Shown: piece after piece, positions 1 through 64,000 of the stretch | Numbering within the stretch: the first letter of the stretch is position 1 | Layout: the number at the start of each line of letters is the position of its first letter | Origin: an uncultured Planctomycetaceae bacterium | GTDB lineage: Bacteria; Planctomycetota; Planctomycetia; Isosphaerales; Isosphaeraceae | Assembly: GCA_963833985.1 (NCBI GenBank) | Contig: CAWIAD010000002.1 | Span: 480,001 to 544,000 of the forward strand | Direction of reading: 5' to 3' | Length of the DNA stretch: 64,000 nucleotides | The notes under the pieces: model-generated | The model's database searches: none | What the model was told of the DNA's origin: nothing | The model's input: only the letters and a program-made list of their open reading frames with translations | Position numbers and translations under genes: made by a program

Positions 1-546
1 CGTATTCGCATCCTGCGTCCATCCTACCTAGCGATATGTGCTGCGGGTCGAGGGAGAGCCTGCGACCGGTGACATACTCGACCCCCGCGGAAAACGTCCC
101 GAAATAAGTCGCAAAAGAAAGACAGAGCACGGCCCCCCAACTCAGAAGGAGGGCAAACAGGGGAACGACTGTCTTCGATGACATCGCAGCCTTCTCCCTG
201 CGTCGAGGGCACTTTCATTGGAAGCGGATACAAACCGGAGAGCACCCAGGACCGCCAGTGACGCGTCGAAGCAGCCGGGACCTGGTCTCCGCACGGGTCT
301 TATTCCTCATCACCCCTGCTCCGCGTGACTCTGAACCGAGAACGACCGGCGCATCTCATGTTCAATTGGAAGGATAGTCCTGTTTGGATTGGTTCACCAC
401 GGTGACGAATCGCCCACTTTCCTGTCACTAACAGCATCAAGAATCAAGATAAAAGTCATTCTACTGTGACTGTCATGAATCAGTCAAGAAAAAATCCGCG
501 TGATCGTTGGTTAAAAAAATGGAGGCATGCCCCATAAAAAGAAAGG

Positions 547-1299
547 AAAGAACGGGCAATGCGATCTTACCGCGGACGGATTCGGTAACTCGTGCGGATC
601 TTGCTGGGAGGATCCGCCCATTGATCGCGCATGGCAGGTTGGGGCCAACCACATCCTGACGTATCACACGCCCGCCAGCGAAGGGCAACTCGCAGCGCTT
701 CCCGAGAATCCGGCCCCTCCATCGCATGGCATTGCAGATGAAACGACGCGCCGGTGCGGGGACGATCCCACCACGCGACAGCCCCAGCGACCTCCGCGCT
801 GAATGCGCGAATCCAGGAATGCGATTGGTCGCACGGCCTCGATCAGACTTCGCCTCTCAAGATTGGCCACGATCGAAGGGATGCTGTAATTCACACGACT
901 CAAGAACCAGGCGGCGCAAGTGCTTGCTGGCTCCAGCGAACGCGGTGCAGCCAGGTCACGCCTGGACGTTGAGCCTTGGCCTTCGGCTGATCGGCCAGGC
1001 CCACCGCGCGGTGAAAAGCAAAAGGGTGGCTCCAATGCTCTTCTGGCTGTTCAGGGATGGCTATTGGGATGATCGACCACCAGCCCTTCGGCCTGGGCGG
1101 CACGCCGCTGCCGTTCCGTGACCCGAGCCGTTGCGGGCGGGCCAGGCCGGCCGACTGTGCACGAGCACGAGGCGAGGGGAGAGCGGATATGGATGCCGAG
1201 CGGCCAGGCAGCCGTGCAAACGGTCCACTGGCGTTGAGCCTGTGCGGTCCACGCGATCGCGATGCCAACCGGCTGGGCAAGAAGCCCGGGGGAAGCTAG
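547..1299 (+). pseudogene. Highly decayed RAYT-like (Y1/HUH) transposase remnant
   Basis: Colinear patches match the RAYT copies later in the window: ACGGGCAATGC (552-562 = 30261-30271), GTGCGGATCTTGCTG(G/A)GAGG (592-611 vs 30305-30324), CCACGCGACAG (771-781 = 25053-25063), and peptide GEGRADMDAERPG vs REGKAAISAELAG. No intact ORF. Confidence 0.45.
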
Positions 1300-1323
1300 A
1301 CTTGGCTAGCTCAGGGAGACGCC

Positions 1324-1563
1324 ATGGAAATCGCGAATATCCACGAAGCCAGGTCGCGGCTTTCGAAGCTGATCGAGCACGCTTTGAACGGCGAGGAAGT
1401 CATCATTGCCAGGGCCGGGCAGCCCGTGGTGCGGTTGGTGCCAGTCACGACCGACGCTTCACCACGCACCGGCGGCCAGTGGCAGGGCCGCGTCCGCATC
1501 GCCGATGACTTCAAGGTTCTTCCGGACGACACCGCCTCCGCCTTCGGCAGCGAGAAGCAATGA
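1324..1563 (+). CDS. Phd/YefM family antitoxin
   Basis: NIHEARSRLSKLIEHALNGEEVIIARAGQPVVRLVP Phd motif; overlaps the downstream PIN gene (ATGA). Confidence 0.9.
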   Translation: MEIANIHEARSRLSKLIEHALNGEEVIIARAGQPVVRLVPVTTDASPRTGGQWQGRVRIADDFKVLPDDTASAFGSEKQ

Positions 1564-1937
1564 CGCTCCTGCTTGATACTTGTGTCTTCCTGTGGTGGCT
1601 TGACGACCCGCGGCGCCTCTCCAGAGCGGCCCGTAAGGCGATCGGCGACGGCAAGAATACCGTTGACATTTCAGCCGCCGTTGTCTGGGAAATCGCCATC
1701 AAACGGGCACTCGGCAAATTCGATGCCCCGCGCGACCTCGAGGGGGCGATGGCCTCCAACCGCTTCCTTCCGCTCCCGGTCACCATCCCGCACGCCCTGG
1801 CCGTCGAGACGCTGCCAAATCATCATCGCGATCCGTTCGACCGTATGCTGATTGCCCAGGCGCGGCGTGAAGGATTCAAACTCGTGAGCCGTGACCACCA
1901 TGTGCCGCTCTACGGCGTACCGCATATCCTTGCGTGA
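1560..1937 (+). CDS. vapC: VapC PIN-domain toxin
   Basis: LLLDTCVFLW...SAAVVWEIAIK...HRDPFDRMLIAQA...LVSRD PIN motifs. Confidence 0.92.
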   Translation: MTLLLDTCVFLWWLDDPRRLSRAARKAIGDGKNTVDISAAVVWEIAIKRALGKFDAPRDLEGAMASNRFLPLPVTIPHALAVETLPNHHRDPFDRMLIAQARREGFKLVSRDHHVPLYGVPHILA

Positions 1938-2144
1938 GCTTCAGACCGGAGGAATCGCCCTTCCATCAACCATCGCCGTGAAAGCAAAAGCAGATTTGAA
2001 CCTGGTAAAACGGTCCACGTGTCTTGATGCTTCCTCTCATTGGTCTCTGGCCCCGGTGTCTCCCGTTCACGACCTGCCATGACAGACCGCGGCCCATGGT
2101 GCTTCCACGATTGCGCAATGAACTCCGGATCAAGCAAACAACCC

Positions 2145-3461
2145 ATGTCGAATTCCCCGTCGTCAACTGCTCTGCCGGGTCCGCCTGAACGTGTCGCCTC
2201 CGTGGACGCGCTGCGGGGGCTGACAATCCTGCTCATGGTCTTCGTCAACGACCTGGGGCGGGCGGCTCCTGCCTGGATGCACCACATCCGGCCCCCCAAT
2301 GCCGACGGGATGACACTGGCCGATGTGGTCTTCCCGTGGTTCCTGTTCATCGTCGGCGTGTCGATCCCGCTGGCGTTCGAGCGCGCCCGGGCGGCCGGGG
2401 TCCCCGGCTGGAAGCAGCTTGCCCACGTCTTGTTGAGGACGGCGAGCCTGCTGATCATGGGGGTGATCGTGCTCAACAACGAGGAGGACAATTCCTCCCA
2501 CGCTCAGCTCTGGGGCACGCTCGCGTTCACCTGCTTGCTGCTGGCATGGTGCACCGTGCCGCGTGAGGCCGGCCGCCGCCGAACGGTGTGGATCGTCCTC
2601 AAGGGCGTGGGCGTGGTTGGCCTGCTGGCGCTCCTGGCCATGTTCCGGAGCGAGCCGGGACCGGCCGACTTCCCCATCGTCGGCCGGGTCGAGCAATGGG
2701 CCTGGCTCCGGACCGGCTGGTGGGGCATCCTCGGGCTGATCGGCTGGGCGTACCTGGCGGCTGCCCTCCTGACGCTTGCGCTCGGCCGGCGCAGGGAGTG
2801 GCTCATGGGGGCGATGGCCCTCTTGATGACGCTCCACCTGGCGATGAATCACGGCGGGCTCTTCTCCAGGGTCGAGAAGAAGGTCTGGCTGGGCCCGGTC
2901 CGGCCGGTCATCGATGCGTTCCAGGCCGGGGTGGACGGGATCGATCGCTACGTCGGCCTGGGCGACGCGACCGGCTCGCTGGCGGCCATCGTGATGGCCG
3001 GCTGCCTGCTGGGAAGCGTCCTCCGTGGCGACTCTGAAGTCGCGACCCATCGAGATCGGCTCCGCTGGGCGGCAGTGTACGCCCTCGGCCTGTTCGTGGC
3101 CGGGCTCTGCACCGACACCTTCGAGGGAATCAACAAGATCGGGGCGACTCCGGCCTGGTGCTTCTTCTCGGCCGCGCTGGCGTGCCTGACCTGGATGATC
3201 CTGTATCTCCTCATGGACGTGGCCGGCTGGCGGGGGTTCTCGCTGCTCATTCGCCCCGCTGGCGCCAACCCGCTGGTCGCTTACTTCCTGCACCCGATCA
3301 CGGTCGGGACGGTCGCGCTGGTGGGTCTGGGTGGGACCCTGCTTCGCTACCATGAATCTCCCGACCCAAAGGTCGCCGTTGCCGGCTCACTGGCAATGGC
3401 TTGCTTCGTTTGCGTGCTGACGGGGCTGCTCGGGAAGGTTGGATTCCGTGTGAAGCTGTGA
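2145..3461 (+). CDS. DUF5009 / heparan-alpha-glucosaminide N-acetyltransferase-like membrane protein
   Basis: RVASVDALRGLTILLMVFVND, TLADVVFPWFLFIVGVSIP, INKIGATP and GANPLVAY motifs; many TM segments; start approximate. Confidence 0.8.
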   Translation: MSNSPSSTALPGPPERVASVDALRGLTILLMVFVNDLGRAAPAWMHHIRPPNADGMTLADVVFPWFLFIVGVSIPLAFERARAAGVPGWKQLAHVLLRTASLLIMGVIVLNNEEDNSSHAQLWGTLAFTCLLLAWCTVPREAGRRRTVWIVLKGVGVVGLLALLAMFRSEPGPADFPIVGRVEQWAWLRTGWWGILGLIGWAYLAAALLTLALGRRREWLMGAMALLMTLHLAMNHGGLFSRVEKKVWLGPVRPVIDAFQAGVDGIDRYVGLGDATGSLAAIVMAGCLLGSVLRGDSEVATHRDRLRWAAVYALGLFVAGLCTDTFEGINKIGATPAWCFFSAALACLTWMILYLLMDVAGWRGFSLLIRPAGANPLVAYFLHPITVGTVALVGLGGTLLRYHESPDPKVAVAGSLAMACFVCVLTGLLGKVGFRVKL

Positions 3462-3622
3462 AACGATGCGGGTGTGCCGGTTTTTCCGACCCATGCGACG
3501 GCCGGGAAAAGCAGTGTGAAGAGACCCTCCGGTTCGCCATACTCATCCCTGCGGGCGCAACCCGCGATGGCAGCGCGACGCGCCACACAGATTCCGACCT
3601 TGCCCTTCCTGGAGCCGATCCG

Positions 3623-4402
3623 ATGGTCACGCCCGACGCCGACCCGACGCCCGAGGATGCCACCATCGGCGCACCAGCCGCCGGGGCTGGCGCACCGGCC
3701 GCAAGTCCGGGACGGCTCGTGAGCATGGCACTCGCCGCGGGGCTGCTTGGCGGGGTTGCGGCCTGGCTCGCGGGCGAAGCGATCCTCCATTCCTATCGGG
3801 ACGTTCTCAATCCTCAGGTCAAACGCGAGGTCGACGCGGAGGCCGTGCACCGTTTCGCCAGGGCGCAGCTCACGAGCGCCAGGGACACGTACACCGCGCT
3901 GGGTGCGATCGTCGGGTTCAGCCTGGGGCTCGCGGGAGGTCTGGCGCGGCGCTCCGCTTCCGCTGGAGCGAAGGCCGCGCTGGTGGGTGGCCTGCTCGGA
4001 GCGATCGCCGCGGCGTCGATCTCGCTGCTGGTCGTGCCCCATTTCTTCAAGACCCACGATCCACAATCGCAGGATCTGATGTTACCGATGCTGACGGTCG
4101 GCTCGATCTGTTCGGTCATCGGCGGGGCAGGTGGGCTGGCCTTCGGCGTCGGCGTCGGCGGGCGCGGTCGCTGGATGAAGTCTCTGCTGGGAGGTCTGGT
4201 CGGAGCGGCGCTGGCCACGGTTGCCTACGAGCTCATCGGGGCCGTCGCCTTCGCGACCGACAAGGCGGACCTACCCATCTCCGAGGCCGTTGCGACACGC
4301 GCCATGCTGTGTCTGCTGGTCGCACTCTTTGCGGCCGCCGGCTCGGCCCTGGGCCTGGGCCTTACATTCCGCAAGCCGAACGCCAGTCCGCCCACGTCGT
4401 GA
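3623..4402 (+). CDS. Hypothetical multi-pass membrane protein
   Basis: Gly/Ala/Leu-rich ORF with several hydrophobic helices; start uncertain. Confidence 0.6.
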   Translation: MVTPDADPTPEDATIGAPAAGAGAPAASPGRLVSMALAAGLLGGVAAWLAGEAILHSYRDVLNPQVKREVDAEAVHRFARAQLTSARDTYTALGAIVGFSLGLAGGLARRSASAGAKAALVGGLLGAIAAASISLLVVPHFFKTHDPQSQDLMLPMLTVGSICSVIGGAGGLAFGVGVGGRGRWMKSLLGGLVGAALATVAYELIGAVAFATDKADLPISEAVATRAMLCLLVALFAAAGSALGLGLTFRKPNASPPTS

Positions 4403-4482
4403 GACCGGGAAACGACGCGGCCAGCCACGTCCGAAGATGGCGACGCGGCCGGCCGGCGGATCAGTGAGCGAGCAGTGACCGA

Positions 4483-5586
4483 TCAATAGCTATCGGAGCT
4501 GATCACCTCGGAACCGGCCCGGGTGCCGAGCGACTCGTAGACGAGCATGCTGATCGAGTCCTTGATGAACTTCACGCTTCCATCGGCAAAGGCGAAGTTC
4601 GCACCGCCCGGATGATTGCTGCTGGCGTTCACGAAGTTGGATCCTTCCGGGGCACAGCCGAGGCATCCGCCCAGGCGACAGCTGTGCCAGGGATAGTTCT
4701 TGGAGTTGGGCGGCACGACCGTGTTGAACAGGGTCCAGCCGCGCTCGCCCTGGGCCCAGACTTGCCCGGTATACTGCTTCAGCCCTGTCGTGTCTCCGCT
4801 GAGCGTGCCGCTGGTGAAGAACGTGTTGCAGGACTGGAGTGCCAGCGTGACCGCGCCGGGGTTCGTCTTCGCGTCATACAGCGTTTCGACAATGGCATTA
4901 TCAGGGGGCCCCGCCATCCCGTTGCCCCGATAGGTGATCTTGCTGTAGTCGCCGACGAGCCCTTCGCCGAAGGCGATGGTGTTCGAGCTGCCGTCGGTGA
5001 CCGCAGCCAGAGTGACCGAAGCTCCCGAATTGGTATTCGGGTTGTAGAGCTTGAAGATCCCGGTGGCCTCGCCATCGTTGGGATACTGGATGGTGGTTGT
5101 CCCGATGCTGCCCGCATAGCTATTGATGTTCGCCGTGTACGTCACGACATTGCCAATGCCCGCCAGGCCATCCGAGGGGCAGAGGAACGAATTGATCTTG
5201 GTCGAGTAAACCGTGGAGTTGATCGCGTCGTACATGCCATCCCAGCAGCAGGCCCAGTTGAAGTTCGCCGCGTTGTACAGCGAGGTCTGCTCGATGTAAG
5301 GAAGCAGCATGGCCTGGGCGCTCCAGGACGTCCAGGAGCTGAGGTTGTTCGGGAACGCCGTTCCCGGGTAGCCGTTCGTCGAGTCGCAGCCTGGCGGGAA
5401 CGCCCCCGCCGCCGAGTGGTAATTGTGCATGGAGAGGGCCAGTTGCTTCAGGTTGTTGACGCACTGGGCCCGACGGGCCGCCTCGCGGGCGGACTGCACG
5501 GCCGGCAGGAGAAGTGAAATAAGAACAGCGATGATCGAGATGACTACCAGCAACTCGATCAGTGTGAATCCCTGACGCTTCCGCAT
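4483..5586 (-). CDS. DUF1559 prepilin-type N-terminal cleavage/methylation protein
   Basis: [43 protein letters not shown] and C-terminal [16 protein letters not shown] (H-X9-DG). Confidence 0.95.
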
Positions 5587-5741
5587 GGTCTGAAGTCCCT
5601 TCGGAAATGGAAGCAAGACACGTGAGAGGGGGAACACCGGATCGACGCCCGATTCTGAAATCGGCTCGAGGGACCGGCGATCGAAAAATCAGCGGGCGAA
5701 AGGTTCGTCTGGCTTACGGGGAGAGTCGTATCCGCGAGCAT

Positions 5742-5942
5742 CTATCGCTTTGCGGCGCCCTGTTTCTTATTCAGCGCCCTCTGCTTGTAAAGTTCGGCTC
5801 TGGCCTTGGTCTCGGCTTTCGTCGCATCCCCGATCTGGACATGAGTGTCGTCTTGAGAACCGCCGCAACCCACGAGTACCAGAGGCGAGAACAGCGCAAG
5901 ATACAACAAGTGACGGCGTTCTTGGAAGCGGGGCTTGGTCAA
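5742..5942 (-). CDS. Small putative lipoprotein upstream of the DUF1559 gene
   Basis: Signal-like LLYLALFSPLVLVGC lipobox; start (TTG) uncertain. Confidence 0.5.
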   Translation of the reverse strand: MTKPRFQERRHLLYLALFSPLVLVGCGGSQDDTHVQIGDATKAETKARAELYKQRALNKKQGAAKR

Positions 5943-6384
5943 TTCGGGTCTCCCGACAAGTGACGAGGACAAGCCATCGGACGCCCGGGATGGCGCCGTG
6001 ATCAACAGCAAATCGGTGACGAACAAGGCTACTCGGTGTCGCTATTCAACGCTACGAAATTCTTCATTGTCCAGGGCCACGTCGCACTTCGTCATCATCC
6101 GGCACCACCGGACGTTCTGCCCGGTTCCGGATCGAATGCCCCGGGAACGATCCCAGAACATGTGCCGCGACGGCCCCCTCCTGGAGTGGGTCAACGTCAC
6201 GCAAGTCGTATATTTACAAAGGCTTACATGCAGCGCTTCGCCTCGACCAGCACCATATTCGGATCAGTTCTTGCTCGCCGGGAGTTGACGATCACCGCAC
6301 ATTGAGTTACAAATTTTGTCATCTGTCACTCACCCGGCTGCCCTCCGGCTGACGGGTCCACACCGTGTATGGGGAGGAGTTCCG

Positions 6385-7365
6385 ATGGAAATGCGACGCC
6401 TGGGAGTCGGCGGCCCGATGGTCTCGGCGGTGGGGCTGGGCTGCATGGGGATGTCGGACTTCTACGGACCGGCCGACGAGAAGGAGAGCGTCGCGACCAT
6501 TCACGAGGCCGTCGAACGCGGCGTGACGCTGCTCAACACGGGCGACTTCTACGGGATGGGGCACAATGAATTGCTGATTGCGCGGGCCATCGAGGGGCGG
6601 AGGGATCGTGTCTTCCTGTCGGTAAAGTTCGGGGCCCTGCGGACGCCGAGCATGGCGTTCATCGGATTCGACGGCCGGCCCGCGGCCGTCAAGAACTTCC
6701 TGACCTACACACTAAGGCGTCTCAGCACGGACTACGTGGACCTGTACCAGCCGGCCCGGGTCGATCCATCGGTCCCGATCGAGGATACGGTCGGCGCGGT
6801 GGCCGAGATGGTTCAGGCGGGATACGTCCGGCACCTCGGCCTGAGCGAGGCGGCGCCCGCCACGGTCCGCCGGGCGCAGGCCGTACACCCGATCGCGGCG
6901 CTGGAGACCGAGTATGCCGTCCTGACGCGCGAGATCGAGGCCGAGACCCTGCCGACTCTCCGGGAGCTGGGAATCGCGACGGTGGCCTATGGCGTCCTGT
7001 CGCGCGGCCTGATCGGCGGCGCGGCGCGGGGGCTGGGGGCCGCGGGCGATTACCGGACCATGCTCCCCCGCTTCCAGGCGGAAAATTTCGCCGCGAACAC
7101 GAAGCTGGTTGACGCACTGGAAGCAATGGCCCGGGAGAAAGGAGCAACCGCGGCTCAACTCGCCATCGCCTGGGTCCTCGCGCAGGGTCAGGATATCATT
7201 CCGCTCATCGGGGCCAGGACCAGGACCCGGCTGGCCGAGGCGCTCCCCGCGCTCGACCTGAAGTTGACCGCCGAGGACCTGGCACGGATCGACGCGGCCT
7301 TCCCCGTTGGCGCGGTGGCCGGCGATCGGTACGACAGGCATGGCATGGCGATGGTCAACCGCTGA
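6385..7365 (+). CDS. Aldo/keto reductase
   Basis: VSAVGLGCMGMS, DFYGMGHNE, DYVDLY, GLSE and AQLAIAWVL motifs. Confidence 0.95.
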   Translation: MEMRRLGVGGPMVSAVGLGCMGMSDFYGPADEKESVATIHEAVERGVTLLNTGDFYGMGHNELLIARAIEGRRDRVFLSVKFGALRTPSMAFIGFDGRPAAVKNFLTYTLRRLSTDYVDLYQPARVDPSVPIEDTVGAVAEMVQAGYVRHLGLSEAAPATVRRAQAVHPIAALETEYAVLTREIEAETLPTLRELGIATVAYGVLSRGLIGGAARGLGAAGDYRTMLPRFQAENFAANTKLVDALEAMAREKGATAAQLAIAWVLAQGQDIIPLIGARTRTRLAEALPALDLKLTAEDLARIDAAFPVGAVAGDRYDRHGMAMVNR

Positions 7366-7408
7366 CCGCGATCTGCGCCATGATTTCTCCGTCCCGCCCG
7401 GCATTCGC

Positions 7409-8020
7409 ATGGCACGTGACCGCTCCCGCGACACCACCGACGCCCAGCGCCAGCGCATCATGGATGCCGCCGAGGTGGTGATCCGCCGCCATGGGCCGGC
7501 CAAGACGAACGTCGTCGACGTCGCCCGCGAGCTGGGTCAGAGCCACGCCAGCGTGTATCGCTACTTCGCCAGCAAGGCCGACCTGCTCGACGCCCTGGTC
7601 GAGCGCTGGCTGATGCGCGTGTCCGAACCCCTGGAACGGATCGCGCGGGGCGAGGGGCCGGCGGGGGACCGGCTCCAGGCGTGGCTGATGGCGCTCTTCC
7701 GGGCCAAGGTCCGCAAGGTCACTGCCGATCCGGAGCTGTTCGCCACCTACCAGGCAATGGCCGCCGAGTCGCCCAGGGCCGTCGCGCACCATCTCGCCAT
7801 GCTGGACGAGCACGTCACGGCGATGGTCGCCGCGGGCATCGCGGCAGGCGAGTTTCCCCCCGACACGGACCCCCGGCGAGCCGCCCGCGCCCTCCTCAGC
7901 GGCTCGCTCCGTTTTCACCACCCCGCGCTCCTTGCCCAGGCCCCCGGACCGCCCAGCGAGCAGGAAGCCGAGGACGTTTTCGCTCTCCTCGTCAAGGGAC
8001 TGAGATCGGAAGCGGGGTGA
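7409..8020 (+). CDS. TetR family transcriptional regulator
   Basis: N-terminal HTH: IMDAAEVVIRRHG...VVDVARELGQSHASVYRYFASKADL. Confidence 0.92.
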   Translation: MARDRSRDTTDAQRQRIMDAAEVVIRRHGPAKTNVVDVARELGQSHASVYRYFASKADLLDALVERWLMRVSEPLERIARGEGPAGDRLQAWLMALFRAKVRKVTADPELFATYQAMAAESPRAVAHHLAMLDEHVTAMVAAGIAAGEFPPDTDPRRAARALLSGSLRFHHPALLAQAPGPPSEQEAEDVFALLVKGLRSEAG

Positions 8021-8052
8021 GGGCAGCCACCGAGGCCTTTCAGGCTATCAGC

Positions 8053-8089
8053 GCGGGCAAATGGCGGGCAAATGGGTCCAACCACTTTC
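8053..8089 (+). repeat. Family A element copy 1, left end (split by ISAs1)
   Basis: GCGGGCAAATG-GCGGGCAAATGGGTCCAACCACTTTC joins to 9364 (TGGATCACGGTCGGCTC) when the IS and one TSD are removed. Confidence 0.85.
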
Positions 8090-9353
8090 CAGGGCCAATC
8101 ACAGTTAGGAGATGCCCAACTTGGTGAAGAGTTCGCCGACTCGGGCAGCGTTTCTCCTCATGGCCTCCGCGATATTGTTCGCTTGCCACGAGCGCAGCAA
8201 ACCGATGGCCAGGTTTCGGAACGCTGCCATGACCTCTGGCCCAGAGTTCTTGCGGATGCGGCTGGCATCCTCTCCCAGGGTCACGTCGCGTACGTAGTGA
8301 GACTTGTTTTCGATCGTCCAATGGCCTCGTGACCATTGAAGAAGCCGCTCAGCGCCGGCGACTGCACGCGGCACGCTCGTGATGAAATAGCGAGTCTCCG
8401 TCGTGCACTTGCCGTCGCGTTTGACAACCGACTCGATCCGACCCACCTGGCTGACACCCGGCCAGTCGAGGTAAGTATTCAGCGCGGTCGTGGCCGTCAG
8501 CGTGCGGCGCTCATGGCGGCCGTGCCCTTTGTCGATCGTCGTCGCCGTGTCCATCGCCTCAAGCCAGAGCCGGCGCTGCCGAGGGGGAAAAAGACCCGTC
8601 AGCCTGCGGGGCCATCGCCGCTTGGATGTCGGCCAGGAGCGTCGGCTGATTGTCTTTGACAACCCAGAGATAATGGCCACCGCTGTCTATGATTTGTCGA
8701 CTCAGGTCGCGCTGGCAGAACATGGCATCACCGGTGATCACGCGACCCTCCAGGACCAAGTCCAAGAGCAATTTGAGGGCGGCCTTATGCTCATTGGTCT
8801 TATCGACCCCGCCGCGCGGTACCTCGGCTTGGGCGACCGTCAGCCCTGACTCGTGCGCCACCAGCGAGAGTAGATGGACCGCCTTGCTCAGCCCATCGAA
8901 GCTGCCGCGTGCCGACTTGCCATCAAGGGCAAAAGCTTCAGGGGAACCCGTCTCGGCCGCCGGTAGTCGGCCCATCATGGCGTCGGCCCACCGAGTTAAG
9001 GCGGCCTCCAGCGCGGCTGGATCCAAGCTCATGAGCACCTTGCGGATCCCGCCGGACTTGGGAGGGCGCCGCGTGAAGCCAAGCCGGTGCATCAGCGCGA
9101 TGTCATGGTCCTGGGCCCATTGGGCGATCGCCGCATAGCTGCGGGCTCCGCACATGATGGCGCAACAGGTCAACGCCAGGATCGCTCTAAGCGGATGCTG
9201 GCGGCCATGACGGCTGCGAGGGTCCGGAATCTCGCCGAGGAAATGAAGCAAGCCTAGGAGTGGGGACGCGTCCATGCCATGGCCCTCGTTGGTGTCATCC
9301 TGAGCAACGAAGACTTAACTATCTACTCCAGGCTAAATCTGTCAATAGCCCTG
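8090..9353 (-). mobile_element. ISAs1 family insertion sequence
   Basis: Imperfect TIRs CAGGGCCAATCACAG / CTGTCAATAGCCCTG; 10-bp TSD AACCACTTTC (8080-8089, 9354-9363). Confidence 0.92.
8105..9275 (-). CDS. ISAs1 transposase in two frames joined at TTTTTCCCCC (~8583-8592)
   Basis: IPDPRSRHGRQHPL, ALDGKSARGS, ITGDAMFCQ, VKDNQP, then KGHGRHERR and RGHWTIENKSHYVRDVTLGED. Confidence 0.9.
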
Positions 9354-9510
9354 AACCACTTTCTGGATCACGGTCGGCTCAATCGTCGCATTCAGCCTCT
9401 TATCCGTAGGGTTATGGCCGAAACGGGCGACTCGACGCAAGGGCGGAATGGATGGCAGAAGGGCCACCCATTGGCGGATAGCTCAGACTGTGGGTGGTCC
9501 GGTTTTATTT
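9354..9510 (+). repeat. Family A element copy 1, remainder
   Basis: ...CACGGTCGGCTCAATCGTCGCATTCAGC...GGATGGCAGAAGGGCCACCCATTGG...CTCAGACTGTGGGTGGTCCGGTTTT. Confidence 0.9.
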
Positions 9511-9681
9511 TTCTACAAACCTGGACTGGGCCGGTTCTCGGTGCGATTCGCGGTTGGAATCGTCGATGCGAATCCCGAGGATTCTGATACGCGTCCTGGT
9601 GAGCGCTGCTTTTGCTGGCCTGCTCGCGGCTGAGCCGTCCGCCTGCGGTAGGGCACCAGGGTGAGCGATCGCCGTTCCTCT

Positions 9682-10015
9682 TTATTCAAAAATCGGCGTC
9701 AGCTTTGCCAGTGCCTCATCGACGATCGCGTCCGGAGCCTGTTCCAGCTTCTTGCCCCCGCGCGCTCAGATCGAGCGCGCGGGGTTGGTCGCAGCGTATG
9801 ATGCCAATCGTTTTCGTCCCCGCGCCCTCCAGCTTCACCGCAAAACCTGCCGTCCGCGCGAAATTACCGCCGCTGGTGATCGGCAGCACAACGGGCACCT
9901 TCGTCACGCGGTTGAACGCCTCTGGCGACACGATCAGCACCGGTCGCCGCCCTCGCTGCTCGTGTCCCTGCGTGGGATCAAGCTCGACCAGCCAGATTTC
10001 GCCCCGCTTCATCAA
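9682..10015 (-). CDS. pemK: PemK/MazF family toxin (1-nt frameshift near 9758)
   Basis: RGEIWLVELDPTQGHEQRGRRPVLIVS...PITSGGNFARTAGFAV...RCDQPR; the expected C-terminus GKKLEQAPDAIVDEALAKL continues in another frame to a stop at 9682. Confidence 0.88.
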
Positions 10016-10269
10016 ATCAGCTCACTGCCGACAGGTCCGGTGTCGAGCCATTCGCGGTCTTCCTTGCCGCGCGGCGCCTTCGCGTTGCATTGGGCCAGGA
10101 GCTCGTCGAGCGTATAGTGCGGCCGCTCCTGAGGTTCGACGACCAGCCGCCCCCCTTGCACCGCCAGGCCTACCTTCGCTCCCGCCCGCAAGTGCAAGAT
10201 GTCGAGCAGTGCGGGCGGCACGGCCAGCATGATCGAGCCCCCGACCTTACGCAGATTTGTTATGTGCAT
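10012..10269 (-). CDS. pemI: PemI/MazE (AbrB-fold) antitoxin
   Basis: MHITNLRKVGGSIMLAVPPALL...YTLDELLAQC...EWLD...GSELI; overlaps pemK. Confidence 0.92.
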   Translation of the reverse strand: MHITNLRKVGGSIMLAVPPALLDILHLRAGAKVGLAVQGGRLVVEPQERPHYTLDELLAQCNAKAPRGKEDREWLDTGPVGSELI

Positions 10270-10280
10270 GACCCACTCCT

Positions 10281-10307
10281 GAAAGTTATACTCCAATATA
10301 ACCTTTC
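10281..10307. promoter_or_regulatory. Palindromic operator (pem-box-like) upstream of pemI
   Basis: GAAAGTTATA-CTCCAA-TATAACCTTTC inverted repeat 12-38 bp upstream of the start codon; AT-rich in a GC-rich background. Confidence 0.7.
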
Positions 10308-10498
10308 TCGGAGAGGATTCCAACCCCCCCTCGCTGGTCTGCCCATGGACAGGACCGCATCCGACAGCGAAATGGTCTTGATGACGATTCCATCGTCGCA
10401 GCACCCCAACGGGCGAGAGGAAGGAGCCGAGTGCGGACTGCCCTACGCCCCGCACTGGCCTCAACCGGCTGGCGGCGCCCTTGCTGGCCGGCAAACGG

Positions 10499-10560
10499 CG
10501 GATGGCAGAAGGGCCACCCATTGACTGATATCTCGGACCGTGGGTGGCCCCGTCTTATTT
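10499..10560 (+). repeat. Family A element copy 2 (right-hand hairpin only)
   Basis: GGATGGCAGAAGGGCCACCCATTGACTGATATCTCGGACCGTGGGTGGCCCCGTCTTATTT. Confidence 0.9.
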
Positions 10561-10662
10561 CCGTGCACCAGGCATTAGGTTAGACTGATTGCTTGGGCGT
10601 CTTGGACAGATGTCCGCCTGCCTCATTCTCGTTCGGCCCGCGTTCTTACGGGAGGCTACTCA

Positions 10663-11798
10663 TATGTGCTCACTTCGGCACCTCGTGATGCTGGCCGCTG
10701 TGGTTACTTGCGGGATTGGCACCATTTTCTCCGTCGATCGGATTTACCGACCGATCGCGCGAATCGACCCGTCACCGGAGCCGACGCAGTTCGCCGGTTC
10801 GCCCCGAGAGTCGATTGTCCCCGTGGAGGCGCTCGTCGACGTTCGCAAAGCCGAGCAGAGCCGGCGAGCAGTACGGCCCGCCGGCGATCCAAAGCGGGAG
10901 GACGGCCTGAACTACGAGAGAGTGTTGAAGGGAGAGGAGGGCGGCACGTTGCTGCCCAAACCCGCCGAGCCCATGCCGCCGACCTACTGCCGTTCAATCG
11001 AAACGCGCCCCGAAACACACCAACGAGACGGCGGGACTGTACGGTGTCCACCGCAGCACTGTCCACTTATTCGAGAACAAGTCAGGTTTCGGGTTCACAC
11101 GAATGTTTTGGTTCACGAATGACCGCGGCGGTGAGGTCGCATCACGAGACATTGACCGTGTCGAACTGGTCAGCCTGCTGACCGACGACGAGCCTTCGGT
11201 GTACGTGCTCGACGAGATGGCGACGCCGGCGCTCGCCCGGCAAGCGAAACGCCGGCCGCTCGACGAGTTCGAGCGCCGCGGCCTCGACGCCGTGCGCCGC
11301 GGCGAGGAACTGGTGTGGACCCGGGAGGCTCCGACGCGGATGTTCGGCGCGATCTGCGCGAAGGCGCCTTGTCTACACTGTCACGCGAACGCCAAGGAGG
11401 GCGACCTGCTTGGCGCGTTCACGTACTATCTGAAGGTCCCAGTCGATCGGCTGAACATTCGCGAATTAGGCGGCGAACGTCTCCTCGAGCCCGACCCGGA
11501 AACGAAGCTCATCCGGGACCGGCTCGAAGACAAGCTCGACCTGAGATTCGAAAAGACATCATTGGAAGATGTGCTCGAGCTCATCAAATCCGCGACTCGC
11601 AGGGGCCCGAACAATCCCGGCATCCCGATCTATGTGGACCCCATGGGCCTCCTGGAGGCCGAGAAGACACTCGCGACGCCGGTCTCGTTTACCGCGAAGG
11701 GGGAGCCGTTGAAATCGTCGCTGGAGCGGCTGTTGAAATCGATGAGCCTGACCTATGCGGTCAAGGATGGGTTCCTGATGGTCACATCGCGAGACTGA
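10663..11798 (+). CDS. Exported protein with a CxxCH heme-c motif and a C-terminal STN-like domain (frameshift ~11085)
   Basis: Signal-like N-terminus; VELVSLL...RMFGAICAKAPCLHCH...GDLLGAFTY; C-terminal LDLRFEKTSLEDVL...IPIYVDP...LTYAVKDGFLMVTS. Confidence 0.6.
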
Positions 11799-11825
11799 AC
11801 CGGGACCGTCACTGGGATGCCATGG

Positions 11826-12078
11826 GCGGCAAATGGGACAGGCGGCAAATCGGAAAATGGCGGCAAATGGGCCACTCGCATGGCGGCAAATGGGGCCACC
11901 CGCATTCTGGCTCACGGTCGGCTCAACCGTCGCATTCAGCGACATATTGGCAGCGCCACCGCCGAAATTGGCGACTCGACGCAAAGCCGAATGGATGGTA
12001 GAAGGGCCACCCATTGGATGGCAGAAGGGCCACCCATTGGCTGATATCTCAGACTGTGGGTGGCCCCATTTTCTTTTC
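11826..12078 (+). repeat. Family A element copy 3 with stuttered left end and duplicated middle box
   Basis: Four GGCGGCAAAT starts (11826-11903); GGATGG(T/C)AGAAGGGCCACCCATT twice; ends TGGGTGGCCCCATTTT. Confidence 0.92.
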
Positions 12079-12101
12079 CTTACTGAGCTGAGCGGCGTCT
12101 G

Positions 12102-12740
12102 TCAGGCGCCGTGCATCGAGGCCAGGCCAGGCCTCTCCGCAACCTTTCCCCTGCGGCCGAGGACGACACGGGCGGCGAGGAGTGCACCTCCGAGTCCCAG
12201 GCCCAGCAGGATCCCGCTGGGGGGTTCGGGGACGGTGGAGAAATAGACGCCCGTCGCGGAGGTCTGGGTCATCATGATGACCCCGCCGCTGGTGGTGATC
12301 GGCCCCGTGTCGAAGGCCGAGACCGTGGCGACCGTCGGCGGTGTCACATCGGGCAGAAGATAGGTCGAGAAGGCAGGCGCCGTGAGGTCGATCAGGTCGG
12401 TCTGCGTCGTGACGTCGCGGAGACCGATCGTCGAGAGCGAGGGCGTCTGGAACAGGACGAGAGTGTCCGTGATCGAGGCGTTCAGCACGCCAGCAATCGA
12501 CAGGTTGGGGTCCGTGATCTTCATCGAGTAGACCTTGGCCCCGAATTCCTCCGTGATCGTGGGAGTCTGGGTCGGATCATAATTGAACGTGAGCTCAGTC
12601 AAGGCATTCTCAAACGTTCCCGGATCCAGCTTCGTGCCCCAGGAGTAATAACTGAACCCGGCGTGTATGCCGGCCAGGCAAGGTGCGGACCACACCAGCC
12701 AGATCAGCATCGACGAGATGAGCATTCGCTTCATCTTCAA
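12102..12740 (-). CDS. PEP-CTERM sorting domain protein
   Basis: Signal peptide, Thr/Ser-rich body, VPEPPSGILLGLGLGGALLAARVVLGRR tail. Confidence 0.9.
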   Translation of the reverse strand: MKMKRMLISSMLIWLVWSAPCLAGIHAGFSYYSWGTKLDPGTFENALTELTFNYDPTQTPTITEEFGAKVYSMKITDPNLSIAGVLNASITDTLVLFQTPSLSTIGLRDVTTQTDLIDLTAPAFSTYLLPDVTPPTVATVSAFDTGPITTSGGVIMMTQTSATGVYFSTVPEPPSGILLGLGLGGALLAARVVLGRRGKVAERPGLASMHGA

Positions 12741-13030
12741 TATATCCTTTCATGACTGATGGTCAGCGCTTTACCTGATGGTAACATTTCAGGTCGATGT
12801 CTAGCGCTTGAATGCGAATGGGGATGGTAAGCGACCGACCGAGCGAGGTCAACGAAAAAATCGGAAAAGTCCGATAATTCGCGGATCTCTGCCAGAAGGG
12901 CGTCGGGGAGACTTGAAAACTCAACCAGAACTTCCTGCTTTCAAATTCGTCGCGACGTCGCCGAGGGGGCATCGCACCGGAGCAAGAGGCAGGTCCAGAA
13001 GGGGGTGCCGGGGCGAAAGACTCCTGCCAG

Positions 13031-13222
13031 GGAAGGCAAATGGGCAAATGGTGGGCAAATGGGGCTACCCACCTTCTGGCTCACGGTCGGCTCGATCGTT
13101 GCATTCAGCGACTTATCGGCAGTATCATCGCCGAAACTGGCGACATGACGCAAAGCGGAACGGATGGCAGAAAGGCCGCCCATTGGCTGATAGCTTGGAC
13201 TGTGGGTGGCCCCGTTTTGTTT
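13031..13222 (+). repeat. Family A element copy 4
   Basis: GGCAAATG three times, then GGGCTACCCACCTTCTGGCTCACGG...TGTGGGTGGCCCCGTTTTGTTT. Confidence 0.92.
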
Positions 13223-13328
13223 CTAATCCTGGATCGATACAATTCGGACTGGGGCGCTCATACGCAGGCTGATACTTCAGCCACGCGCGGGCTACCGCAG
13301 TTGCCAGGTCTTGATGAGGCTCTGACTC

Positions 13329-14477
13329 ATGGCCGGACCGGTGCGAAAGAGGTTCGTGCTCAGCCTTCGGAGCGCGATGCTTCTCGTCCTCTTAAGCGGG
13401 ATGTGGATGGGCTGGAGAGTCAATCGTGCGAACGATCAACGGTGGGCCGTGACCGCGATCCTGCGGGCTCGCGGCAGCATCAGCTACGATTATCAGTTCT
13501 CGGTATCGAGGGGTTATCGTCGTCTGAGTGCACGGCCTTCGGCCCCGGCCTGGCTCCGGAAGTGGCTGGGCGATGAATTTTTCCAGGAGGTAACCTCGGT
13601 CCAGTTTATCAACCGGCCTGTGACGGACCTCGACTTGGCCCCGCTCGCGAGTCTCGACCGCCTTGAGGAGTTCCACATCTCGGGAGCCCCGATCACGGAC
13701 GCCGGGCTGAAGCACCTCGCGAATTTGAAAGCGCTACGCATCCTCTCGCTCTGGGAGACACCCGGTATTACCGACGCCGGCCTCGCATACCTGAGTTCCC
13801 TGACGAATCTGCAACACTTGAACCTCTACCGTTGCGAAATAACCGACGCCGGTTTGGTCCACCTCCGCACGATGGACAACCTCGAGACGCTCGACCTCGC
13901 CAAGACCGGGGTCACGGGCCCCGGCTTATCGCAACTGGGTCGAATGTCCAAGCTCAAGAAGTTATTTACGCCCACGAACAGCGCCGGCTTGACGCACATC
14001 GGCCGCCTGCACGGGCTTCAAGAACTTTGTGCGTATCAACCCCGAAAGCCGATCCCGGGCGACGGCCTGGCGCACCTGGCCAACCTGAAGAGTTTGAGGG
14101 TCCTGCAACTGGGAGACAATCTCTGCTCCGACACCGGGCTGGCCACGCTTTCAGGACTGAGCGGCCTGACTCAACTGGGTATCGGCGGAGAACAGGTGAC
14201 CGACGCCGGGATGAACCATCTCGCCAAACTCAAAGGGCTCCAGGAACTGACCGTAGACGAATCGAGAGTCACCGGCGCTGGATTGGCGGTCCTTCTGGAC
14301 CTGCCAAGCCTGACATCCCTGGATCTCCAGGACTCCGCGGGGGTGGGAGACAGCGGGGTCGAGCCGCTCAGAAAAATGACCGGCCTTCAAATCCTCGGGC
14401 TCGTCGGCACGACGGTGAGCGACGACGGGATGACGGTGATTCGCCAGGCCCTGCCGATGGCCAGGGTAGTTCGCTGA
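13329..14477 (+). CDS. Leucine-rich repeat protein (planctomycete type, N-terminal TM)
   Basis: SLRSAMLLVLL TM, PAWLRKWLGDEFF, and multiple LxxLxxLxxLxLxxxxITDAGL repeats. Confidence 0.92.
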   Translation: MAGPVRKRFVLSLRSAMLLVLLSGMWMGWRVNRANDQRWAVTAILRARGSISYDYQFSVSRGYRRLSARPSAPAWLRKWLGDEFFQEVTSVQFINRPVTDLDLAPLASLDRLEEFHISGAPITDAGLKHLANLKALRILSLWETPGITDAGLAYLSSLTNLQHLNLYRCEITDAGLVHLRTMDNLETLDLAKTGVTGPGLSQLGRMSKLKKLFTPTNSAGLTHIGRLHGLQELCAYQPRKPIPGDGLAHLANLKSLRVLQLGDNLCSDTGLATLSGLSGLTQLGIGGEQVTDAGMNHLAKLKGLQELTVDESRVTGAGLAVLLDLPSLTSLDLQDSAGVGDSGVEPLRKMTGLQILGLVGTTVSDDGMTVIRQALPMARVVR

Positions 14478-14673
14478 GCCGGAGCCGATGCAGTGGGAAA
14501 GCCCATGAGTTTGAAGCGGACGTTTTCAGAGGCGAGCGAGGACAGATGAATCGAGGTCTGGACGCGCTCATAACTTTATCCATCCTGCGCAGTTTGCTCG
14601 CGATCGGAAGGATGTCCCCTTCAGCTTCGTCCATGAGCACGCGGGGGCGGAGCCGGGTGCCTTGATCTCCAGG

Positions 14674-15126
14674 CTAATGGACTCCATAGAGGGGCACGCC
14701 AACCGCCTGGGCGGCGGCTTTCAGCTTTTCATCAAGGGTTGCCAGCGGTAGACCTCGCCGCATGGCCAATTCCAGGTAGGCGGCGTCATAAGCCGAAAGA
14801 TGGTGCTCGCGGGCAACGCTCAACGTATTCCCGAACGCATGGACCTTGGTTTCGTCATCGACGGTGATGGGCAGCAAGGATAGAAAGCCAAGCCAAGTGA
14901 CCGTATTGGTCTGGGTTGAGCGCTTGCGGCGTTCTCCGACCAGCAGGGTGTTGGCCACCTCAAGATGCCAGAGATCGGGCACAAAAGCCTGCTCCGAAGC
15001 CAGTGCGTCAAGTGCGCTCTGCGAGTATTGGTCCTGTTCGTCGGGGAAGCACCACGCTATGGAAACCGAACTGTCGATCACCAGCCCTTCCTTGGCCGGC
15101 GTGACGGCACTTCTCTTCCGACTCAA
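14674..15126 (-). CDS. vapC: VapC PIN-domain toxin
   Basis: LVIDSSVSIAWCFPDE...LWHLEVANTL...LSAYDAAYLELA...LATLD. Confidence 0.92.
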   Translation of the reverse strand: MSRKRSAVTPAKEGLVIDSSVSIAWCFPDEQDQYSQSALDALASEQAFVPDLWHLEVANTLLVGERRKRSTQTNTVTWLGFLSLLPITVDDETKVHAFGNTLSVAREHHLSAYDAAYLELAMRRGLPLATLDEKLKAAAQAVGVPLYGVH

Positions 15127-15377
15127 GGCCGTCCCTCCTCAATCATCTCCTTGATTTCGCGGGCGGTCAGAGGACCGTGCTTGCGGGCATGCTTTTGGCT
15201 GTAGGCCCGGAACTCAGCGATTACGGCGGAAATGTCCTGCTTGGCTACCGCCTGGGCAGGAGACAGGATCGCGATGGGCTTGCCGCGTTTGGTGATCGTG
15301 ATCGTTTCGCCCTTCTCGACCTGGCTGAGAAGCCGGGGCAGGTGTGTCTTGGCTTCGTAGCTGCCGACGGATTTCAT
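15123..15377 (-). CDS. Phd/YefM family antitoxin
   Basis: VGSYEAKTHLPRLLSQVEKGETITITKRGKPIA...EIKEMIEEGR. Confidence 0.92.
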   Translation of the reverse strand: MKSVGSYEAKTHLPRLLSQVEKGETITITKRGKPIAILSPAQAVAKQDISAVIAEFRAYSQKHARKHGPLTAREIKEMIEEGRP

Positions 15378-15607
15378 TTTGTACCCTCAATGCATGAACT
15401 GGTCTAATTCACCTAGTCTAACCAACTTTACCGATCTTGCCAAGTAGGCTTTTTGTCCGGTTGGGCCCGAGCATTCCACCGAATCAACATAAAGAGGATC
15501 AGGCAACCATCCGCCCGGACAAAGAGAGTACATGCAATGCAATGCAATCCATCAGACACATCGCCGGGCCCCCGGTCCGCCAGTCCCGGCGCTCGGCGCG
15601 TATGGCA

Positions 15608-15674
15608 CATGGCCACGTGCGTGAGCACGTGGTTTTCACGGGCGCAGCCCCCAACCTCGGGCGTGAGCCCGACC
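15608..15674 (-). repeat. Family B REP-like unit (inverted copy)
   Basis: Reverse complement of the ~70-bp unit at 16262-16332 and 31017-31348. Confidence 0.85.
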
Positions 15675-15705
15675 AGAACCCGGCTGCCAGGCCTACGATC
15701 TGACT

Positions 15706-16217
15706 GATCTGAACCCGGTGGCCGCGGGCATCGCCGAGGTGCACGAGTCGAGTGCCCACACGTCGATCAAGGAATGGGTCGAGCACGTCCGGGACCAGGG
15801 TCGAGCCGAGGATCTGAAGGCTGCCGAAGCCGGCAGCGTGGCAGGGTCGCAGGCAGCGGAGGGGCTCGAAGAGGGTCTGTGGCTGTGCCGATCGAGGACC
15901 GCAGGAGGCTGGACCCGGACGCGGGTCGCGGTCGCGAGGGGATGGTCGAAGGGTTCTCGCTGGGCAGCTATCTGCTGCTGGTGGACTACACGGGGCAGCT
16001 GTATCGCGAGGGGAAGGCGGCGATCTCGGCGGAGCTGGCCGGGATCCTGGAGCGGCTGGGGAGCAATGCCGAGAGCTGGCAAGCGCGGCTGCTGAAGCTG
16101 GCCGGCGGCCGGCTGCTGGGGCGGTTCTTCGCGGCGAGCCGGGAGCGGCTGCGGGACGTGGCGGGGCGGCTGGGGCGGCATCACCTGGCGAACCTGGGCG
16201 GGTGCGCGGTGCGGTGA
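15706..16217 (+). pseudogene. RAYT-like transposase, C-terminal fragment
   Basis: DLNPVAAGIAE...HTSIKE...LWLC/PIEDRR...FSLGSYLLLVDYTG...REGKAAIS...HHLANLGGC; begins just after the expected catalytic Tyr; frameshift ~15888. Confidence 0.8.
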
Positions 16218-16261
16218 GGTGACGACGACGTCGGCGTGGGAATACGCGTGATCTGGCGATG

Positions 16262-16396
16262 TGCAGGTCGGGCGCACGCCCGAGGTTGGAGGCTGCGCCC
16301 GTGAAAACCACGTGCTGACGCACGTGGCCATGCGCCGCAGACTCCCAGGACGCTGACACACGTGGCCATAGGCCGCAGACTCCCAGGACGCTCACG
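16262..16396 (+). repeat. Family B REP-like unit plus ~37-bp tandem repeats
   Basis: GCAGGTCGGGCGCACGCCCGA...CCACGTGCTGACGCACGTGG hairpins, then CACGTGGCCAT..GCCGCAGACTCCCAGGACGCT twice. Confidence 0.85.
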
Positions 16397-16593
16397 CACG
16401 GGGTCATCCGGCCGGACTGCGGGGCGCTCGGGCACCACAGTGTGCTCGGGCATTGCGGGGCGCTCGGATCCGGTCATCCGGCCTGGACTGGGGACTGCTC
16501 GGGACCGTAGCCGTCCCCCACGGGTACCCAGTCGCTCGCGCACTGCGGGACGTTCGCGCACGCGGCTGCGCGCTCTGTACCGGTCGGAGCGAC

Positions 16594-18435
16594 GAATGGC
16601 ACTAGCTTAAGGACAAGTGAAGGCAGGTCCCCTGGTGAAATTGCGGATGAGTAACCTGGCTGAATCTTGCCAGGTATAATGGAAGTGGGAGGTACTTCCC
16701 GCTCGAGTGAGTTGCTGTTTGGACTAGGCTCCACGGCAGCGATTCCTGGGCCGCACCATTTCCATTCGAGACATAGGAGACCTCCCATGATCACCCTGCA
16801 GGAGGTTCGCGCTCGCTTTGCGCACGACCATGGACTGCCTTTCGCCGGCTCCTTGAGCGAACAGAACATCCTCAACGCTCTCAATGAGCATGGCATCAAG
16901 TATCGAGACCGAGTGTTCACCCCCGTCACCACCATCTGGGGCTTTCTCTCCCAGGTGCTCAACGACGACCAAAGCTGCAGCAACGCAGTTTCGCACATTA
17001 TTGCCCACCGGGCGGCCAGCGGGCTGGGAACGTGTTCACCAAACACGGCCAGCTACTGCAACGCCCGGGGCCGCATCGTCACCGACGTCCTGCGCACCCT
17101 GGCACGGCGGACCGCCGAGGAGTTACAGACCGCAGCCGAGGAGCAGTGGAAGTGGATCGGGCGGAATGTATTCATCGTCGACGGGTCGGGCATCTGGATG
17201 CCTGACACGCCGGAGAACCGCGAGGTGTACCCGCAGCCGGTGGTCCAGCAGCCGGGGATTGGTTTTCCCCTGGCCCGAGTCACCGTACTCCTCTCGCTGG
17301 CGACCGGCGCTTGCCACGACCTGGCCATCGCCCCGTACGCGGGCAAGGGGACTGGCGAGACCACACTGCTGCGGCGGATGTACGAGTCGCTTTCCCCTGG
17401 CGACGTGGTTCTGGCGGACGCTCTGTTCGACAACTACTTCCTCGCATGCGAATTGCGGTGGCTCGGCGTCGAGCTGGTCGCCCGTGTACAGGCGGAGCGC
17501 GTTGGGAGCCGGACGGTGGAGAGCCGGCCCGACGGCGACGTCATCCTCTGGCGAAGGCCTAACAAGCCGCGCGGGATGACAGGGGAGGAGTATCGCCGCT
17601 ACCCGAAGACCCTGCTGATGCGGCAGGTGGCCGTCGATGCCCGCGACAAGGACAACCGAGCCGAGCGCTTCAAGGTCGTCACCACGATCCTCGACGCGTC
17701 GATCGACGGCGGACAACTCGGCGACCTGTATGAGCGGAGGTGGGATGGAGAGATCGATATAAGATCGATCAAATCGGTGATGCAGATGGAGTTCCTGCGG
17801 TGCAAGACGCCGGAGATGGTGCACAAGGAGATCTGGGCCCATCTGTTGGCGTACAACCTGCTCCGCACGGCGATGGCGGTGGCCGCCGGGGCGAACGGGA
17901 TCGAGCCCCGGCAGGTGAGCTTCAAGGGGGCCAAGCAGGCGGTGACGGCGTTCGCTCCGAAGATCGAAGCGGCCCGGCCGAAGGATCGCCCCGCGCTGAT
18001 CGACGCGATGCTGGCGGTGATCGCTTACCACCGCGTCGGCAACCGTCCGGGACGATGGGAGCCGCGGGCGACGAAACGACGGCCGAGGCATGGGGCTCGC
18101 CTGAACCAGACCCGAGCCGAGGCCAAACTGGCGCACAATCGCGCGAAATGGTACTAGCAAGCGGTGAGGTTGTGGGACATTCCCTTTGGCTGAAAGCGGG
18201 CCGCGCCGCAAGGGCGTGTGGCGGGAGCGGCACCGCGCTGACCGGTTAAGCGCACGACCGAAGGAGGCCATCTGCGAGGTGAGGCACCTGCCCAGGTACC
18301 GGCAAGGGGCTCAAGAACGAGTCTCTGTCAATCGCTGGCGCCTGACGGCGGCTGTGCACGGCAAGTAGCCGTATACCTTGTCCGCCCCGCACGGCGTTTC
18401 TGACAGGCCGCTACGGCCTTAAGCTAGTGCCATTC
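16594..18435 (+). mobile_element. IS4 family insertion sequence
   Basis: Perfect 19-bp TIR GAATGGCACTAGCTTAAGG; 11-bp TSD GTCGGAGCGAC (16583-16593, 18436-18446). Confidence 0.93.
16787..18157 (+). CDS. IS4 family DDE transposase
   Basis: RDRVFTPVTTIWGFLSQVL, VDGS, LADALF, YERRWDGEIDIRSIK (YREK-like) and LLAYNLLR. Confidence 0.93.
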   Translation: MITLQEVRARFAHDHGLPFAGSLSEQNILNALNEHGIKYRDRVFTPVTTIWGFLSQVLNDDQSCSNAVSHIIAHRAASGLGTCSPNTASYCNARGRIVTDVLRTLARRTAEELQTAAEEQWKWIGRNVFIVDGSGIWMPDTPENREVYPQPVVQQPGIGFPLARVTVLLSLATGACHDLAIAPYAGKGTGETTLLRRMYESLSPGDVVLADALFDNYFLACELRWLGVELVARVQAERVGSRTVESRPDGDVILWRRPNKPRGMTGEEYRRYPKTLLMRQVAVDARDKDNRAERFKVVTTILDASIDGGQLGDLYERRWDGEIDIRSIKSVMQMEFLRCKTPEMVHKEIWAHLLAYNLLRTAMAVAAGANGIEPRQVSFKGAKQAVTAFAPKIEAARPKDRPALIDAMLAVIAYHRVGNRPGRWEPRATKRRPRHGARLNQTRAEAKLAHNRAKWY

Positions 18436-18831
18436 GTCGGAGCGACTGTGGCAACCCGGCCGGTGTTGGCGGGAGGAGCACAATCGACGGCGAATTCGCA
18501 AGATCGCCGGCCTTTCCGCCGTAGACTAAATAGGATGGGAGAGCATGCGATGGCATTCCGGATCGGCATCGGTGCTCAAGGAGAGCGTGCCCTACGGAAC
18601 CAGGCCGCGGGTGCTCTGGCATGCCGAGTACGCATCGGCCCGCAGCCAGAGCGTGCCCTACGACTCTTTGACAATCCGGTGGATGGATTGGACCAGCGCC
18701 CGGGCCGGCGGCGCGCTGGCTCCGCTCGTTGACCCGGCAGTTGAGGCGGTCCGCCGGAGCATTACGGCGCACCAATCCCGGATCGAACCCAATCGAAAAC
18801 GCAAACTTAAATCCTGTAGCCAAAACGATTA

Positions 18832-19058
18832 GGGGCAAATGGGGCCACCCACCTTCTGGCTCGGGGTGGCAAATGGGGCCACCCACCTTCTGGCTCACGG
18901 GCGGCTCGATCGTCGCATCCAGCGACTTATTGGCAGCGTCACCGCCGGAATTGGCCACTCGACGCAAACCGGAACGGATGGCAGAAGGGTCACCCATCGT
19001 CTGATATCTCAGACTGTGGGTGGCCCCGTTTTGTTTGCGTTTTGTTCGTTTTGTTCCC
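18832..19058 (+). repeat. Family A element copy 5 (left-end duplication; right-end GTTTTGTT stutter)
   Basis: GGCAAATGGGGCCACCCACCTTCTGGCTC twice; near-identical to copy 7. Confidence 0.93.
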
Positions 19059-19160
19059 TCCGAGCCGGACACAGCACAAAGCGCCTCGACCACAGCAAGT
19101 CAAGCTGCCAGGCCAACTTTCGACACTGAATCCCGCTCGGACGACTGGCGCGCCACGCCA

Positions 19161-19235
19161 AACTGTGGGTGGCCCCTTTCTGCCACTAAACTGTGGGTGG
19201 CCCCTTTCTGCCACCCTTTCTGCCACCTCTGCCCC
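19161..19235 (+). repeat. Nested family A right-end footprints
   Basis: AACTGTGGGTGGCCCCTTTCTGCCA twice, then CCCTTTCTGCCA, then CCTCTGCC (decreasing lengths). Confidence 0.85.
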
Positions 19236-19488
19236 GCTGCCGATGGCCCGCGCCTGCAATTTCGTCCGGCTTGCGGCTGACCCTCCGACTCCAGGCTCGA
19301 GCATTCGTATCTCCAGACGGAGTCGCGGTTGACAGCAAAGTCGGCGGCGGGGGATGATCCAGTGGAGCGCGAGCAACCTTGCCATCACCTCGGCGGCCGT
19401 AACGGCGGCGCACCCCACGCGCGCGGCAAAGGGCTTCCTTCGCAGTCATTCTCATCGTGAAAATAGGTTCTTCTTCCAAGGGAAAGCC

Positions 19489-20103
19489 ATGGCGACTGCA
19501 CGGTTCAAGACTGCGACCGAGTCAACCTCTGGGTGGAAGGATCTACTCGTGGAACTGCTTCCACCCCAGGGTCAGTGGAGCGAGGACGAATACCTCGTTC
19601 TGACCAACCATCGGAACCGCCTGGTCGAGTTCACCGATGGCTTTCTGGAAGTCTTACCCATGCCTACGGACAAGCACCAAAGCGTGCTGAAGTTCCTGTT
19701 CCTTGCGTTTTACAGCTTTGTGGAGCCCCGTGGAACAGTCCAGTTCGCCCCGTTACGGCTGCAAATTCGGTCAGGCAAGTTCCGTGAGCCCGATCTCTTG
19801 ATACTGATCTCGGCATCCGATCCGCGCCGGCAGAACCGCTTCTGGCTCGGTGCCGACCTCGCTCTGGAAGTTGTGAGTGAAGAGAAACCGGAGCGAGACC
19901 TCGTTGAGAAGCGGGGCGACTATGCCGAGGGCCGCGTCCCGGAATACTGGATCGTCAACCCCCAAACCGAAACCATTACAGTCCTTGTCTTGCGTGGCGA
20001 TGCTTATGAAGAGGCCGCCATTTACCGGCGGGAGGACGCGGCGGCGTCGCCGTTGTTGTCGGGCTTCTCGGTCGAAGTGGCCGCGGTTTTCGACGCGAGT
20101 TAA
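19489..20103 (+). CDS. Uma2 (DUF820) PD-(D/E)xK family endonuclease
   Basis: WSEDEYL...VEFTDG.LEVLPMP...H...REPDL...ADLALEVVS...D..EKR.DYAE..VPEYWIVNP...SPLLSGF. Confidence 0.92.
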   Translation: MATARFKTATESTSGWKDLLVELLPPQGQWSEDEYLVLTNHRNRLVEFTDGFLEVLPMPTDKHQSVLKFLFLAFYSFVEPRGTVQFAPLRLQIRSGKFREPDLLILISASDPRRQNRFWLGADLALEVVSEEKPERDLVEKRGDYAEGRVPEYWIVNPQTETITVLVLRGDAYEEAAIYRREDAAASPLLSGFSVEVAAVFDAS

Positions 20104-20344
20104 GACAACCCTCATGGCACGGCACTCGTAGAGTCGAGGTGTGGCGCGGTTGCTTGGATCGAGGTTCGAATTCCCTCATACCCCCTCCTTCGTCTGCGGA
20201 CGCGCGGATGGGAAGCGGATGAGTGCCAGCCACTTTCTCGTAGCCCTCATGGCATTGCCGCGGGGAGCGGATCCAAGGCGAGAGTGGAGACCTTTCCCCG
20301 GAAGCAACAACCGTGCGTGAGAGACGGGCGCCGGCTACTCCGCC

Positions 20345-20515
20345 TGGCAAATGGGGCCACCCACCTTCTGGCTCACGGTCGGCTCAATCGTCGCATTCAG
20401 CATCTAATCGGCAGCATCATCGCCGAAACTGGCGACATGACGCAAAGCGGAACGGATGGCAGAAGGGCCGCCCATTGGCTGATATCTTGGACTGTGGGTG
20501 GCCCCGTTTTGTTTC
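20345..20515 (+). repeat. Family A element copy 6
   Basis: Full-length; closest to copy 4. Confidence 0.93.
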
Positions 20516-20620
20516 TAATCCTGGATCGATACAATTCGGCCTGGGGCGCTCATACGCAGACTGATACTTCAGCCACGCGCGGGCTACCGCAGTTGCCAGG
20601 TCTTGATGAGGCTCTGACTC

Positions 20621-20674
20621 ATGGCCGGACCGGTGCGAAAGAGGTTCGTGCTCAGCCTTCGGAGCGCGATGCTT
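20621..20674 (+). pseudogene. Truncated duplicate of the LRR gene (first 18 codons)
   Basis: 20515-20674 nearly matches 13223-13382 (MAGPVRKRFVLSLRSAML), then is cut by IS3. Confidence 0.85.
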
Positions 20675-22269
20675 TGTCTTGCTTCAGCCGGAAATGGAGA
20701 GACGTCGCACCCGAGTTATACTACAACTCGGCAGGAGTCTCACCATGCGAAAGCCCCGCAAGAACTATACGCCTGTCGAGAAGGTCGCCATCCTCCGGCG
20801 CCACCTCATCGATCGCGTCGCCGTTTCCGATCTCTGCGACGAGCACCAGCTGTCGCCCACGTTGTTCTACCTCTGGCAGAAGCAGTTCTTCGAGGGGGGC
20901 ACGGCGGCCTTCCAGCGCAAGAACGGACCCTCTGAGAGCCAGCACCTTCGCACCATCGCAGCCCTCCGCGACAAGCTCCAGCGCAAGAATGAAGTCGTCG
21001 CCGAGCTCATGGAGGAACACATCCAGCTAAAAAAAGAGCTTGGGGAGCTCTGACCAAGGCATGGGTTCCCCACGATACCCGCGACGGCATCGTTGACTTC
21101 GTCAGGCGCTGGTCGCAGCGAACCGAGATCCCCGTCGCCAGGTTCATCACCTGGCTGGGGATCGCAGCCAGCAAGTTCCAGAACTGGAAGACTGGCTATG
21201 GACTGGCCAACGAGCACAATGCCTTGGTTCCACGCGACTGGTGGCTGGAGCCGTGGGAAAAGCGAGCCATCATCGAGTTCCACAAGGACCATCCCGTCGA
21301 CGGCTACCGGCGACTGGCGTTCATGATGCTCGACGGCGATGTCGTCGCGGTCAGCCCTTCCAGCGTCTATCGCGTGCTCCGTGATGCGTGGTTGGTAAAG
21401 CATCATAACAGCAAACCTTCACTCAAAGGCAAAGGCTTCCAGCAGCCACTTTTGCCCCACGAGCACTGGCACGTGGACATGTCGCACATCAACGTCGCCG
21501 GCACGTTCTACTCGCTTTGCAGCCTGCTCGACGGCTGCAGCCGGTTCATCGTCCACTGGGAGATCCGCGCGAGCATGACCGAGGCTGAAGTCGAGACGAT
21601 CATCCAGCGCGCACGCGAGCGATACCCTGACGCCCGCCCGCGGATCATCTCTGACAACGGGCCCCAGTTCATCGCCAGGGATTTCAAGGAGTTCATTCGG
21701 ATTTGCGGTATGACACATGTGAGAACATCGCCATATTATCCGCAAAGCAACGGCAAGATCGAGCGCTGGCACCGCTCGCTGAAATCCGAGTGCATCCGGC
21801 CCGGCGTGCCGCTGTCGCTGGAGGATGCCCGTCGTCTCGTGGAACGTTATGTTGATCACTACAATCAAGTGCGTCTTCATTCTGCGATCGGTTACATCGC
21901 CCCGGCCGACAAGCTGGCCGGCCGTGGTCCAGCGATCTTCGCCGACCGCGACCGTAAGCTGGAGACTGCCCGTGAAAGGAGGGAACAGGTGCGTGCGACG
22001 ACCCGAGCGACGGGTTGATCACAGGGAGGCAATTGTCTCGTTCAGCTCGGGGCGGCTACGATGAGAGATGGCCTGGGCGGAGGGTAGGGCAACGTGGCGA
22101 CACGACCTGAGCGCCGACCCAGGGACCAAGACAGAAGGGGGCGGCACGATGCCGCCCTGTCTTCTCCTTCGGGATTGGTAAGAAAGCGGAAAACCGGTCC
22201 ATCTGTGTGAGTGTTCACTCCACCTTATCTTTCGACCCCGGTTTCTCCATTTCACGCTGAACCATTACA
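20675..22269 (+). mobile_element. IS3 family insertion sequence
   Basis: TG...CA ends; imperfect TIRs TGTCTTGCTTCAGCCGGAAATGGAGA / TCTCCATTTCACGCTGAACCATTACA; no TSD visible. Confidence 0.9.
20745..22018 (+). CDS. IS3 transposase OrfA/OrfB with -1 frameshift at the A7 run (21029-21035)
   Basis: OrfA HTH (20745-21053); OrfB WHVDMSHI, IISDNGPQF and PQSNGKIERWH rve motifs in the -1 frame. Confidence 0.92.
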
Positions 22270-22602
22270 CCCTTCTCTCGGGCTGTCCAGCCTCGGACTC
22301 TCGCCAGACAATGTTCAGTAACCGTCCCGTCTCCCCGACTGGTTCCAGGTTCATGCCGGATCCCTGGGATCGATTTCTCTTGAGTGACAGGTGCCCGCAG
22401 GGAAGGCTTTCGGTGAAATGACCGGAGACACAACTCTGCCCGGTAATATCACTCGCCAGCTTTGCATGCCTGAGATCAATTGCCGTCGTGTTTCTCCTAC
22501 TCTTTCGCAAGCTCAAAATCCGCTTCTGTTTGCGGAAGGGAGAAGGGGCAGGCGACAGGCTTTGATGTTCGCGAGGCGTGTCCGGTGGTGGGGATTGAGC
22601 AT

Positions 22603-24531
22603 TCAGGCCCCGGCGCCAGAGGACCTCAGCAACGGCACGATGTCGTGATGCCCGCGCTTCGTGGCCCACGCCAGAGGGGTTGCCCACGGTTCCGCATCCG
22701 CCTCCACGGGGTCCGCGCCGCGTTCCAGGTACAGTCGGACAAGCTCGACGCGTCCCCAGCGGCAGGCCCAGCCGAGCGGCGTCGAGTGGAGCAGCGAATC
22801 GCGTATCGTCAGCGACGCGCCAGCGTCGAGAAGCATCGCCGCGCGCTTGCAGTGCTCATTCTCGGGAGGCGCGAATGCCCCGCTGCGCCCCGCGACCGGC
22901 GTGGTCAGGTGATGGAGCATCGTGTAGCCGCCTTCGAAGGGTATATCGACATCGACTCCGTGATCGAGAACGAGCTTCAAACCCTCGGGCAGCCTGGCGG
23001 TCATGAGCACGCCATTCCACCACGGATCGTCGCGCTTTCGCGTGAGATGCGGCAGACACATCCGTATGAATTCCGGTTCACCGCCGCAGAGGAACTCGGC
23101 TGCTTGTTTGGCTGTTAAGGGCTCAGTGCCATCCAGACAGTACGCGGTCACGGCGCCGTCGAGAATCGCTCGAGCGATTTCCGGGTCCGCCACACTCTCG
23201 ACCGTGAGCCGCGCTCCGTGCTTGCGCAAGAGCGCCTTCATCTTCTCGTCTTCGGCTCTGCCCATCGAATCGCCACACGCGCAGACGACCGCATCGACGT
23301 CCGCGCCGCGTGTCAGCAGCAACTCGGCGATTTCGTGCCGGCCGCACATGGACGCGAACCAAAGAGGCATGCCGGAGCTTTCTCCGCCATCGAACTCATT
23401 GGGATCGAGACCGAGGTCGAGCAGCGTGGCGACCATGTCGAGCCGGTTCACGCGCACGGCGATCCCGAGCAAGCCTCCGCGGAAGATGTGGATCTCGTTC
23501 GGGAGCTGGCCTTCGCGATGCATCCGCAACGCAGCCTCGCGGTCGCCGAGGGCCACGGCTGCGCGGGGCGTGAACTCGGCCCCCTTCTCGAGCAGAAGGC
23601 GCGCCGTCTCGTAGAACCGCGCCGGATCGACATGCACGTTCTCCATGAAATAGAAAAACGAGGCGATTCCCTCCGGCGCCCAGCCGGCAACGATGGCCGC
23701 GAAATCGAGCGGTGTTTTGCCGCTTTTCGGCAGATCATCGCATCGTGGATCCGAGCGCGACGCGAGGGCGGCGGGCGAGGCGCCACGGTCGAGAAGCCAG
23801 CCCACAAGCGTGGGAGCGTGCTTCCAGGCCGCCAGATGCAGCGGCGTGATCCCATCAACGTCGCAAGCACCGATGAGCGCCGGGTCGGCTTCCATCAAGG
23901 CGATGGCCTCCGCGGCGCGGCCTTTGAAAATGGCCTGCCGCAGCGCATCGAACGCGTTGAGGGTGGATGCTGCCTCCTGGTTTGTTCGAGCGTGGCGATT
24001 TTCTTCCTCGCGCTCGATGGCCGCGACGATCTCGCTGTACTCGCGGTCGACGGCGATGGCATATGCCGAGGTCACGTCCCGGTGCGGCCAGACGCCAACG
24101 CGTGCGTCCGCCCCGAGCTGCATCAAGACACGGGTCAGCTCCTCATCGCGGCTCAGCACGGCGCGCCGCAGCGAGCTGTCGCGCAAACTGGTGTGTTGGT
24201 TGATCACGTCGGGACGGGTTTTGGCGAGCCGCCGCACAGCCGCCACATCACCGGCTTCGGCAACCGCGAGGAGTGCCGCGAAGTTCACGCCCTCTACGTG
24301 ATTCTTCAGCCCGGGCCAACTCGAAAAGCCGTAAGCTCGCGCCAGGACTCGCTGCGCGTCGGCCAAAGCGAAATTCGCTGGATCGCGACTCCCTTCGAAT
24401 CGCTCGATTTCGGCGACGGCTGCCTCCTCGCCGGCTCGACACGCCTCGAGCAGTTCCTTGGCCTGCTTGCGGAGCTGGGCGAGACTCGGCTCGTCCGGGA
24501 GAGTACGCGTGGACGGAGGCTGAGAAGACAT
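22603..24531 (-). CDS. Ankyrin repeat protein with N-terminal LPxxPxLxQLRKQAKEL...ARxYGFxSW domain
   Basis: Ankyrin motifs TPLHLAAW, TPLDFAA, PLWFAS, TPLGWAC and TPLAWA; AAGGAGG SD before the ATG at 24531. Confidence 0.9.
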   Translation of the reverse strand: MSSQPPSTRTLPDEPSLAQLRKQAKELLEACRAGEEAAVAEIERFEGSRDPANFALADAQRVLARAYGFSSWPGLKNHVEGVNFAALLAVAEAGDVAAVRRLAKTRPDVINQHTSLRDSSLRRAVLSRDEELTRVLMQLGADARVGVWPHRDVTSAYAIAVDREYSEIVAAIEREEENRHARTNQEAASTLNAFDALRQAIFKGRAAEAIALMEADPALIGACDVDGITPLHLAAWKHAPTLVGWLLDRGASPAALASRSDPRCDDLPKSGKTPLDFAAIVAGWAPEGIASFFYFMENVHVDPARFYETARLLLEKGAEFTPRAAVALGDREAALRMHREGQLPNEIHIFRGGLLGIAVRVNRLDMVATLLDLGLDPNEFDGGESSGMPLWFASMCGRHEIAELLLTRGADVDAVVCACGDSMGRAEDEKMKALLRKHGARLTVESVADPEIARAILDGAVTAYCLDGTEPLTAKQAAEFLCGGEPEFIRMCLPHLTRKRDDPWWNGVLMTARLPEGLKLVLDHGVDVDIPFEGGYTMLHHLTTPVAGRSGAFAPPENEHCKRAAMLLDAGASLTIRDSLLHSTPLGWACRWGRVELVRLYLERGADPVEADAEPWATPLAWATKRGHHDIVPLLRSSGAGA

Positions 24532-24783
24532 GATGTCCTCCTTTATGCGGCGATTGGCCGCATGGCTCGGTGTCCGCGTCGCGAGCCGAAAGAAGGTACG
24601 TTGGCAATCAATGGCAATGCATGAGTCAGGTGGGCTCAGCCCTTTCCGCGGACACAGTAGCGTCCTGAACGCTAGCGTCCAGTTTACCAGGGACGGTGCT
24701 CCCGACAAGCGTGACGTACGGGAAAGCCGAATGAGCCGGCTGCGGCTGTCTCGTGGTCGTCGCTTTCGGAGTCGCGCGGCCCC

Positions 24784-24989
24784 GGGGGCAAATGGGGCCA
24801 CCCACCTTCTGGCTCGGGGTGGCAAATGGGGCCACCCACCTTCTGGCTCACGGGCGGCTCGATCGTCGCATCCAGCGACTTATTGGCAGCGTCACCGCCG
24901 GAATTGGCCACTCGACGCAAACTGGAACGGATGGCAGAAGGGTCACCCATCGTCTGATATCTCAGACTGTGGGTGGCCCCGTTTTGTTC
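24784..24989 (+). repeat. Family A element copy 7
   Basis: About 200 bp matching copy 5 with one internal mismatch seen, including the left-end duplication. Confidence 0.93.
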
Positions 24990-24991
24990 GC

Positions 24992-25096
24992 GGATGTGGC
25001 GGCGTGGTGGCCGGATGAAGAGGTCGTGCGGCGCCGTGGGAGACTCTTTCCGCCACGCGACAGGGCGCGGCGGGCACTGCCGGTCTCGGAGGCTTG
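24992..25096 (+). pseudogene. RAYT-like internal fragment between two family A ends
   Basis: DVAAWWPDEEVVRRRGRLFPPRDRARRALPVSEA matches 28905-29010. Confidence 0.8.
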
Positions 25097-25160
25097 TGGA
25101 TGCCAGAGGAGCCAACCATTGGCTGATATCTCAGACTGTGGGCGGCCCCGTTTTGTTTCC
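25097..25160 (+). repeat. Family A copy 8 (right hairpin, fused to RAYT fragment)
   Basis: GGATGCCAGAGGAGCCAACCATTGGCTGATATCTCAGACTGTGGGCGGCCCCGTTTTGTTT. Confidence 0.88.
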
Positions 25161-25296
25161 TTGGATAACCTGGCCGACTGGCGGCTGACATACCCGCGGC
25201 GTCAAGACTCGGTGGTACCGCAGTGCGATTTCCGGCCCGCTTACAAGGCCCAAGAACCGAGAATCCGCCTTCGGTTGCGATTCAGACGTGTGACGT

Positions 25297-26007
25297 TCAA
25301 GCAGCCGACACATTCCGGCGCCAGGCGTAGGCGCCGACAAGCCCGAGCAGACCGATGCCGAGTAGAGCGATGGACGAAGGCTCCGGGATTGGTCCCTGCG
25401 CGTTGCCAAACGTAACCGGCAGAACAAAACTTCCGCCGTAATAGGGTGGGCCGCCCGGACCAGGGCCAAAGGCGATCGTTCCCGTGAGCGCCCCTGGGCC
25501 ATGGAACGTACCAATGGAGTAATTAAAAGCGGAAAAATTCGTCGGTGCCAGCGTCGGGGGCGGAAACAACACAGGCGCTTTCACGGGGTTCACGTAAGGG
25601 ATGATGGGGCTGAAGGAAGAGGAATGAGTCGCGCCGACGATGCTCGCTTCGCCCCCCTGGCCAGCCGGTGGAGGGACGAACGTCCCTGAGAGAGAAATGT
25701 ACTCATATCCAAGCCCTTGGTAATTGTTGTAACCATTCTGAGCAACCAGATCCCCAGTCCCCGTGGATGTCCCGGTGATGGTAATCGAGTCGCTGAATTG
25801 CGTCACGGATTCCGTTGCGGTACCCGTAAAGAACCCATCGCCGTTCTCGAGGGGAAGGGCCGTAACCTGGATGACACCGTTGACCGCTTGAACCCCGTTC
25901 AGCGTGAACGGTATGGAGCCGGCCATCGCCGCTGACATTCCCCCGCACGTCGCCAGAATGACCAGTCCTGCCCTGGCGATCTCATAGGCTTGTGAGCACA
26001 TTTCCAT
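25297..26007 (-). CDS. PEP-CTERM sorting domain protein
   Basis: Signal peptide (AGLVILATCGGMSAAMA); IPEPSSIALLGIGLLGLVGAYAWRR tail; start uncertain. Confidence 0.88.
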   Translation of the reverse strand: MEMCSQAYEIARAGLVILATCGGMSAAMAGSIPFTLNGVQAVNGVIQVTALPLENGDGFFTGTATESVTQFSDSITITGTSTGTGDLVAQNGYNNYQGLGYEYISLSGTFVPPPAGQGGEASIVGATHSSSFSPIIPYVNPVKAPVLFPPPTLAPTNFSAFNYSIGTFHGPGALTGTIAFGPGPGGPPYYGGSFVLPVTFGNAQGPIPEPSSIALLGIGLLGLVGAYAWRRNVSAA

Positions 26008-26581
26008 CTCCTTCGCGGTTTGCAGCGTAGTTGTTGAAATGTACCGACAATTCTTGCCGACCAACGATTCGAATGAACCGTTCTCGCAAGCAGGCCTGAT
26101 GTGACGGCCAGCGTTCTGGCCGCGAGGACCCGCTGACCGTTAGTTAAGCTCGGTCGAATCACAATGTCAACGGAAAAAGAGTCAATTGCAAAAAAATCGT
26201 GTGGGAACGGCGTAATTGCAAAACTGAACATCTCTGTGTATGCAGTGATCATAAAAAGACCGGCAATGCATTCTTGACCTGGGCGGTGGGATTCGGGTGG
26301 CTTGTGCGGACCTTGCTGGGAGGTCTGCTGATGACAAATGCCCGTGCGCATCTGGTGGATCCGACCGTGACCCGCTGGTATCACTGCATCACGCGGTGCG
26401 TGCGGCGGGCGTTCCTGCTGGGGGAGGGAGGGCTCGACCGTAAAGAACGGATCGAACGGCGGTTGCAGGAACCCGCGGAGATCTTGTCCGTGGCCGTGGG
26501 CGGGTGTCAGGCGACACTAAAACTGCCCCCCCTGACGACACTAAAACTGACCCCCTCCTATACACATGACGAGGAGGGGCT

Positions 26582-27922
26582 ATGGACAAGTTGGGATCCG
26601 ATTTGGTCAACCTGCACAGTATGCAGGCGGACCAATCGGACGGAACGAGTGTCCACCTGCGAACCACGCAGGAGGATACCAGGATGCTGCAACCGGGGGT
26701 CGTGGATCGGATCCACGAACTGTCCGGCCAAGGTTTCGGGAGCAAACGGATTGCTCGTGAGTTGGGGATCTCCCGTAACTCGGTCCGCCGTTATCTCGCT
26801 GGAGCCACGGTCGGCTTTCAAGAACGTCCCGCGGCGCGTCGTCTCGACGACGGCACGCTTCGCGAAGTGCACGATCTCTACGGTACTCTTGCCGAGGGAA
26901 ACGCCGTCGTCATTCAACAGGAGCTGGCCAGTCGGGGCATCCACGTCGAGTTGCGAACCTTGCAACGAGCCGTCGTTCCTCTGAGACAGGAACAGCGCGC
27001 TGAGGCTCTGGCCACAGTCCGGTTCGAGACCCCGCCGGGTCAACAAATGCAAATCGATTTTGGTGAGAAGACCGTGCGGATCGCAGGTCAGCCCGTGAAG
27101 GTGCACTTGATGACCGCGGTCCTGGGATACTCGCGCCGGATCTATTGCCGGGCATTTCTCGCCGAACGGCAGGATGATTGGCTCGAGGGAATCGACGGGG
27201 CATTCCGACATTTTGGCGGTCTCACAGAACAGATCCTCTGTGACAACGCGTCACCCTTGGTCGTCTCCCACGACCGCCAGTCCGGTGAGGTCGTGTGGAA
27301 TCCAGGCTTCGAGGCCTTCTGCCGCGATCGTGGAGTTCTTGCCAAGGCGTGCCGTCCCCGCCGCGCGCGAACCAAAGGCAAGATCGAACGGGGCGTCGGC
27401 TACGTCAAGCATAATGCCCTGGCCGGTCGTTCATTCGTTTCCTTCGCTGAGCTGGAACGACACCTGGCAAGGTGGCAGGTTGACGTCGCCGACCAGCGGA
27501 TTCATGGCACCACCAAGGAGCGTCCGGCTGTGCGCTTCGAGCGCGATGAACGAGAGGCTCTGGGGCCTCTGCCCACACGCCCTTTGCCGACGCGGACTCG
27601 TCGGTTGAAGCGTCGCGTGAGCACAGATTGCTTCGTTGATATCGATACAATTCGATATAGCGTGCCCTATCAGCATGTTCGAGAGACCGTCGAAGTGGTC
27701 GTCAAGGAGGAAGACGTCGAGATCTGGTTGCGTGGGACCTGCATCGCCAAACACATGCGGAGCCGCGAGCCCCGCGCCTGGGTTCGCAATCCGATGCACT
27801 TCGAGGGACTGTTCCGCCGCATGAGCGGAGCACAGGCTTTGCCTCCTCCCACGCCGAGCGATAACTCCGGAACCCGCCCGTTGTCAATCTATGCCGAACT
27901 GGTGGAAGGAGGCCGCCTGTGA
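26582..27922 (+). CDS. istA: IS21 transposase IstA
   Basis: HTH IARELGISRNSVRRYL; RFETPPGQQMQIDFG; DN; KGKIER; RIHGTT. Confidence 0.95.
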   Translation: MDKLGSDLVNLHSMQADQSDGTSVHLRTTQEDTRMLQPGVVDRIHELSGQGFGSKRIARELGISRNSVRRYLAGATVGFQERPAARRLDDGTLREVHDLYGTLAEGNAVVIQQELASRGIHVELRTLQRAVVPLRQEQRAEALATVRFETPPGQQMQIDFGEKTVRIAGQPVKVHLMTAVLGYSRRIYCRAFLAERQDDWLEGIDGAFRHFGGLTEQILCDNASPLVVSHDRQSGEVVWNPGFEAFCRDRGVLAKACRPRRARTKGKIERGVGYVKHNALAGRSFVSFAELERHLARWQVDVADQRIHGTTKERPAVRFERDEREALGPLPTRPLPTRTRRLKRRVSTDCFVDIDTIRYSVPYQHVRETVEVVVKEEDVEIWLRGTCIAKHMRSREPRAWVRNPMHFEGLFRRMSGAQALPPPTPSDNSGTRPLSIYAELVEGGRL

Positions 27923-28785
27923 ACCTCCTTGTTGACCCTGATGACCCGCAAGAGGAGCGGATCCTCGCGGCGCTGAAGCGGCTCCAGTTGACTCACCTGC
28001 GTGAGTCTCTCCCCGCAGTTCTGTCCGAGGCGGCCAAGGGGAGCTGGACCTACCTGGAGTTCCTCGATCAGATCCTGCGGCGCGAGATGGACGCCAAGCA
28101 GGGCAAGCGGATCCGGATGGGGATGCAGATCGCCCACTTCCCCTGTGTCCGGACCATCGAGGCGTTTGATTTCGCGTTCCAACCGTCCGTCGACGAGCGG
28201 TTGATCCGGGAGCTGTCGACCGGCAATTTCATCGCTCATGGTGAGAACGTGTTGATATTCGGACCTCCTGGAGTAGGAAAGTCTCATCTGGCCATCGGCC
28301 TCGGCCGAAAAATCGTGGAGCAGGGTCACACGGTTCGATTCACGACGGCCACAGCGCTTTTAGCGGCCCTGGCGAAAGCCGAGACGGAAGGAGGGCTCTC
28401 TGAGAAATTGACCGAGTTCTGCAAGCCTCGCTTGTTGATCATCGACGAACTGGGCTACCTGCCCTTCGAGCGTCGGGCAGCGCACCTGTTCTTCCAGTTG
28501 GTCAACCGCCGATACGAGAAAGGGAGCCTGCTGGTCACGACGAACCAGCGGGTTTCCGAATGGGGAATCGTCTTCGGAGACGAAGTGCTGGCGACGGCAA
28601 TCTTGGATCGGTTACTCCATCACAGCCACACACTTTTGATCACGGGAGAAAGTTATCGTCTGCGGGAGAAGCGTAAGAGCGGATTGATCCGATCGCGGTT
28701 GGCGAACGCCGACCCGGAGAAGCCCCACCTGGGGCCGGAGGTGACGATCGAAAAGGGACACGAGAAGGCCAGCAAGAACCGATAA
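27919..28785 (+). CDS. istB: IS21 helper ATPase IstB
   Basis: GPPGVGKSHLA, LLIIDELGY, AILDRLLHH and GESYR. Confidence 0.95.
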   Translation: MNLLVDPDDPQEERILAALKRLQLTHLRESLPAVLSEAAKGSWTYLEFLDQILRREMDAKQGKRIRMGMQIAHFPCVRTIEAFDFAFQPSVDERLIRELSTGNFIAHGENVLIFGPPGVGKSHLAIGLGRKIVEQGHTVRFTTATALLAALAKAETEGGLSEKLTEFCKPRLLIIDELGYLPFERRAAHLFFQLVNRRYEKGSLLVTTNQRVSEWGIVFGDEVLATAILDRLLHHSHTLLITGESYRLREKRKSGLIRSRLANADPEKPHLGPEVTIEKGHEKASKNR

Positions 28786-29010
28786 CAAGGGAGCATGCTG
28801 GAAGTGGGGATCAGTACACGTCCGAGGGGGTCAGAATTAGTGTCGCCTGACAGCGGGTTCGCCATCCTCGATAACCACCTGCATCTGCTGGTGCGGCTCG
28901 ACCCGGATGTGGCGGCGGGGTGGTCGGATGAAGAGGTCGTGCGGCACTGGGAGAGGCTCTTCCCGCCCCGCGACAAGACGTGGCGGGCCCTGCCGGTGTC
29001 GGGGGCTTGG

Positions 29011-29130
29011 GGATGGCAAAAGGGCCAACCATAGGCTGATATCTCAGACTGTGGGTGGGCCTATTTTGTTTCCGTTACCGGACCTGCGATCCGACAGAAT
29101 GTGGGTGGCCCCATTGCTCCCCCTTTTGAC
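29011..29130 (+). repeat. Family A copy 9 (right hairpin fused to RAYT) plus an extra right-end footprint
   Basis: GGATGGCAAAAGGGCCAACCATAGGCTGATATCTCAGACTGTGGGTGGGCCTATTTTGTTT; TGTGGGTGGCCCCATTG near 29100. Confidence 0.85.
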
Positions 29131-29291
29131 CTGGCTGTCTACGCTTCGCAGGATGAGTTACCTCACCACCACGCAGGACTTGCTTCTGGCTGCTGGTCCG
29201 GCATTGCCAGGCGGGATTCGTACCCGCAGGGTTTCATCGAAAGGTTTCCGAGTTCGTGTCTCTTCCTGCTTTCCAGAGCTTTCCTGACGCA

Positions 29292-29339
29292 AGGACGTAG
29301 TTAGTTTGCTAAACGATCTGCGTTCCCGTTTCGGCTCCC
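29292..29339. repeat. Family C inverted-repeat element (degenerate)
   Basis: Imperfect hairpin ending CTGCGTTCCCGTTTCGGCTCC; same end at 30016-30037. Confidence 0.6.
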
Positions 29340-29345
29340 TGCACT

Positions 29346-29654
29346 TTACGGCTGCCTGTGGAGCCGGGAATCCATCCAGCGCTTCAGCGACTGCTGGCTT
29401 TCGGCGGATCGACGACCCAGCAGTAGACCTTCCACGCTCACGTCCTCGTCAAGCGCGGGCCACTGAATTCCACTTCCACCCCCGATCAGCCGCCAGGCGT
29501 TTCGCTCGCTGGGCGCCGCGTGCCACAATCGCGGATACCAGGTCAGAGGCACGGTCAACGTCCGGCCATCGACAAGTTCGACAGAAAGGGCATCGTCCCG
29601 AATCTCGGCACGGCGAGCAAGGGGCGCTGCCGTCTCAGTTGTGGAAGAAGTCAT
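29346..29654 (-). CDS. DUF2442 domain protein (putative TA partner)
   Basis: LSVELVDGRTLTVPLTWYPRL...GIQWPALDEDVSVEGLL. Confidence 0.9.
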   Translation of the reverse strand: MTSSTTETAAPLARRAEIRDDALSVELVDGRTLTVPLTWYPRLWHAAPSERNAWRLIGGGSGIQWPALDEDVSVEGLLLGRRSAESQQSLKRWMDSRLHRQP

Positions 29655-29871
29655 TCCAGCTCCGGAGCAAAAGTTCCTGGTTCTCCGCGACAATGTCCAG
29701 AAGTCGCCCCAATTCCTTGCTGGAAAACCCATGGCTGCGTTCAAGCCGAACCGGGTCTAGCCAGAACTTGGCGGTGCATTCATCTCGCTCCGCGTGAATA
29801 TGCGGCGGTTCGTCACGATCCCCGGAGTAAAAGAAGAAGCGGAACGGTCCGTCGCGAAAAGCGGTCGGCAT
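29635..29871 (-). CDS. DUF4160 domain protein (putative TA partner)
   Basis: MPT...FRFFFYSGDRDEPPHIH...AKFWL...W..FF. Confidence 0.9.
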   Translation of the reverse strand: MPTAFRDGPFRFFFYSGDRDEPPHIHAERDECTAKFWLDPVRLERSHGFSSKELGRLLDIVAENQELLLRSWNDFFHN

Positions 29872-29941
29872 CGTTCGATTTTACCAGATCAAGATCATTG
29901 CTCGCATCTTCCCGGTGCAATCGGCCGAATCAAAGCGAACC

Positions 29942-30140
29942 GAGACGGGGACGGAGTGCAAACGGGGATGCAGCTCGGGGGTAGAAATGGGCGCGTCGCT
30001 CGTTCACCAAACTGATCGCGTTCCCCGTTTCGGCTCCGCGTCACCGCTTCGGCTCCGCCAAACAAAGTAATCTCCCCTGCGATCAAAGTAATATCCCCTT
30101 TGGCCTCACAAAACGTAGCGGCGATTCGCTATGTCCCCCT
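29942..30140. repeat. Family C element with stuttered ends, plus AAAGTAAT.TCCCCT repeats
   Basis: GAGACGGGGACG / AAACGGGGATGCAGCTCG / GAAATGGGCGCG...GCGTTCCCCGTTTCGGCTCCGC / TTCGGCTCCGC; AAAGTAAT(C/A)TCCCCT twice. Confidence 0.6.
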
Positions 30141-30330
30141 GGATCACGATACTTCCAGCCACGCTGCCTGAGCTGCCAGGCCTGCATCCGTCGCCACTCC
30201 CTGAGATCCATGTGGCCAGTTCTGTCAACGTCCATGCCACATTATACTAGGCATAAAGGGACGGGCAATGCATTCTTGACCCGAGCGGTGGGATCGGGTG
30301 GCCTGTGCGGATCTTGCTGAGAGGTCCGCT

Positions 30331-30983
30331 GATGACGGTTGCCCGTGCGCATGTGGTGGATTCGGCGGTCACCCGCTGGTATCACTTGGAAAAAAAATGG
30401 AAAAAAAAGGACATGGAAAAAGGAAAAAAAAGGACAGGCATTGTTGCTTGCCCCGAGACGCTTGCGAGACGGCCATGCCTGTCCCTTTCTTCTCCTTTCT
30501 TCTGTGCCCGAGGCGAGCGCCCATACGTCGATCAAGGAACGGGTGGAGCACGTTCAGGAGCAGGGGCGCGCCGAGGACCTGAAGGCCGCCGAGGCCGGCA
30601 GTGTGGCAGGATCGCAGGCGGCGGAGGGACTGGAAGAAGGGCTGTGGCTGTGCCCGATCGAGGACCGCAGGAGGCTGGACTCGGACTCGGGTCGCGGTCG
30701 CGAAGGGATGGTCGAGGGGTTCTCGCTGGGGAACTATCTGCTGCTGGTGGACTACACGGGGCGGCTGTTTCGCGAGGGGAAGGCGGCGATCTCGGCGGAG
30801 CTGGCGGGGATCCTGGAGCGGCTGGGGAGCAATGCCGAGACCTGGCAGGCGCGGCTGCTGAAGCTGGCCGGCGGTCGGCTGCTGGGGCGGTTCTTTGCGG
30901 CGAGCCGGGAACGGCTGCGGGAGATTGCGGGACGGCTGGGGCGCCATCACCTGGCGAACCTGGGCGGGTGCGCGGTGAGGTGA
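30331..30983 (+). pseudogene. RAYT-like transposase with its catalytic core replaced by a family D element
   Basis: MTVARAHVVDSAVTRWYH (to ~30386), then a ~117-bp element, then VPEASAHTSIKER...HHLANLGGCAVR*; the 5' leader matches 26255-26330. Confidence 0.88.
30387..30503. repeat. Family D inverted-repeat element with stuttered ends
   Basis: AAAAGGACAGGCAT (30428-30441) / ATGCCTGTCCCTTT (30475-30488); A-rich partial left copies; CCTTTCTTCT twice on the right. Confidence 0.8.
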
Positions 30984-31016
30984 TGACGAGGCGGTGATAC
31001 GCGTGATGCGGCGCGA

Positions 31017-31462
31017 TGCAGGTCGGGCTCACGCCCGAGGTTGGAGGCTACGCCCGTGAAAACCACGTGCTCACGCACGTGGCCATGCGTGCCAAGCGGC
31101 GGGACGTGCGGACCGGGGACCCGTCGATGGGTCTGATGCGATGCAGGTCGGGCTCACGCCCGAGGCTAGGGGCTGCGCCCGTGAAAACCACGTGCTCACG
31201 CACGTGGCCATGTGCTATGCGCCGCGGACGCCGGGGCGGGTGCAGCAGTGCCGTGGCGATGAGCGTGATGCGGCCAGGTGCAGGTCGGGCTCACGCCCAA
31301 GGTTTGGGGCTGCGCCCGTGAAAACCACGTGCTCACGCACGTGGCCATCAGCCGCGGACTCCCAGAACGCTGACCTACGTGGCCACCGCCGCGGACTCCC
31401 AGAACGCTGACTTACGTGGCCACCGCCGCGGACTCCCGGAACGGCTGACCCACGTGGCCATG
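31017..31462 (+). repeat. Cluster of three family B REP-like units plus 36-37-bp tandem repeats
   Basis: GCAGGTCGGGCTCACGCCC...GCCCGTGAAAACCACGTGCTCACGCACGTGGCCAT at 31017, 31142 and 31279; GCCGCGGACTCCC(A/G)GAACG three times. Confidence 0.9.
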
Positions 31463-31469
31463 CCCCGCC

Positions 31470-31514
31470 GGGCCGGCATCACCTGACGAACCTGGGGGGA
31501 TGCGCGGCGCACTG
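31470..31514 (+). pseudogene. Short RAYT C-terminal tail fragment
   Basis: GRHHLTNLGGCAAH* matches the RAYT end GRHHLANLGGCAVR*. Confidence 0.65.
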
Positions 31515-31985
31515 AGCAGAGAGCCCAGGGCAACCGCGACATCGGTCCGGATGCGCAACATCTCCCGATTCCCGTGGCGTTTACACCGTAGACTCATCAT
31601 GACGGTGCATTCGCTGGCTCTTTGTCAATCCGGTCGTTGGCGAGAATCGGCGCGCGCCGCCAGGGTCAGGCGGCGCGCGGAGGCCCGGCCCCTATCTCAA
31701 GCCGGCTGTGGGCGATCCGCAGGCGGGAGCGATGAAAAAATTTCACGATCGAAGCCAATCGGAAAAGGGGAAAAGGTGATCCAACCCTGTGTTGCGAAAA
31801 GGGTAGCGTCCGACGGGTTGGTTCCGGACCCGCTGGAACGAAGCCAATCAGCCGGTCGAAAGCGGATAGGAGGCCGGCGGCCTGCACCATTCCACGCGGC
31901 ATGGGGTCCGTCCCGGCGGCCCCGGCACGATGACCCGAATCGGGCTGAGTTCGCGCGGACGGTGAGAGGTCCAGTGGCTCCCCAT

Positions 31986-34900
31986 TCAGCTCAGGTTCAC
32001 GACCAGAGCCTCTGCCTCGCGGAGCTGGATTTCTCGCGGCAGGGTGACGGTCACGCGCTGGCCCTCCTGGGCATGGGCGGCTTCGCTGGGCTGGCCGGCG
32101 GCCGATACGCGAACCAGGCCGATGCGTTGGCCCGGCGGCACTTCGAAGGCCAGCGTCTTGAGCCGCAGCGTGCCCCATTTCAGCTCGATGGTCTGGCGCT
32201 GAGTGTTTTCGTCCCGTTGCTGCGCGATGGTGCCCCAGCCTTCGGCCGCGGTGAACGGGGCGCGGAAGTCGTCTGGCGTGAGCCGGGGCGCGAAGCCCAG
32301 ATGGCCGGCGGGTCCGTGGTACTCGAAGCCGCATGCCGCCAGGAACACGCCGTGGCTGGCCATGGCGCGCGAGTAATGGTCCGAGCATTCGATCTCGTTG
32401 TACGGGTTGCGCCGCGCGGGGTGGTAGCGGTCGTGGATCATCCGCACGATGGCCATGCCCTCGGTGACCAAGTTCTCCCAGAGCATCTGAGCGGCCACCG
32501 AGTACTCGAAGCCGGTCCAGCATTCGTTGAAGTAAAAGGCAAACGCCGAGTTCGAGCCCGTCGCCTTGTCGGCACCGCCCCTGGGGAAGGTCGTCACCAG
32601 CAGGCCTCCCTCGCCGGGCATGGCGTACCAGCGGCCACCGGGGATGGTCTTGAACTTCTGGCGGTACGGGCCCACGTCGGGCGTGAAGTTGTAGCGCCAG
32701 AGTGAATGGAGCGCCAGGCGCGCCTCGGGCTGGGGAACGACGCGTGGCAGGTTCACCTGCAAGGCCATGCCGTGGCCGAGCAACTGGTCGCTGTGGCAGC
32801 CGACGTTCGTGTTGTTGTGACGGTTATCGGGCGGCTTGTGGATGAAGTACTCGCCGTTGAAGAGCTTGGCGACCAGGCTGTGCCGCCCGGCGTCCACGAG
32901 CGTGCGGCAGCGGTCCGCGAACGCGGCGTCGCCCATCTCACCGGCCATCGCCGCACCGGCCGAGAGGGCGGCCAGGTAGAGCGAGCTGATCCAGGCCATC
33001 GGCCCGAACCAGGCGGTGTCCAGCGTGTTCATCTGCTCGCCTTCGAGCAGGCCGTCGGCATCGCGGTCCTGGGCCATGATGAACTCGAGCGACCGCTTCA
33101 CGCGTGGCCAGATGCGCTTGAGGAACTCGGCGTCGGGCGCCATCTGGTGCTCGCGGTAGGCGCGGATGATCGTGCCGCAGAAGCCGTCGTGCGCCACATG
33201 GCGGTCGTTCTCGGCGCGGAAGTCCATTGCGCCGCTCTGGTGCCAGGCCAGGCCGAAGTCGACGCGCTCGCGGAGGTCGCGCTCGATCGCCGGAAAGAGC
33301 CGGGCCATGGACTGGGCGTACTGCCAGACGTGCTGGCAGGTCCCCGCGCAGCAATCGACACCCTCCCAGCCCCAGAAGCGGCCGTTGTCGAAGGCGTGGA
33401 AGGCCTGCGTTGCCAGGCAGTTCGCCGGCGTGAAGGTGCGGTCCAGGAACCAGTAAGGTAAGGTGGAATCGTACCAGGTGCGGTTCCAGAGCCGGGTCTG
33501 GGACGAGAGCCTCTGGAAGTGGTCGGCGACGTAGGCCGCCACGGCATCCGCGCCATGGAAGTGGCGGATGTAGTGCCGCCGGAGCTTCGGCATCCCGGTG
33601 ATGCCGGCCATCTCCCCGGTGACCTGCCCGTAGAACGGGAACCACCACGAGAGCAGGAACGTGAACGTGGCCGTTTCTCCAGGCCCGAGCGTCCGCTTGC
33701 GGCCAAGGGCGCCGATGAGCGGCTCGTTCAGCGGCTTGCGTTTCGGAGCCGCCGGGCCCTGGTTCGCGAACAGGCTCGCCGGGTCGAACTTGCCGTTCTG
33801 CCTGGCGTTCTCGACGTCGACGATCGTGATCAGACCGTCGCGCTCCTCGCCCAGAAGGCTGAGGGCCAGCGAGCCGTAGCCTGGGACGTCGTGCAGCGAG
33901 TCAGAGGCGGGCCGGTCGGTGAAGACGATCTGGTCGACTGTCGTGTGCCCCCAGCTCCCGGTGGCGTCGTCGACAACCTGGAGCTTTGCTTTCTGGCCCT
34001 GGAACTCGCGGACGTCGAAGGCGTCGTGCCTCATCTCGCCTCCGCCGGAGCCGGCCGCCCGGCGCACGACCTTGCCATCCACCAGGAGGCGCAGGCCCAG
34101 GCGATCCGCGTCGCGGCCGCCGCCGATGAGGAACCGGATGAACCGGCGCCCGATGGCGAACTCCGGGCTCGTGAGCGTGCCCTTGTGGGAGTCGGCGGCG
34201 CCGGCGTCCTCGCCGTGCCGCATCATGTGCGTATTCACGAAGCCCTTGCCCTGGTAACCCCTGAGCGTCGTGTAGAAGCGCCGCTCATTCTCGTGGTAGG
34301 GCCGGTCGTCGAAGGCGGAGCCCTCGGCTTTCCAGTTGCCGTAATTCTCGGCTTCAAAGTCGGCGAAGACCACGTCGGGCCTGGCCGGCGACTCCTCGGG
34401 GACCTGAAGGGCCGTGCCCAGCAGGGTCACGCGGTTGCGGGCGCTGGTGTCGAAGGCGTTCTGGCGCCGCAGAGTGAGGCCCCCGTCGCCCGCGCGGCAG
34501 ACCGCGTTTTCGAGCCAGCCGCAGAGGCTCACCTCGGCCGGCGACTGGCTGGTGTTCTTCACCTCGAAGGAGAGCACCGTGGCAGGCAGCGACGAGTCCG
34601 CGACATTGAGCGGGATGAACGGGGAGAAGGCCTCAAGCGTCACGTCGACGGGCAGATCGCCATCGTGGTAAGTCACACGGCCTATGGGGTACTCGCCCCG
34701 GAATGTGACGTCGCGAAACCCTTTCTGGTCAAGGGTCCGGACGACGGTCTTGCCGGCCTGGACCACCTGGAAGGCGAAGCCCTGCTCGACGGCCGGCCGG
34801 GGTTGCAGCGGATGCTCGTAGCGCGGGCCGGCCCAGATGTTGGGCGGGTGCTCCACGGTCGGGGCGGAAGTGAAGATGTCCCAGTACCAGAGACGGCCGT

Positions 34901-35228
34901 CGCCGCCCAGGTAGAGCTGTCCGCATGCGATGCCGCCCACGGGCATGCCGACCCAGTTCAGCTCGGCCCCGCGATAGGTCTCGGGCTGGCCGCGCCGGGT
35001 CAGTCCCCCCACCCACTGCGGACTGAGCTTCTTGTCGGCGGGCACGAGCGTCTCAAAATCCCGATCATCGAACGGCCCGGCCATGGCGGGCAGTTCCCGG
35101 AGCAGCGCTGCGGCCGCCGCGCCGAGGCCCGCCGTGGCCAGGAAATCACGCCGGCCGATGGAGAGAGGCTGAGGCCCGCAGCCGCAGCCTGACGAATCGC
35201 AATCGTTTCGAGGATCTTGCCGTTCCAT
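31986..35228 (-). CDS. GH116 family glycoside hydrolase (non-lysosomal glucosylceramidase-like), Tat-exported
   Basis: Tat motif GRRDFL; GMPVGGIACG, GEYPIG, AFSPFIP, WGWEGV.CC.GTCQHVW.Y, NECWTGFEY and NPYNEIECSDHYSRAMAS. Confidence 0.9.
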   Translation of the reverse strand: MERQDPRNDCDSSGCGCGPQPLSIGRRDFLATAGLGAAAAALLRELPAMAGPFDDRDFETLVPADKKLSPQWVGGLTRRGQPETYRGAELNWVGMPVGGIACGQLYLGGDGRLWYWDIFTSAPTVEHPPNIWAGPRYEHPLQPRPAVEQGFAFQVVQAGKTVVRTLDQKGFRDVTFRGEYPIGRVTYHDGDLPVDVTLEAFSPFIPLNVADSSLPATVLSFEVKNTSQSPAEVSLCGWLENAVCRAGDGGLTLRRQNAFDTSARNRVTLLGTALQVPEESPARPDVVFADFEAENYGNWKAEGSAFDDRPYHENERRFYTTLRGYQGKGFVNTHMMRHGEDAGAADSHKGTLTSPEFAIGRRFIRFLIGGGRDADRLGLRLLVDGKVVRRAAGSGGGEMRHDAFDVREFQGQKAKLQVVDDATGSWGHTTVDQIVFTDRPASDSLHDVPGYGSLALSLLGEERDGLITIVDVENARQNGKFDPASLFANQGPAAPKRKPLNEPLIGALGRKRTLGPGETATFTFLLSWWFPFYGQVTGEMAGITGMPKLRRHYIRHFHGADAVAAYVADHFQRLSSQTRLWNRTWYDSTLPYWFLDRTFTPANCLATQAFHAFDNGRFWGWEGVDCCAGTCQHVWQYAQSMARLFPAIERDLRERVDFGLAWHQSGAMDFRAENDRHVAHDGFCGTIIRAYREHQMAPDAEFLKRIWPRVKRSLEFIMAQDRDADGLLEGEQMNTLDTAWFGPMAWISSLYLAALSAGAAMAGEMGDAAFADRCRTLVDAGRHSLVAKLFNGEYFIHKPPDNRHNNTNVGCHSDQLLGHGMALQVNLPRVVPQPEARLALHSLWRYNFTPDVGPYRQKFKTIPGGRWYAMPGEGGLLVTTFPRGGADKATGSNSAFAFYFNECWTGFEYSVAAQMLWENLVTEGMAIVRMIHDRYHPARRNPYNEIECSDHYSRAMASHGVFLAACGFEYHGPAGHLGFAPRLTPDDFRAPFTAAEGWGTIAQQRDENTQRQTIELKWGTLRLKTLAFEVPPGQRIGLVRVSAAGQPSEAAHAQEGQRVTVTLPREIQLREAEALVVNLS

Positions 35229-35325
35229 GAGCCGTGCCCTTCATGTCGAATGATCCTGGACCACCCGCTGAAGATAACACGCGCCTGGCTCACGGTCACG
35301 AACGCTGCACGGCGGGCGCCCCGGT

Positions 35326-37659
35326 TCAGAAACGAGGGTCCACCGGCCCGCTCAGGAGATCCAGCACGAGGAGGCTGAAGGGGAACGGCTTGCCCTCGTC
35401 GACGGCCTCGTGGTTCAGACGAATCTCGTAATGGTCGTACGTGATGCCGTCACGGGTTTCCTGCCGCTCATCGGCCGAGAACCAGAACCGCACCGGCCAG
35501 GTCCCGTGGCGTGCGATCTGCTCGTAGTCCGCCTTGACGATCTCGAACTGGCGCCTGGCCGGTTGCGGCTCGCCGACCCGGCGGAGGTAGGTCTCGTAGA
35601 GCCGCAGTCCGGCCTCGATCGACTGCCGCGTCCTGTCCTCGCCCAGCCAGGCGGCCAGGGCGGATTTGCCCTCGCGTCGGAGCTGGTCGCGGAGGATGCC
35701 GACGGCGTTCTCCAGGGTTGCCGCGCCGGCATAGCGCGGCAGGTCCGTACGCAGCCGCTCGCCAAGTTCGCCGGCCCGCGTGCCGGTGAGCGTGCCCGCC
35801 GGCGGAAGCAAGCTGAGCTGCGGCATGCGGCTGGTGTCGATGACCTCGCCGCCGTTGGCCGTGATCAGGCAGCGCAGCGAGGCCTCATTGAGGGAACGGT
35901 CGAGGAACCGAACCTCGCCATGCACGAAGAGCGCGGCGAAGCCGCCCGCCATCGAGCCGCCGAGGCGGGGCAGGGGCTGGTCCGGCGCGAAAGGAAGCTC
36001 GTCTGGCCTGGTCCAGGGCACCGCGTCGGCGGCTTCCACAACCGCCAGCGTATTGCTGGTTCCGTCGGTGATCTCGCCGACGTTCATCCCCTTACCCTCG
36101 CGGAAGAACGCGGTGGGAACCCATTCCTGGGCCGGCTCGTCGACGGGCTCATCTCCCTCCGCGACGCCGGCTGGTGGCGCGGCCTGCGTCCTGTCTGATG
36201 CCTTGGCGGGAGTTGAGACCGGTCGCTTTTCCTTCCTGGCCCTCATGCCCCCCATCGTTCCCGAGGGACTACGTCTCCTGCTGCTCGCTCGGGGACCGCT
36301 CGCGGCGCCTGCTGCACCCTGTGGCTCGGGCTCCGCATTCGGTTGAACGCTCACGAATCCGCGATAGACGGTCGTGAAGGGTTGCCGTCCCGCAACAGCC
36401 GATGCGTAGGCCGCCGGCATGCGCTCCAGGAGGGGCCTGTTGTGCGGGCTGTCCCAGGGCTCATCGAGGTGGAATTCCTTGTAAAGGTCGGAGCGCGAGC
36501 GGCCGTCGTAGTCTTTCAGGTAAGGCAGGATGGCGACGCGCCAGCTCAGGAGCGGCTTGCCGTCGTTGCCGGTGATGGCGGCCGGCGGGTAGTGCCCTTC
36601 CGCGGCCTCATAGTTATGAAGCGCCAGGCCGACCCGTTTCAGGTTGCCGGCGTGCCGTGCCCAGATGGCATCGTCGCCGGGTTTTGATCCGGTCGTGGCT
36701 GTTGCCGCATGGCTGCCGGCAGGCTGCTCCTGTCGCGCCTCGGACTGCTGCCGCAGCAAGCCGGTGCCGAGGCCCACCACACTGGCCGTCAAGACGCACG
36801 CCGCGGCCCATCGGATCTTGTTTATCCACATGGCTCTGGACACCTCCTTCGCTCCCAGGATCACGCTTGAAGAGAGCGGGCCCGCCAGCGGCAGTCCCGT
36901 CCCCAGCCGATGGACGATTTGAACGGTGGAATGGATGAGCGGCCCGGAGCAGGTGGCCGGGGAGGCTTCTTCGACGGCAGCCACTCCCGCCAGAGCCAGG
37001 GACGGAGCAAGCCCGCGCCGGACCATACGGGACCTGAGCTTGTCTCGACCGCGGGACAGCCGGCTCTTCACAGTGCCGACGGGCCAGCCCAGGCGCAGGG
37101 CGGCCTGCTCGTGACTGACCTCCTCGAGGTCGCAGAGCACGATCGGCGCACGCAGTCGTTCGGGCAGCCGGCTGAGTTCTTCGTGAACGATGCGGGCGAG
37201 TTCGGCGGTCTCCGCCCGTTCGCCTGGGAATGTTCCTACGCGGCACTGTGCATAGCGCTCTTCGTGGCGCTTGCGCCGAGAACCGGCGGAACGCGAGCAC
37301 GATGCCACGCGGTAGGCCACTCCGTGCAGCCAGCTCGCCAGCGACTCCCTACGGCGTACGGAGCGCGCCTGCTGCGCCAGCACCAGGAACGTGGCCTGGA
37401 ACGCATCCTCCGCCTGGTGAGTTTCTCCGAGCACCCTGAGACAGACCCTCCAGACCATTCTGCCATGGCGCTGGACCAGGGTGGCAAATGCAGCCTCGGC
37501 GGCATCGTTGCCGCCAGTCATGTACCTTTCCAGAAGATGAGCGTCCGGCAGGCTTCCCAACGCTCCGGCCTGAAGCAGTACGCTGATCTGCCGCAGCACA
37601 CCCGGATACGGCTCTTGATTTGTTGCCACGGTCATTGCTCCCACGAGCGTCCAAGCCAT
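35326..37659 (-). CDS. ECF sigma-70 factor with TM and DUF1559-like C-terminal extension
   Basis: DAHLLERY...AFATLVQRHG.MV..VC...AEDAFQATFLVL...LGWPVGTVKSRLSRGR; LSWRVAILPYL, DEPWDSPHN and ITDGTSNT. Confidence 0.9.
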   Translation of the reverse strand: MAWTLVGAMTVATNQEPYPGVLRQISVLLQAGALGSLPDAHLLERYMTGGNDAAEAAFATLVQRHGRMVWRVCLRVLGETHQAEDAFQATFLVLAQQARSVRRRESLASWLHGVAYRVASCSRSAGSRRKRHEERYAQCRVGTFPGERAETAELARIVHEELSRLPERLRAPIVLCDLEEVSHEQAALRLGWPVGTVKSRLSRGRDKLRSRMVRRGLAPSLALAGVAAVEEASPATCSGPLIHSTVQIVHRLGTGLPLAGPLSSSVILGAKEVSRAMWINKIRWAAACVLTASVVGLGTGLLRQQSEARQEQPAGSHAATATTGSKPGDDAIWARHAGNLKRVGLALHNYEAAEGHYPPAAITGNDGKPLLSWRVAILPYLKDYDGRSRSDLYKEFHLDEPWDSPHNRPLLERMPAAYASAVAGRQPFTTVYRGFVSVQPNAEPEPQGAAGAASGPRASSRRRSPSGTMGGMRARKEKRPVSTPAKASDRTQAAPPAGVAEGDEPVDEPAQEWVPTAFFREGKGMNVGEITDGTSNTLAVVEAADAVPWTRPDELPFAPDQPLPRLGGSMAGGFAALFVHGEVRFLDRSLNEASLRCLITANGGEVIDTSRMPQLSLLPPAGTLTGTRAGELGERLRTDLPRYAGAATLENAVGILRDQLRREGKSALAAWLGEDRTRQSIEAGLRLYETYLRRVGEPQPARRQFEIVKADYEQIARHGTWPVRFWFSADERQETRDGITYDHYEIRLNHEAVDEGKPFPFSLLVLDLLSGPVDPRF

Positions 37660-37885
37660 TGCCTGACTGGATAAAGGGTAGTGTCACGAGCCCCAGAAAG
37701 CGTTCCGAGATTTGCAGGAGGAAGAAGGAATCCGAGGGCACCGGGGCCGATTCCAGCGCGGCGATCTTGCCGACTTGCCCGTGACAAGGTGGCGAATCTT
37801 CGTATGATCCGCCGCAGCCGCGGAAACAGGTGCAGCGGGCCGTGGAAGGTACCGCTGGAACCCGAAGTTCGCCCAGGGAGAGGAG

Positions 37886-39849
37886 ATGACGAACTTCGCG
37901 CCAGATCAACGAGTCCGCACGTCGCGCTGTGCCTGGACCGGCAGGGCGAGACCGCTGCTCATTGCCCTGCTTCCGCTCCTGCTGCTGCAAGGCGGTTGCG
38001 CCTCGATTGTGATTCACGAGCAGCCCACGCTCGACCGTACCGCGCTGGTCATCCCGGCCAGCAGCGCAAGGCCACCCGCCGATACCCTCGCCCTCATCCA
38101 GGCCGGCGTGACGCTCGACCGGAAGCATCCCGAATGGGCGGTCGCCTACTACCGGGACGCCGCCCTGGCGGCGCTTCCCTACGTGCTTCACGAGAAGCTG
38201 TCGACCCGCACGGAGATCGAGGCCGCAAGCCCGGCGCAGGGGGTTTACCGGCGGGCGATCGAGTACATGCTGGAAACGGCCCACCGTCAGGCGCAGGCGG
38301 AGGGAAGCTCCTGGACGGACGTGCTCGCACGTACGGGCATCGGCGTGCGAGGACGGGTGGGAATCTACGAAGCCGCGCGCTGGGAAGAGGCTCTGCCAAC
38401 GCGCCGGTTCGACGTGAAGGGCTTCCGCCACCGGGCGGGCAGGGGGGGTGCCGGGGCGCCGGTCGTGGTTTGCCTGACCCGTTCCGGACGGTGGGGCGAG
38501 CCCGCCACCGAGACGAGCGGAGCGCTCGTCGAGCCGTGCGAGGCCCACTTCCCCAGGACCCTCTACCGTGCTGCCGCGGCCACGCTCCGGACGGGAGTCG
38601 GCCCGGACGAGCCGCAGGCGGTTCTGGACCTGCACGACCCGGTCCGCCACCCCGCCATGCAATGGCAGCCCGACGCCCGCGCCCGGCCGTTCCACTGGCC
38701 TATGACATGACGGTCCCACTTGGACGCCAGTTTCATGTCGCCAACCTGAACCTGCTGGGAGCCCTCGGCGTCCTCTTCCCTTCGCAGTACGACGGCCGGA
38801 CCGGCATTTATATGCTTGATCCGTATATGCCGGGCAAGATTCCCGTGGTCTTCGTGCACGGCCTGATGTCCAGCCCGGAAGCCTGGGACAACGCCATGAA
38901 CGACCTGCGCGGCGATCCGGAGCTGCGCAAACGCTATCAGTTCTGGATGTTCTTCTACTCCACGGGGAACCCGATCCTGGCCTCCGCGGCGCGGTTTCGC
39001 AAGTCGCTCTCCGAGCTGCGGACCCAGCTCGACCCCGAGCACGCGGACCCGGCGTTCGACCAGATGGTCCTGATCGGCCACAGCATGGGCGGACTGCTGT
39101 CGCGCCTGGCCATCACCAACAGCGGCCAGACCCTCTGGAACACGGCCTCCAAGGTTCCTCCCGAACAGATTGTCATGGACCCGCCGCTCAAGGACCTGAT
39201 GGTGCAGGCCCTGGTCTTCGAGCCAGTGCCCACGGTCAGCCGGGTGGTCTTCGTGTCGACCCCGCATCGCGGCAGCCCCCTGGGAGACAACTTCGTGGGA
39301 CGGGTCGCATCGAGCATGATCCAGGTCCCCAGTGATATCGTCCAGATTCGCCAGGCCCTGGCCAAGTACAACGGCCAGGTGAATGTGTCCGAAGCCTTTC
39401 GCGGTACCCGCTACGCCACCAGCGTGGCGCAACTGGGGATGGGCAACCCCATCCTCCAGGCCATCAACCAGCTCTCGATGAGCGAGTCCGTGCCGTATCA
39501 CTCGATCATCGGCTACGACGGCAAGGAGCCGCTTCCCGCCGGCGGCGACGGCGTGGTGCCGTACACGAGCGCCCACGTCGATGGCGCTCTTTCCGAGCTG
39601 GTCGTCTCCAGCAACCACTCGGCAGAAGAAAACGAGGAAGCCATCCAGGAGATGCGGCGGATTCTCACGCTCCACTACAACGAGATCGCCCTGACGAGCC
39701 AGGCGCGGAAGAGCGGTCAATCACCCGCGGCTCGCATCACCCGTCCACCCGGGCAAACCCCCGTCCGCTACGCCCTCACACCCCCTGCCGCACCGCCCTG
39801 GAATGATCGCATCACCAGCGCCCTCACTCCGGGCAGGGCCGTGCGCTAG
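37886..39849 (+). CDS. Alpha/beta hydrolase lipoprotein (frameshift ~38685)
   Basis: LLQGGC lipobox; IPVVFVHGLMS, GHSMGG, TPHRGS and DGVVPY.SAH. Confidence 0.85.
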
Positions 39850-39969
39850 GCGAGCCTCATCGCCCACGGAAGCCCCGTCTCTGACGGCCATCCATCGTTC
39901 ACGGTCGTGTTCGCCCGTATCATTCCTGCATCTCGCCGGTCGACGGTGCGAATTCTTGTGTCGCGCCAC

Positions 39970-40007
39970 TTGACTGGTTAACAGTGTTAACTAAGATAAC
40001 AGCGTTA
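39970..40007 (+). promoter_or_regulatory. Sigma70-like promoter with twin TetR-type operators
   Basis: TTGACT-16 bp-TAAGAT; palindromes GTTAACAGTGTTAAC (39977-39991) and TAACAGCGTTA (39997-40007). Confidence 0.7.
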
Positions 40008-40022
40008 GCCAAAGGTTTGGAC

Positions 40023-40664
40023 ATGGGTCCGACAGAGCGTCGTAAACAGGAGCGGGAGATGATGCGGGAGAAGATTCTCGACGCGGCGCGTGAGGTCTTC
40101 GTCGAGAAGGGATTCGAGGCGACCTCGATGCGCACGATCGCCCGCAAGATCGGTTACACCGCGACCACACTCTACGATTACTTCAAGGACAAGGATTCGC
40201 TCTTGCTCAGCCTCTGCGACCTCGATTTCGAGCGGTTCAACGAGGTCCTGGCGCGGACGAGCGGAGCGATCGCCGACCCGGTGGAGCGGCTGCGTGCACT
40301 GGGCCGCGCTTACTTCGCCTTCGCGCGGCAGTATCCGAGCCATTACCGGATGATGTTCATGACGCGGAGACCCCCGGTCGACCCCGCGCAGAGCGATATT
40401 GAGCGCGGCAACGCCGATCAGGATGCCTATGCCTATCTGCGGTCCGTCGTGGCCGAGGCACTGGCCGCCGGCCGGTTCCGAGACGAGTATCACGACGCCG
40501 ACCTGGTCGCCCAGATCGTCTGGAGCAGCGCACATGGTCTGGTGGCGCTTCACCTGGTGAAGGAAGACGACCACTGGTTCAACTGGCACCCCTTTGACGA
40601 AGCAGCCGAGGCGGTCCTCGACGTGTCGCTCAGGGGCCTACTGAAGGCCGACGAGGTACGGTGA
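40023..40664 (+). CDS. TetR/AcrR regulator (WHG-type C-terminus)
   Basis: ILDAAREVFVEKGFEATSMRTIARKIGYTATTLYDYFKDK; WSSAHG. Confidence 0.92.
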   Translation: MGPTERRKQEREMMREKILDAAREVFVEKGFEATSMRTIARKIGYTATTLYDYFKDKDSLLLSLCDLDFERFNEVLARTSGAIADPVERLRALGRAYFAFARQYPSHYRMMFMTRRPPVDPAQSDIERGNADQDAYAYLRSVVAEALAAGRFRDEYHDADLVAQIVWSSAHGLVALHLVKEDDHWFNWHPFDEAAEAVLDVSLRGLLKADEVR

Positions 40665-40668
40665 TCTC

Positions 40669-41799
40669 ATGGTCGACCTGGCGCGGAAGATCCTGCTGCA
40701 CGACAAGCTGCGATTCCTGATCACGGTTTCCGGCGTGGCGTTCGCCGTCACACTGGTGTTCGTCCAGGTCGGCTTGTTCGAGGGCTTGCTGGCGAACGCC
40801 TCGGTGACGATCGAACGGATCGACGCCGATCTCTGGGTCACGGCCCGGAACACGCCGAATGTCGATTTCTCGAACACGTTCCCGGAAACTTTTGTCCAGC
40901 GCGTGCGGTCGATCTCCGGCGTGGCGCATGCCGAGAACCTGATCGTCTGGTTCGGCCGCGTCGCCCTGCCCAGTGGGGCCAACGAGAACGCCGTACTCTA
41001 CGCCCTGGAGAACTTCGATCGCTGGGGCCTCCCCTGGTCGATCCAGTCGGGCAGCCCGCGGGACCTGAGGCGTGGGAAATACGTCATCCTGGATGACTCC
41101 GCGATCAAGCGTTTCGGCGCCTTCGCGGTTGGCGACTATCGCGAGTTCTTCGGCCAGAGACTGAAGATCATCGGCACCACGCACGAGGCGCGTTCGTTCA
41201 CCACCAACCCGATCGCATTCGTCGATTACCGGCTCGCCCAGTCGATGATGCGGCAGGAACTGCACAACCGCACGACCTACATCCTGGTGAAGCTGGCGCC
41301 GGGCGCGAACCTAGAAGCCGTGCGCACCGAGATCCGCCGCCGGCTGCCGTACAATGACGTGCACAACCGAGCCGAATGGGCCGCCCGATCGCGGGACTAC
41401 TGGACCAGCAGCACGGGGCTCGGGCTGAACATGATGATGACCGTTTTTCTCGGCTGCCTGGTCGGGGTGGTGGTCGTTGCCCAGACGCTGTACACCTCCA
41501 CCATGGAGCACATCCGCGAATTTGCCACCGTCAAGGCCATCGGCGGAGGGAATGGCCACATTTTCGCGATCATTGGCAAGCAGGCGGCAATCGCGGCCGT
41601 CGTCGGCTTCGGAATGGGCGCTCTGATGACCCTTGCGCTCCGGCCGGCCATGGCAGCCATCGACCTGCGGCTGGTCCTCACGCCGGCGTTTGCCGCTTAC
41701 GTGTTCTGCGGGACCCTGGTGCTGTGCGTGAGCGCCTCGGTCCTCTCGTTCCGCCAGGTGGCCGGCATCGACCCCGCACTCGTCTTCCGTGGTGCCTGA
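40669..41799 (+). CDS. ABC exporter permease (FtsX/MacB/DevC-like)
   Basis: N-terminal TM, periplasmic domain, REFATVKAIG and three C-terminal TMs. Confidence 0.9.
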   Translation: MVDLARKILLHDKLRFLITVSGVAFAVTLVFVQVGLFEGLLANASVTIERIDADLWVTARNTPNVDFSNTFPETFVQRVRSISGVAHAENLIVWFGRVALPSGANENAVLYALENFDRWGLPWSIQSGSPRDLRRGKYVILDDSAIKRFGAFAVGDYREFFGQRLKIIGTTHEARSFTTNPIAFVDYRLAQSMMRQELHNRTTYILVKLAPGANLEAVRTEIRRRLPYNDVHNRAEWAARSRDYWTSSTGLGLNMMMTVFLGCLVGVVVVAQTLYTSTMEHIREFATVKAIGGGNGHIFAIIGKQAAIAAVVGFGMGALMTLALRPAMAAIDLRLVLTPAFAAYVFCGTLVLCVSASVLSFRQVAGIDPALVFRGA

Positions 41800-41912
41800 G
41801 CAGACGTGGACTGAACTGCACAGACGTCGCATGCCGCCGGGTGGGCTCTGCTGTCTTCGGCCGACCACTCCGGAGACGGTGCGCCTGGATCTTGAAGGGG
41901 AGGTTCATTCCC

Positions 41913-42584
41913 ATGAGCGTGCTGGAAGCGTTCGACTTGACCAAGGTCTATCGTGAGGGGACCGAGTCGGTCGCGGTGTTGAACGGTGCCTCGCTCCAGC
42001 TCGATCGCGGCGAGATCGTGGCCCTGGAGGGTCCTTCCGGGTCCGGCAAGACCACCTTCCTGACCATCGTCGGGTGCATGCTCACGCCGACGTCGGGACG
42101 AGTGGTGATCGAGGGACGCCCGGTGGATCCGACCCGGCCCGACAGGCTTCCCGAGTTCCGCCGCGGCTCGATCGGCTTCGTCTTCCAGCAGTTCAACCTG
42201 TTCCCGGCACTGACCGCCCTCGAGAACGTCGAGTACGCCCTCAATCTCAAAGGCGTCAAGGGAACGCCCGCGCGGCGTGAAGCCAGCCGCTTGCTCGACG
42301 CGGTCGGTCTCTCCGAGCGATCCAGCTACTTACCCCGCGACCTCTCCGGAGGCCAGAAGCAGCGCGTCGCGATCGCGCGGGCCCTGGCCGGATCCGCCCC
42401 CATCCTCCTGGCCGACGAGCCGACCGCGAACCTCGACACCCAGGTGGGCACCCAGGTCCTCGACCTCTTCCGCCGGCTTGCCACCGAGGAGAATCGGGCA
42501 CTCCTGATCGTGACCCATGACCCGAAGGTCCGCGCCGTGGCCGACCGCGTGGCGCAAATCCGCGATGGAGTGATCCTGAACTGA
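41913..42584 (+). CDS. ABC transporter ATP-binding protein
   Basis: GPSGSGKTT, LSGGQKQRVAIARAL, DEPTANLD and VTHD. Confidence 0.95.
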   Translation: MSVLEAFDLTKVYREGTESVAVLNGASLQLDRGEIVALEGPSGSGKTTFLTIVGCMLTPTSGRVVIEGRPVDPTRPDRLPEFRRGSIGFVFQQFNLFPALTALENVEYALNLKGVKGTPARREASRLLDAVGLSERSSYLPRDLSGGQKQRVAIARALAGSAPILLADEPTANLDTQVGTQVLDLFRRLATEENRALLIVTHDPKVRAVADRVAQIRDGVILN

Positions 42585-42640
42585 GATCCGGTACGCGTGA
42601 CGTCTTACTCATCGACCAACCCGATCCGGGAGAGTGGCTC

Positions 42641-43580
42641 ATGTTTCTTTCCAACTTGCAGAAGCTCTGGCTCCCTGCACTGGGCGCGCTGCTCATGGCC
42701 GGAGCCGTGGTGCAATCGCCGGCGGTGCAGGCGAGGCTGGGAGACTGGGTGCCGGCGCCGTGCGTAGTGGCCTCTCGAACCGGCCACTCCGCGGCGCCGG
42801 CGCCGAATACATCGGGCCTTCCCCGCGTGATCGCCGAGGGGCGAGTGGTGGCCTATCCGGGTGCCGAGGTCGTCGTCGGCACCGAGGCCTCCGGCCGCAT
42901 CATCACCCTCAACGTGCAAGAAAAGTCGGCCGTCCACAGGGGCGACGTGATCGCCGAGCTGAACGCGTCGGACCTGCGTGCCTCGCGCGACGAGGCCGCG
43001 GCGCAGATTGCCGAAGCCGAGGCCGACGTCCGTTATTTCGAGCGCGAGGTGAAACGCGAGGAAGCGCTCATCGCCCGTCGCGCGGGAACGCCCGAGAATC
43101 TGGACACCCAGCGCCGCGGGCTGGATATCGCGCAGCGCGGCGGGCTGCGGCGACGGCCAGCCGCGACCGGTTCGAGGCCCTGATTGCCAAGACGCGAATC
43201 ACCGCACCGATCGACGGCGTGATCACTGCCCGCCATGTTCATCCGGGCGAAACAGTCGAACTCAATGCCGCGATCGTCACCATCGCCGACCTCTCGCGGG
43301 TCCGGATCGAGGCCGAGGTCGACGAGTACGATACCGGACGGGTCGGGCTCGGCGCCCCTGTGTCGATCACCGCCGAAGGATTTCCTGGCGCTTGCTGGCG
43401 TGGGCTGGTCGAGGAGATTCCCGACACCGTCGTCGGTCGCCGACTGCGCCGGAGGACCCGGGCCGGCCGATCGATTCCCGCGTGCTGCCGTTGAAGATCG
43501 CTTTCGACGAATCAACCCCCCTCAAGCTCGGCCAGCGCGTGGAGGTGGAGCTTGCTTCCGTGGCCATTGCCTCCCCGTAG
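42641..43580 (+). CDS. HlyD/RND periplasmic adaptor subunit (frameshifts ~43130 and ~43450)
   Basis: AEGRVV...GRII...V..GDVIAEL; ITAPIDGVI...GETV; KLGQRVEV, spread over three frames. Confidence 0.85.
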
Positions 43581-43748
43581 ACCTGATTGGCCGGATTTAC
43601 CGGAGAGCCGCAGAATCCCTCAGATCCGTCACAACCGGAACCGATAAAGGTGGAGGGCTCATGACAGGCAACGTCTGCCAAAGCGCGCTCGCGGGCACTC
43701 TGATCTCGCACTCCCCTATCCGGAACACGGTGAAGGAGCTTCTGTTTC

Positions 43749-44018
43749 ATGCGAAAGCAACGCAAACTCGCACCGCGGCTCGAGGTCATGGAAGACCGTG
43801 TGGTGCCGAGCATCTACACCGCCAACATACCGCCGTCCATCAGGTCCGACTTCCACCAGGTTGGTGCCCACGTGAGCAGCTATTACAACTCGGTGAAGAA
43901 TTACTTCACGTCGCTCGTCAATCATCCGTCCGGCCAGACCCACCAGGCCTGGCCGACCGCCCATAAGGCCCCGAGCACCAGCCATGCTTTTCTCGGTATC
44001 CCCTGGCTGAAGTTCTGA
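43749..44018 (+). CDS. Small planctomycete extracellular (LEPR-XLL-type signal) protein
   Basis: MRKQRKLAPRLEVMEDRVVPS N-terminus; AAGGAG SD. Confidence 0.7.
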   Translation: MRKQRKLAPRLEVMEDRVVPSIYTANIPPSIRSDFHQVGAHVSSYYNSVKNYFTSLVNHPSGQTHQAWPTAHKAPSTSHAFLGIPWLKF

Positions 44019-44191
44019 GTGCGCCATGCGTGCATCCGCCATCCCAACCTCTCGTCTCGGTTGGGGAGCAAGCCGGATGGAGCACTGGCAAGAGCTTGTG
44101 ATGACGGTCGGAAGTCGGTACCAGTCGTTCGAACTGGGACCGATCTGTTCCAGGTCATTTTTTCGGTCCTGCATCCGTACGGCAGAGCGAC

Positions 44192-45106
44192 TCAGGCGAT
44201 GTGGCTTGCTTCGACGGATGTCAGCCGGCGCTGGATGAACGTACCGACGGCTTCGACAGCCCGTGTGGCTTCGGGAAACATCGGCGCCAGCAGGTGCCAT
44301 GCGTGCCACATCCCGGGCCAGGTGACCAGCTCGACGTCCACACCGGCGCTCCGGGCCTTCTGAGCCAGACGCTCGGCATCGCTCCGCAGCAGCTCGTCGC
44401 CGCCAGCGTGAATCAAGAGCGGGGGCAGCCCGCGGAGGTCTCCGTGTAGCGGGGAGATGAGCGGCGACCGGACGTCGTGATTCCCGATGTACAGCGCACG
44501 CATCCGCAGCACGAACTCGGGAGTCAATACGGGGTCCTTGACGGTCCAGAACGTCTCTCCGGTACCCTCGAGATCGGTCGCGGGCGAGAGGCAGACGGCG
44601 GCCGCAGGGAGTGGCTCACCCGCGTCGCGCAGCGAGATCAGGGTGGTGAGCGTGAGGCTGCCGCCCGCCGAATCGCCTGCGATCACGATGTCCCGCGGGG
44701 AGGTCCCATCCCGGAGCAGCCATCGGTAGGCGGCCAGACAATCATCGAGCGCAGCAGGAAAGGGGTGTTCCGGGGCCAGTCGGTAGTCGACCGCCAGGGC
44801 GCGACTGCCAGCGGCCTTGCAAAGCAGGCAGACCATCCGCCGGTGGAGGTTGGTCCAGCCCATGGTCCACGCCCCGCCGTGCAAATAGAGAATGACCGAG
44901 CGTTGCGCAGTGCTCGGCATGCGGATCCACTCGCAAGGCACCCCCCCCGCGCTCACCGGCCGGATATCCGCCTCACGGGGCGGCTTGAAGTAAGGTTCCT
45001 GAGACGCGATGTACGCGCGGAAGTCCTCGACCGTGGCGTCCCACCGGAAGAAACGCCTTCGCACGTCAAGGATCAACCGGATCAGCCGGCTTCGGAGGCT
45101 GCGCAT
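44192..45106 (-). CDS. HSL-family esterase/lipase
   Basis: LHGGAW, DYRLAPEHPFPAALDD, GDSAGG and GMWHAW. Confidence 0.93.
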   Translation of the reverse strand: MRSLRSRLIRLILDVRRRFFRWDATVEDFRAYIASQEPYFKPPREADIRPVSAGGVPCEWIRMPSTAQRSVILYLHGGAWTMGWTNLHRRMVCLLCKAAGSRALAVDYRLAPEHPFPAALDDCLAAYRWLLRDGTSPRDIVIAGDSAGGSLTLTTLISLRDAGEPLPAAAVCLSPATDLEGTGETFWTVKDPVLTPEFVLRMRALYIGNHDVRSPLISPLHGDLRGLPPLLIHAGGDELLRSDAERLAQKARSAGVDVELVTWPGMWHAWHLLAPMFPEATRAVEAVGTFIQRRLTSVEASHIA

Positions 45107-45477
45107 AAATGATCCCCAAAGCGATCATCGTCGTCCCGAGCCGGCGGACGTGGCAATACCGCTTCGACGAACCATGTCTGCGCAGCGTGATCGGCGGCCT
45201 GATCAACGGCAGCACCCGGAATCGGGCTGCATCCTGGAAGCTGGTCGATGAGCGGGATGCCTTCGCCGGGCTCAATCCGCCCCGCCGGCATGAAGCTGTT
45301 CTTGACCCGTTTCACCGTCGTCACTGCGTGATCAGGTTCATGAAACGGCGTCGGCGTCGGCACCGGCTGTGAACCCTGGGTCGTAATCGGCGGAGAGCGC
45401 TTCTCATGGCAGTCATCGAGATACGCCCGGCTGCCGGGACGGGCCCGGCAGTTGCAGGATGAGCTGATGGCCGATAA

Positions 45478-45515
45478 GCCAAAAAAAGCCCGGCCCCCCA
45501 CGAGGGGGCCGGGCA
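45478..45515 (-). terminator. Intrinsic terminator
   Basis: Minus strand GCCCGGCCCCC-TCGTG-GGGGGCCGGGC followed by T7. Confidence 0.75.
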
Positions 45516-46168
45516 CAGCCAGGGAGAACGACGCTTGCTCGTGATTCGTAAGTCGGGACCGGAACCGCCAAATTCCAATCCCTCATCAAGGGTTTCGGGT
45601 GGCCTTGATGTTCTGGAAAGGTGAAAAAGCACAAGCCGTGCCAGGCAAGCCCCCGCTACGGAGAATCTCGAGTCCGAATCCTCAAACCACTATAGCGGAG
45701 ATGGTTAGATCGAGGGCGAGAAGCACCAGGCCAAATGGACGGCGTCAGACCAAAATAGTGATTGCTCATTTCTTCAGCATGGAAGTGAGTCTCCTGAGCG
45801 AATACTGAGCAAACCATTCCGACGCGGTTCTCGGATCCAAACAATGCATGCACCATTCATTGGATTGTCGCCATCGGGAGGGGAAACCTCGCGCTGCGGG
45901 CTCACTGGATAGAGGCTAGACTGAGCGGCGGATCGGCGGCAGTTATTCTGGCATGGCGTTTGGATGCGATTGGTGAAGCAGGCCATCATACGGGGCTGTG
46001 CATGGCCGCATGAAGCTACGAGGGCCAGGAGATCGGGTGAGGCTACGCGAGCTTGATGCTCCGACGAAAGCTGCTCTGTAGGATAAGATATAGAGGTTCG
46101 CAGGACTGGCCGACGGTCTTCGCCTCGGAATGACGCTGCCAGGAAGGCGGGGAAAGGACCATGGTTCA

Positions 46169-47909
46169 ATGAAGGTGCTCGTGCTCGGTCTGGACGGAGC
46201 GACCTGGGATATTCTGGAGCCGCTGATGTCGGCAGGCCATCTGCCCAACCTGGCACGCCTCCGGGAAGCGGGCGCCTCGGGTACGCTGGATTCGGTCTTT
46301 CCTCCACTGAGCCCGGTCGCATGGACCGGTGTCATGACCGGCAAGAACTCCGGCAAGCACGGCGTCTTCGAGTTTCTGGAATACGGTCACGACCCGCTCC
46401 GGCCCCGTGTCAATTCGTCACGCTCGATCCAGTCCGAGCTGCTCTGGGAGATCGCCGGCAGGCACGGCAAGAAGACCGTGGCGGGTGGCGTCCCCATGAG
46501 TTACCCGCCACGTCCGGCACGCGACTTTCCCGGGTTTTTCCTGGGTGATTTCTTGAGCCCCGAAAAGGCGGCCGATTTCTCTTCCGACCCGGCCATCTTC
46601 GCAGGAGCTCGAGCGCGCGGTTGGTCCGTATCGCGCCTGGTCCACGTCCACCCATGACGGCGGCAACGAGGCCGGAGTGATTGACGACCTGACCGCCTTC
46701 CTCGACCAGCATCTGAAGACGGTCCTGTTCCTCATGGAACGCTGCGAGTGGGACCTTTTCGTCTTCGATCTCATGGCCACCGATCGCCTGGGCCACGAGC
46801 TCTGGCATGTCTGGGATCTGACCCACCGCGCGGCCCTGGGACGCGAAAAGGAACTCGCCGCACTGCGTCCCAGGTTGATCGAGTTCTGGAAGACGCTGGA
46901 CCGGGGCGTGGGCTCCATCGCCGACCGGCTTCCTCCGGACGCTGCGCTGCTCCTGATGAGCGACCACGGTTTCGGTCCCATCGAATGGTATGTCAACTTC
47001 AACGTGTGGCTACTGGAACATAAGTTTATCGCCCTGGAAGACACCTTCTACGTCAAGCAAAAACACTGGTGTTACCGCCGGGGTTTGACGCCGGAATGGA
47101 CCTACAACGTGATGAGCCGCCTGGGCCTGGCCAGCCATCGGGTGAGCCGGTTTCGGGGCAAGCAGTCCGGCATGCTGGAGCGCCTCAGCGAGTCTGTTTT
47201 CCTTTCACGGCGGCACATCGACTGGTCCCGGACACGCGCCTACGCGCAGGGCAACTTCGGCCAGATCTTCATGAACCTGAAGGGTCGGCAAGCGCTGGGT
47301 TCTGTGGACGCTGCCGATGCCAGGGCGCTGCGCAGGGACCTGAAGGCCGGGTTGCTGGAAATCGCTCACCCCGATACCGGCCAGCCGCTCGTGCAGCAAG
47401 TCTATGATGGCGAGGAGCTGTACCACGGGCCTCATGCCCATCTCGCCCCGGACCTCACCGTGGTGCTCAATGACTGGCGGTACCGGACTATCGGGCTGCA
47501 CGACTTCACCACGCACAAGGTCATCTCCAGGGCGTTCGGACCAACCGGTGATCATCGCATGGAGGGCGTGCTGATCGGCTCCGGTGCTCCCTTCCGCCAG
47601 GGCGCGGCACCGCGCGGAGCCACACTTCTCGACATCACACCGACGGTCCTGCACCTGCTCGGTGTTCCCGTTCCCGACGACGTGGACGGCCGGGTCCTTG
47701 GTGAACTGCTCGAGTTCGATCCAGCGCTCGCGGCGGGCGGGAACGGCAGCGGCTCCGTGCCGCACCAGCAATCGCCCTGCGGCGTGGTGGGCAACGGCAA
47801 GCATGAGGCCGAGGTTCCCTGCCTGTCTCCCATGGCCAACGGTTCGGGTTATAACGAGCAGGAGGATGCCGCCGTCCAGCAGCGTCTGTCGGACCTTGGT
47901 TATCTTTGA
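46169..47909 (+). CDS. Type I phosphodiesterase/nucleotide pyrophosphatase (alkaline phosphatase superfamily; frameshift ~46603)
   Basis: VLGLDGATW, PPLSPVAW..TGKN.GKHGVF, DRLGH, SDHGFG, TGDHRMEG and RLSDLGYL. Confidence 0.88.
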
Positions 47910-48270
47910 TCAGCCCGGAACCCCGGTTGATCCTGTGTCAAGGCGCGACTATGATTGATTTGGCACGACTCCACGGACGTCGTGCCCCGAAAAGTGATGA
48001 TCACATCTCGGTTTCCCGATCTGGAAGGAGGCTGATCATGCCGATGACGTCCAGCCTGGTTCAGTCATCGCCCCCTGGCCCCAGTTCCGGATTCATGAAG
48101 AGCTAGCATCGCGCCAGGGCCTACGCGCGTCACCGTCATCCAGGTTGTGCGCTTCACGCCGTCTGGCTGTGCTCCAGAGCCCGGACGCCGGCCAGGTCGC
48201 CGGTGCGTGCCGGATCCCGCGCCACGTGAGCGCCATGTCCTGCCCCAACGTTACGTCGAGAGGGTTCATC

Positions 48271-48720
48271 ATGAGGCACACATTCTTTGGACGAACCGAG
48301 AGCGGCCCACATGCCCACCCCGGCTCTGAGGAGGGTTGCGCCAGGCACTCCCGATCGCGGCTCCCGGCCGGAGCGAGGCAGCGCCAGGCGGAGTGCCACG
48401 GCGGGACGGATCGCAAGGCACTCCAGCTTTGCCACCAGGTGGCCGTGACGTTGCAGGAAGTGCTTGCCGATTGCGGCGACGCCGTCCTTCAGGCCCTGCG
48501 CGTGGTTGTGGTGCAGCCCGCGCCGGACGCATCGCGGCTCCTGGTCACGGTGGCCCCTGAGACGCCGCCGGAAGAGAGCCTGGACCCGAACCGCGTGCAG
48601 GAGCGACTGGCACACGCGGCAGGCCACCTCCGTAGCGAAGTGGCCAGCGCGATCACCCGCAAGCGCGCACCGGTGTTGATTTACCGCGTGACGCTCCAGC
48701 CGGATGCCTTTTTCACCTGA
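48271..48720 (+). CDS. RbfA-like protein (divergent paralog)
   Basis: RKALQLCHQV...V.PAPDASRLLVTV...AAGHLRSEVASAITRKRAP.L KH-like pattern; start uncertain. Confidence 0.7.
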   Translation: MRHTFFGRTESGPHAHPGSEEGCARHSRSRLPAGARQRQAECHGGTDRKALQLCHQVAVTLQEVLADCGDAVLQALRVVVVQPAPDASRLLVTVAPETPPEESLDPNRVQERLAHAAGHLRSEVASAITRKRAPVLIYRVTLQPDAFFT

Positions 48721-48765
48721 ACGAAGGTTCGCGAATCGCAGCACGGCTCCGGACGCGCCACTGGC

Positions 48766-49818
48766 CTAACCGACGATGATCCGACCCGGCTCATTCACGG
48801 CGCCGGGGTCCTCGATGACGATCGGTCGATCGAGGAACGCTTGGATCGTCCGCGCGTTGGTACGCAGGTGTTCGGTGATCTCGCTGACGGTATAGAGAGA
48901 GCGGCCCTCGGCGAGTGCCAGGGGGAGCAGGATCTGGTCCGCGGAGTGGGGATCGACGGCACCTTGCGCGACAGCCTCGAAGGCCAGCAGCTCATCGACA
49001 ACCTCGTCGGCCACCTGTTCGGAGGGCTTGCCGCGCCGGCCTGAACCAAGAAACGTCGCCGGGACGTTCCCCTCGTGCTCGGCGATCAGGGCCAGCGCGG
49101 CGCCCGGGCCGGGGCCAGGCCAGCGAACGATGTCGATCTCGATTTCAACATCGATACTTGCTGTCGGTTCGCAGGCTCTGAGACGCTCCACCGCCCTGGC
49201 TCGGAGCCGCTCGGCAATGTGGTCGCCGAGGTTGGCGACCCCGGCCTGCCCTCGAATGCGCTGAAGCCGTCCGCGCTGGGTCTGGACCCAGGCTCTGGGC
49301 ACCGCCGGCTCGATCCATGCCTCGAGCCGGCCGCCTCCCCTGGGATAGAAACCAGCGGCCGGCATGCCCAGCGCGATCGGCATGCCCAGGGCGGCGAGAT
49401 GTCCTCGCCAGGAATGTTCCAGGAACGGGTACGCTGGCGCCCTGGGGTTGAAGGTACCTCCCGTCAGAACGACGCGCACCGGCGCAGCGGCGCGCATGGC
49501 CAGAGGAAGTTGCAGCGTCTGAAGCACCAGGCCTGTGGAGCCCGCCGTGCCGATATCAATCGTCAGGTCTCCCGGCGCGTACTCTTGCGGCCGGAAAGTC
49601 AGTTCATGGGAGCCGACGTGGGCCCCGGAAACACTCGCCCGCCCCAGCGCCGCTGCGGCCTCGACGGCCTTCAGGTGCTGGGGCCTGAGGCCCGGCTGAT
49701 CGCGATTGGCACGAATTCGACGCATCCGGAACGGCCGGCCGGTGAGCAGCGAGAGTGAAAGCGACGTACGCAGGATCTGCCCGCCTCCCTCGCCGCGCGA
49801 GCCGTCCAGATGCACCAT
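48766..49818 (-). CDS. rtcA: RNA 3'-terminal phosphate cyclase
   Basis: LDGSRGEGGGQILRT, RIRANR..PGLRPQHL, GFYPRGGG, VDPHSADQI and TEHLRTN. Confidence 0.95.
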   Translation of the reverse strand: MVHLDGSRGEGGGQILRTSLSLSLLTGRPFRMRRIRANRDQPGLRPQHLKAVEAAAALGRASVSGAHVGSHELTFRPQEYAPGDLTIDIGTAGSTGLVLQTLQLPLAMRAAAPVRVVLTGGTFNPRAPAYPFLEHSWRGHLAALGMPIALGMPAAGFYPRGGGRLEAWIEPAVPRAWVQTQRGRLQRIRGQAGVANLGDHIAERLRARAVERLRACEPTASIDVEIEIDIVRWPGPGPGAALALIAEHEGNVPATFLGSGRRGKPSEQVADEVVDELLAFEAVAQGAVDPHSADQILLPLALAEGRSLYTVSEITEHLRTNARTIQAFLDRPIVIEDPGAVNEPGRIIVG

Positions 49819-50056
49819 GTCGTCCGGGTCAGCGATCAAGTCCGCCACGGGTCCGGATACTCCGCGTTGTTCTTGCCTGCCACGAGGCATCCATGATAAC
49901 CGAACCGGCCCGGGAATCGCCGCATGGGGCGCATGGCTGACCCATCGTTTACCGGCCTGGAGCGGCCCGGGAGATGCTCCGTGGAGAAACCGTCCGTTAC
50001 CCTGACGCATGTACCGCTCCCTGGCCGCGCGTACTTCGATAAGGTCCTGGCCGCGT

Positions 50057-51057
50057 TCAGCGTCCAGTTGTGGGATCTGGGACTTTTGCCGGCCAAACTT
50101 CGCGCGGGCTCGTCGGCGCCCGCGCGGACCCGGCGGCCGCGGGCGCACCGATCTTCAGGGCGAGACCGGGAGCCGGCCGATCACCGTGCGCGACGCTCTC
50201 TCCGGGCAGGCCCAGCTGGTTGCGGTCGGCCCAGACCAGGATCAGCTTCTGCCTCCGCTGGTCGCCATGAGAATTCGCCTGCGTGAACAGGAAAGCCCCC
50301 AGGCTGCGCTCCTGCTCAGGGCGACAGCCGATCACGGCGACCTGGCCAGGCTCGAGGGTCACCGTGGCCGACAGGTCGGGAAGCGATTCTTCTTGCTGTC
50401 CGTCATTGATCCTGAGCTCGCGCGGAGTGTAGGGGGAGGGGCTGGCCGTGGGCTGGAACGAGCGCTGGACCGGCCCGTGGTGGATCTCGGGTGTGAACCG
50501 CAGTGCGACGCTGCTGGTACCGTCGTGCGTGGCGATCACCCGGAAGTACCCGCTGGCGGCCTGGTAGTCCCTGCCGTAAGGATGATTCTCGCGGTTCAGA
50601 AGCATGGTCACCTGGTCGGCCATGTCGCTGATGCTGATGAGCGTGTGTTCGCCATCGTCGAGCAGAAAGGAAGCGGGCTCGACCTTGTGCGGTGGCGGCG
50701 CGCAAGGACGGCCTCGAGCTCGGGCGGCAACTCGCCGGTGATCCGGCCGACACGCAGCCCGTTCACCTGCAAGGCGCGCCGGGCTTCGGGCGTGATCGAC
50801 TGCTCGTCGGCGGCCCTCCAGGCCACTTCGTTGATCGACGGATCATGAAATGAACGATCCAGGATGGCGACCCGGAGCATGCATTTTCGGGGCTCGATGA
50901 GCTGCCCCCGGCGGCCGCTGATCTGTGCCAGGATGTTCTCGGGACGGAGCTGGTTCTTGTGCGGATTGCAGCCGGACAGGCTGGAGAGCACGCTCACGAC
51001 AACCAGGGCCAGGGCCGACACGCCCACCGTCGCCCACCGTCGGCTCTGTGCATCCAT
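50057..51057 (-). CDS. Hypothetical lipoprotein (frameshift ~50700)
   Basis: SSLSGC lipobox; LQVNGLRVG and FTPEIHHG in two joined frames. Confidence 0.6.
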
Positions 51058-51519
51058 GAGGCGGAATCCTTTCCGCGACGTCTTGGGGAGAGTCAGACAT
51101 TTGGAGGGTGGAGTGTAGGGCGATCCCGGGGGTCCGTCAACGGGAAAACGGATCCGGTGAACTTCGGGACTTCGAGACCGCGCTTGCAGGCAGTGCAAAA
51201 AGAAAGGGAGGCACCTGCGGCAAGATGCAGGGGCCATGGAATGCGACTCGCTCGCGAAATATGCGAGATCTTCGAGGATTTTGTGTTCTGGGGGCCAGCG
51301 GAAGCGCATGAATTCTCGCGGCCTGATAAAAACCGCCCGTGCACTGGAGTCCTAATGCGCGCCGCCCGGGGCGAAACCGGCTTGTGATCGTCGCTGCCGA
51401 ACTGTATAGGATTCTTAAGCGACGATGCCCCGAGTGCCACATCAGTGAGTGCTTGATAGGCGCGATTGCGAGCCAGACTCGCAACGAATCTCGAATAAGC
51501 AGCATGGAAGGTTACTGAC

Positions 51520-54500
51520 TTGAGCACTCGATTGGCATGGACCAAAGCCTCCGCCCGGACCTTTTTGCAGCCGCTGAGGGCCTTGCTCGACGGCTCCGCG
51601 AATCTTGACCTGTTCTCCCATCTGCTGGTTGGCAGCTCATGCCTGGCGATCTCGCTGTTTCTGCTCTGTCGTTATGTGCGCCCCTGGAGTCGCCGAGACG
51701 TCCCGTATCAGTCGATCATCTCGACGCTCGCGGCCTTCCTCATGATTTGCGGCGTCTCGTCGCTGCTCTACGGTATCGAGGCCGGTACCGGCCGTCCCCC
51801 GATCGCAGCGGTCTCCCTGGCGATGGCCGTCGCGGCCTGCTCGTCCGTGACCGCGCTGGCACTCATGGTGCGCAGAGCAGGTCCGCCCTGCGACCCGAGG
51901 CATTTTGAGAGGGAGATCGCGGACCGGCAGCGCGCCGAGGAAGCGCTGTGCAAGAACGAAGTGATCGCTCGCAGGCTCGCGCTGGCGGCCAGCCGGATCA
52001 AGAGCGCCGTGATGGTCACCGATGCGCAAGCAAGAATTGAATGGGTGAACGAGGGTTTCACGCGGCTGACGGGATACACCCTCGCCGATGCTCAGGGCCA
52101 TCACCCGGGTGAGTTCGTCGAGGGTACCGACAGCGATCCAGGGCTGCCGGCGGCCTTGAACGAACGCATGCGCAGGGCAGGGGTTCCAGGGTGAGCTCGT
52201 CGGCCACGCGCGGTGCGGACGGAAGTACTGGGCCACCATCGAGGTTCAACCCATTCTTGATGAGGCGGGACGGCTGCAAAGTTTCATTGCCGTGGAAAGC
52301 GATATCACGGAACGGAAGCGCGCCGAGCGCCCCATGCAAGTGCAGCACGAGACCGTGAGGATTCTGGCCGAGTGCGGCCGGCTGGAGGAGGCACTTCCCC
52401 GCCTCCTCGCCGCGATCGGTCAGTCGCTGGATTTCGACCTCGGGGAGTGCTGGATGGTTGACCGCCAGACCGGGCTGTTGCGCACCGCGGCCACGCCCTG
52501 GACGTCGCGGCAGGTGGACCGGGACTCCATCGGCACGGCGTTGCCGCGCGCGCGTTCACCGCATGACGGACTGCCCGGGCGTGTCCTTGGCACTGGCTCA
52601 TCAGTCTGGGTCGGCGACGTGAGGCACGAGCCGGGCCGTGGCGCTGAGAACCAGGAAAAGCTCGCCGCCCGGGCCGGACTTCGTGGGGCACTTGGCTTTC
52701 CGATCGCCGTCAGCGAGGCCGGGCCGATCCTGGGGGTGATGTGCTTCTTCTCGCGAGAGCCCCTGGAACGCGACGACCTGCTCTTGCAGGCTTCGATCAC
52801 GCTGGGGCGGCAGATCGGCCTGTTCATCGAGCGACGACGGGCTGAGGACGAGCTGATGAAGGTCAACGCACGGCTCAACGCTCTGCTTGACGCATCCACG
52901 GAAGTCTCGATCATCGCAACGGATCCCCAGGGGTTGATCACGGTCTTCAACCGTGGCGCCGAGCGGATGCTGGGGTATTCCGGGGCCGAGATGGTCGGCT
53001 CGGCAATGCCACTACGAATCCATGACGAGGATGAGGTAGCGGCGCACGCGGCGCGGCTCTCGGCCGAGTTCGGCACCGTGGTCTCGGGCTTTGACACCTT
53101 CGCCGAACGGGCGCGGAGAGGCGGCCACGACGTCGGCGAGTGGACCTACATTCGCAAGGATGGAAGGCGGCTGAGGGTGCTCCTGGCAGTGACCGCGGTG
53201 TTCGACCCCGATGGAAGCATCAACGGCTTTCTTGGCGTCGCCACCGACCTGACCGAGCGGCATCGCGCCGAGCGCGAGCTCCGCGCCAGCGAGGCGCGCT
53301 TTCGCCGCCTGGTGGAGTCGAACATCTTTGGCGTGGTCTTTGGCGACATCAAGGGCAACATCACGGATGCGAATGATGCGTTCCTGGAGATGGTCGGCTA
53401 CACGCGCGAGCAAATGAACGCCGGCCAGCTTCCCTGGGATGCGCTCATCCCCGCAAGCTCGGTGCGGCTCTTGCAGCGCTGCCGCGCCGGGCTGAAGCGC
53501 CGGGGGAGCTGCACTCCCTTCGAGCTGGAATGCCGGCGGGCGGACGGCCAGCCGCTGCCGGTACTCCTGGGCGTGGCCCTGCTGGACGCCCACCGCCCGG
53601 CGGAAGCCGGCGCCCCTGTGGTTGCATTCTGCCTGGACCTCTCGGAACGAAAGAGGCTGGAAGATCAGCTGCGCAGGCACGCGCGTGAGCTGGCGGAAGC
53701 CGACGTCCGGAAGAACGAGTTCCTGGCCATGCTCGGGCATGAACTGCGAAACCCGCTGGCTCCCATCCGCAACGCCGTCAAGATCATGAGACAGCGCGGC
53801 AGCGAAGACCATGCCCTCTGCTGGGCCCGCGATCTGATCGATCAACAGACGCGCCAGATGGCGCAGCTGGTGGACGATCTGCTGGATATCTCGCGCGTGA
53901 CCCGGGGCAAGGTCCGCCTCCAGAGGGAAGTGATCGCGGTCGCCACGATCGTGGCCTACGCCGTGGAGACCAGCCGGCCGCTGATCGACTCCCACCGGCA
54001 TCGCTTCTCGATCAAGCTCCCACCGGAACCCATCCTGGTGCATGTCGACGCCTTGCGCATGGCGCAGGTGCTCTCCAATCTATTGAACAATGCGGCCAAG
54101 TACACCGAGGATCACGGGCACATCCATCTGTCCGTCGCCAGGCAGGGCGAAAACGTCGTCTTCCAGGTCCGTGATAACGGCATCGGAATTGCACCTGAGA
54201 TGCTCTCCATCGTGTTCGACCTGTTCACCCAGGTCGATCACTCGCTGGACCGATCCAGCGGTGGGCTCGGGCTGGGACTGACCGTGGTTCGCAGCCTGGT
54301 CGAGATGCACGGCGGCCGCGTACATGCCACCAGCGAGGGGCTGGGAAAGGGCTGCGAATTCACGGTGCGGTTGCCGACCTGGAAAGCAAGCGAAGCCGTA
54401 CCCATGGAAGAGCTCCCGATCCAGGCGACTGCGCCTCAAGCAGCAGCGCCTGCCGCCTCCGAGACCCCACGCAGCCGCAAGGTGCTCGTGGTCGATGACA

Positions 54501-54916
54501 ATGTCACCTCGGCTCAGAGCCTGGAGCTGCTCCTGGCTCTCGAGGGACACTCCGTGCAGGTCATCCATGACGGCCCCTCGGTGCTGCCGGCCCTCCGCCA
54601 GAACCGGCACGAAGTCGTCCTCATGGATATCGGCTTGCCGGGCATGAACGGCTACGAGGTCGCCCGTCAGATTCGCCAGCAACCGGATCTGAACCATCCG
54701 CTGCTGGTGGCGGTCACGGGCTATGCCGAGGACGCGGCGCGGCAGCTCTCGCGCGAGGCCGGCTTCGACCATCACCTGGTGAAGCCCGTCGATCCCGAGT
54801 CCATCCTGGCTCTGCTGGCGTCGCTCGAGTGGACCGAACCGGACCGCGCCCGCCGAGACTCGAGCTCGGGGGCATTCCACTCCGGCCACCAGAACCAGGG
54901 CGCATCCGCGCTGTAG
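51520..54916 (+). CDS. Hybrid PAS/GAF sensor histidine kinase-response regulator (frameshift ~52180-52220)
   Basis: TM N-terminus, PAS, GAF, FLAMLGHELRNPL H-box, NLLNNAAKYT, GLGLGL, and receiver VLVVDD...DIGLP...KPV. Confidence 0.9.
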
Positions 54917-55043
54917 CCTCGAAATCCCGCAGCCGATGCACCTCGGCAGCCTGCTCCGCAGCACTCTCTTCCGGTTCGATGCCAAACGCCACAACGCTCC
55001 GTCTTCGGCTCGTGCCCTGGCTCGTGCTGTCGAACGTTCCGGC

Positions 55044-56296
55044 TTATTCTCTCGCGCGATGAAGGTGATGGTCCGCGAAGTCCATGTAAGCGTTCCAGTC
55101 GTCGGCGGTGACGTCGTGCTTGCCGGGCCGGATGCGGTAGCCGATCGTGCTCTTCACCAGCGAATCGGTCGAGGGCTCTGGCCATTTCGTGATGGCCAGG
55201 CCGTCGGTGCCGAGCAGACGATAGACCGGGTCGGCCGCCCGCGCTGCCAGGAACTCACCTTTGGGATCGGCCCAGCGGTCCTCCTCCGCGCTGGAGACCA
55301 GCACGGGCCGGGGCGCAATCAGGGCGATCAGCTCATGCTGATCGAACGGCAAGAGGAACTCGCGCTCACTGAACTTCTTGAAGTTGCCGCAATACCAGTG
55401 TGGAAAGCTGGTGTTGAGATGGGCGACCGTCTCTCCGAAGATGCGCCGGCTGGCGCTGCGCCCCCGGCTCCCGAGTTGTTCGAGATCACGATCGCGAACC
55501 GGGGATCGGCCGCACCGGCCCAGAGCGCCGTCTTTCCCAGCCGCGAGTGGCCCATCAGGGCAACCCTCCGGGCATCGATTTCCTGGGCGGTCTCCAGGCA
55601 ATCGAGCATCCGGCTCAGTCCCCATGCCCAGGCCGCAATCGAGCCCCACTCGTCGGGCTCGGGCCTGGTCTGGCCCGGCTTGTAGAACAGGGGGTGAACC
55701 CCGTTCTTGAAGCCGTCGTCAAAGTCGGGGTCGATGTCGCCGTAGTACGCGGTGGCCAGAGCGTAGCCGCGGCTCAGGATGCGTTCCACCGGCCAGCGCG
55801 ACGCCGCGGCTCCCCGCGATCCCTCGGTGGCCCGGTGGTCGACAACTCCCGCCTGCGGATTATCGGGAAACCAGGCCGTCGACAGCGAGATCCCCGGGTC
55901 CGTGCTGATGGACTGGTTACCCTCGAAGTTCAGTCCGATGAAGGCCGGCACGCGATGGACCGCGGAAGCGTCTTTCGGCAGGTAGAGCAGAAGATGGATC
56001 CGGGGCGCTGACGCATCGTCCTTGAGAACGATTGCCACCTCGCGGCGGATCGCCTTGCCGCCGAGTGCCTCGCGATCTTCCGAGGTGATCGTGCAGACCG
56101 GCTTGATCGGCTGGGGAGGCTCTGGCACCTTGCCGAACATGTACGTCTCGAAGAGCCGCAGGAGCTCTGGCCTGCGCCGGGTGGTCCAGGCTTCGGCTGT
56201 CGCGATGCGCTCGCTGTCGCTGCCCGTCATGGGGTCGGGCAGGGTGTAAAGGCCGACCTTGGTCTCGTCGTAGTTGGCGGCGGGTGGTTGTGCCAT
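55044..56296 (-). CDS. CE15 / glucuronoyl esterase-like hydrolase (frameshift ~55455)
   Basis: [37 protein letters not shown] and [13 protein letters not shown]; the signal peptide may extend the start to ~56416. Confidence 0.88.
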
Positions 56297-56532
56297 GGTG
56301 AGCCGGTCCGGAGCGAGACTTCCAAGAGACAATGACAGAATGGCCGCGAGGTACTGCCGCGAGTGTCTGGAACGCCCCGGGGCGACCGATCCTGGTGGAA
56401 CCGTCAAGCGAGTCATGCGCAAGCTCCGCGGAGTGAACGTGCAAGCCGAAGTCTTCTTTCGCCTACGTGTGATGATGCTCTCCGCGAGGGGCAGGTGCAA
56501 CCGGGAAGCATCGCCGCACGAGATCGGCCGGT

Positions 56533-58090
56533 TCAGAGAGCTTCGCCGCTGGATCTCATCCGCCGGAGCATCTGCATCATCATCTCCCGCTCGGTGATGC
56601 CCATCCAGCAATGGCCCTGGCCTGGGCCGTAGGTGATCGATCCTTCATACGCTGGCGTGGCGCGAGACAGGAATGAGTCAAGCCGGTGCACGGCATTGTT
56701 CAGGAAGTAATCATCGGCCTCGCCTACCCAGATATGGATCTTGCCCTGGAGCTTGGTGCCAAGCACGGCCCAGTTCTCTTCGAGCACCCGGCGCAGGTCG
56801 TAGGCCTTCCAGTGCTCGGCAGCCGCGTGGTCGATGACTCCGGTGCGCGGGTCCCAGAGCGGCACGGGCCGGCCATCGCTTCCGCGCGGGCCGTACGCCG
56901 CGTTCCAGGCGCCCCACTGGCCGCCGGACATGGTCCACGATCCTCCCCGGCCCAGCACGTTCTCCAGCGCGCACTCGTGCCGCATCGTGTACCGCACCTC
57001 ACCCGTCTGATCGCGCGCGGCGGGCCGCTCGAAACCGTGCGGATTGACGTACGCATTCTGGTCCTTGTAAATATCAACAAGCTGGAACGAACGGAAATCG
57101 ACTCCGTCGGGGCAGAACGACCATGCGCCGTTCCAGAAATCGGGATAGAGCACCTGCAACGCGAGCGCGACCCACCCGCCCGTCGAGCCGCCGTCGAGCA
57201 CGCGTGCCGTGCCGCGGCCGATGCCCCGGTAAGTTCTTTCGATATACGGGATCAACTCCTCGGTCAGCGCAGCACCGTAGGGGCCATGGTTGGCCGAGTC
57301 AATCTGGTAGGGATCACCGAGCGGCCCGGCTCCGTCGAGCCCCACCACGATCATCCGCGGCGTGTCTTCGGCCATCCAGAGCGCGTGAAACGATGATCCC
57401 GGATTCATCCTGCGGGCGAAGTCGGTAAACCGACTTCCGTATCCGCCGATGTGCACGCGCAGCGGATAGCGCCGATCGGGCTCGCGTGCGAAGTCGCGCG
57501 GCAGGACCACCACCGCGCAGATCGATGGATCGGCCGTGGAATTCACTCAGCAGTCTCGAGCGAATCTTCACCGATTTCACCAGTTCGGTATCGGCGGGCA
57601 GCGTCTCCGCAGGCACGCTCCGCGACAGCTCCAGGGCGACGGTACCGCCTGTCACCGGGTCCAGCTTCACCAACTTGACCGGGCTGTAAAGGTCACCCGG
57701 CGCATTGGGGTGGTTCAGGTCGGTATTGGTATGCAAGAGCGCCTGCACGGCGTACGTTCGCGGCAGAAGATCAGCGAGCCGTTCGATCGGGAAGATCGTG
57801 GACCGGTCGTCGAGGATCGCCTCCTTTCCCGATGTCATGCCATTGACGTCACGGCCCAGGATGGGCGCCGCGTCCAACCCGGTCTGCCCGACCTGAAGCC
57901 TTGGCTCGGCCGTGCCGGTCTGGCCCAGCACCACCAGAAGGCGCCCCGTCCGCGCCGTGCCTGTGTCCAGGCCCGGTGCCAACGTGACGGCAAATCGGAG
58001 GGTCGTCGCGGCTGGCTCGGCCCCGCTCAACCGCTGAAACGGGAGCAGGCAAGCAAGCAACGTGAGAGACGAGAGCGCTGGCAATTTCAT
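56533..58090 (-). CDS. Exported esterase, enterochelin-esterase-like (frameshift ~57525)
   Basis: Signal peptide; DSANHGPYG.AL..ELIP, GGSTGGW.ALALQ and PDGVDFR. Confidence 0.82.
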
Positions 58091-58233
58091 GCACATAACC
58101 TGATAAAAACGGTGGGCCCTGTGAAAGGGCGGACGGATCGTTTTGACCAGGTATGTTAAGGCGACGGCGGGTGCTCTGGAAAGTGGACGGCGTTTCCGAG
58201 ATCAGTGATTGGAAGCTCAGCCGTGGGCGGGGA

Positions 58234-59329
58234 TCACCTGGAATGCGGAGGAGAGAGGTCGGGCACGTCATCGTCCTCGGACTGCCGGGGTGGTCTGGCA
58301 CTGCTGGGCTGACGCTTTGGTGCAGCGGGCTCCGGCATGGCCTGGGGCAGGTCCTCGTCGTTGGGTTGCGGGCGCCTGGCGTTCCCGGAGGATTTCTTGT
58401 TTTTCAAAGGCGCTGGCACCGCGTCCAGCTCGTCGTCGATGTCCGGTTCTGCCTGCGGTCTGACCTCGCGCCGCGGCGCGGATCGGGACGAAGATGGGGC
58501 GGGGTCCGCAAGCGTGTCCCGGCGGATGGCGCCGTCGATCTCGATTCCGTCCGCGTCATCGAGGATCGGCCCGCCGTTCACCACCACCGGAGCCTTCCGG
58601 GACCGCCCCGCGCTGACGATGCGCTCGGGCAGGGCCGTTTTCTCGGAGAGCAGCTTCTGGAGCGAGAGGGTGGAAGGAGGAACGGCCAGAGCGCTGTTGC
58701 TGGCCAGGATGGCGCCTGGGGGCACGGGCTGGTGGTAGTAATACGCGTTGGACTTATGGTCGATCTGGAGCGTGCCGCCCTCGGCCGAGACGCCCGCGAA
58801 GATGCCGTGGCTGTTGGAATAGGAGAGGATCTCGGACTTGAGCGCCGCATCGGTACTGGCCTCGAACCGCTTGCCGGCTGGTCCGGCCGCAACGCCGGCA
58901 TCCACCCCCAGCGTCAGCTTCCCTTTTCCCTTGAGGAACCGGTTCAGGCCCTTCTGGCTCTGAAAGACGAGCACCAGATCGGTCGACTGTGCACCGGCCT
59001 GGGCTCCAAAGCTCCCTCCCAGCAGGTGAATGAAGATCGGGTTGCTCCAGGTGCCATCGGGCTGGCGAACGACGAGCACGCCCTTCCCGAACCTCGCCCC
59101 GAAAATGAAGCTCATCTTGAACATATCTGGAACGATGGCGATGCCCTGCGCCTTGCGCAGTACGGCGCGGGGCATCCCGGTCTTGGGGTTGCGCGTAACC
59201 TCGCTCAGGACAAGAAGCGACTTACCGACAACCGCCTCGGGGTCTTTTTGCGCACTGCGCCGGGCTGGCGGCGAACACGGAGAGAAGGATGGAGATTCCG
59301 ATGATCCTGGAAAGGCACGTGCTTTTCAC
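58234..59329 (-). CDS. YSC84/SYLF (DUF500) lipid-binding protein (frameshift ~59248)
   Basis: AQGIAIVP...G.GVL...WSNP...GGSFGAQAGAQSTDLVLVF...SYSNSHGIFAGVS. Confidence 0.85.
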
Positions 59330-59521
59330 GGCAGGCAGACTCCTTTGCGGGCTGCAATCTCTCTGTGTCGCCGCATTGAGGGTGTTGCTCGGATGGCGTG
59401 GCATCGGCCGGCAACGCTCTTGCGCCGGCAGCCCGGCCGGTGCGGAGATGCCCCGGGGTTCGGGGCTTTTACCGCTTTCTGAGGGATCGGTCAACCGGAG
59501 TTCCCCACAGACCCGCGTGGC

Positions 59522-61261
59522 GGGTGTAAGACGCGGTTCGCGCCGTCCGAGGCCGGTGGTAGCATGTCAAGTCAAGTTTCCCAAATTGTCCGTCACCGGA
59601 AGTCCAAGGAGGGACCTGCTATGCCTTTCCGTAAGTCACCATCGATGGATCGCACCGGAGTCGAGCAGATGGCCAAAGGGTGGGGGAAAATTGTGGCGCG
59701 ACGGGTCCACGAAGAAGTTGGGCCTGACCTAGACCTCGATGCCGACGACATGGAACAAATGGCCATGACCGCGGCCTGTGCCGTGGCCCAGGGAACCATC
59801 GAGGAACTCCTGAAGCAGAAAGCCTCCCTCTTGGGGGCCGAGCAGCCTTGCCCCAACTGCAAGCGGCTCTGTCCGGTGCAACGCAACGATCGAACCATTG
59901 AATTCTGGGGAGGCAAGGTCACCTACGCCGAACCGAAGTGCCACTGCCCGGCATGTCGCCGGGATTTTTTTCCCTCAGCGTCCGGCCTTGCGCCTCACGC
60001 CACATGACTACAGCCCTTCGGTGCTGCGCAAGATCGTCCGTTGCGGTGCCCGGGAGCCCTCCTTCCGGGAGGCGGCCGAGGCGATGGCGGAATTGGCCGA
60101 GGTGACCATCGGCAGTCGGCAGATCGGCCGCATCGCCCAGGAGGTCGGCCAACAATTGCAGGCCGAGAGAGATCAGCATGTGAGCGAACTTCAAGCCCAT
60201 AAGCTCGAGCCGCGAGTCGAGACACGGCCGGCTCTGGCAGTGGTCGAGGTTGACGGCGGCCGGCTGCAGATTCGCGGCCAGGGGGAAGGGCCCGGTGCCC
60301 ATGATGCGTCCTGGCGTGAGGACAAGATCGCGATTCTGGCCACCATGGCCAATGTCGTCTCGGAATGCGATCCGGAGCCGGAGTTGCCCGCCTGCTACCG
60401 CGACCGGGGATACGTCGAGAAGCTTGTCGGCGGGATCAGCGGGGCGAGCTCGATGGGCCTACAGGAGGCCCCGGCGGAGAACATCGACGAAGCATCTCTG
60501 CCGTCCCCCGGGGATCGGTCCGAGCCGAGGGAAAGGCCCGAACTGGTGGTGCGGACTTACGTGGCGAGCACCTGCTCCAGCGAGCAATTCGGGCCGATGG
60601 TGGCCGCGGAGGCGTGGCGACGCAATCTCATGAAAGCGGCTCATCGGGCGTTCCTGGGGGACGGCTCGGCCTGGATCTGGAAATTGCAGCAACGGCATTT
60701 TCCGACCTTTCTGGCCATCGTTGATTTTCTCCACGCCCTGGGTCACCTGTTCGCGGCCGCCAAGGCTGCGGCGGTCGAGACCGAAGGCCGCTGGGAGTTG
60801 TTCCAGGCATGGGCAGAGGCCTGCTGGAAGGGACGCGTGGGCCAGGTGATCGAGGAACTCCGTACCCTGCGAGATGCCCAGGCGTCCTTATCCGGAGACG
60901 AGCTCGAACGGCTGGCCGACGATGACCCGCGCAAGATCATCGCCCAAGAACTCGGCTACCTGGAGCATAATCGAGAGCGGATGGACTACCCTGCTTATCG
61001 ACGCGGGGGATTGCCGTGGACGAGCAGTCACGTGGAGTCGACCGTGAAGATCTTCAACCGGCGGGTCAAGGGGTCGGAGAAATTCTGGAGCGACGCCGGT
61101 GCCGAGACGATGCTTCAGCTTCGAGCGTCGTTCCTCTCGGAGGACGGACGCCTGGATCGGTACCTCAAAGAGAGGCCCAGCAGCCCCTTCCGCAACTATA
61201 AAGCCAGGGAAACTGGGAAAGCGGCGTAGGACCTCAGAAAAACGAACCGTGTCTTACACCC
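59522..61261 (+). mobile_element. ISKra4-like insertion sequence
   Basis: TIR GGGTGTAAGAC(G/A)CGGTTCG; 9-bp TSD CCGCGTGGC (59513-59521, 61262-61270). Confidence 0.92.
59621..61229 (+). CDS. ISKra4-type transposase in two frames joined at T7C3 (59965-59974)
   Basis: CPNC...CPAC zinc ribbon; VEVDGG, FLGDGSAWIW, DFLHA, RMDY..YR..GLP and ESTVK. Confidence 0.88.
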
Positions 61262-61339
61262 CCGCGTGGCGCGGGGCCGCGGGGCCGGGCGCGGTGAGCC
61301 GCGTTTCACGGCCACGCCGGTCTGCCGCTCGGAAGGCCG

Positions 61340-62690
61340 TCAGCGATTGAAGGGGCCAAGCCACTGAACCATTTGCAGGTTCAGGCCGTAGCGCGTGCCG
61401 GGAGGGTTCACCTTGATCTGCTCACCATTCCAGTTCGGGGCGAAGTTCCCCGAGTAGCAAAGCCATGCCGTACGGCCGTCCTTGCTGATGAACTTCGAGG
61501 GCAGGTTGACAAAGTAGCCCTGCTCACCGAACGACTTCATGTAGGTCACCAGCCTCCAGGGGCCGGTGAGCTGCCGCGATTCCAGGATGTATGTGTCCAT
61601 CCGGGCGCAGGTGTTTCCACCATCGGTCACGAACATGAGGTATGTCTTCAGTGGTGCGACGTATGTCGCCGTCACGCAGCCCATGTGGTTGTTCCACTCC
61701 AGCAAGGGCCGCATCTGCTTCAGCTCGCGGCTCCAGCTCGGCGTTCCGGACGCATCGAGCCCCGCAAAGAACTCGTAAGCCGCGGCCTCGTTGATGCAGT
61801 CGAGTCGCGGCGTGACGCGCAGCAAGTAGACCTGGTCGGCGGTAATCCAGCTCAAGTTGGCCATCCGCGGCCGCGGATCAGAGGGTTCGGCACCCTGGGC
61901 CAGCAGGTAGGCCTTGCCGTCGGGCGAGTGTTCCATGTCCTTGCCAAAATCCACGAAGTGAGGAGCACCGATCTTGATGGGATGGCCCCACATCCCGGTC
62001 TCGCCAAAGAGCGGATGCTCCGGCGTATGCGCCGTCTCGGTCCAGGTCCTGCCGTGATCGGCCGAGACGCGGAAGCCCACCAGCGGCCCCAGCCACGGCC
62101 AGTTGTACACGGTGGCGCCGAACTTCATCATCCCGGCGGGCGCGAGGCAATACGTCCCGTAGAACCAGAGATCTCCGTACGCCAGGCTGCCGCAGGGATA
62201 GCGGCCCGCATAGGGAAATGGATCAGCCGCGACCTTTCCAAGGTTCCGGACCGTCAAGTGCAGCGGATCGTCTCCGATCAGCACGGCCTGGCCGGTCGTC
62301 GCCTTGCCCGGGACCGGCTCCAGCCAGCGCGTGTCGTTGATCTGCTTCTCCACCACTCCGTCGGACGTGGAGCTCTCGCCGTGCACGTCGCCATCGGTCC
62401 ACGGCGAGTACAGGTTGCCGTCGGACGCCCAGGTGGGATACCAGGTGTCGGCGAACCGGTAATCGCTGTGCATGCCGAGGAACCTGATCCCCTGGATCTC
62501 CGTCGACGGCGGGAACGGGCAATCGGCTGGCGGTTCCGACTTCCAGACGAATGGCTCGAACGAACGGCCGGGTTTCGCGGGCTCCTCTCCCCGGGCCGCC
62601 GCCGTCATGATGACTCCCAGGAGGCATGCCAGAAAGACAAGAAACGATCGGTCATCAGGTAAGCGTGTCATTCTGTCTCCATCGACAGTC
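61340..62690 (-). CDS. Exported hypothetical protein (possible beta-propeller glycoside hydrolase)
   Basis: Signal peptide; ADTWYPTWASDGNLY, an Asp-box-like SADHGRTW and LTGPW. Confidence 0.65.
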
Positions 62691-62716
62691 ATGCCAGACG
62701 GTCCCACGGCGGGCGT

Positions 62717-63287
62717 TCACGCTCGGCGCACGGTTAGCTCGAACCCATTGCCCACGCTCACGGCGCAACTGGAGAAGCCGTGCAGCGCCCGGAGCCGCGC
62801 CACGAAGGGCGCCAGCTCGACGGAATGGGTCGTGGTATTGTCTGTTACGAGCATGCAGTCCGGCGCGAGCTTGTTCCAGACTCCGTCGAGGTACTGATCG
62901 CTCTGCTCCTTGGTGGCGTCGATGAACACGAAGTCGAACGGGGTGGCGGGCTCAAGGTTGGTCAGGACGGCTCGCGCATCGCCTTCGTGAAAGGTGACCG
63001 CATCGGCCAGCCCCGCTTCGCTCAGGCTCTGCGAAGCGGCCCGTACCTTCTTTGGATCGGCATCGATGGTGTGGACGTGGCCGCCCTGCGCGCTGGCCGC
63101 GGCTGTGAGGTGCAAGGTCGAGAAACCGTAGCTGGTGCCGATTTCGCAGATCGACCGGCAGCGCCCGATACGGACGAGCTGCGCGAGCACCTCGGCCTCG
63201 TCGCGCGGGATCTGCCAGTGATCCTCCACCTGCTCCCGTAACCGATCGACCTTGTCGATCACCGCCTGGATGCGATCTGAAAACATG
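62717..63287 (-). CDS. Class I SAM-dependent O-methyltransferase
   Basis: EIGTSYGFST, GDA, FDFVFIDATK and LVTDN. Confidence 0.9.
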
Positions 63288-63474
63288 CCAAGTGTCCCCG
63301 GGTGCATCAAACGCTCGTAGGCAAGAAATCCATCTTAACACGCGAGCCCGCGACTGCGCCCTTGCCAGCGTCGGCCCGGCCAGTAATCTGGGTTGGGGCA
63401 TGCCGGCGAACGCGTCTGCCCCGCGATGTCTTCCCACCCCTGTTCCTGGTCGCTCAAGGATCGGCAGGCTCGGC

Positions 63475-64000
63475 ATGAAGATCGTGGCCATCGAGGTTTA
63501 CCCGCTGACCGGCGGTACCGTGGACGGGGGCTGGCCACAGGGGCACGAGCCGCAAGAGAACCTGCACACGCTGCTCAGCATCCAGACCGACGAGGGCCTC
63601 TCCGGCTGGGGCAGTTGCTTCACCTCGGGCAAGCTTGTCCTCGGCGCCATCGAAATGCTCTGGCCCCTGCTCGAGGGCCAGTCGGCCGTGGAGCCGGAAC
63701 GGGTCTCGGAGACCCTCCGCCAGGCAAGCTTCTGGCAAGGCAGGGGAGGCGCTGTCGAGCACGCGATCAGCGGCATCGACATCGCACTCTGGGACATCAT
63801 GGGCAAGGCCTGCGGCCAACCGGTCTCGCGCCTGCTGGGCGGCAACTACCGCGAAACCATCAAGCCGTATGGATCGATCCTGTTCGACGAACCGGAGAAG
63901 TTGCGGAAGACGCTGGAGAACGTGGTGGAGCGCGGGTTCCGGGCAATCAAGCTTGGCTGGCGGCCGTTCGGCCGGCGCGACCGCACGTTCGACGAGCTGC
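63475..64000 (+). CDS. Mandelate racemase/muconate lactonizing enzyme family (partial)
   Basis: IQTDEGLSGWG, AISGIDIALWDIMGKACGQPVSRLLGG and GFRAIKLG; runs off the end of the window. Confidence 0.9.
   Translation, partial: MKIVAIEVYPLTGGTVDGGWPQGHEPQENLHTLLSIQTDEGLSGWGSCFTSGKLVLGAIEMLWPLLEGQSAVEPERVSETLRQASFWQGRGGAVEHAISGIDIALWDIMGKACGQPVSRLLGGNYRETIKPYGSILFDEPEKLRKTLENVVERGFRAIKLGWRPFGRRDRTFDEL

What the first reader, a model, noticed from the sequence alone, without database searches (positions are those of the whole stretch)
8053..31514. Integron-like gene-cassette array delimited by REPIN-like elements and laced with HUH/RAYT transposase fragments
Seen: nine co-oriented copies of one element occur only in this ~23-kb stretch (8053/9354, 10499, 11826, 13031, 18832, 20345, 24784, 25097, 29011). 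Between them lie short unrelated modules in both orientations: pemIK; a heme-c/STN protein; PEP-CTERM; LRR plus phd-vapC; Uma2; a truncated LRR copy; ankyrin; PEP-CTERM; DUF4160/DUF2442. Five RAYT-like fragments are interspersed, and no tyrosine recombinase is present. Known: RAYT/TnpA-REP enzymes are Y1 HUH nucleases that cut ssDNA at REP hairpins and are linked to REPIN mobility, and TA modules stabilise integron arrays. Inference: this is a cassette-capture and shuffling platform using hairpin elements and an HUH enzyme supplied in trans instead of IntI/attC. I do not know of such a system being described.
Basis: partly seen in the sequence, partly recalled or inferred. Interest (0 to 1): 0.9.

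Follow-up and report, generated by a model that had tools for sequence, protein, structure and literature searches.

The report
Mini-transposon joints between borrowed genes
In a planctomycete genome, nine same-direction copies of a miniature tyrosine-transposase (TIRtron) element form the exact joints of a patchwork of unrelated, horizontally moving gene modules, which suggests that this little-studied enzyme family cuts and splices passenger DNA, though an integron-like cassette-shuffling system is not shown.

Summary
The array is real. Nine co-oriented copies (6 full, 3 right halves) lie in 21 kb; only 5 more occur in the 10.2-Mb genome. The element is not attC or a GTAG REPIN. It is a ~170-bp non-autonomous TIRtron whose end repeats match those around a 455-aa HUH/Y1 transposase (TnpA_Y1 subclass 2.3 motifs), intact about 40 kb away. 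Such ends carry partial duplications starting 9-10 nt outside the motif (25/65 and 37/88 sites vs 4.6%), pointing to nick-extend-rejoin chemistry. Homology of flanks to other loci stops within 7 bp of 10 of 13 testable element ends and never resumes across the element. Cargo modules occur in other genera at 85-92% identity, never in this order and mostly without such ends (6/46 vs 1/25). No IntI, no attC; four DDE IS make up 30% of the region. Best reading: a polarised mosaic spliced by one-ended HUH joining, a by-product of a selfish element; regulated cassette shuffling is unshown. The scan noted similar TIRtron rows on other DNA before.

The parts
8053..9512 (+). Element copy 1 (family-A TIR MITE), split by ISAs1
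   Evidence: 10-bp target duplication on both sides of the IS
8090..9354 (-). ISAs1, 3 further near-identical full copies in the genome
9716..10269 (-). pemI-pemK toxin-antitoxin module; 9536-10491 is 89% identical to a locus in another genus that has no TIRs
10499..10560 (+). Right-half element (small TIR doublet)
10561..11823 (+). CxxCH-containing gene module, frameshifted; homologues in other genera run to both element junctions
11824..12078 (+). Element copy with stuttered left end and internal 23-bp duplication
12102..12740 (-). PEP-CTERM protein gene
13031..13221 (+). Element copy
13329..14477 (+). LRR protein gene; module 90-91% identical in three other genomes
14674..15377 (-). phd-vapC module; 86% paralogue at C2:3027k
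15512..16420 (+). RAYT-B derivative: worn left end, inverted arm repeat, 3' half of the gene (codons 178-350), arm repeats; same build at C1:2927k
16594..18435 (+). IS4-family element, 11-bp target duplication
18436..18832 (+). Repeat found downstream of RAYT-B copies, cut at the element's left end
18833..19056 (+). Element copy, stuttered at both ends; 99% identical to the 24786 copy with different flanks
19057..19226 (+). Body and stuttered right end of a second family-A MITE type, its left end replaced by the element
19354..20103 (+). Uma2 gene; module 92% identical in a relative, homology runs to the next element's left end
20344..20674 (+). Element copy plus 160 bp of the LRR leader (98.8% identical to 13222-13382): element duplicated with its downstream flank
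20673..22270 (+). IS3-family element without target duplication
22603..24825 (-). Ankyrin-repeat ORF (longest frame; probable start near 24531)
24786..24989 (+). Element copy
24990..25096 (+). RAYT-B internal piece (about codons 75-108) between two element ends
25097..25158 (+). Right-half element
25297..26064 (-). PEP-CTERM protein gene; no DNA homologue in 120 family genomes searched
26252..29009 (+). RAYT-B left end and codons 1-109, interrupted by IS21
26505..28852 (+). IS21 (istAB); clean insertion, target resumes across it
29010..29124 (+). Right-half element followed by a family-A right end
29125..29296 (-). 5' fragment of a group II intron, cut at the family-A end
29346..29871 (-). DUF4160-DUF2442 toxin-antitoxin-like pair
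30255..30983 (+). RAYT-B left end and codons 1-20, a stuttered family-B TIR doublet (30387-30504) in place of 512 bp of the gene, then codons 187-350
30990..31514 (+). RAYT-B arm repeats and a second copy of the gene tail

Best explanation
The region is a polarised mosaic spliced together by TIR-associated HUH/Y1 transposases (TIRYT type, subclass 2.3 motifs) acting in trans. SHOWN: the ~170-bp element has the same end motif (GGGGCCACCCAC) as the 455-aa RAYT-A gene unit; a second family (RAYT-B, 350 aa, about 13 near-full copies) uses a related end motif; both kinds of end carry partial duplications with a fixed outer start 9-10 nt outside the motif and a variable inner end; element ends are the breakpoints where unrelated DNA is joined. 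INFERRED: the enzyme nicks one strand about 10 nt outside a TIR and holds the 5' end; host polymerase extends the 3'-OH and displaces the strand; the held end is then joined to whatever 3'-OH is at hand. Early rejoining gives the stutters, longer run-through copies the element with its downstream flank, and joining to another site gives a one-ended junction with loss of the target's continuation. Repeated local rounds on one strand give a head-to-tail row of elements separated by whatever DNA was caught or left. TA modules are probably over-represented because they resist deletion (inference from TA biology). It works like ISCR/Helitron flank capture more than like an integron, and is most likely a by-product of a selfish element.
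For: Shared TIRs; RAYT-A relatives in four other genomes are flanked by the same motif, with up to dozens of stutter units. HUH and YxDLNP motifs; top fold hit 4ER8 TnpA_REP then ISDra2/IS608 TnpA (E 0.01, prob 1.00, none below E 0.001). Stutters: 25 of 65 family-A and 37 of 88 family-B motifs vs 4.6% of 2,000 random sites, start peak at -9/-10; a 557-bp one at C2:3954745. Junctions: 10 of 13 testable element ends and 13 of 19 testable TIR ends have homology running to within -1..7 bp; in 15 of 15 TIR ends tested the homologue's continuation was not found across the element, while it was for IS21. Element plus flank duplicated inside the array. RAYT-B pieces under 15 kb apart are co-oriented 9 of 9 vs 12 of 23 for distant neighbours (p=0.013). 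The six full array copies group with one outside copy (92/95 support), and that copy lies in a second small co-oriented cluster with Uma2 and RAYT-B pieces. An 11-copy unknown gene lies behind the RAYT-B arm repeat in 11 of 11 copies, 3 with a full RAYT-B upstream. Chemistry precedent: Ton-Hoang 2012 Fig. 7B model and flank-capture passage.
Against: No enzyme assay exists here for this subclass. Insertion with adjacent deletion gives the same junction pattern; the one junction readable inside a single gene type is a 512-bp deletion. Cargo homologues elsewhere mostly lack TIR-type ends (6 of 46 vs 1 of 25; strict test 4 of 38 vs 0 of 25). Three of 13 testable element ends have gaps of 23-56 bp. 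I set the end positions after seeing the sequences and took the closest of up to 58 homologues. Both RAYTs score below the Pfam/NCBIfam cut-offs. The element shares ends with RAYT-A yet abuts RAYT-B DNA in 5 of 14 copies, so the acting enzyme is uncertain. Array copies are not strictly one clade (12% of bootstrap trees).
Confidence: 0.5

Rival explanations
1. Passive hot spot: an accessory island assembled by other routes was later peppered by local hops of the MITE, each with an adjacent deletion; the HUH enzyme trimmed the cargo but did not bring it.
For: Four DDE IS and a group II intron fragment landed here too. The doublet at 30387 replaces 512 bp of RAYT-B. Most cargo homologues elsewhere lack TIR ends. 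LRR and phd-vapC abut without an element copy. The wider region 480-555k also holds RAYT debris and a phd-vapC pair.
Against: Element-plus-flank duplication inside the array, the 557-bp duplication and the 11-copy passenger behind the RAYT-B arm show that flanking DNA does move with these ends. No two array modules were neighbours in any fetched homologous locus.
Confidence: 0.3
2. One reading: a dedicated platform in which [element + downstream module] units excise as circles between two co-oriented nick sites and re-insert at another nick site, shuffling cassettes as integrons do.
For: Strict co-orientation; junctions at the inferred nick position; modules trimmed at both sides by element ends; TA-rich, surface-protein-rich cargo; densest TIR/arm cluster of the genome, 11 anchors in 25 kb vs at most 5 elsewhere.
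Against: No module recurs with this element elsewhere; the element is found once or twice per relative in 3 relatives and once in the metagenome scan; spacers include gene fragments and a frameshifted gene; cargo in both orientations; no shared promoter-like site; no conserved locus in relatives.
Confidence: 0.12
3. Homologous recombination between co-oriented repeat copies (element or RAYT-B pieces) swaps incoming DNA into the row; the HUH enzyme only seeded the repeats.
For: Copies are 79-99% identical; in the 13054/20346 pair the element part (94.6%) is more diverged than the shared flank (98.8%), as if converted by another copy.
Against: Does not explain fixed-start stutters or junctions at element ends inside genes; donor loci mostly lack the element.
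Confidence: 0.05
4. A CALIN: an integron cassette array that lost its integrase, with atypical attC sites.
For: A row of co-oriented hairpin-forming repeats between TA-rich modules; a group II intron fragment is present.
Against: 0 of 9 copies has an RYYYAAC...GTTRRRY pair on either strand (consensus recalled); no gene reaches the TIGR02249 cut-off (best 98.9 vs 265 bits); the repeat's ends are those of a Y1 transposase unit.
Confidence: 0.03

Closest known systems
TIRtrons / TIRYT (Di Nocera et al. 2013, PMC3733652; passages and section 16 read)
   Same: Y1 transposase gene between terminal inverted repeats unrelated to GTAG REPs; TIRs also occur alone, as dimers and in clusters.
   Different: The end motif starts GGGGCCAC, off the GGGGWSAS consensus by one base. 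In the parts read there is no mention of fixed-start stutters, one-ended junctions, passenger genes or polarised arrays.
TnpA_Y1 subclass 2.3 (Quentin et al. 2018, PMC6006769; sections 11, 12, 15 part 1, 31 read)
   Same: NH.H and Y[VI]DLNP motifs, long proteins with core insertions and a C-terminal tail, several diverged copies per genome.
   Different: That paper found no REP-like flanks for 2.3 and places TIRYT mostly in 2.1; here cognate TIRs, MITEs and signs of activity are seen, in a planctomycete.
REPtron / BIME amplification by TnpA_REP (Ton-Hoang et al. 2012, PMC3333891; passages) and REPINs (Bertels and Rainey 2011, PMC3116915; passages)
   Same: HUH nick, extension and strand transfer proposed to add tandem units and to capture flanking genes or tnpA_REP fragments; inverted doublets clustered near the transposase.
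   Different: No GTAG foot; 14 copies, not hundreds; inferred cut at a fixed distance from the motif with no fixed dinucleotide; the transposase gene itself is multi-copy.
TnpA_REP fragments among prochlorosin gene clusters (Laurenceau et al., bioRxiv 2020.03.09.984088; whole text read)
   Same: Full and truncated TnpA_REP copies interspersed with variable genes; diversifying recombination proposed.
   Different: Subclass 2.1, one cargo family, no inverted repeats found; the authors' added note says causality is not established.
Integron cassette arrays and CALINs (Cury et al. 2016, PMC4889954; passages)
   Same: Co-oriented hairpin repeats between small TA-rich modules.
   Different: No IntI, no attC boxes, cargo in both orientations, repeats cut through genes.
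IS91/ISCR and Helitron rolling-circle flank capture (named in the passage; otherwise recalled)
   Same: HUH chemistry; fixed start and variable end of copied DNA.
   Different: Those elements lack TIRs and use other HUH enzyme families (recalled); here both ends carry the same motif and both stutter.

Membership tests
TIRtron / TIRYT | HUH/Y1 transposase gene flanked by terminal inverted repeats that are not GTAG REPs | tested here: met
   RAYT-A at C2:551448 and 2519136 and relatives in 4 genomes; fold hit 4ER8
TIRtron / TIRYT | GGGGWSAS motif in the TIR (majority of published cases) | tested here: not met
   Motif reads GGGGCCAC, C at the W position; the paper notes other TIR types too
TIRtron / TIRYT | TIRs also present away from the gene as singles, dimers or clusters | tested here: met
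TIRtron / TIRYT | Cleavage of the TIR by the cognate enzyme | not testable with these tools
   needs biochemistry
TnpA_Y1 subclass 2.3 | NH.H and YVDLNP motifs, long protein, multiple diverged copies | tested here: met
   NHLH and Y[VI]DLNP, 350 and 455 aa, about 13 near-full family-B copies at 88-95%
TnpA_Y1 subclass 2.3 | Assignment by the published subclass profiles or tree | not tested
   profiles not held; assignment rests on motifs and length
MITE | Short, non-coding, TIR-bounded, cognate transposase in trans | tested here: met
MITE | Clean insertion with target duplication or restorable empty site | tested here: not met
   continuation not found across the element at 15 of 15 TIR ends
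REPIN (GTAG REP doublet) | Inverted doublet folding into a hairpin | tested here: met
   z = -3.9 and -2.6 on the two strands
REPIN (GTAG REP doublet) | GTAG/GTGG foot and high-copy genome-wide spread | tested here: not met
   no GTAG at the ends; 14 copies, 9 in one cluster
Integron / CALIN | IntI tyrosine recombinase | tested here: not met
   none over the TIGR02249 cut-off in the genome
Integron / CALIN | attC sites with R'' and R' boxes | tested here: not met
   0 of 9 copies by pattern (consensus recalled; the attC covariance model was not available)
Integron / CALIN | Mostly co-oriented whole ORFs, one per site | tested here: not met
   cargo on both strands; spacers include gene fragments and two-module stretches
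Integron / CALIN | Excisable circular cassettes and re-ordering | not testable with these tools
   no sequencing run was listed; no conspecific genome held
IS91/ISCR-type rolling-circle capture | Fixed start, variable end, flank carried along | tested here: inconclusive
   seen for 8-557 bp duplications and one element-plus-flank copy; multi-kb capture from distant loci only inferred

The most novel reading that the evidence does not exclude
TIR-guided Y1 HUH transposases of subclass 2.3 run a general gene-capture system: they nick 10 nt outside a TIR, peel off the element with downstream DNA, and insert such units head-to-tail at existing TIR nick sites, so that arrays of TA, surface and repeat-protein modules are built and re-ordered as a functional analogue of integrons, and help move these modules between planctomycete genera.
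Probability: 0.2. Interest if true: 0.85.

Novelty: new variant of a known kind. Interest (0 to 1): 0.5.

Why it matters
The function of the long TnpA_Y1 subclasses is an open question; subclass 2.3 was described without any recognised flanking site. This locus names a cognate end motif, predicts the cut position (9-10 nt outside the motif, on either end), and shows with base-level junctions that these ends are where unrelated DNA is joined. That makes the chemistry directly testable with one intact gene and a 170-bp substrate. If passenger capture holds, it would be a route, besides integrons and ISCR elements, by which TA modules and surface-protein genes are gathered and spread in Planctomycetota.

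Tried and rejected
Integron/CALIN: rejected. Structured-RNA family for the element: Rfam gave only the group II intron fragment above its cut-off, 3 matches at E<=1. tRNA-anchored island: no tRNA in the window. Conserved locus with variable content: DNA downstream of GH116 orthologues in 6 of 6 relatives held no array, no family-A motif and no tetR-AKR block, so no empty site could be defined. Replication-strand bias as the cause of co-orientation: GC skew shows no clear replichores, and distant RAYT-B neighbours are co-oriented only 12 of 23 times. Similar arrays of this element elsewhere: exact-pattern scans gave 1 metagenome and 2 genome loci, single copies; left-TIR pattern in 5 of 120 family genomes; 13 fetched RAYT/TIR loci of relatives showed debris but no comparable row. 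A broader TIR class (GGTGTCAG-like pattern) showed no genome-wide stutter excess with my loose pattern (34 of 712), though single loci stutter heavily. First stutter control was biased by its length rule and was replaced. Sequence search of PDB with the RAYT-A profile found no relevant entry. TA enrichment near TIR/arm anchors genome-wide is modest (PIN 6/26, Phd 4/13, Uma2 9/60 within 3 kb vs 7.7%) and could reflect shared accessory regions. Literature: seven searches listed no paper on TIRtron cargo arrays or fixed-start stutters; the library lacks most subscription papers and no supplements were read.

Full report
OBSERVATION. The window lies at G000:C2:480001-544000 of a 10.16-Mb, two-contig genome. 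Homologue labels point to a planctomycete, probably Isosphaeraceae (a source name; inference). The repeat is real: six full copies of about 170 bp and three right halves, all on the + strand, between 8053 and 29071. Copy 1 is split by ISAs1 with a 10-bp target duplication. BLASTN of the genome finds five more copies, all far away. In 200,000 random placements of 14 copies no 21.1-kb stretch held more than four. GC is 0.62 against 0.655 on both sides. The listed cargo is confirmed by Pfam except the STN label.

WHAT THE ELEMENT IS. Both ends carry the inverted motif GGGGCCACCCAC, and the strand folds better than all 200 shuffles (z -3.9). The right half holds a second, internal copy of the motif and is a small doublet on its own. 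The same motif bounds a 455-aa gene (RAYT-A) at C2:551448, about 40 kb from the array, and a frameshifted twin at C2:2519136. Relatives of RAYT-A in four other genomes are flanked by the same motif. RAYT-A has NHLH and YVDLNP, nearly invariant or invariant in 89 homologues. Its model (pLDDT 73) finds TnpA_REP 4ER8 first and then ISDra2/IS608 TnpA, though none below E 0.001. Profile hits are below cut-off (Pfam Y1_Tnp 22 vs 23 bits for RAYT-B, none for RAYT-A; NF047646 36-40 vs 80). Motifs, length and copy number fit TnpA_Y1 subclass 2.3 of Quentin et al. (PMC6006769). The five RAYT pieces inside the array belong to a second family, RAYT-B (350 aa, about 13 near-full copies at 88-95%, many fragments), whose left end motif is GGACA(G/T)GCA. 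So the element is a non-autonomous TIRtron in the sense of Di Nocera et al. (PMC3733652), not a GTAG REPIN and not attC: 0 of 9 copies has an R''/R' pair (consensus recalled) and no gene reaches the IntI cut-off.

STUTTERED ENDS. Ends of both families are preceded by partial copies of themselves. These start at a fixed outer point and stop at variable inner points. 25 of 65 family-A motifs and 37 of 88 family-B motifs show this, against 4.6% of 2,000 random positions; starts peak at -9/-10. The ten bases outside the motif differ from locus to locus, so the start is set by distance. Sizes run from 8 nt to a 557-bp partial copy of a RAYT-B gene. This is what a nick, polymerase extension and rejoining of the enzyme-held 5' end would leave; Ton-Hoang et al. 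drew that scheme for BIMEs and noted that such units could take up flanking genes or tnpA_REP fragments (PMC3333891, passages). The nick itself is inferred.

JUNCTIONS. I compared the flanks of 25 TIR-type ends with the rest of the genome and 169 foreign loci. Six had no usable homologue. Of 19 testable ends, 13 have homology running to within -1 to 7 bp of the end; six stop 23-71 bp short. For the element itself the count is 10 of 13 testable ends (17 queried). Limits: I set the ends after seeing the sequences, and the closest of up to 58 homologues was taken. Any insertion cuts homology at its end, so the telling test is whether the target resumes on the far side. For 15 of 15 TIR ends it did not; for IS21 it did on both sides; IS3 did not resume, and IS4 and ISAs1 were unclear. 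One junction can be read inside one gene type: the family-B doublet at 30387-30504 stands in place of 512 bp of RAYT-B. Element ends cut RAYT genes, a group II intron and, at C2:5882k, another repeated gene. The copy at 20344 was duplicated together with 160 bp of the LRR leader (flank 98.8% identical, element 94.6%), and its left end meets the Uma2 module at the inferred nick. RAYT-B pieces under 15 kb apart are co-oriented 9 of 9 times, distant neighbours 12 of 23. The six full array copies group with the copy at C2:1452k (92/95), which sits in a smaller co-oriented cluster with Uma2, RAYT-B pieces and a half element.

CARGO. Among 120 family genomes, the pemIK segment matches another genus at 89% over almost the whole spacer; the CxxCH module at 85-92% in several genera, LRR at 90-91% in three genomes, phd-vapC up to 88%; Uma2 at 92%; ankyrin at 79-80%. 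GH116 next door is 74-79% identical within the genus. So most modules are recent horizontal travellers (inference). One PEP-CTERM spacer had no match; the DUF4160-DUF2442 pair matched at about 70%. In no fetched locus were two array modules neighbours. Against a cassette reading: homologous loci have a TIR-type end within 700 bp in 6 of 46 cases against 1 of 25 controls (p=0.41); a stricter stutter test gave 4 of 38 against 0 of 25 controls and 0 of 60 background pieces. Where ends are present they are mostly other TIR families. The G059 pemIK locus has none. LRR and phd-vapC abut with no element copy. The element is rare outside this genome: one or two full copies in three relatives, one metagenome hit and two genome hits by exact pattern. 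DNA downstream of GH116 in six relatives has no array. In favour of passenger transport by this enzyme class: an unknown 1.6-kb gene segment occurs in 11 copies at 92-97%, always 176-369 bp behind the RAYT-B arm repeat in the same orientation, three times behind a full RAYT-B gene; two such units 5.4 Mb apart share 2,951 bp starting at the left end. It could also be a separate mobile unit that RAYT-B joined.

MECHANISM AND ODDS. Most likely (0.5): repeated one-ended HUH joining events, local and on one strand, built the row, trimming and at times bringing in the modules, as a by-product of a selfish element. Next (0.3): local hops with adjacent deletions into an island made otherwise. A dedicated excise-and-shuffle platform (0.12), recombination between copies (0.05) and a CALIN (0.03) are less likely. 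Excision and re-ordering could not be tested: no run was listed and the collection holds one genome per species.

RELATION TO KNOWN WORK. TIRtrons, subclass 2.3, BIME amplification with flank capture, and TnpA_REP fragments among prochlorosin genes (bioRxiv 2020.03.09.984088, whole text) are in print. Also read as passages: PMC5581495, PMC3116915, PMC4889954, PMC8266576, bioRxiv 2021.07.10.451892 (82) and 2024.07.17.603846 (123; no circles were found from eight E. coli REP regions, with a library that should not see single-stranded circles). Seven searches listed nothing on TIRtron cargo arrays or fixed-start stutters; supplements and figures of PMC3733652 and PMC6006769 were not seen and may list such ends. 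The scan's own notes describe stuttered TIRtron ends and co-oriented TIRtron rows on other DNA; these are unchecked notes and are not counted as support. Verdict: new variant of a known kind, interest 0.5.

Noticed in passing
G000 C2:99171, 800850, 1693622, 1975950, 2623190, 3344946, 4162827, 6222339; C1:524504, 1294295, 2046375 (one copy in L227:2117-3721, - strand): An 11-copy gene of no Pfam family (N-terminal AANRRNA...NALRHG motif; unnamed Planctomycetota/Acidobacteriota clusters in the Atlas) always lies behind the RAYT-B arm repeat: candidate passenger of the TIRtron or an unknown mobile element.
   Followed up: partly
window 29125-29296 (-): 5' fragment of a group II intron (RF02005) cut at a family-A TIR; homologues at C2:1024k and 4727k and in many family genomes.
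   Followed up: partly
L124 (G004:C1:1040800-1045800); L118, L120, L128: RAYT genes flanked by very long stutter arrays (dozens of 20-35-bp units on each side) that could be mistaken for CRISPR arrays or tandem repeats.
   Followed up: partly
G000 C2:1449600-1453100 and C2:3032700-3041100: Two smaller co-oriented clusters of RAYT-B pieces and TIR doublets with Uma2, PIN-HTH, Phd and cytochrome c genes between them.
   Followed up: partly
window 547-1937: RAYT-B left end, a family-A end, the 3' tip of RAYT-A on the - strand and a phd-vapC pair, 6 kb left of the array.
   Followed up: partly
L185, L187, L188, L189 (G051, G024, G066, G067): The CxxCH module occurs as head-to-tail partial duplications that restart at the same position (window 10630 equivalent), in two cases ending at a stuttered GGGGTCAG-type end.
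   Followed up: no
window 15703, 30505; C1:2927607; C2:3033631, 3040555, 3201081: Several RAYT-B 3'-half fragments begin at codons 168-189, at or just past the catalytic tyrosine motif: a recurring non-autonomous form or a break hot spot.
   Followed up: no
window 18832 and 24785 left junctions: The uninterrupted homologues of both left flanks read GTCCG at the break; possible target preference or chance (two cases).
   Followed up: no
window 31570-31850: A further multi-copy intergenic repeat (hits at C1:741k, C2:3041k, 4644k and others) just right of the array, often near RAYT-B debris.
   Followed up: no
G000 genome-wide: 62 Uma2 (PF05685) and 27 PIN matches in one genome; 6 of 60 Uma2 genes outside the array lie within 1.5 kb of a stuttered TIR (1.3% expected).
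   Followed up: partly
L072:9125-9365 (G010:C15): In a relative, the element's left part is fused to a 5' fragment of a RAYT-A-like gene at a short shared stretch.
   Followed up: no
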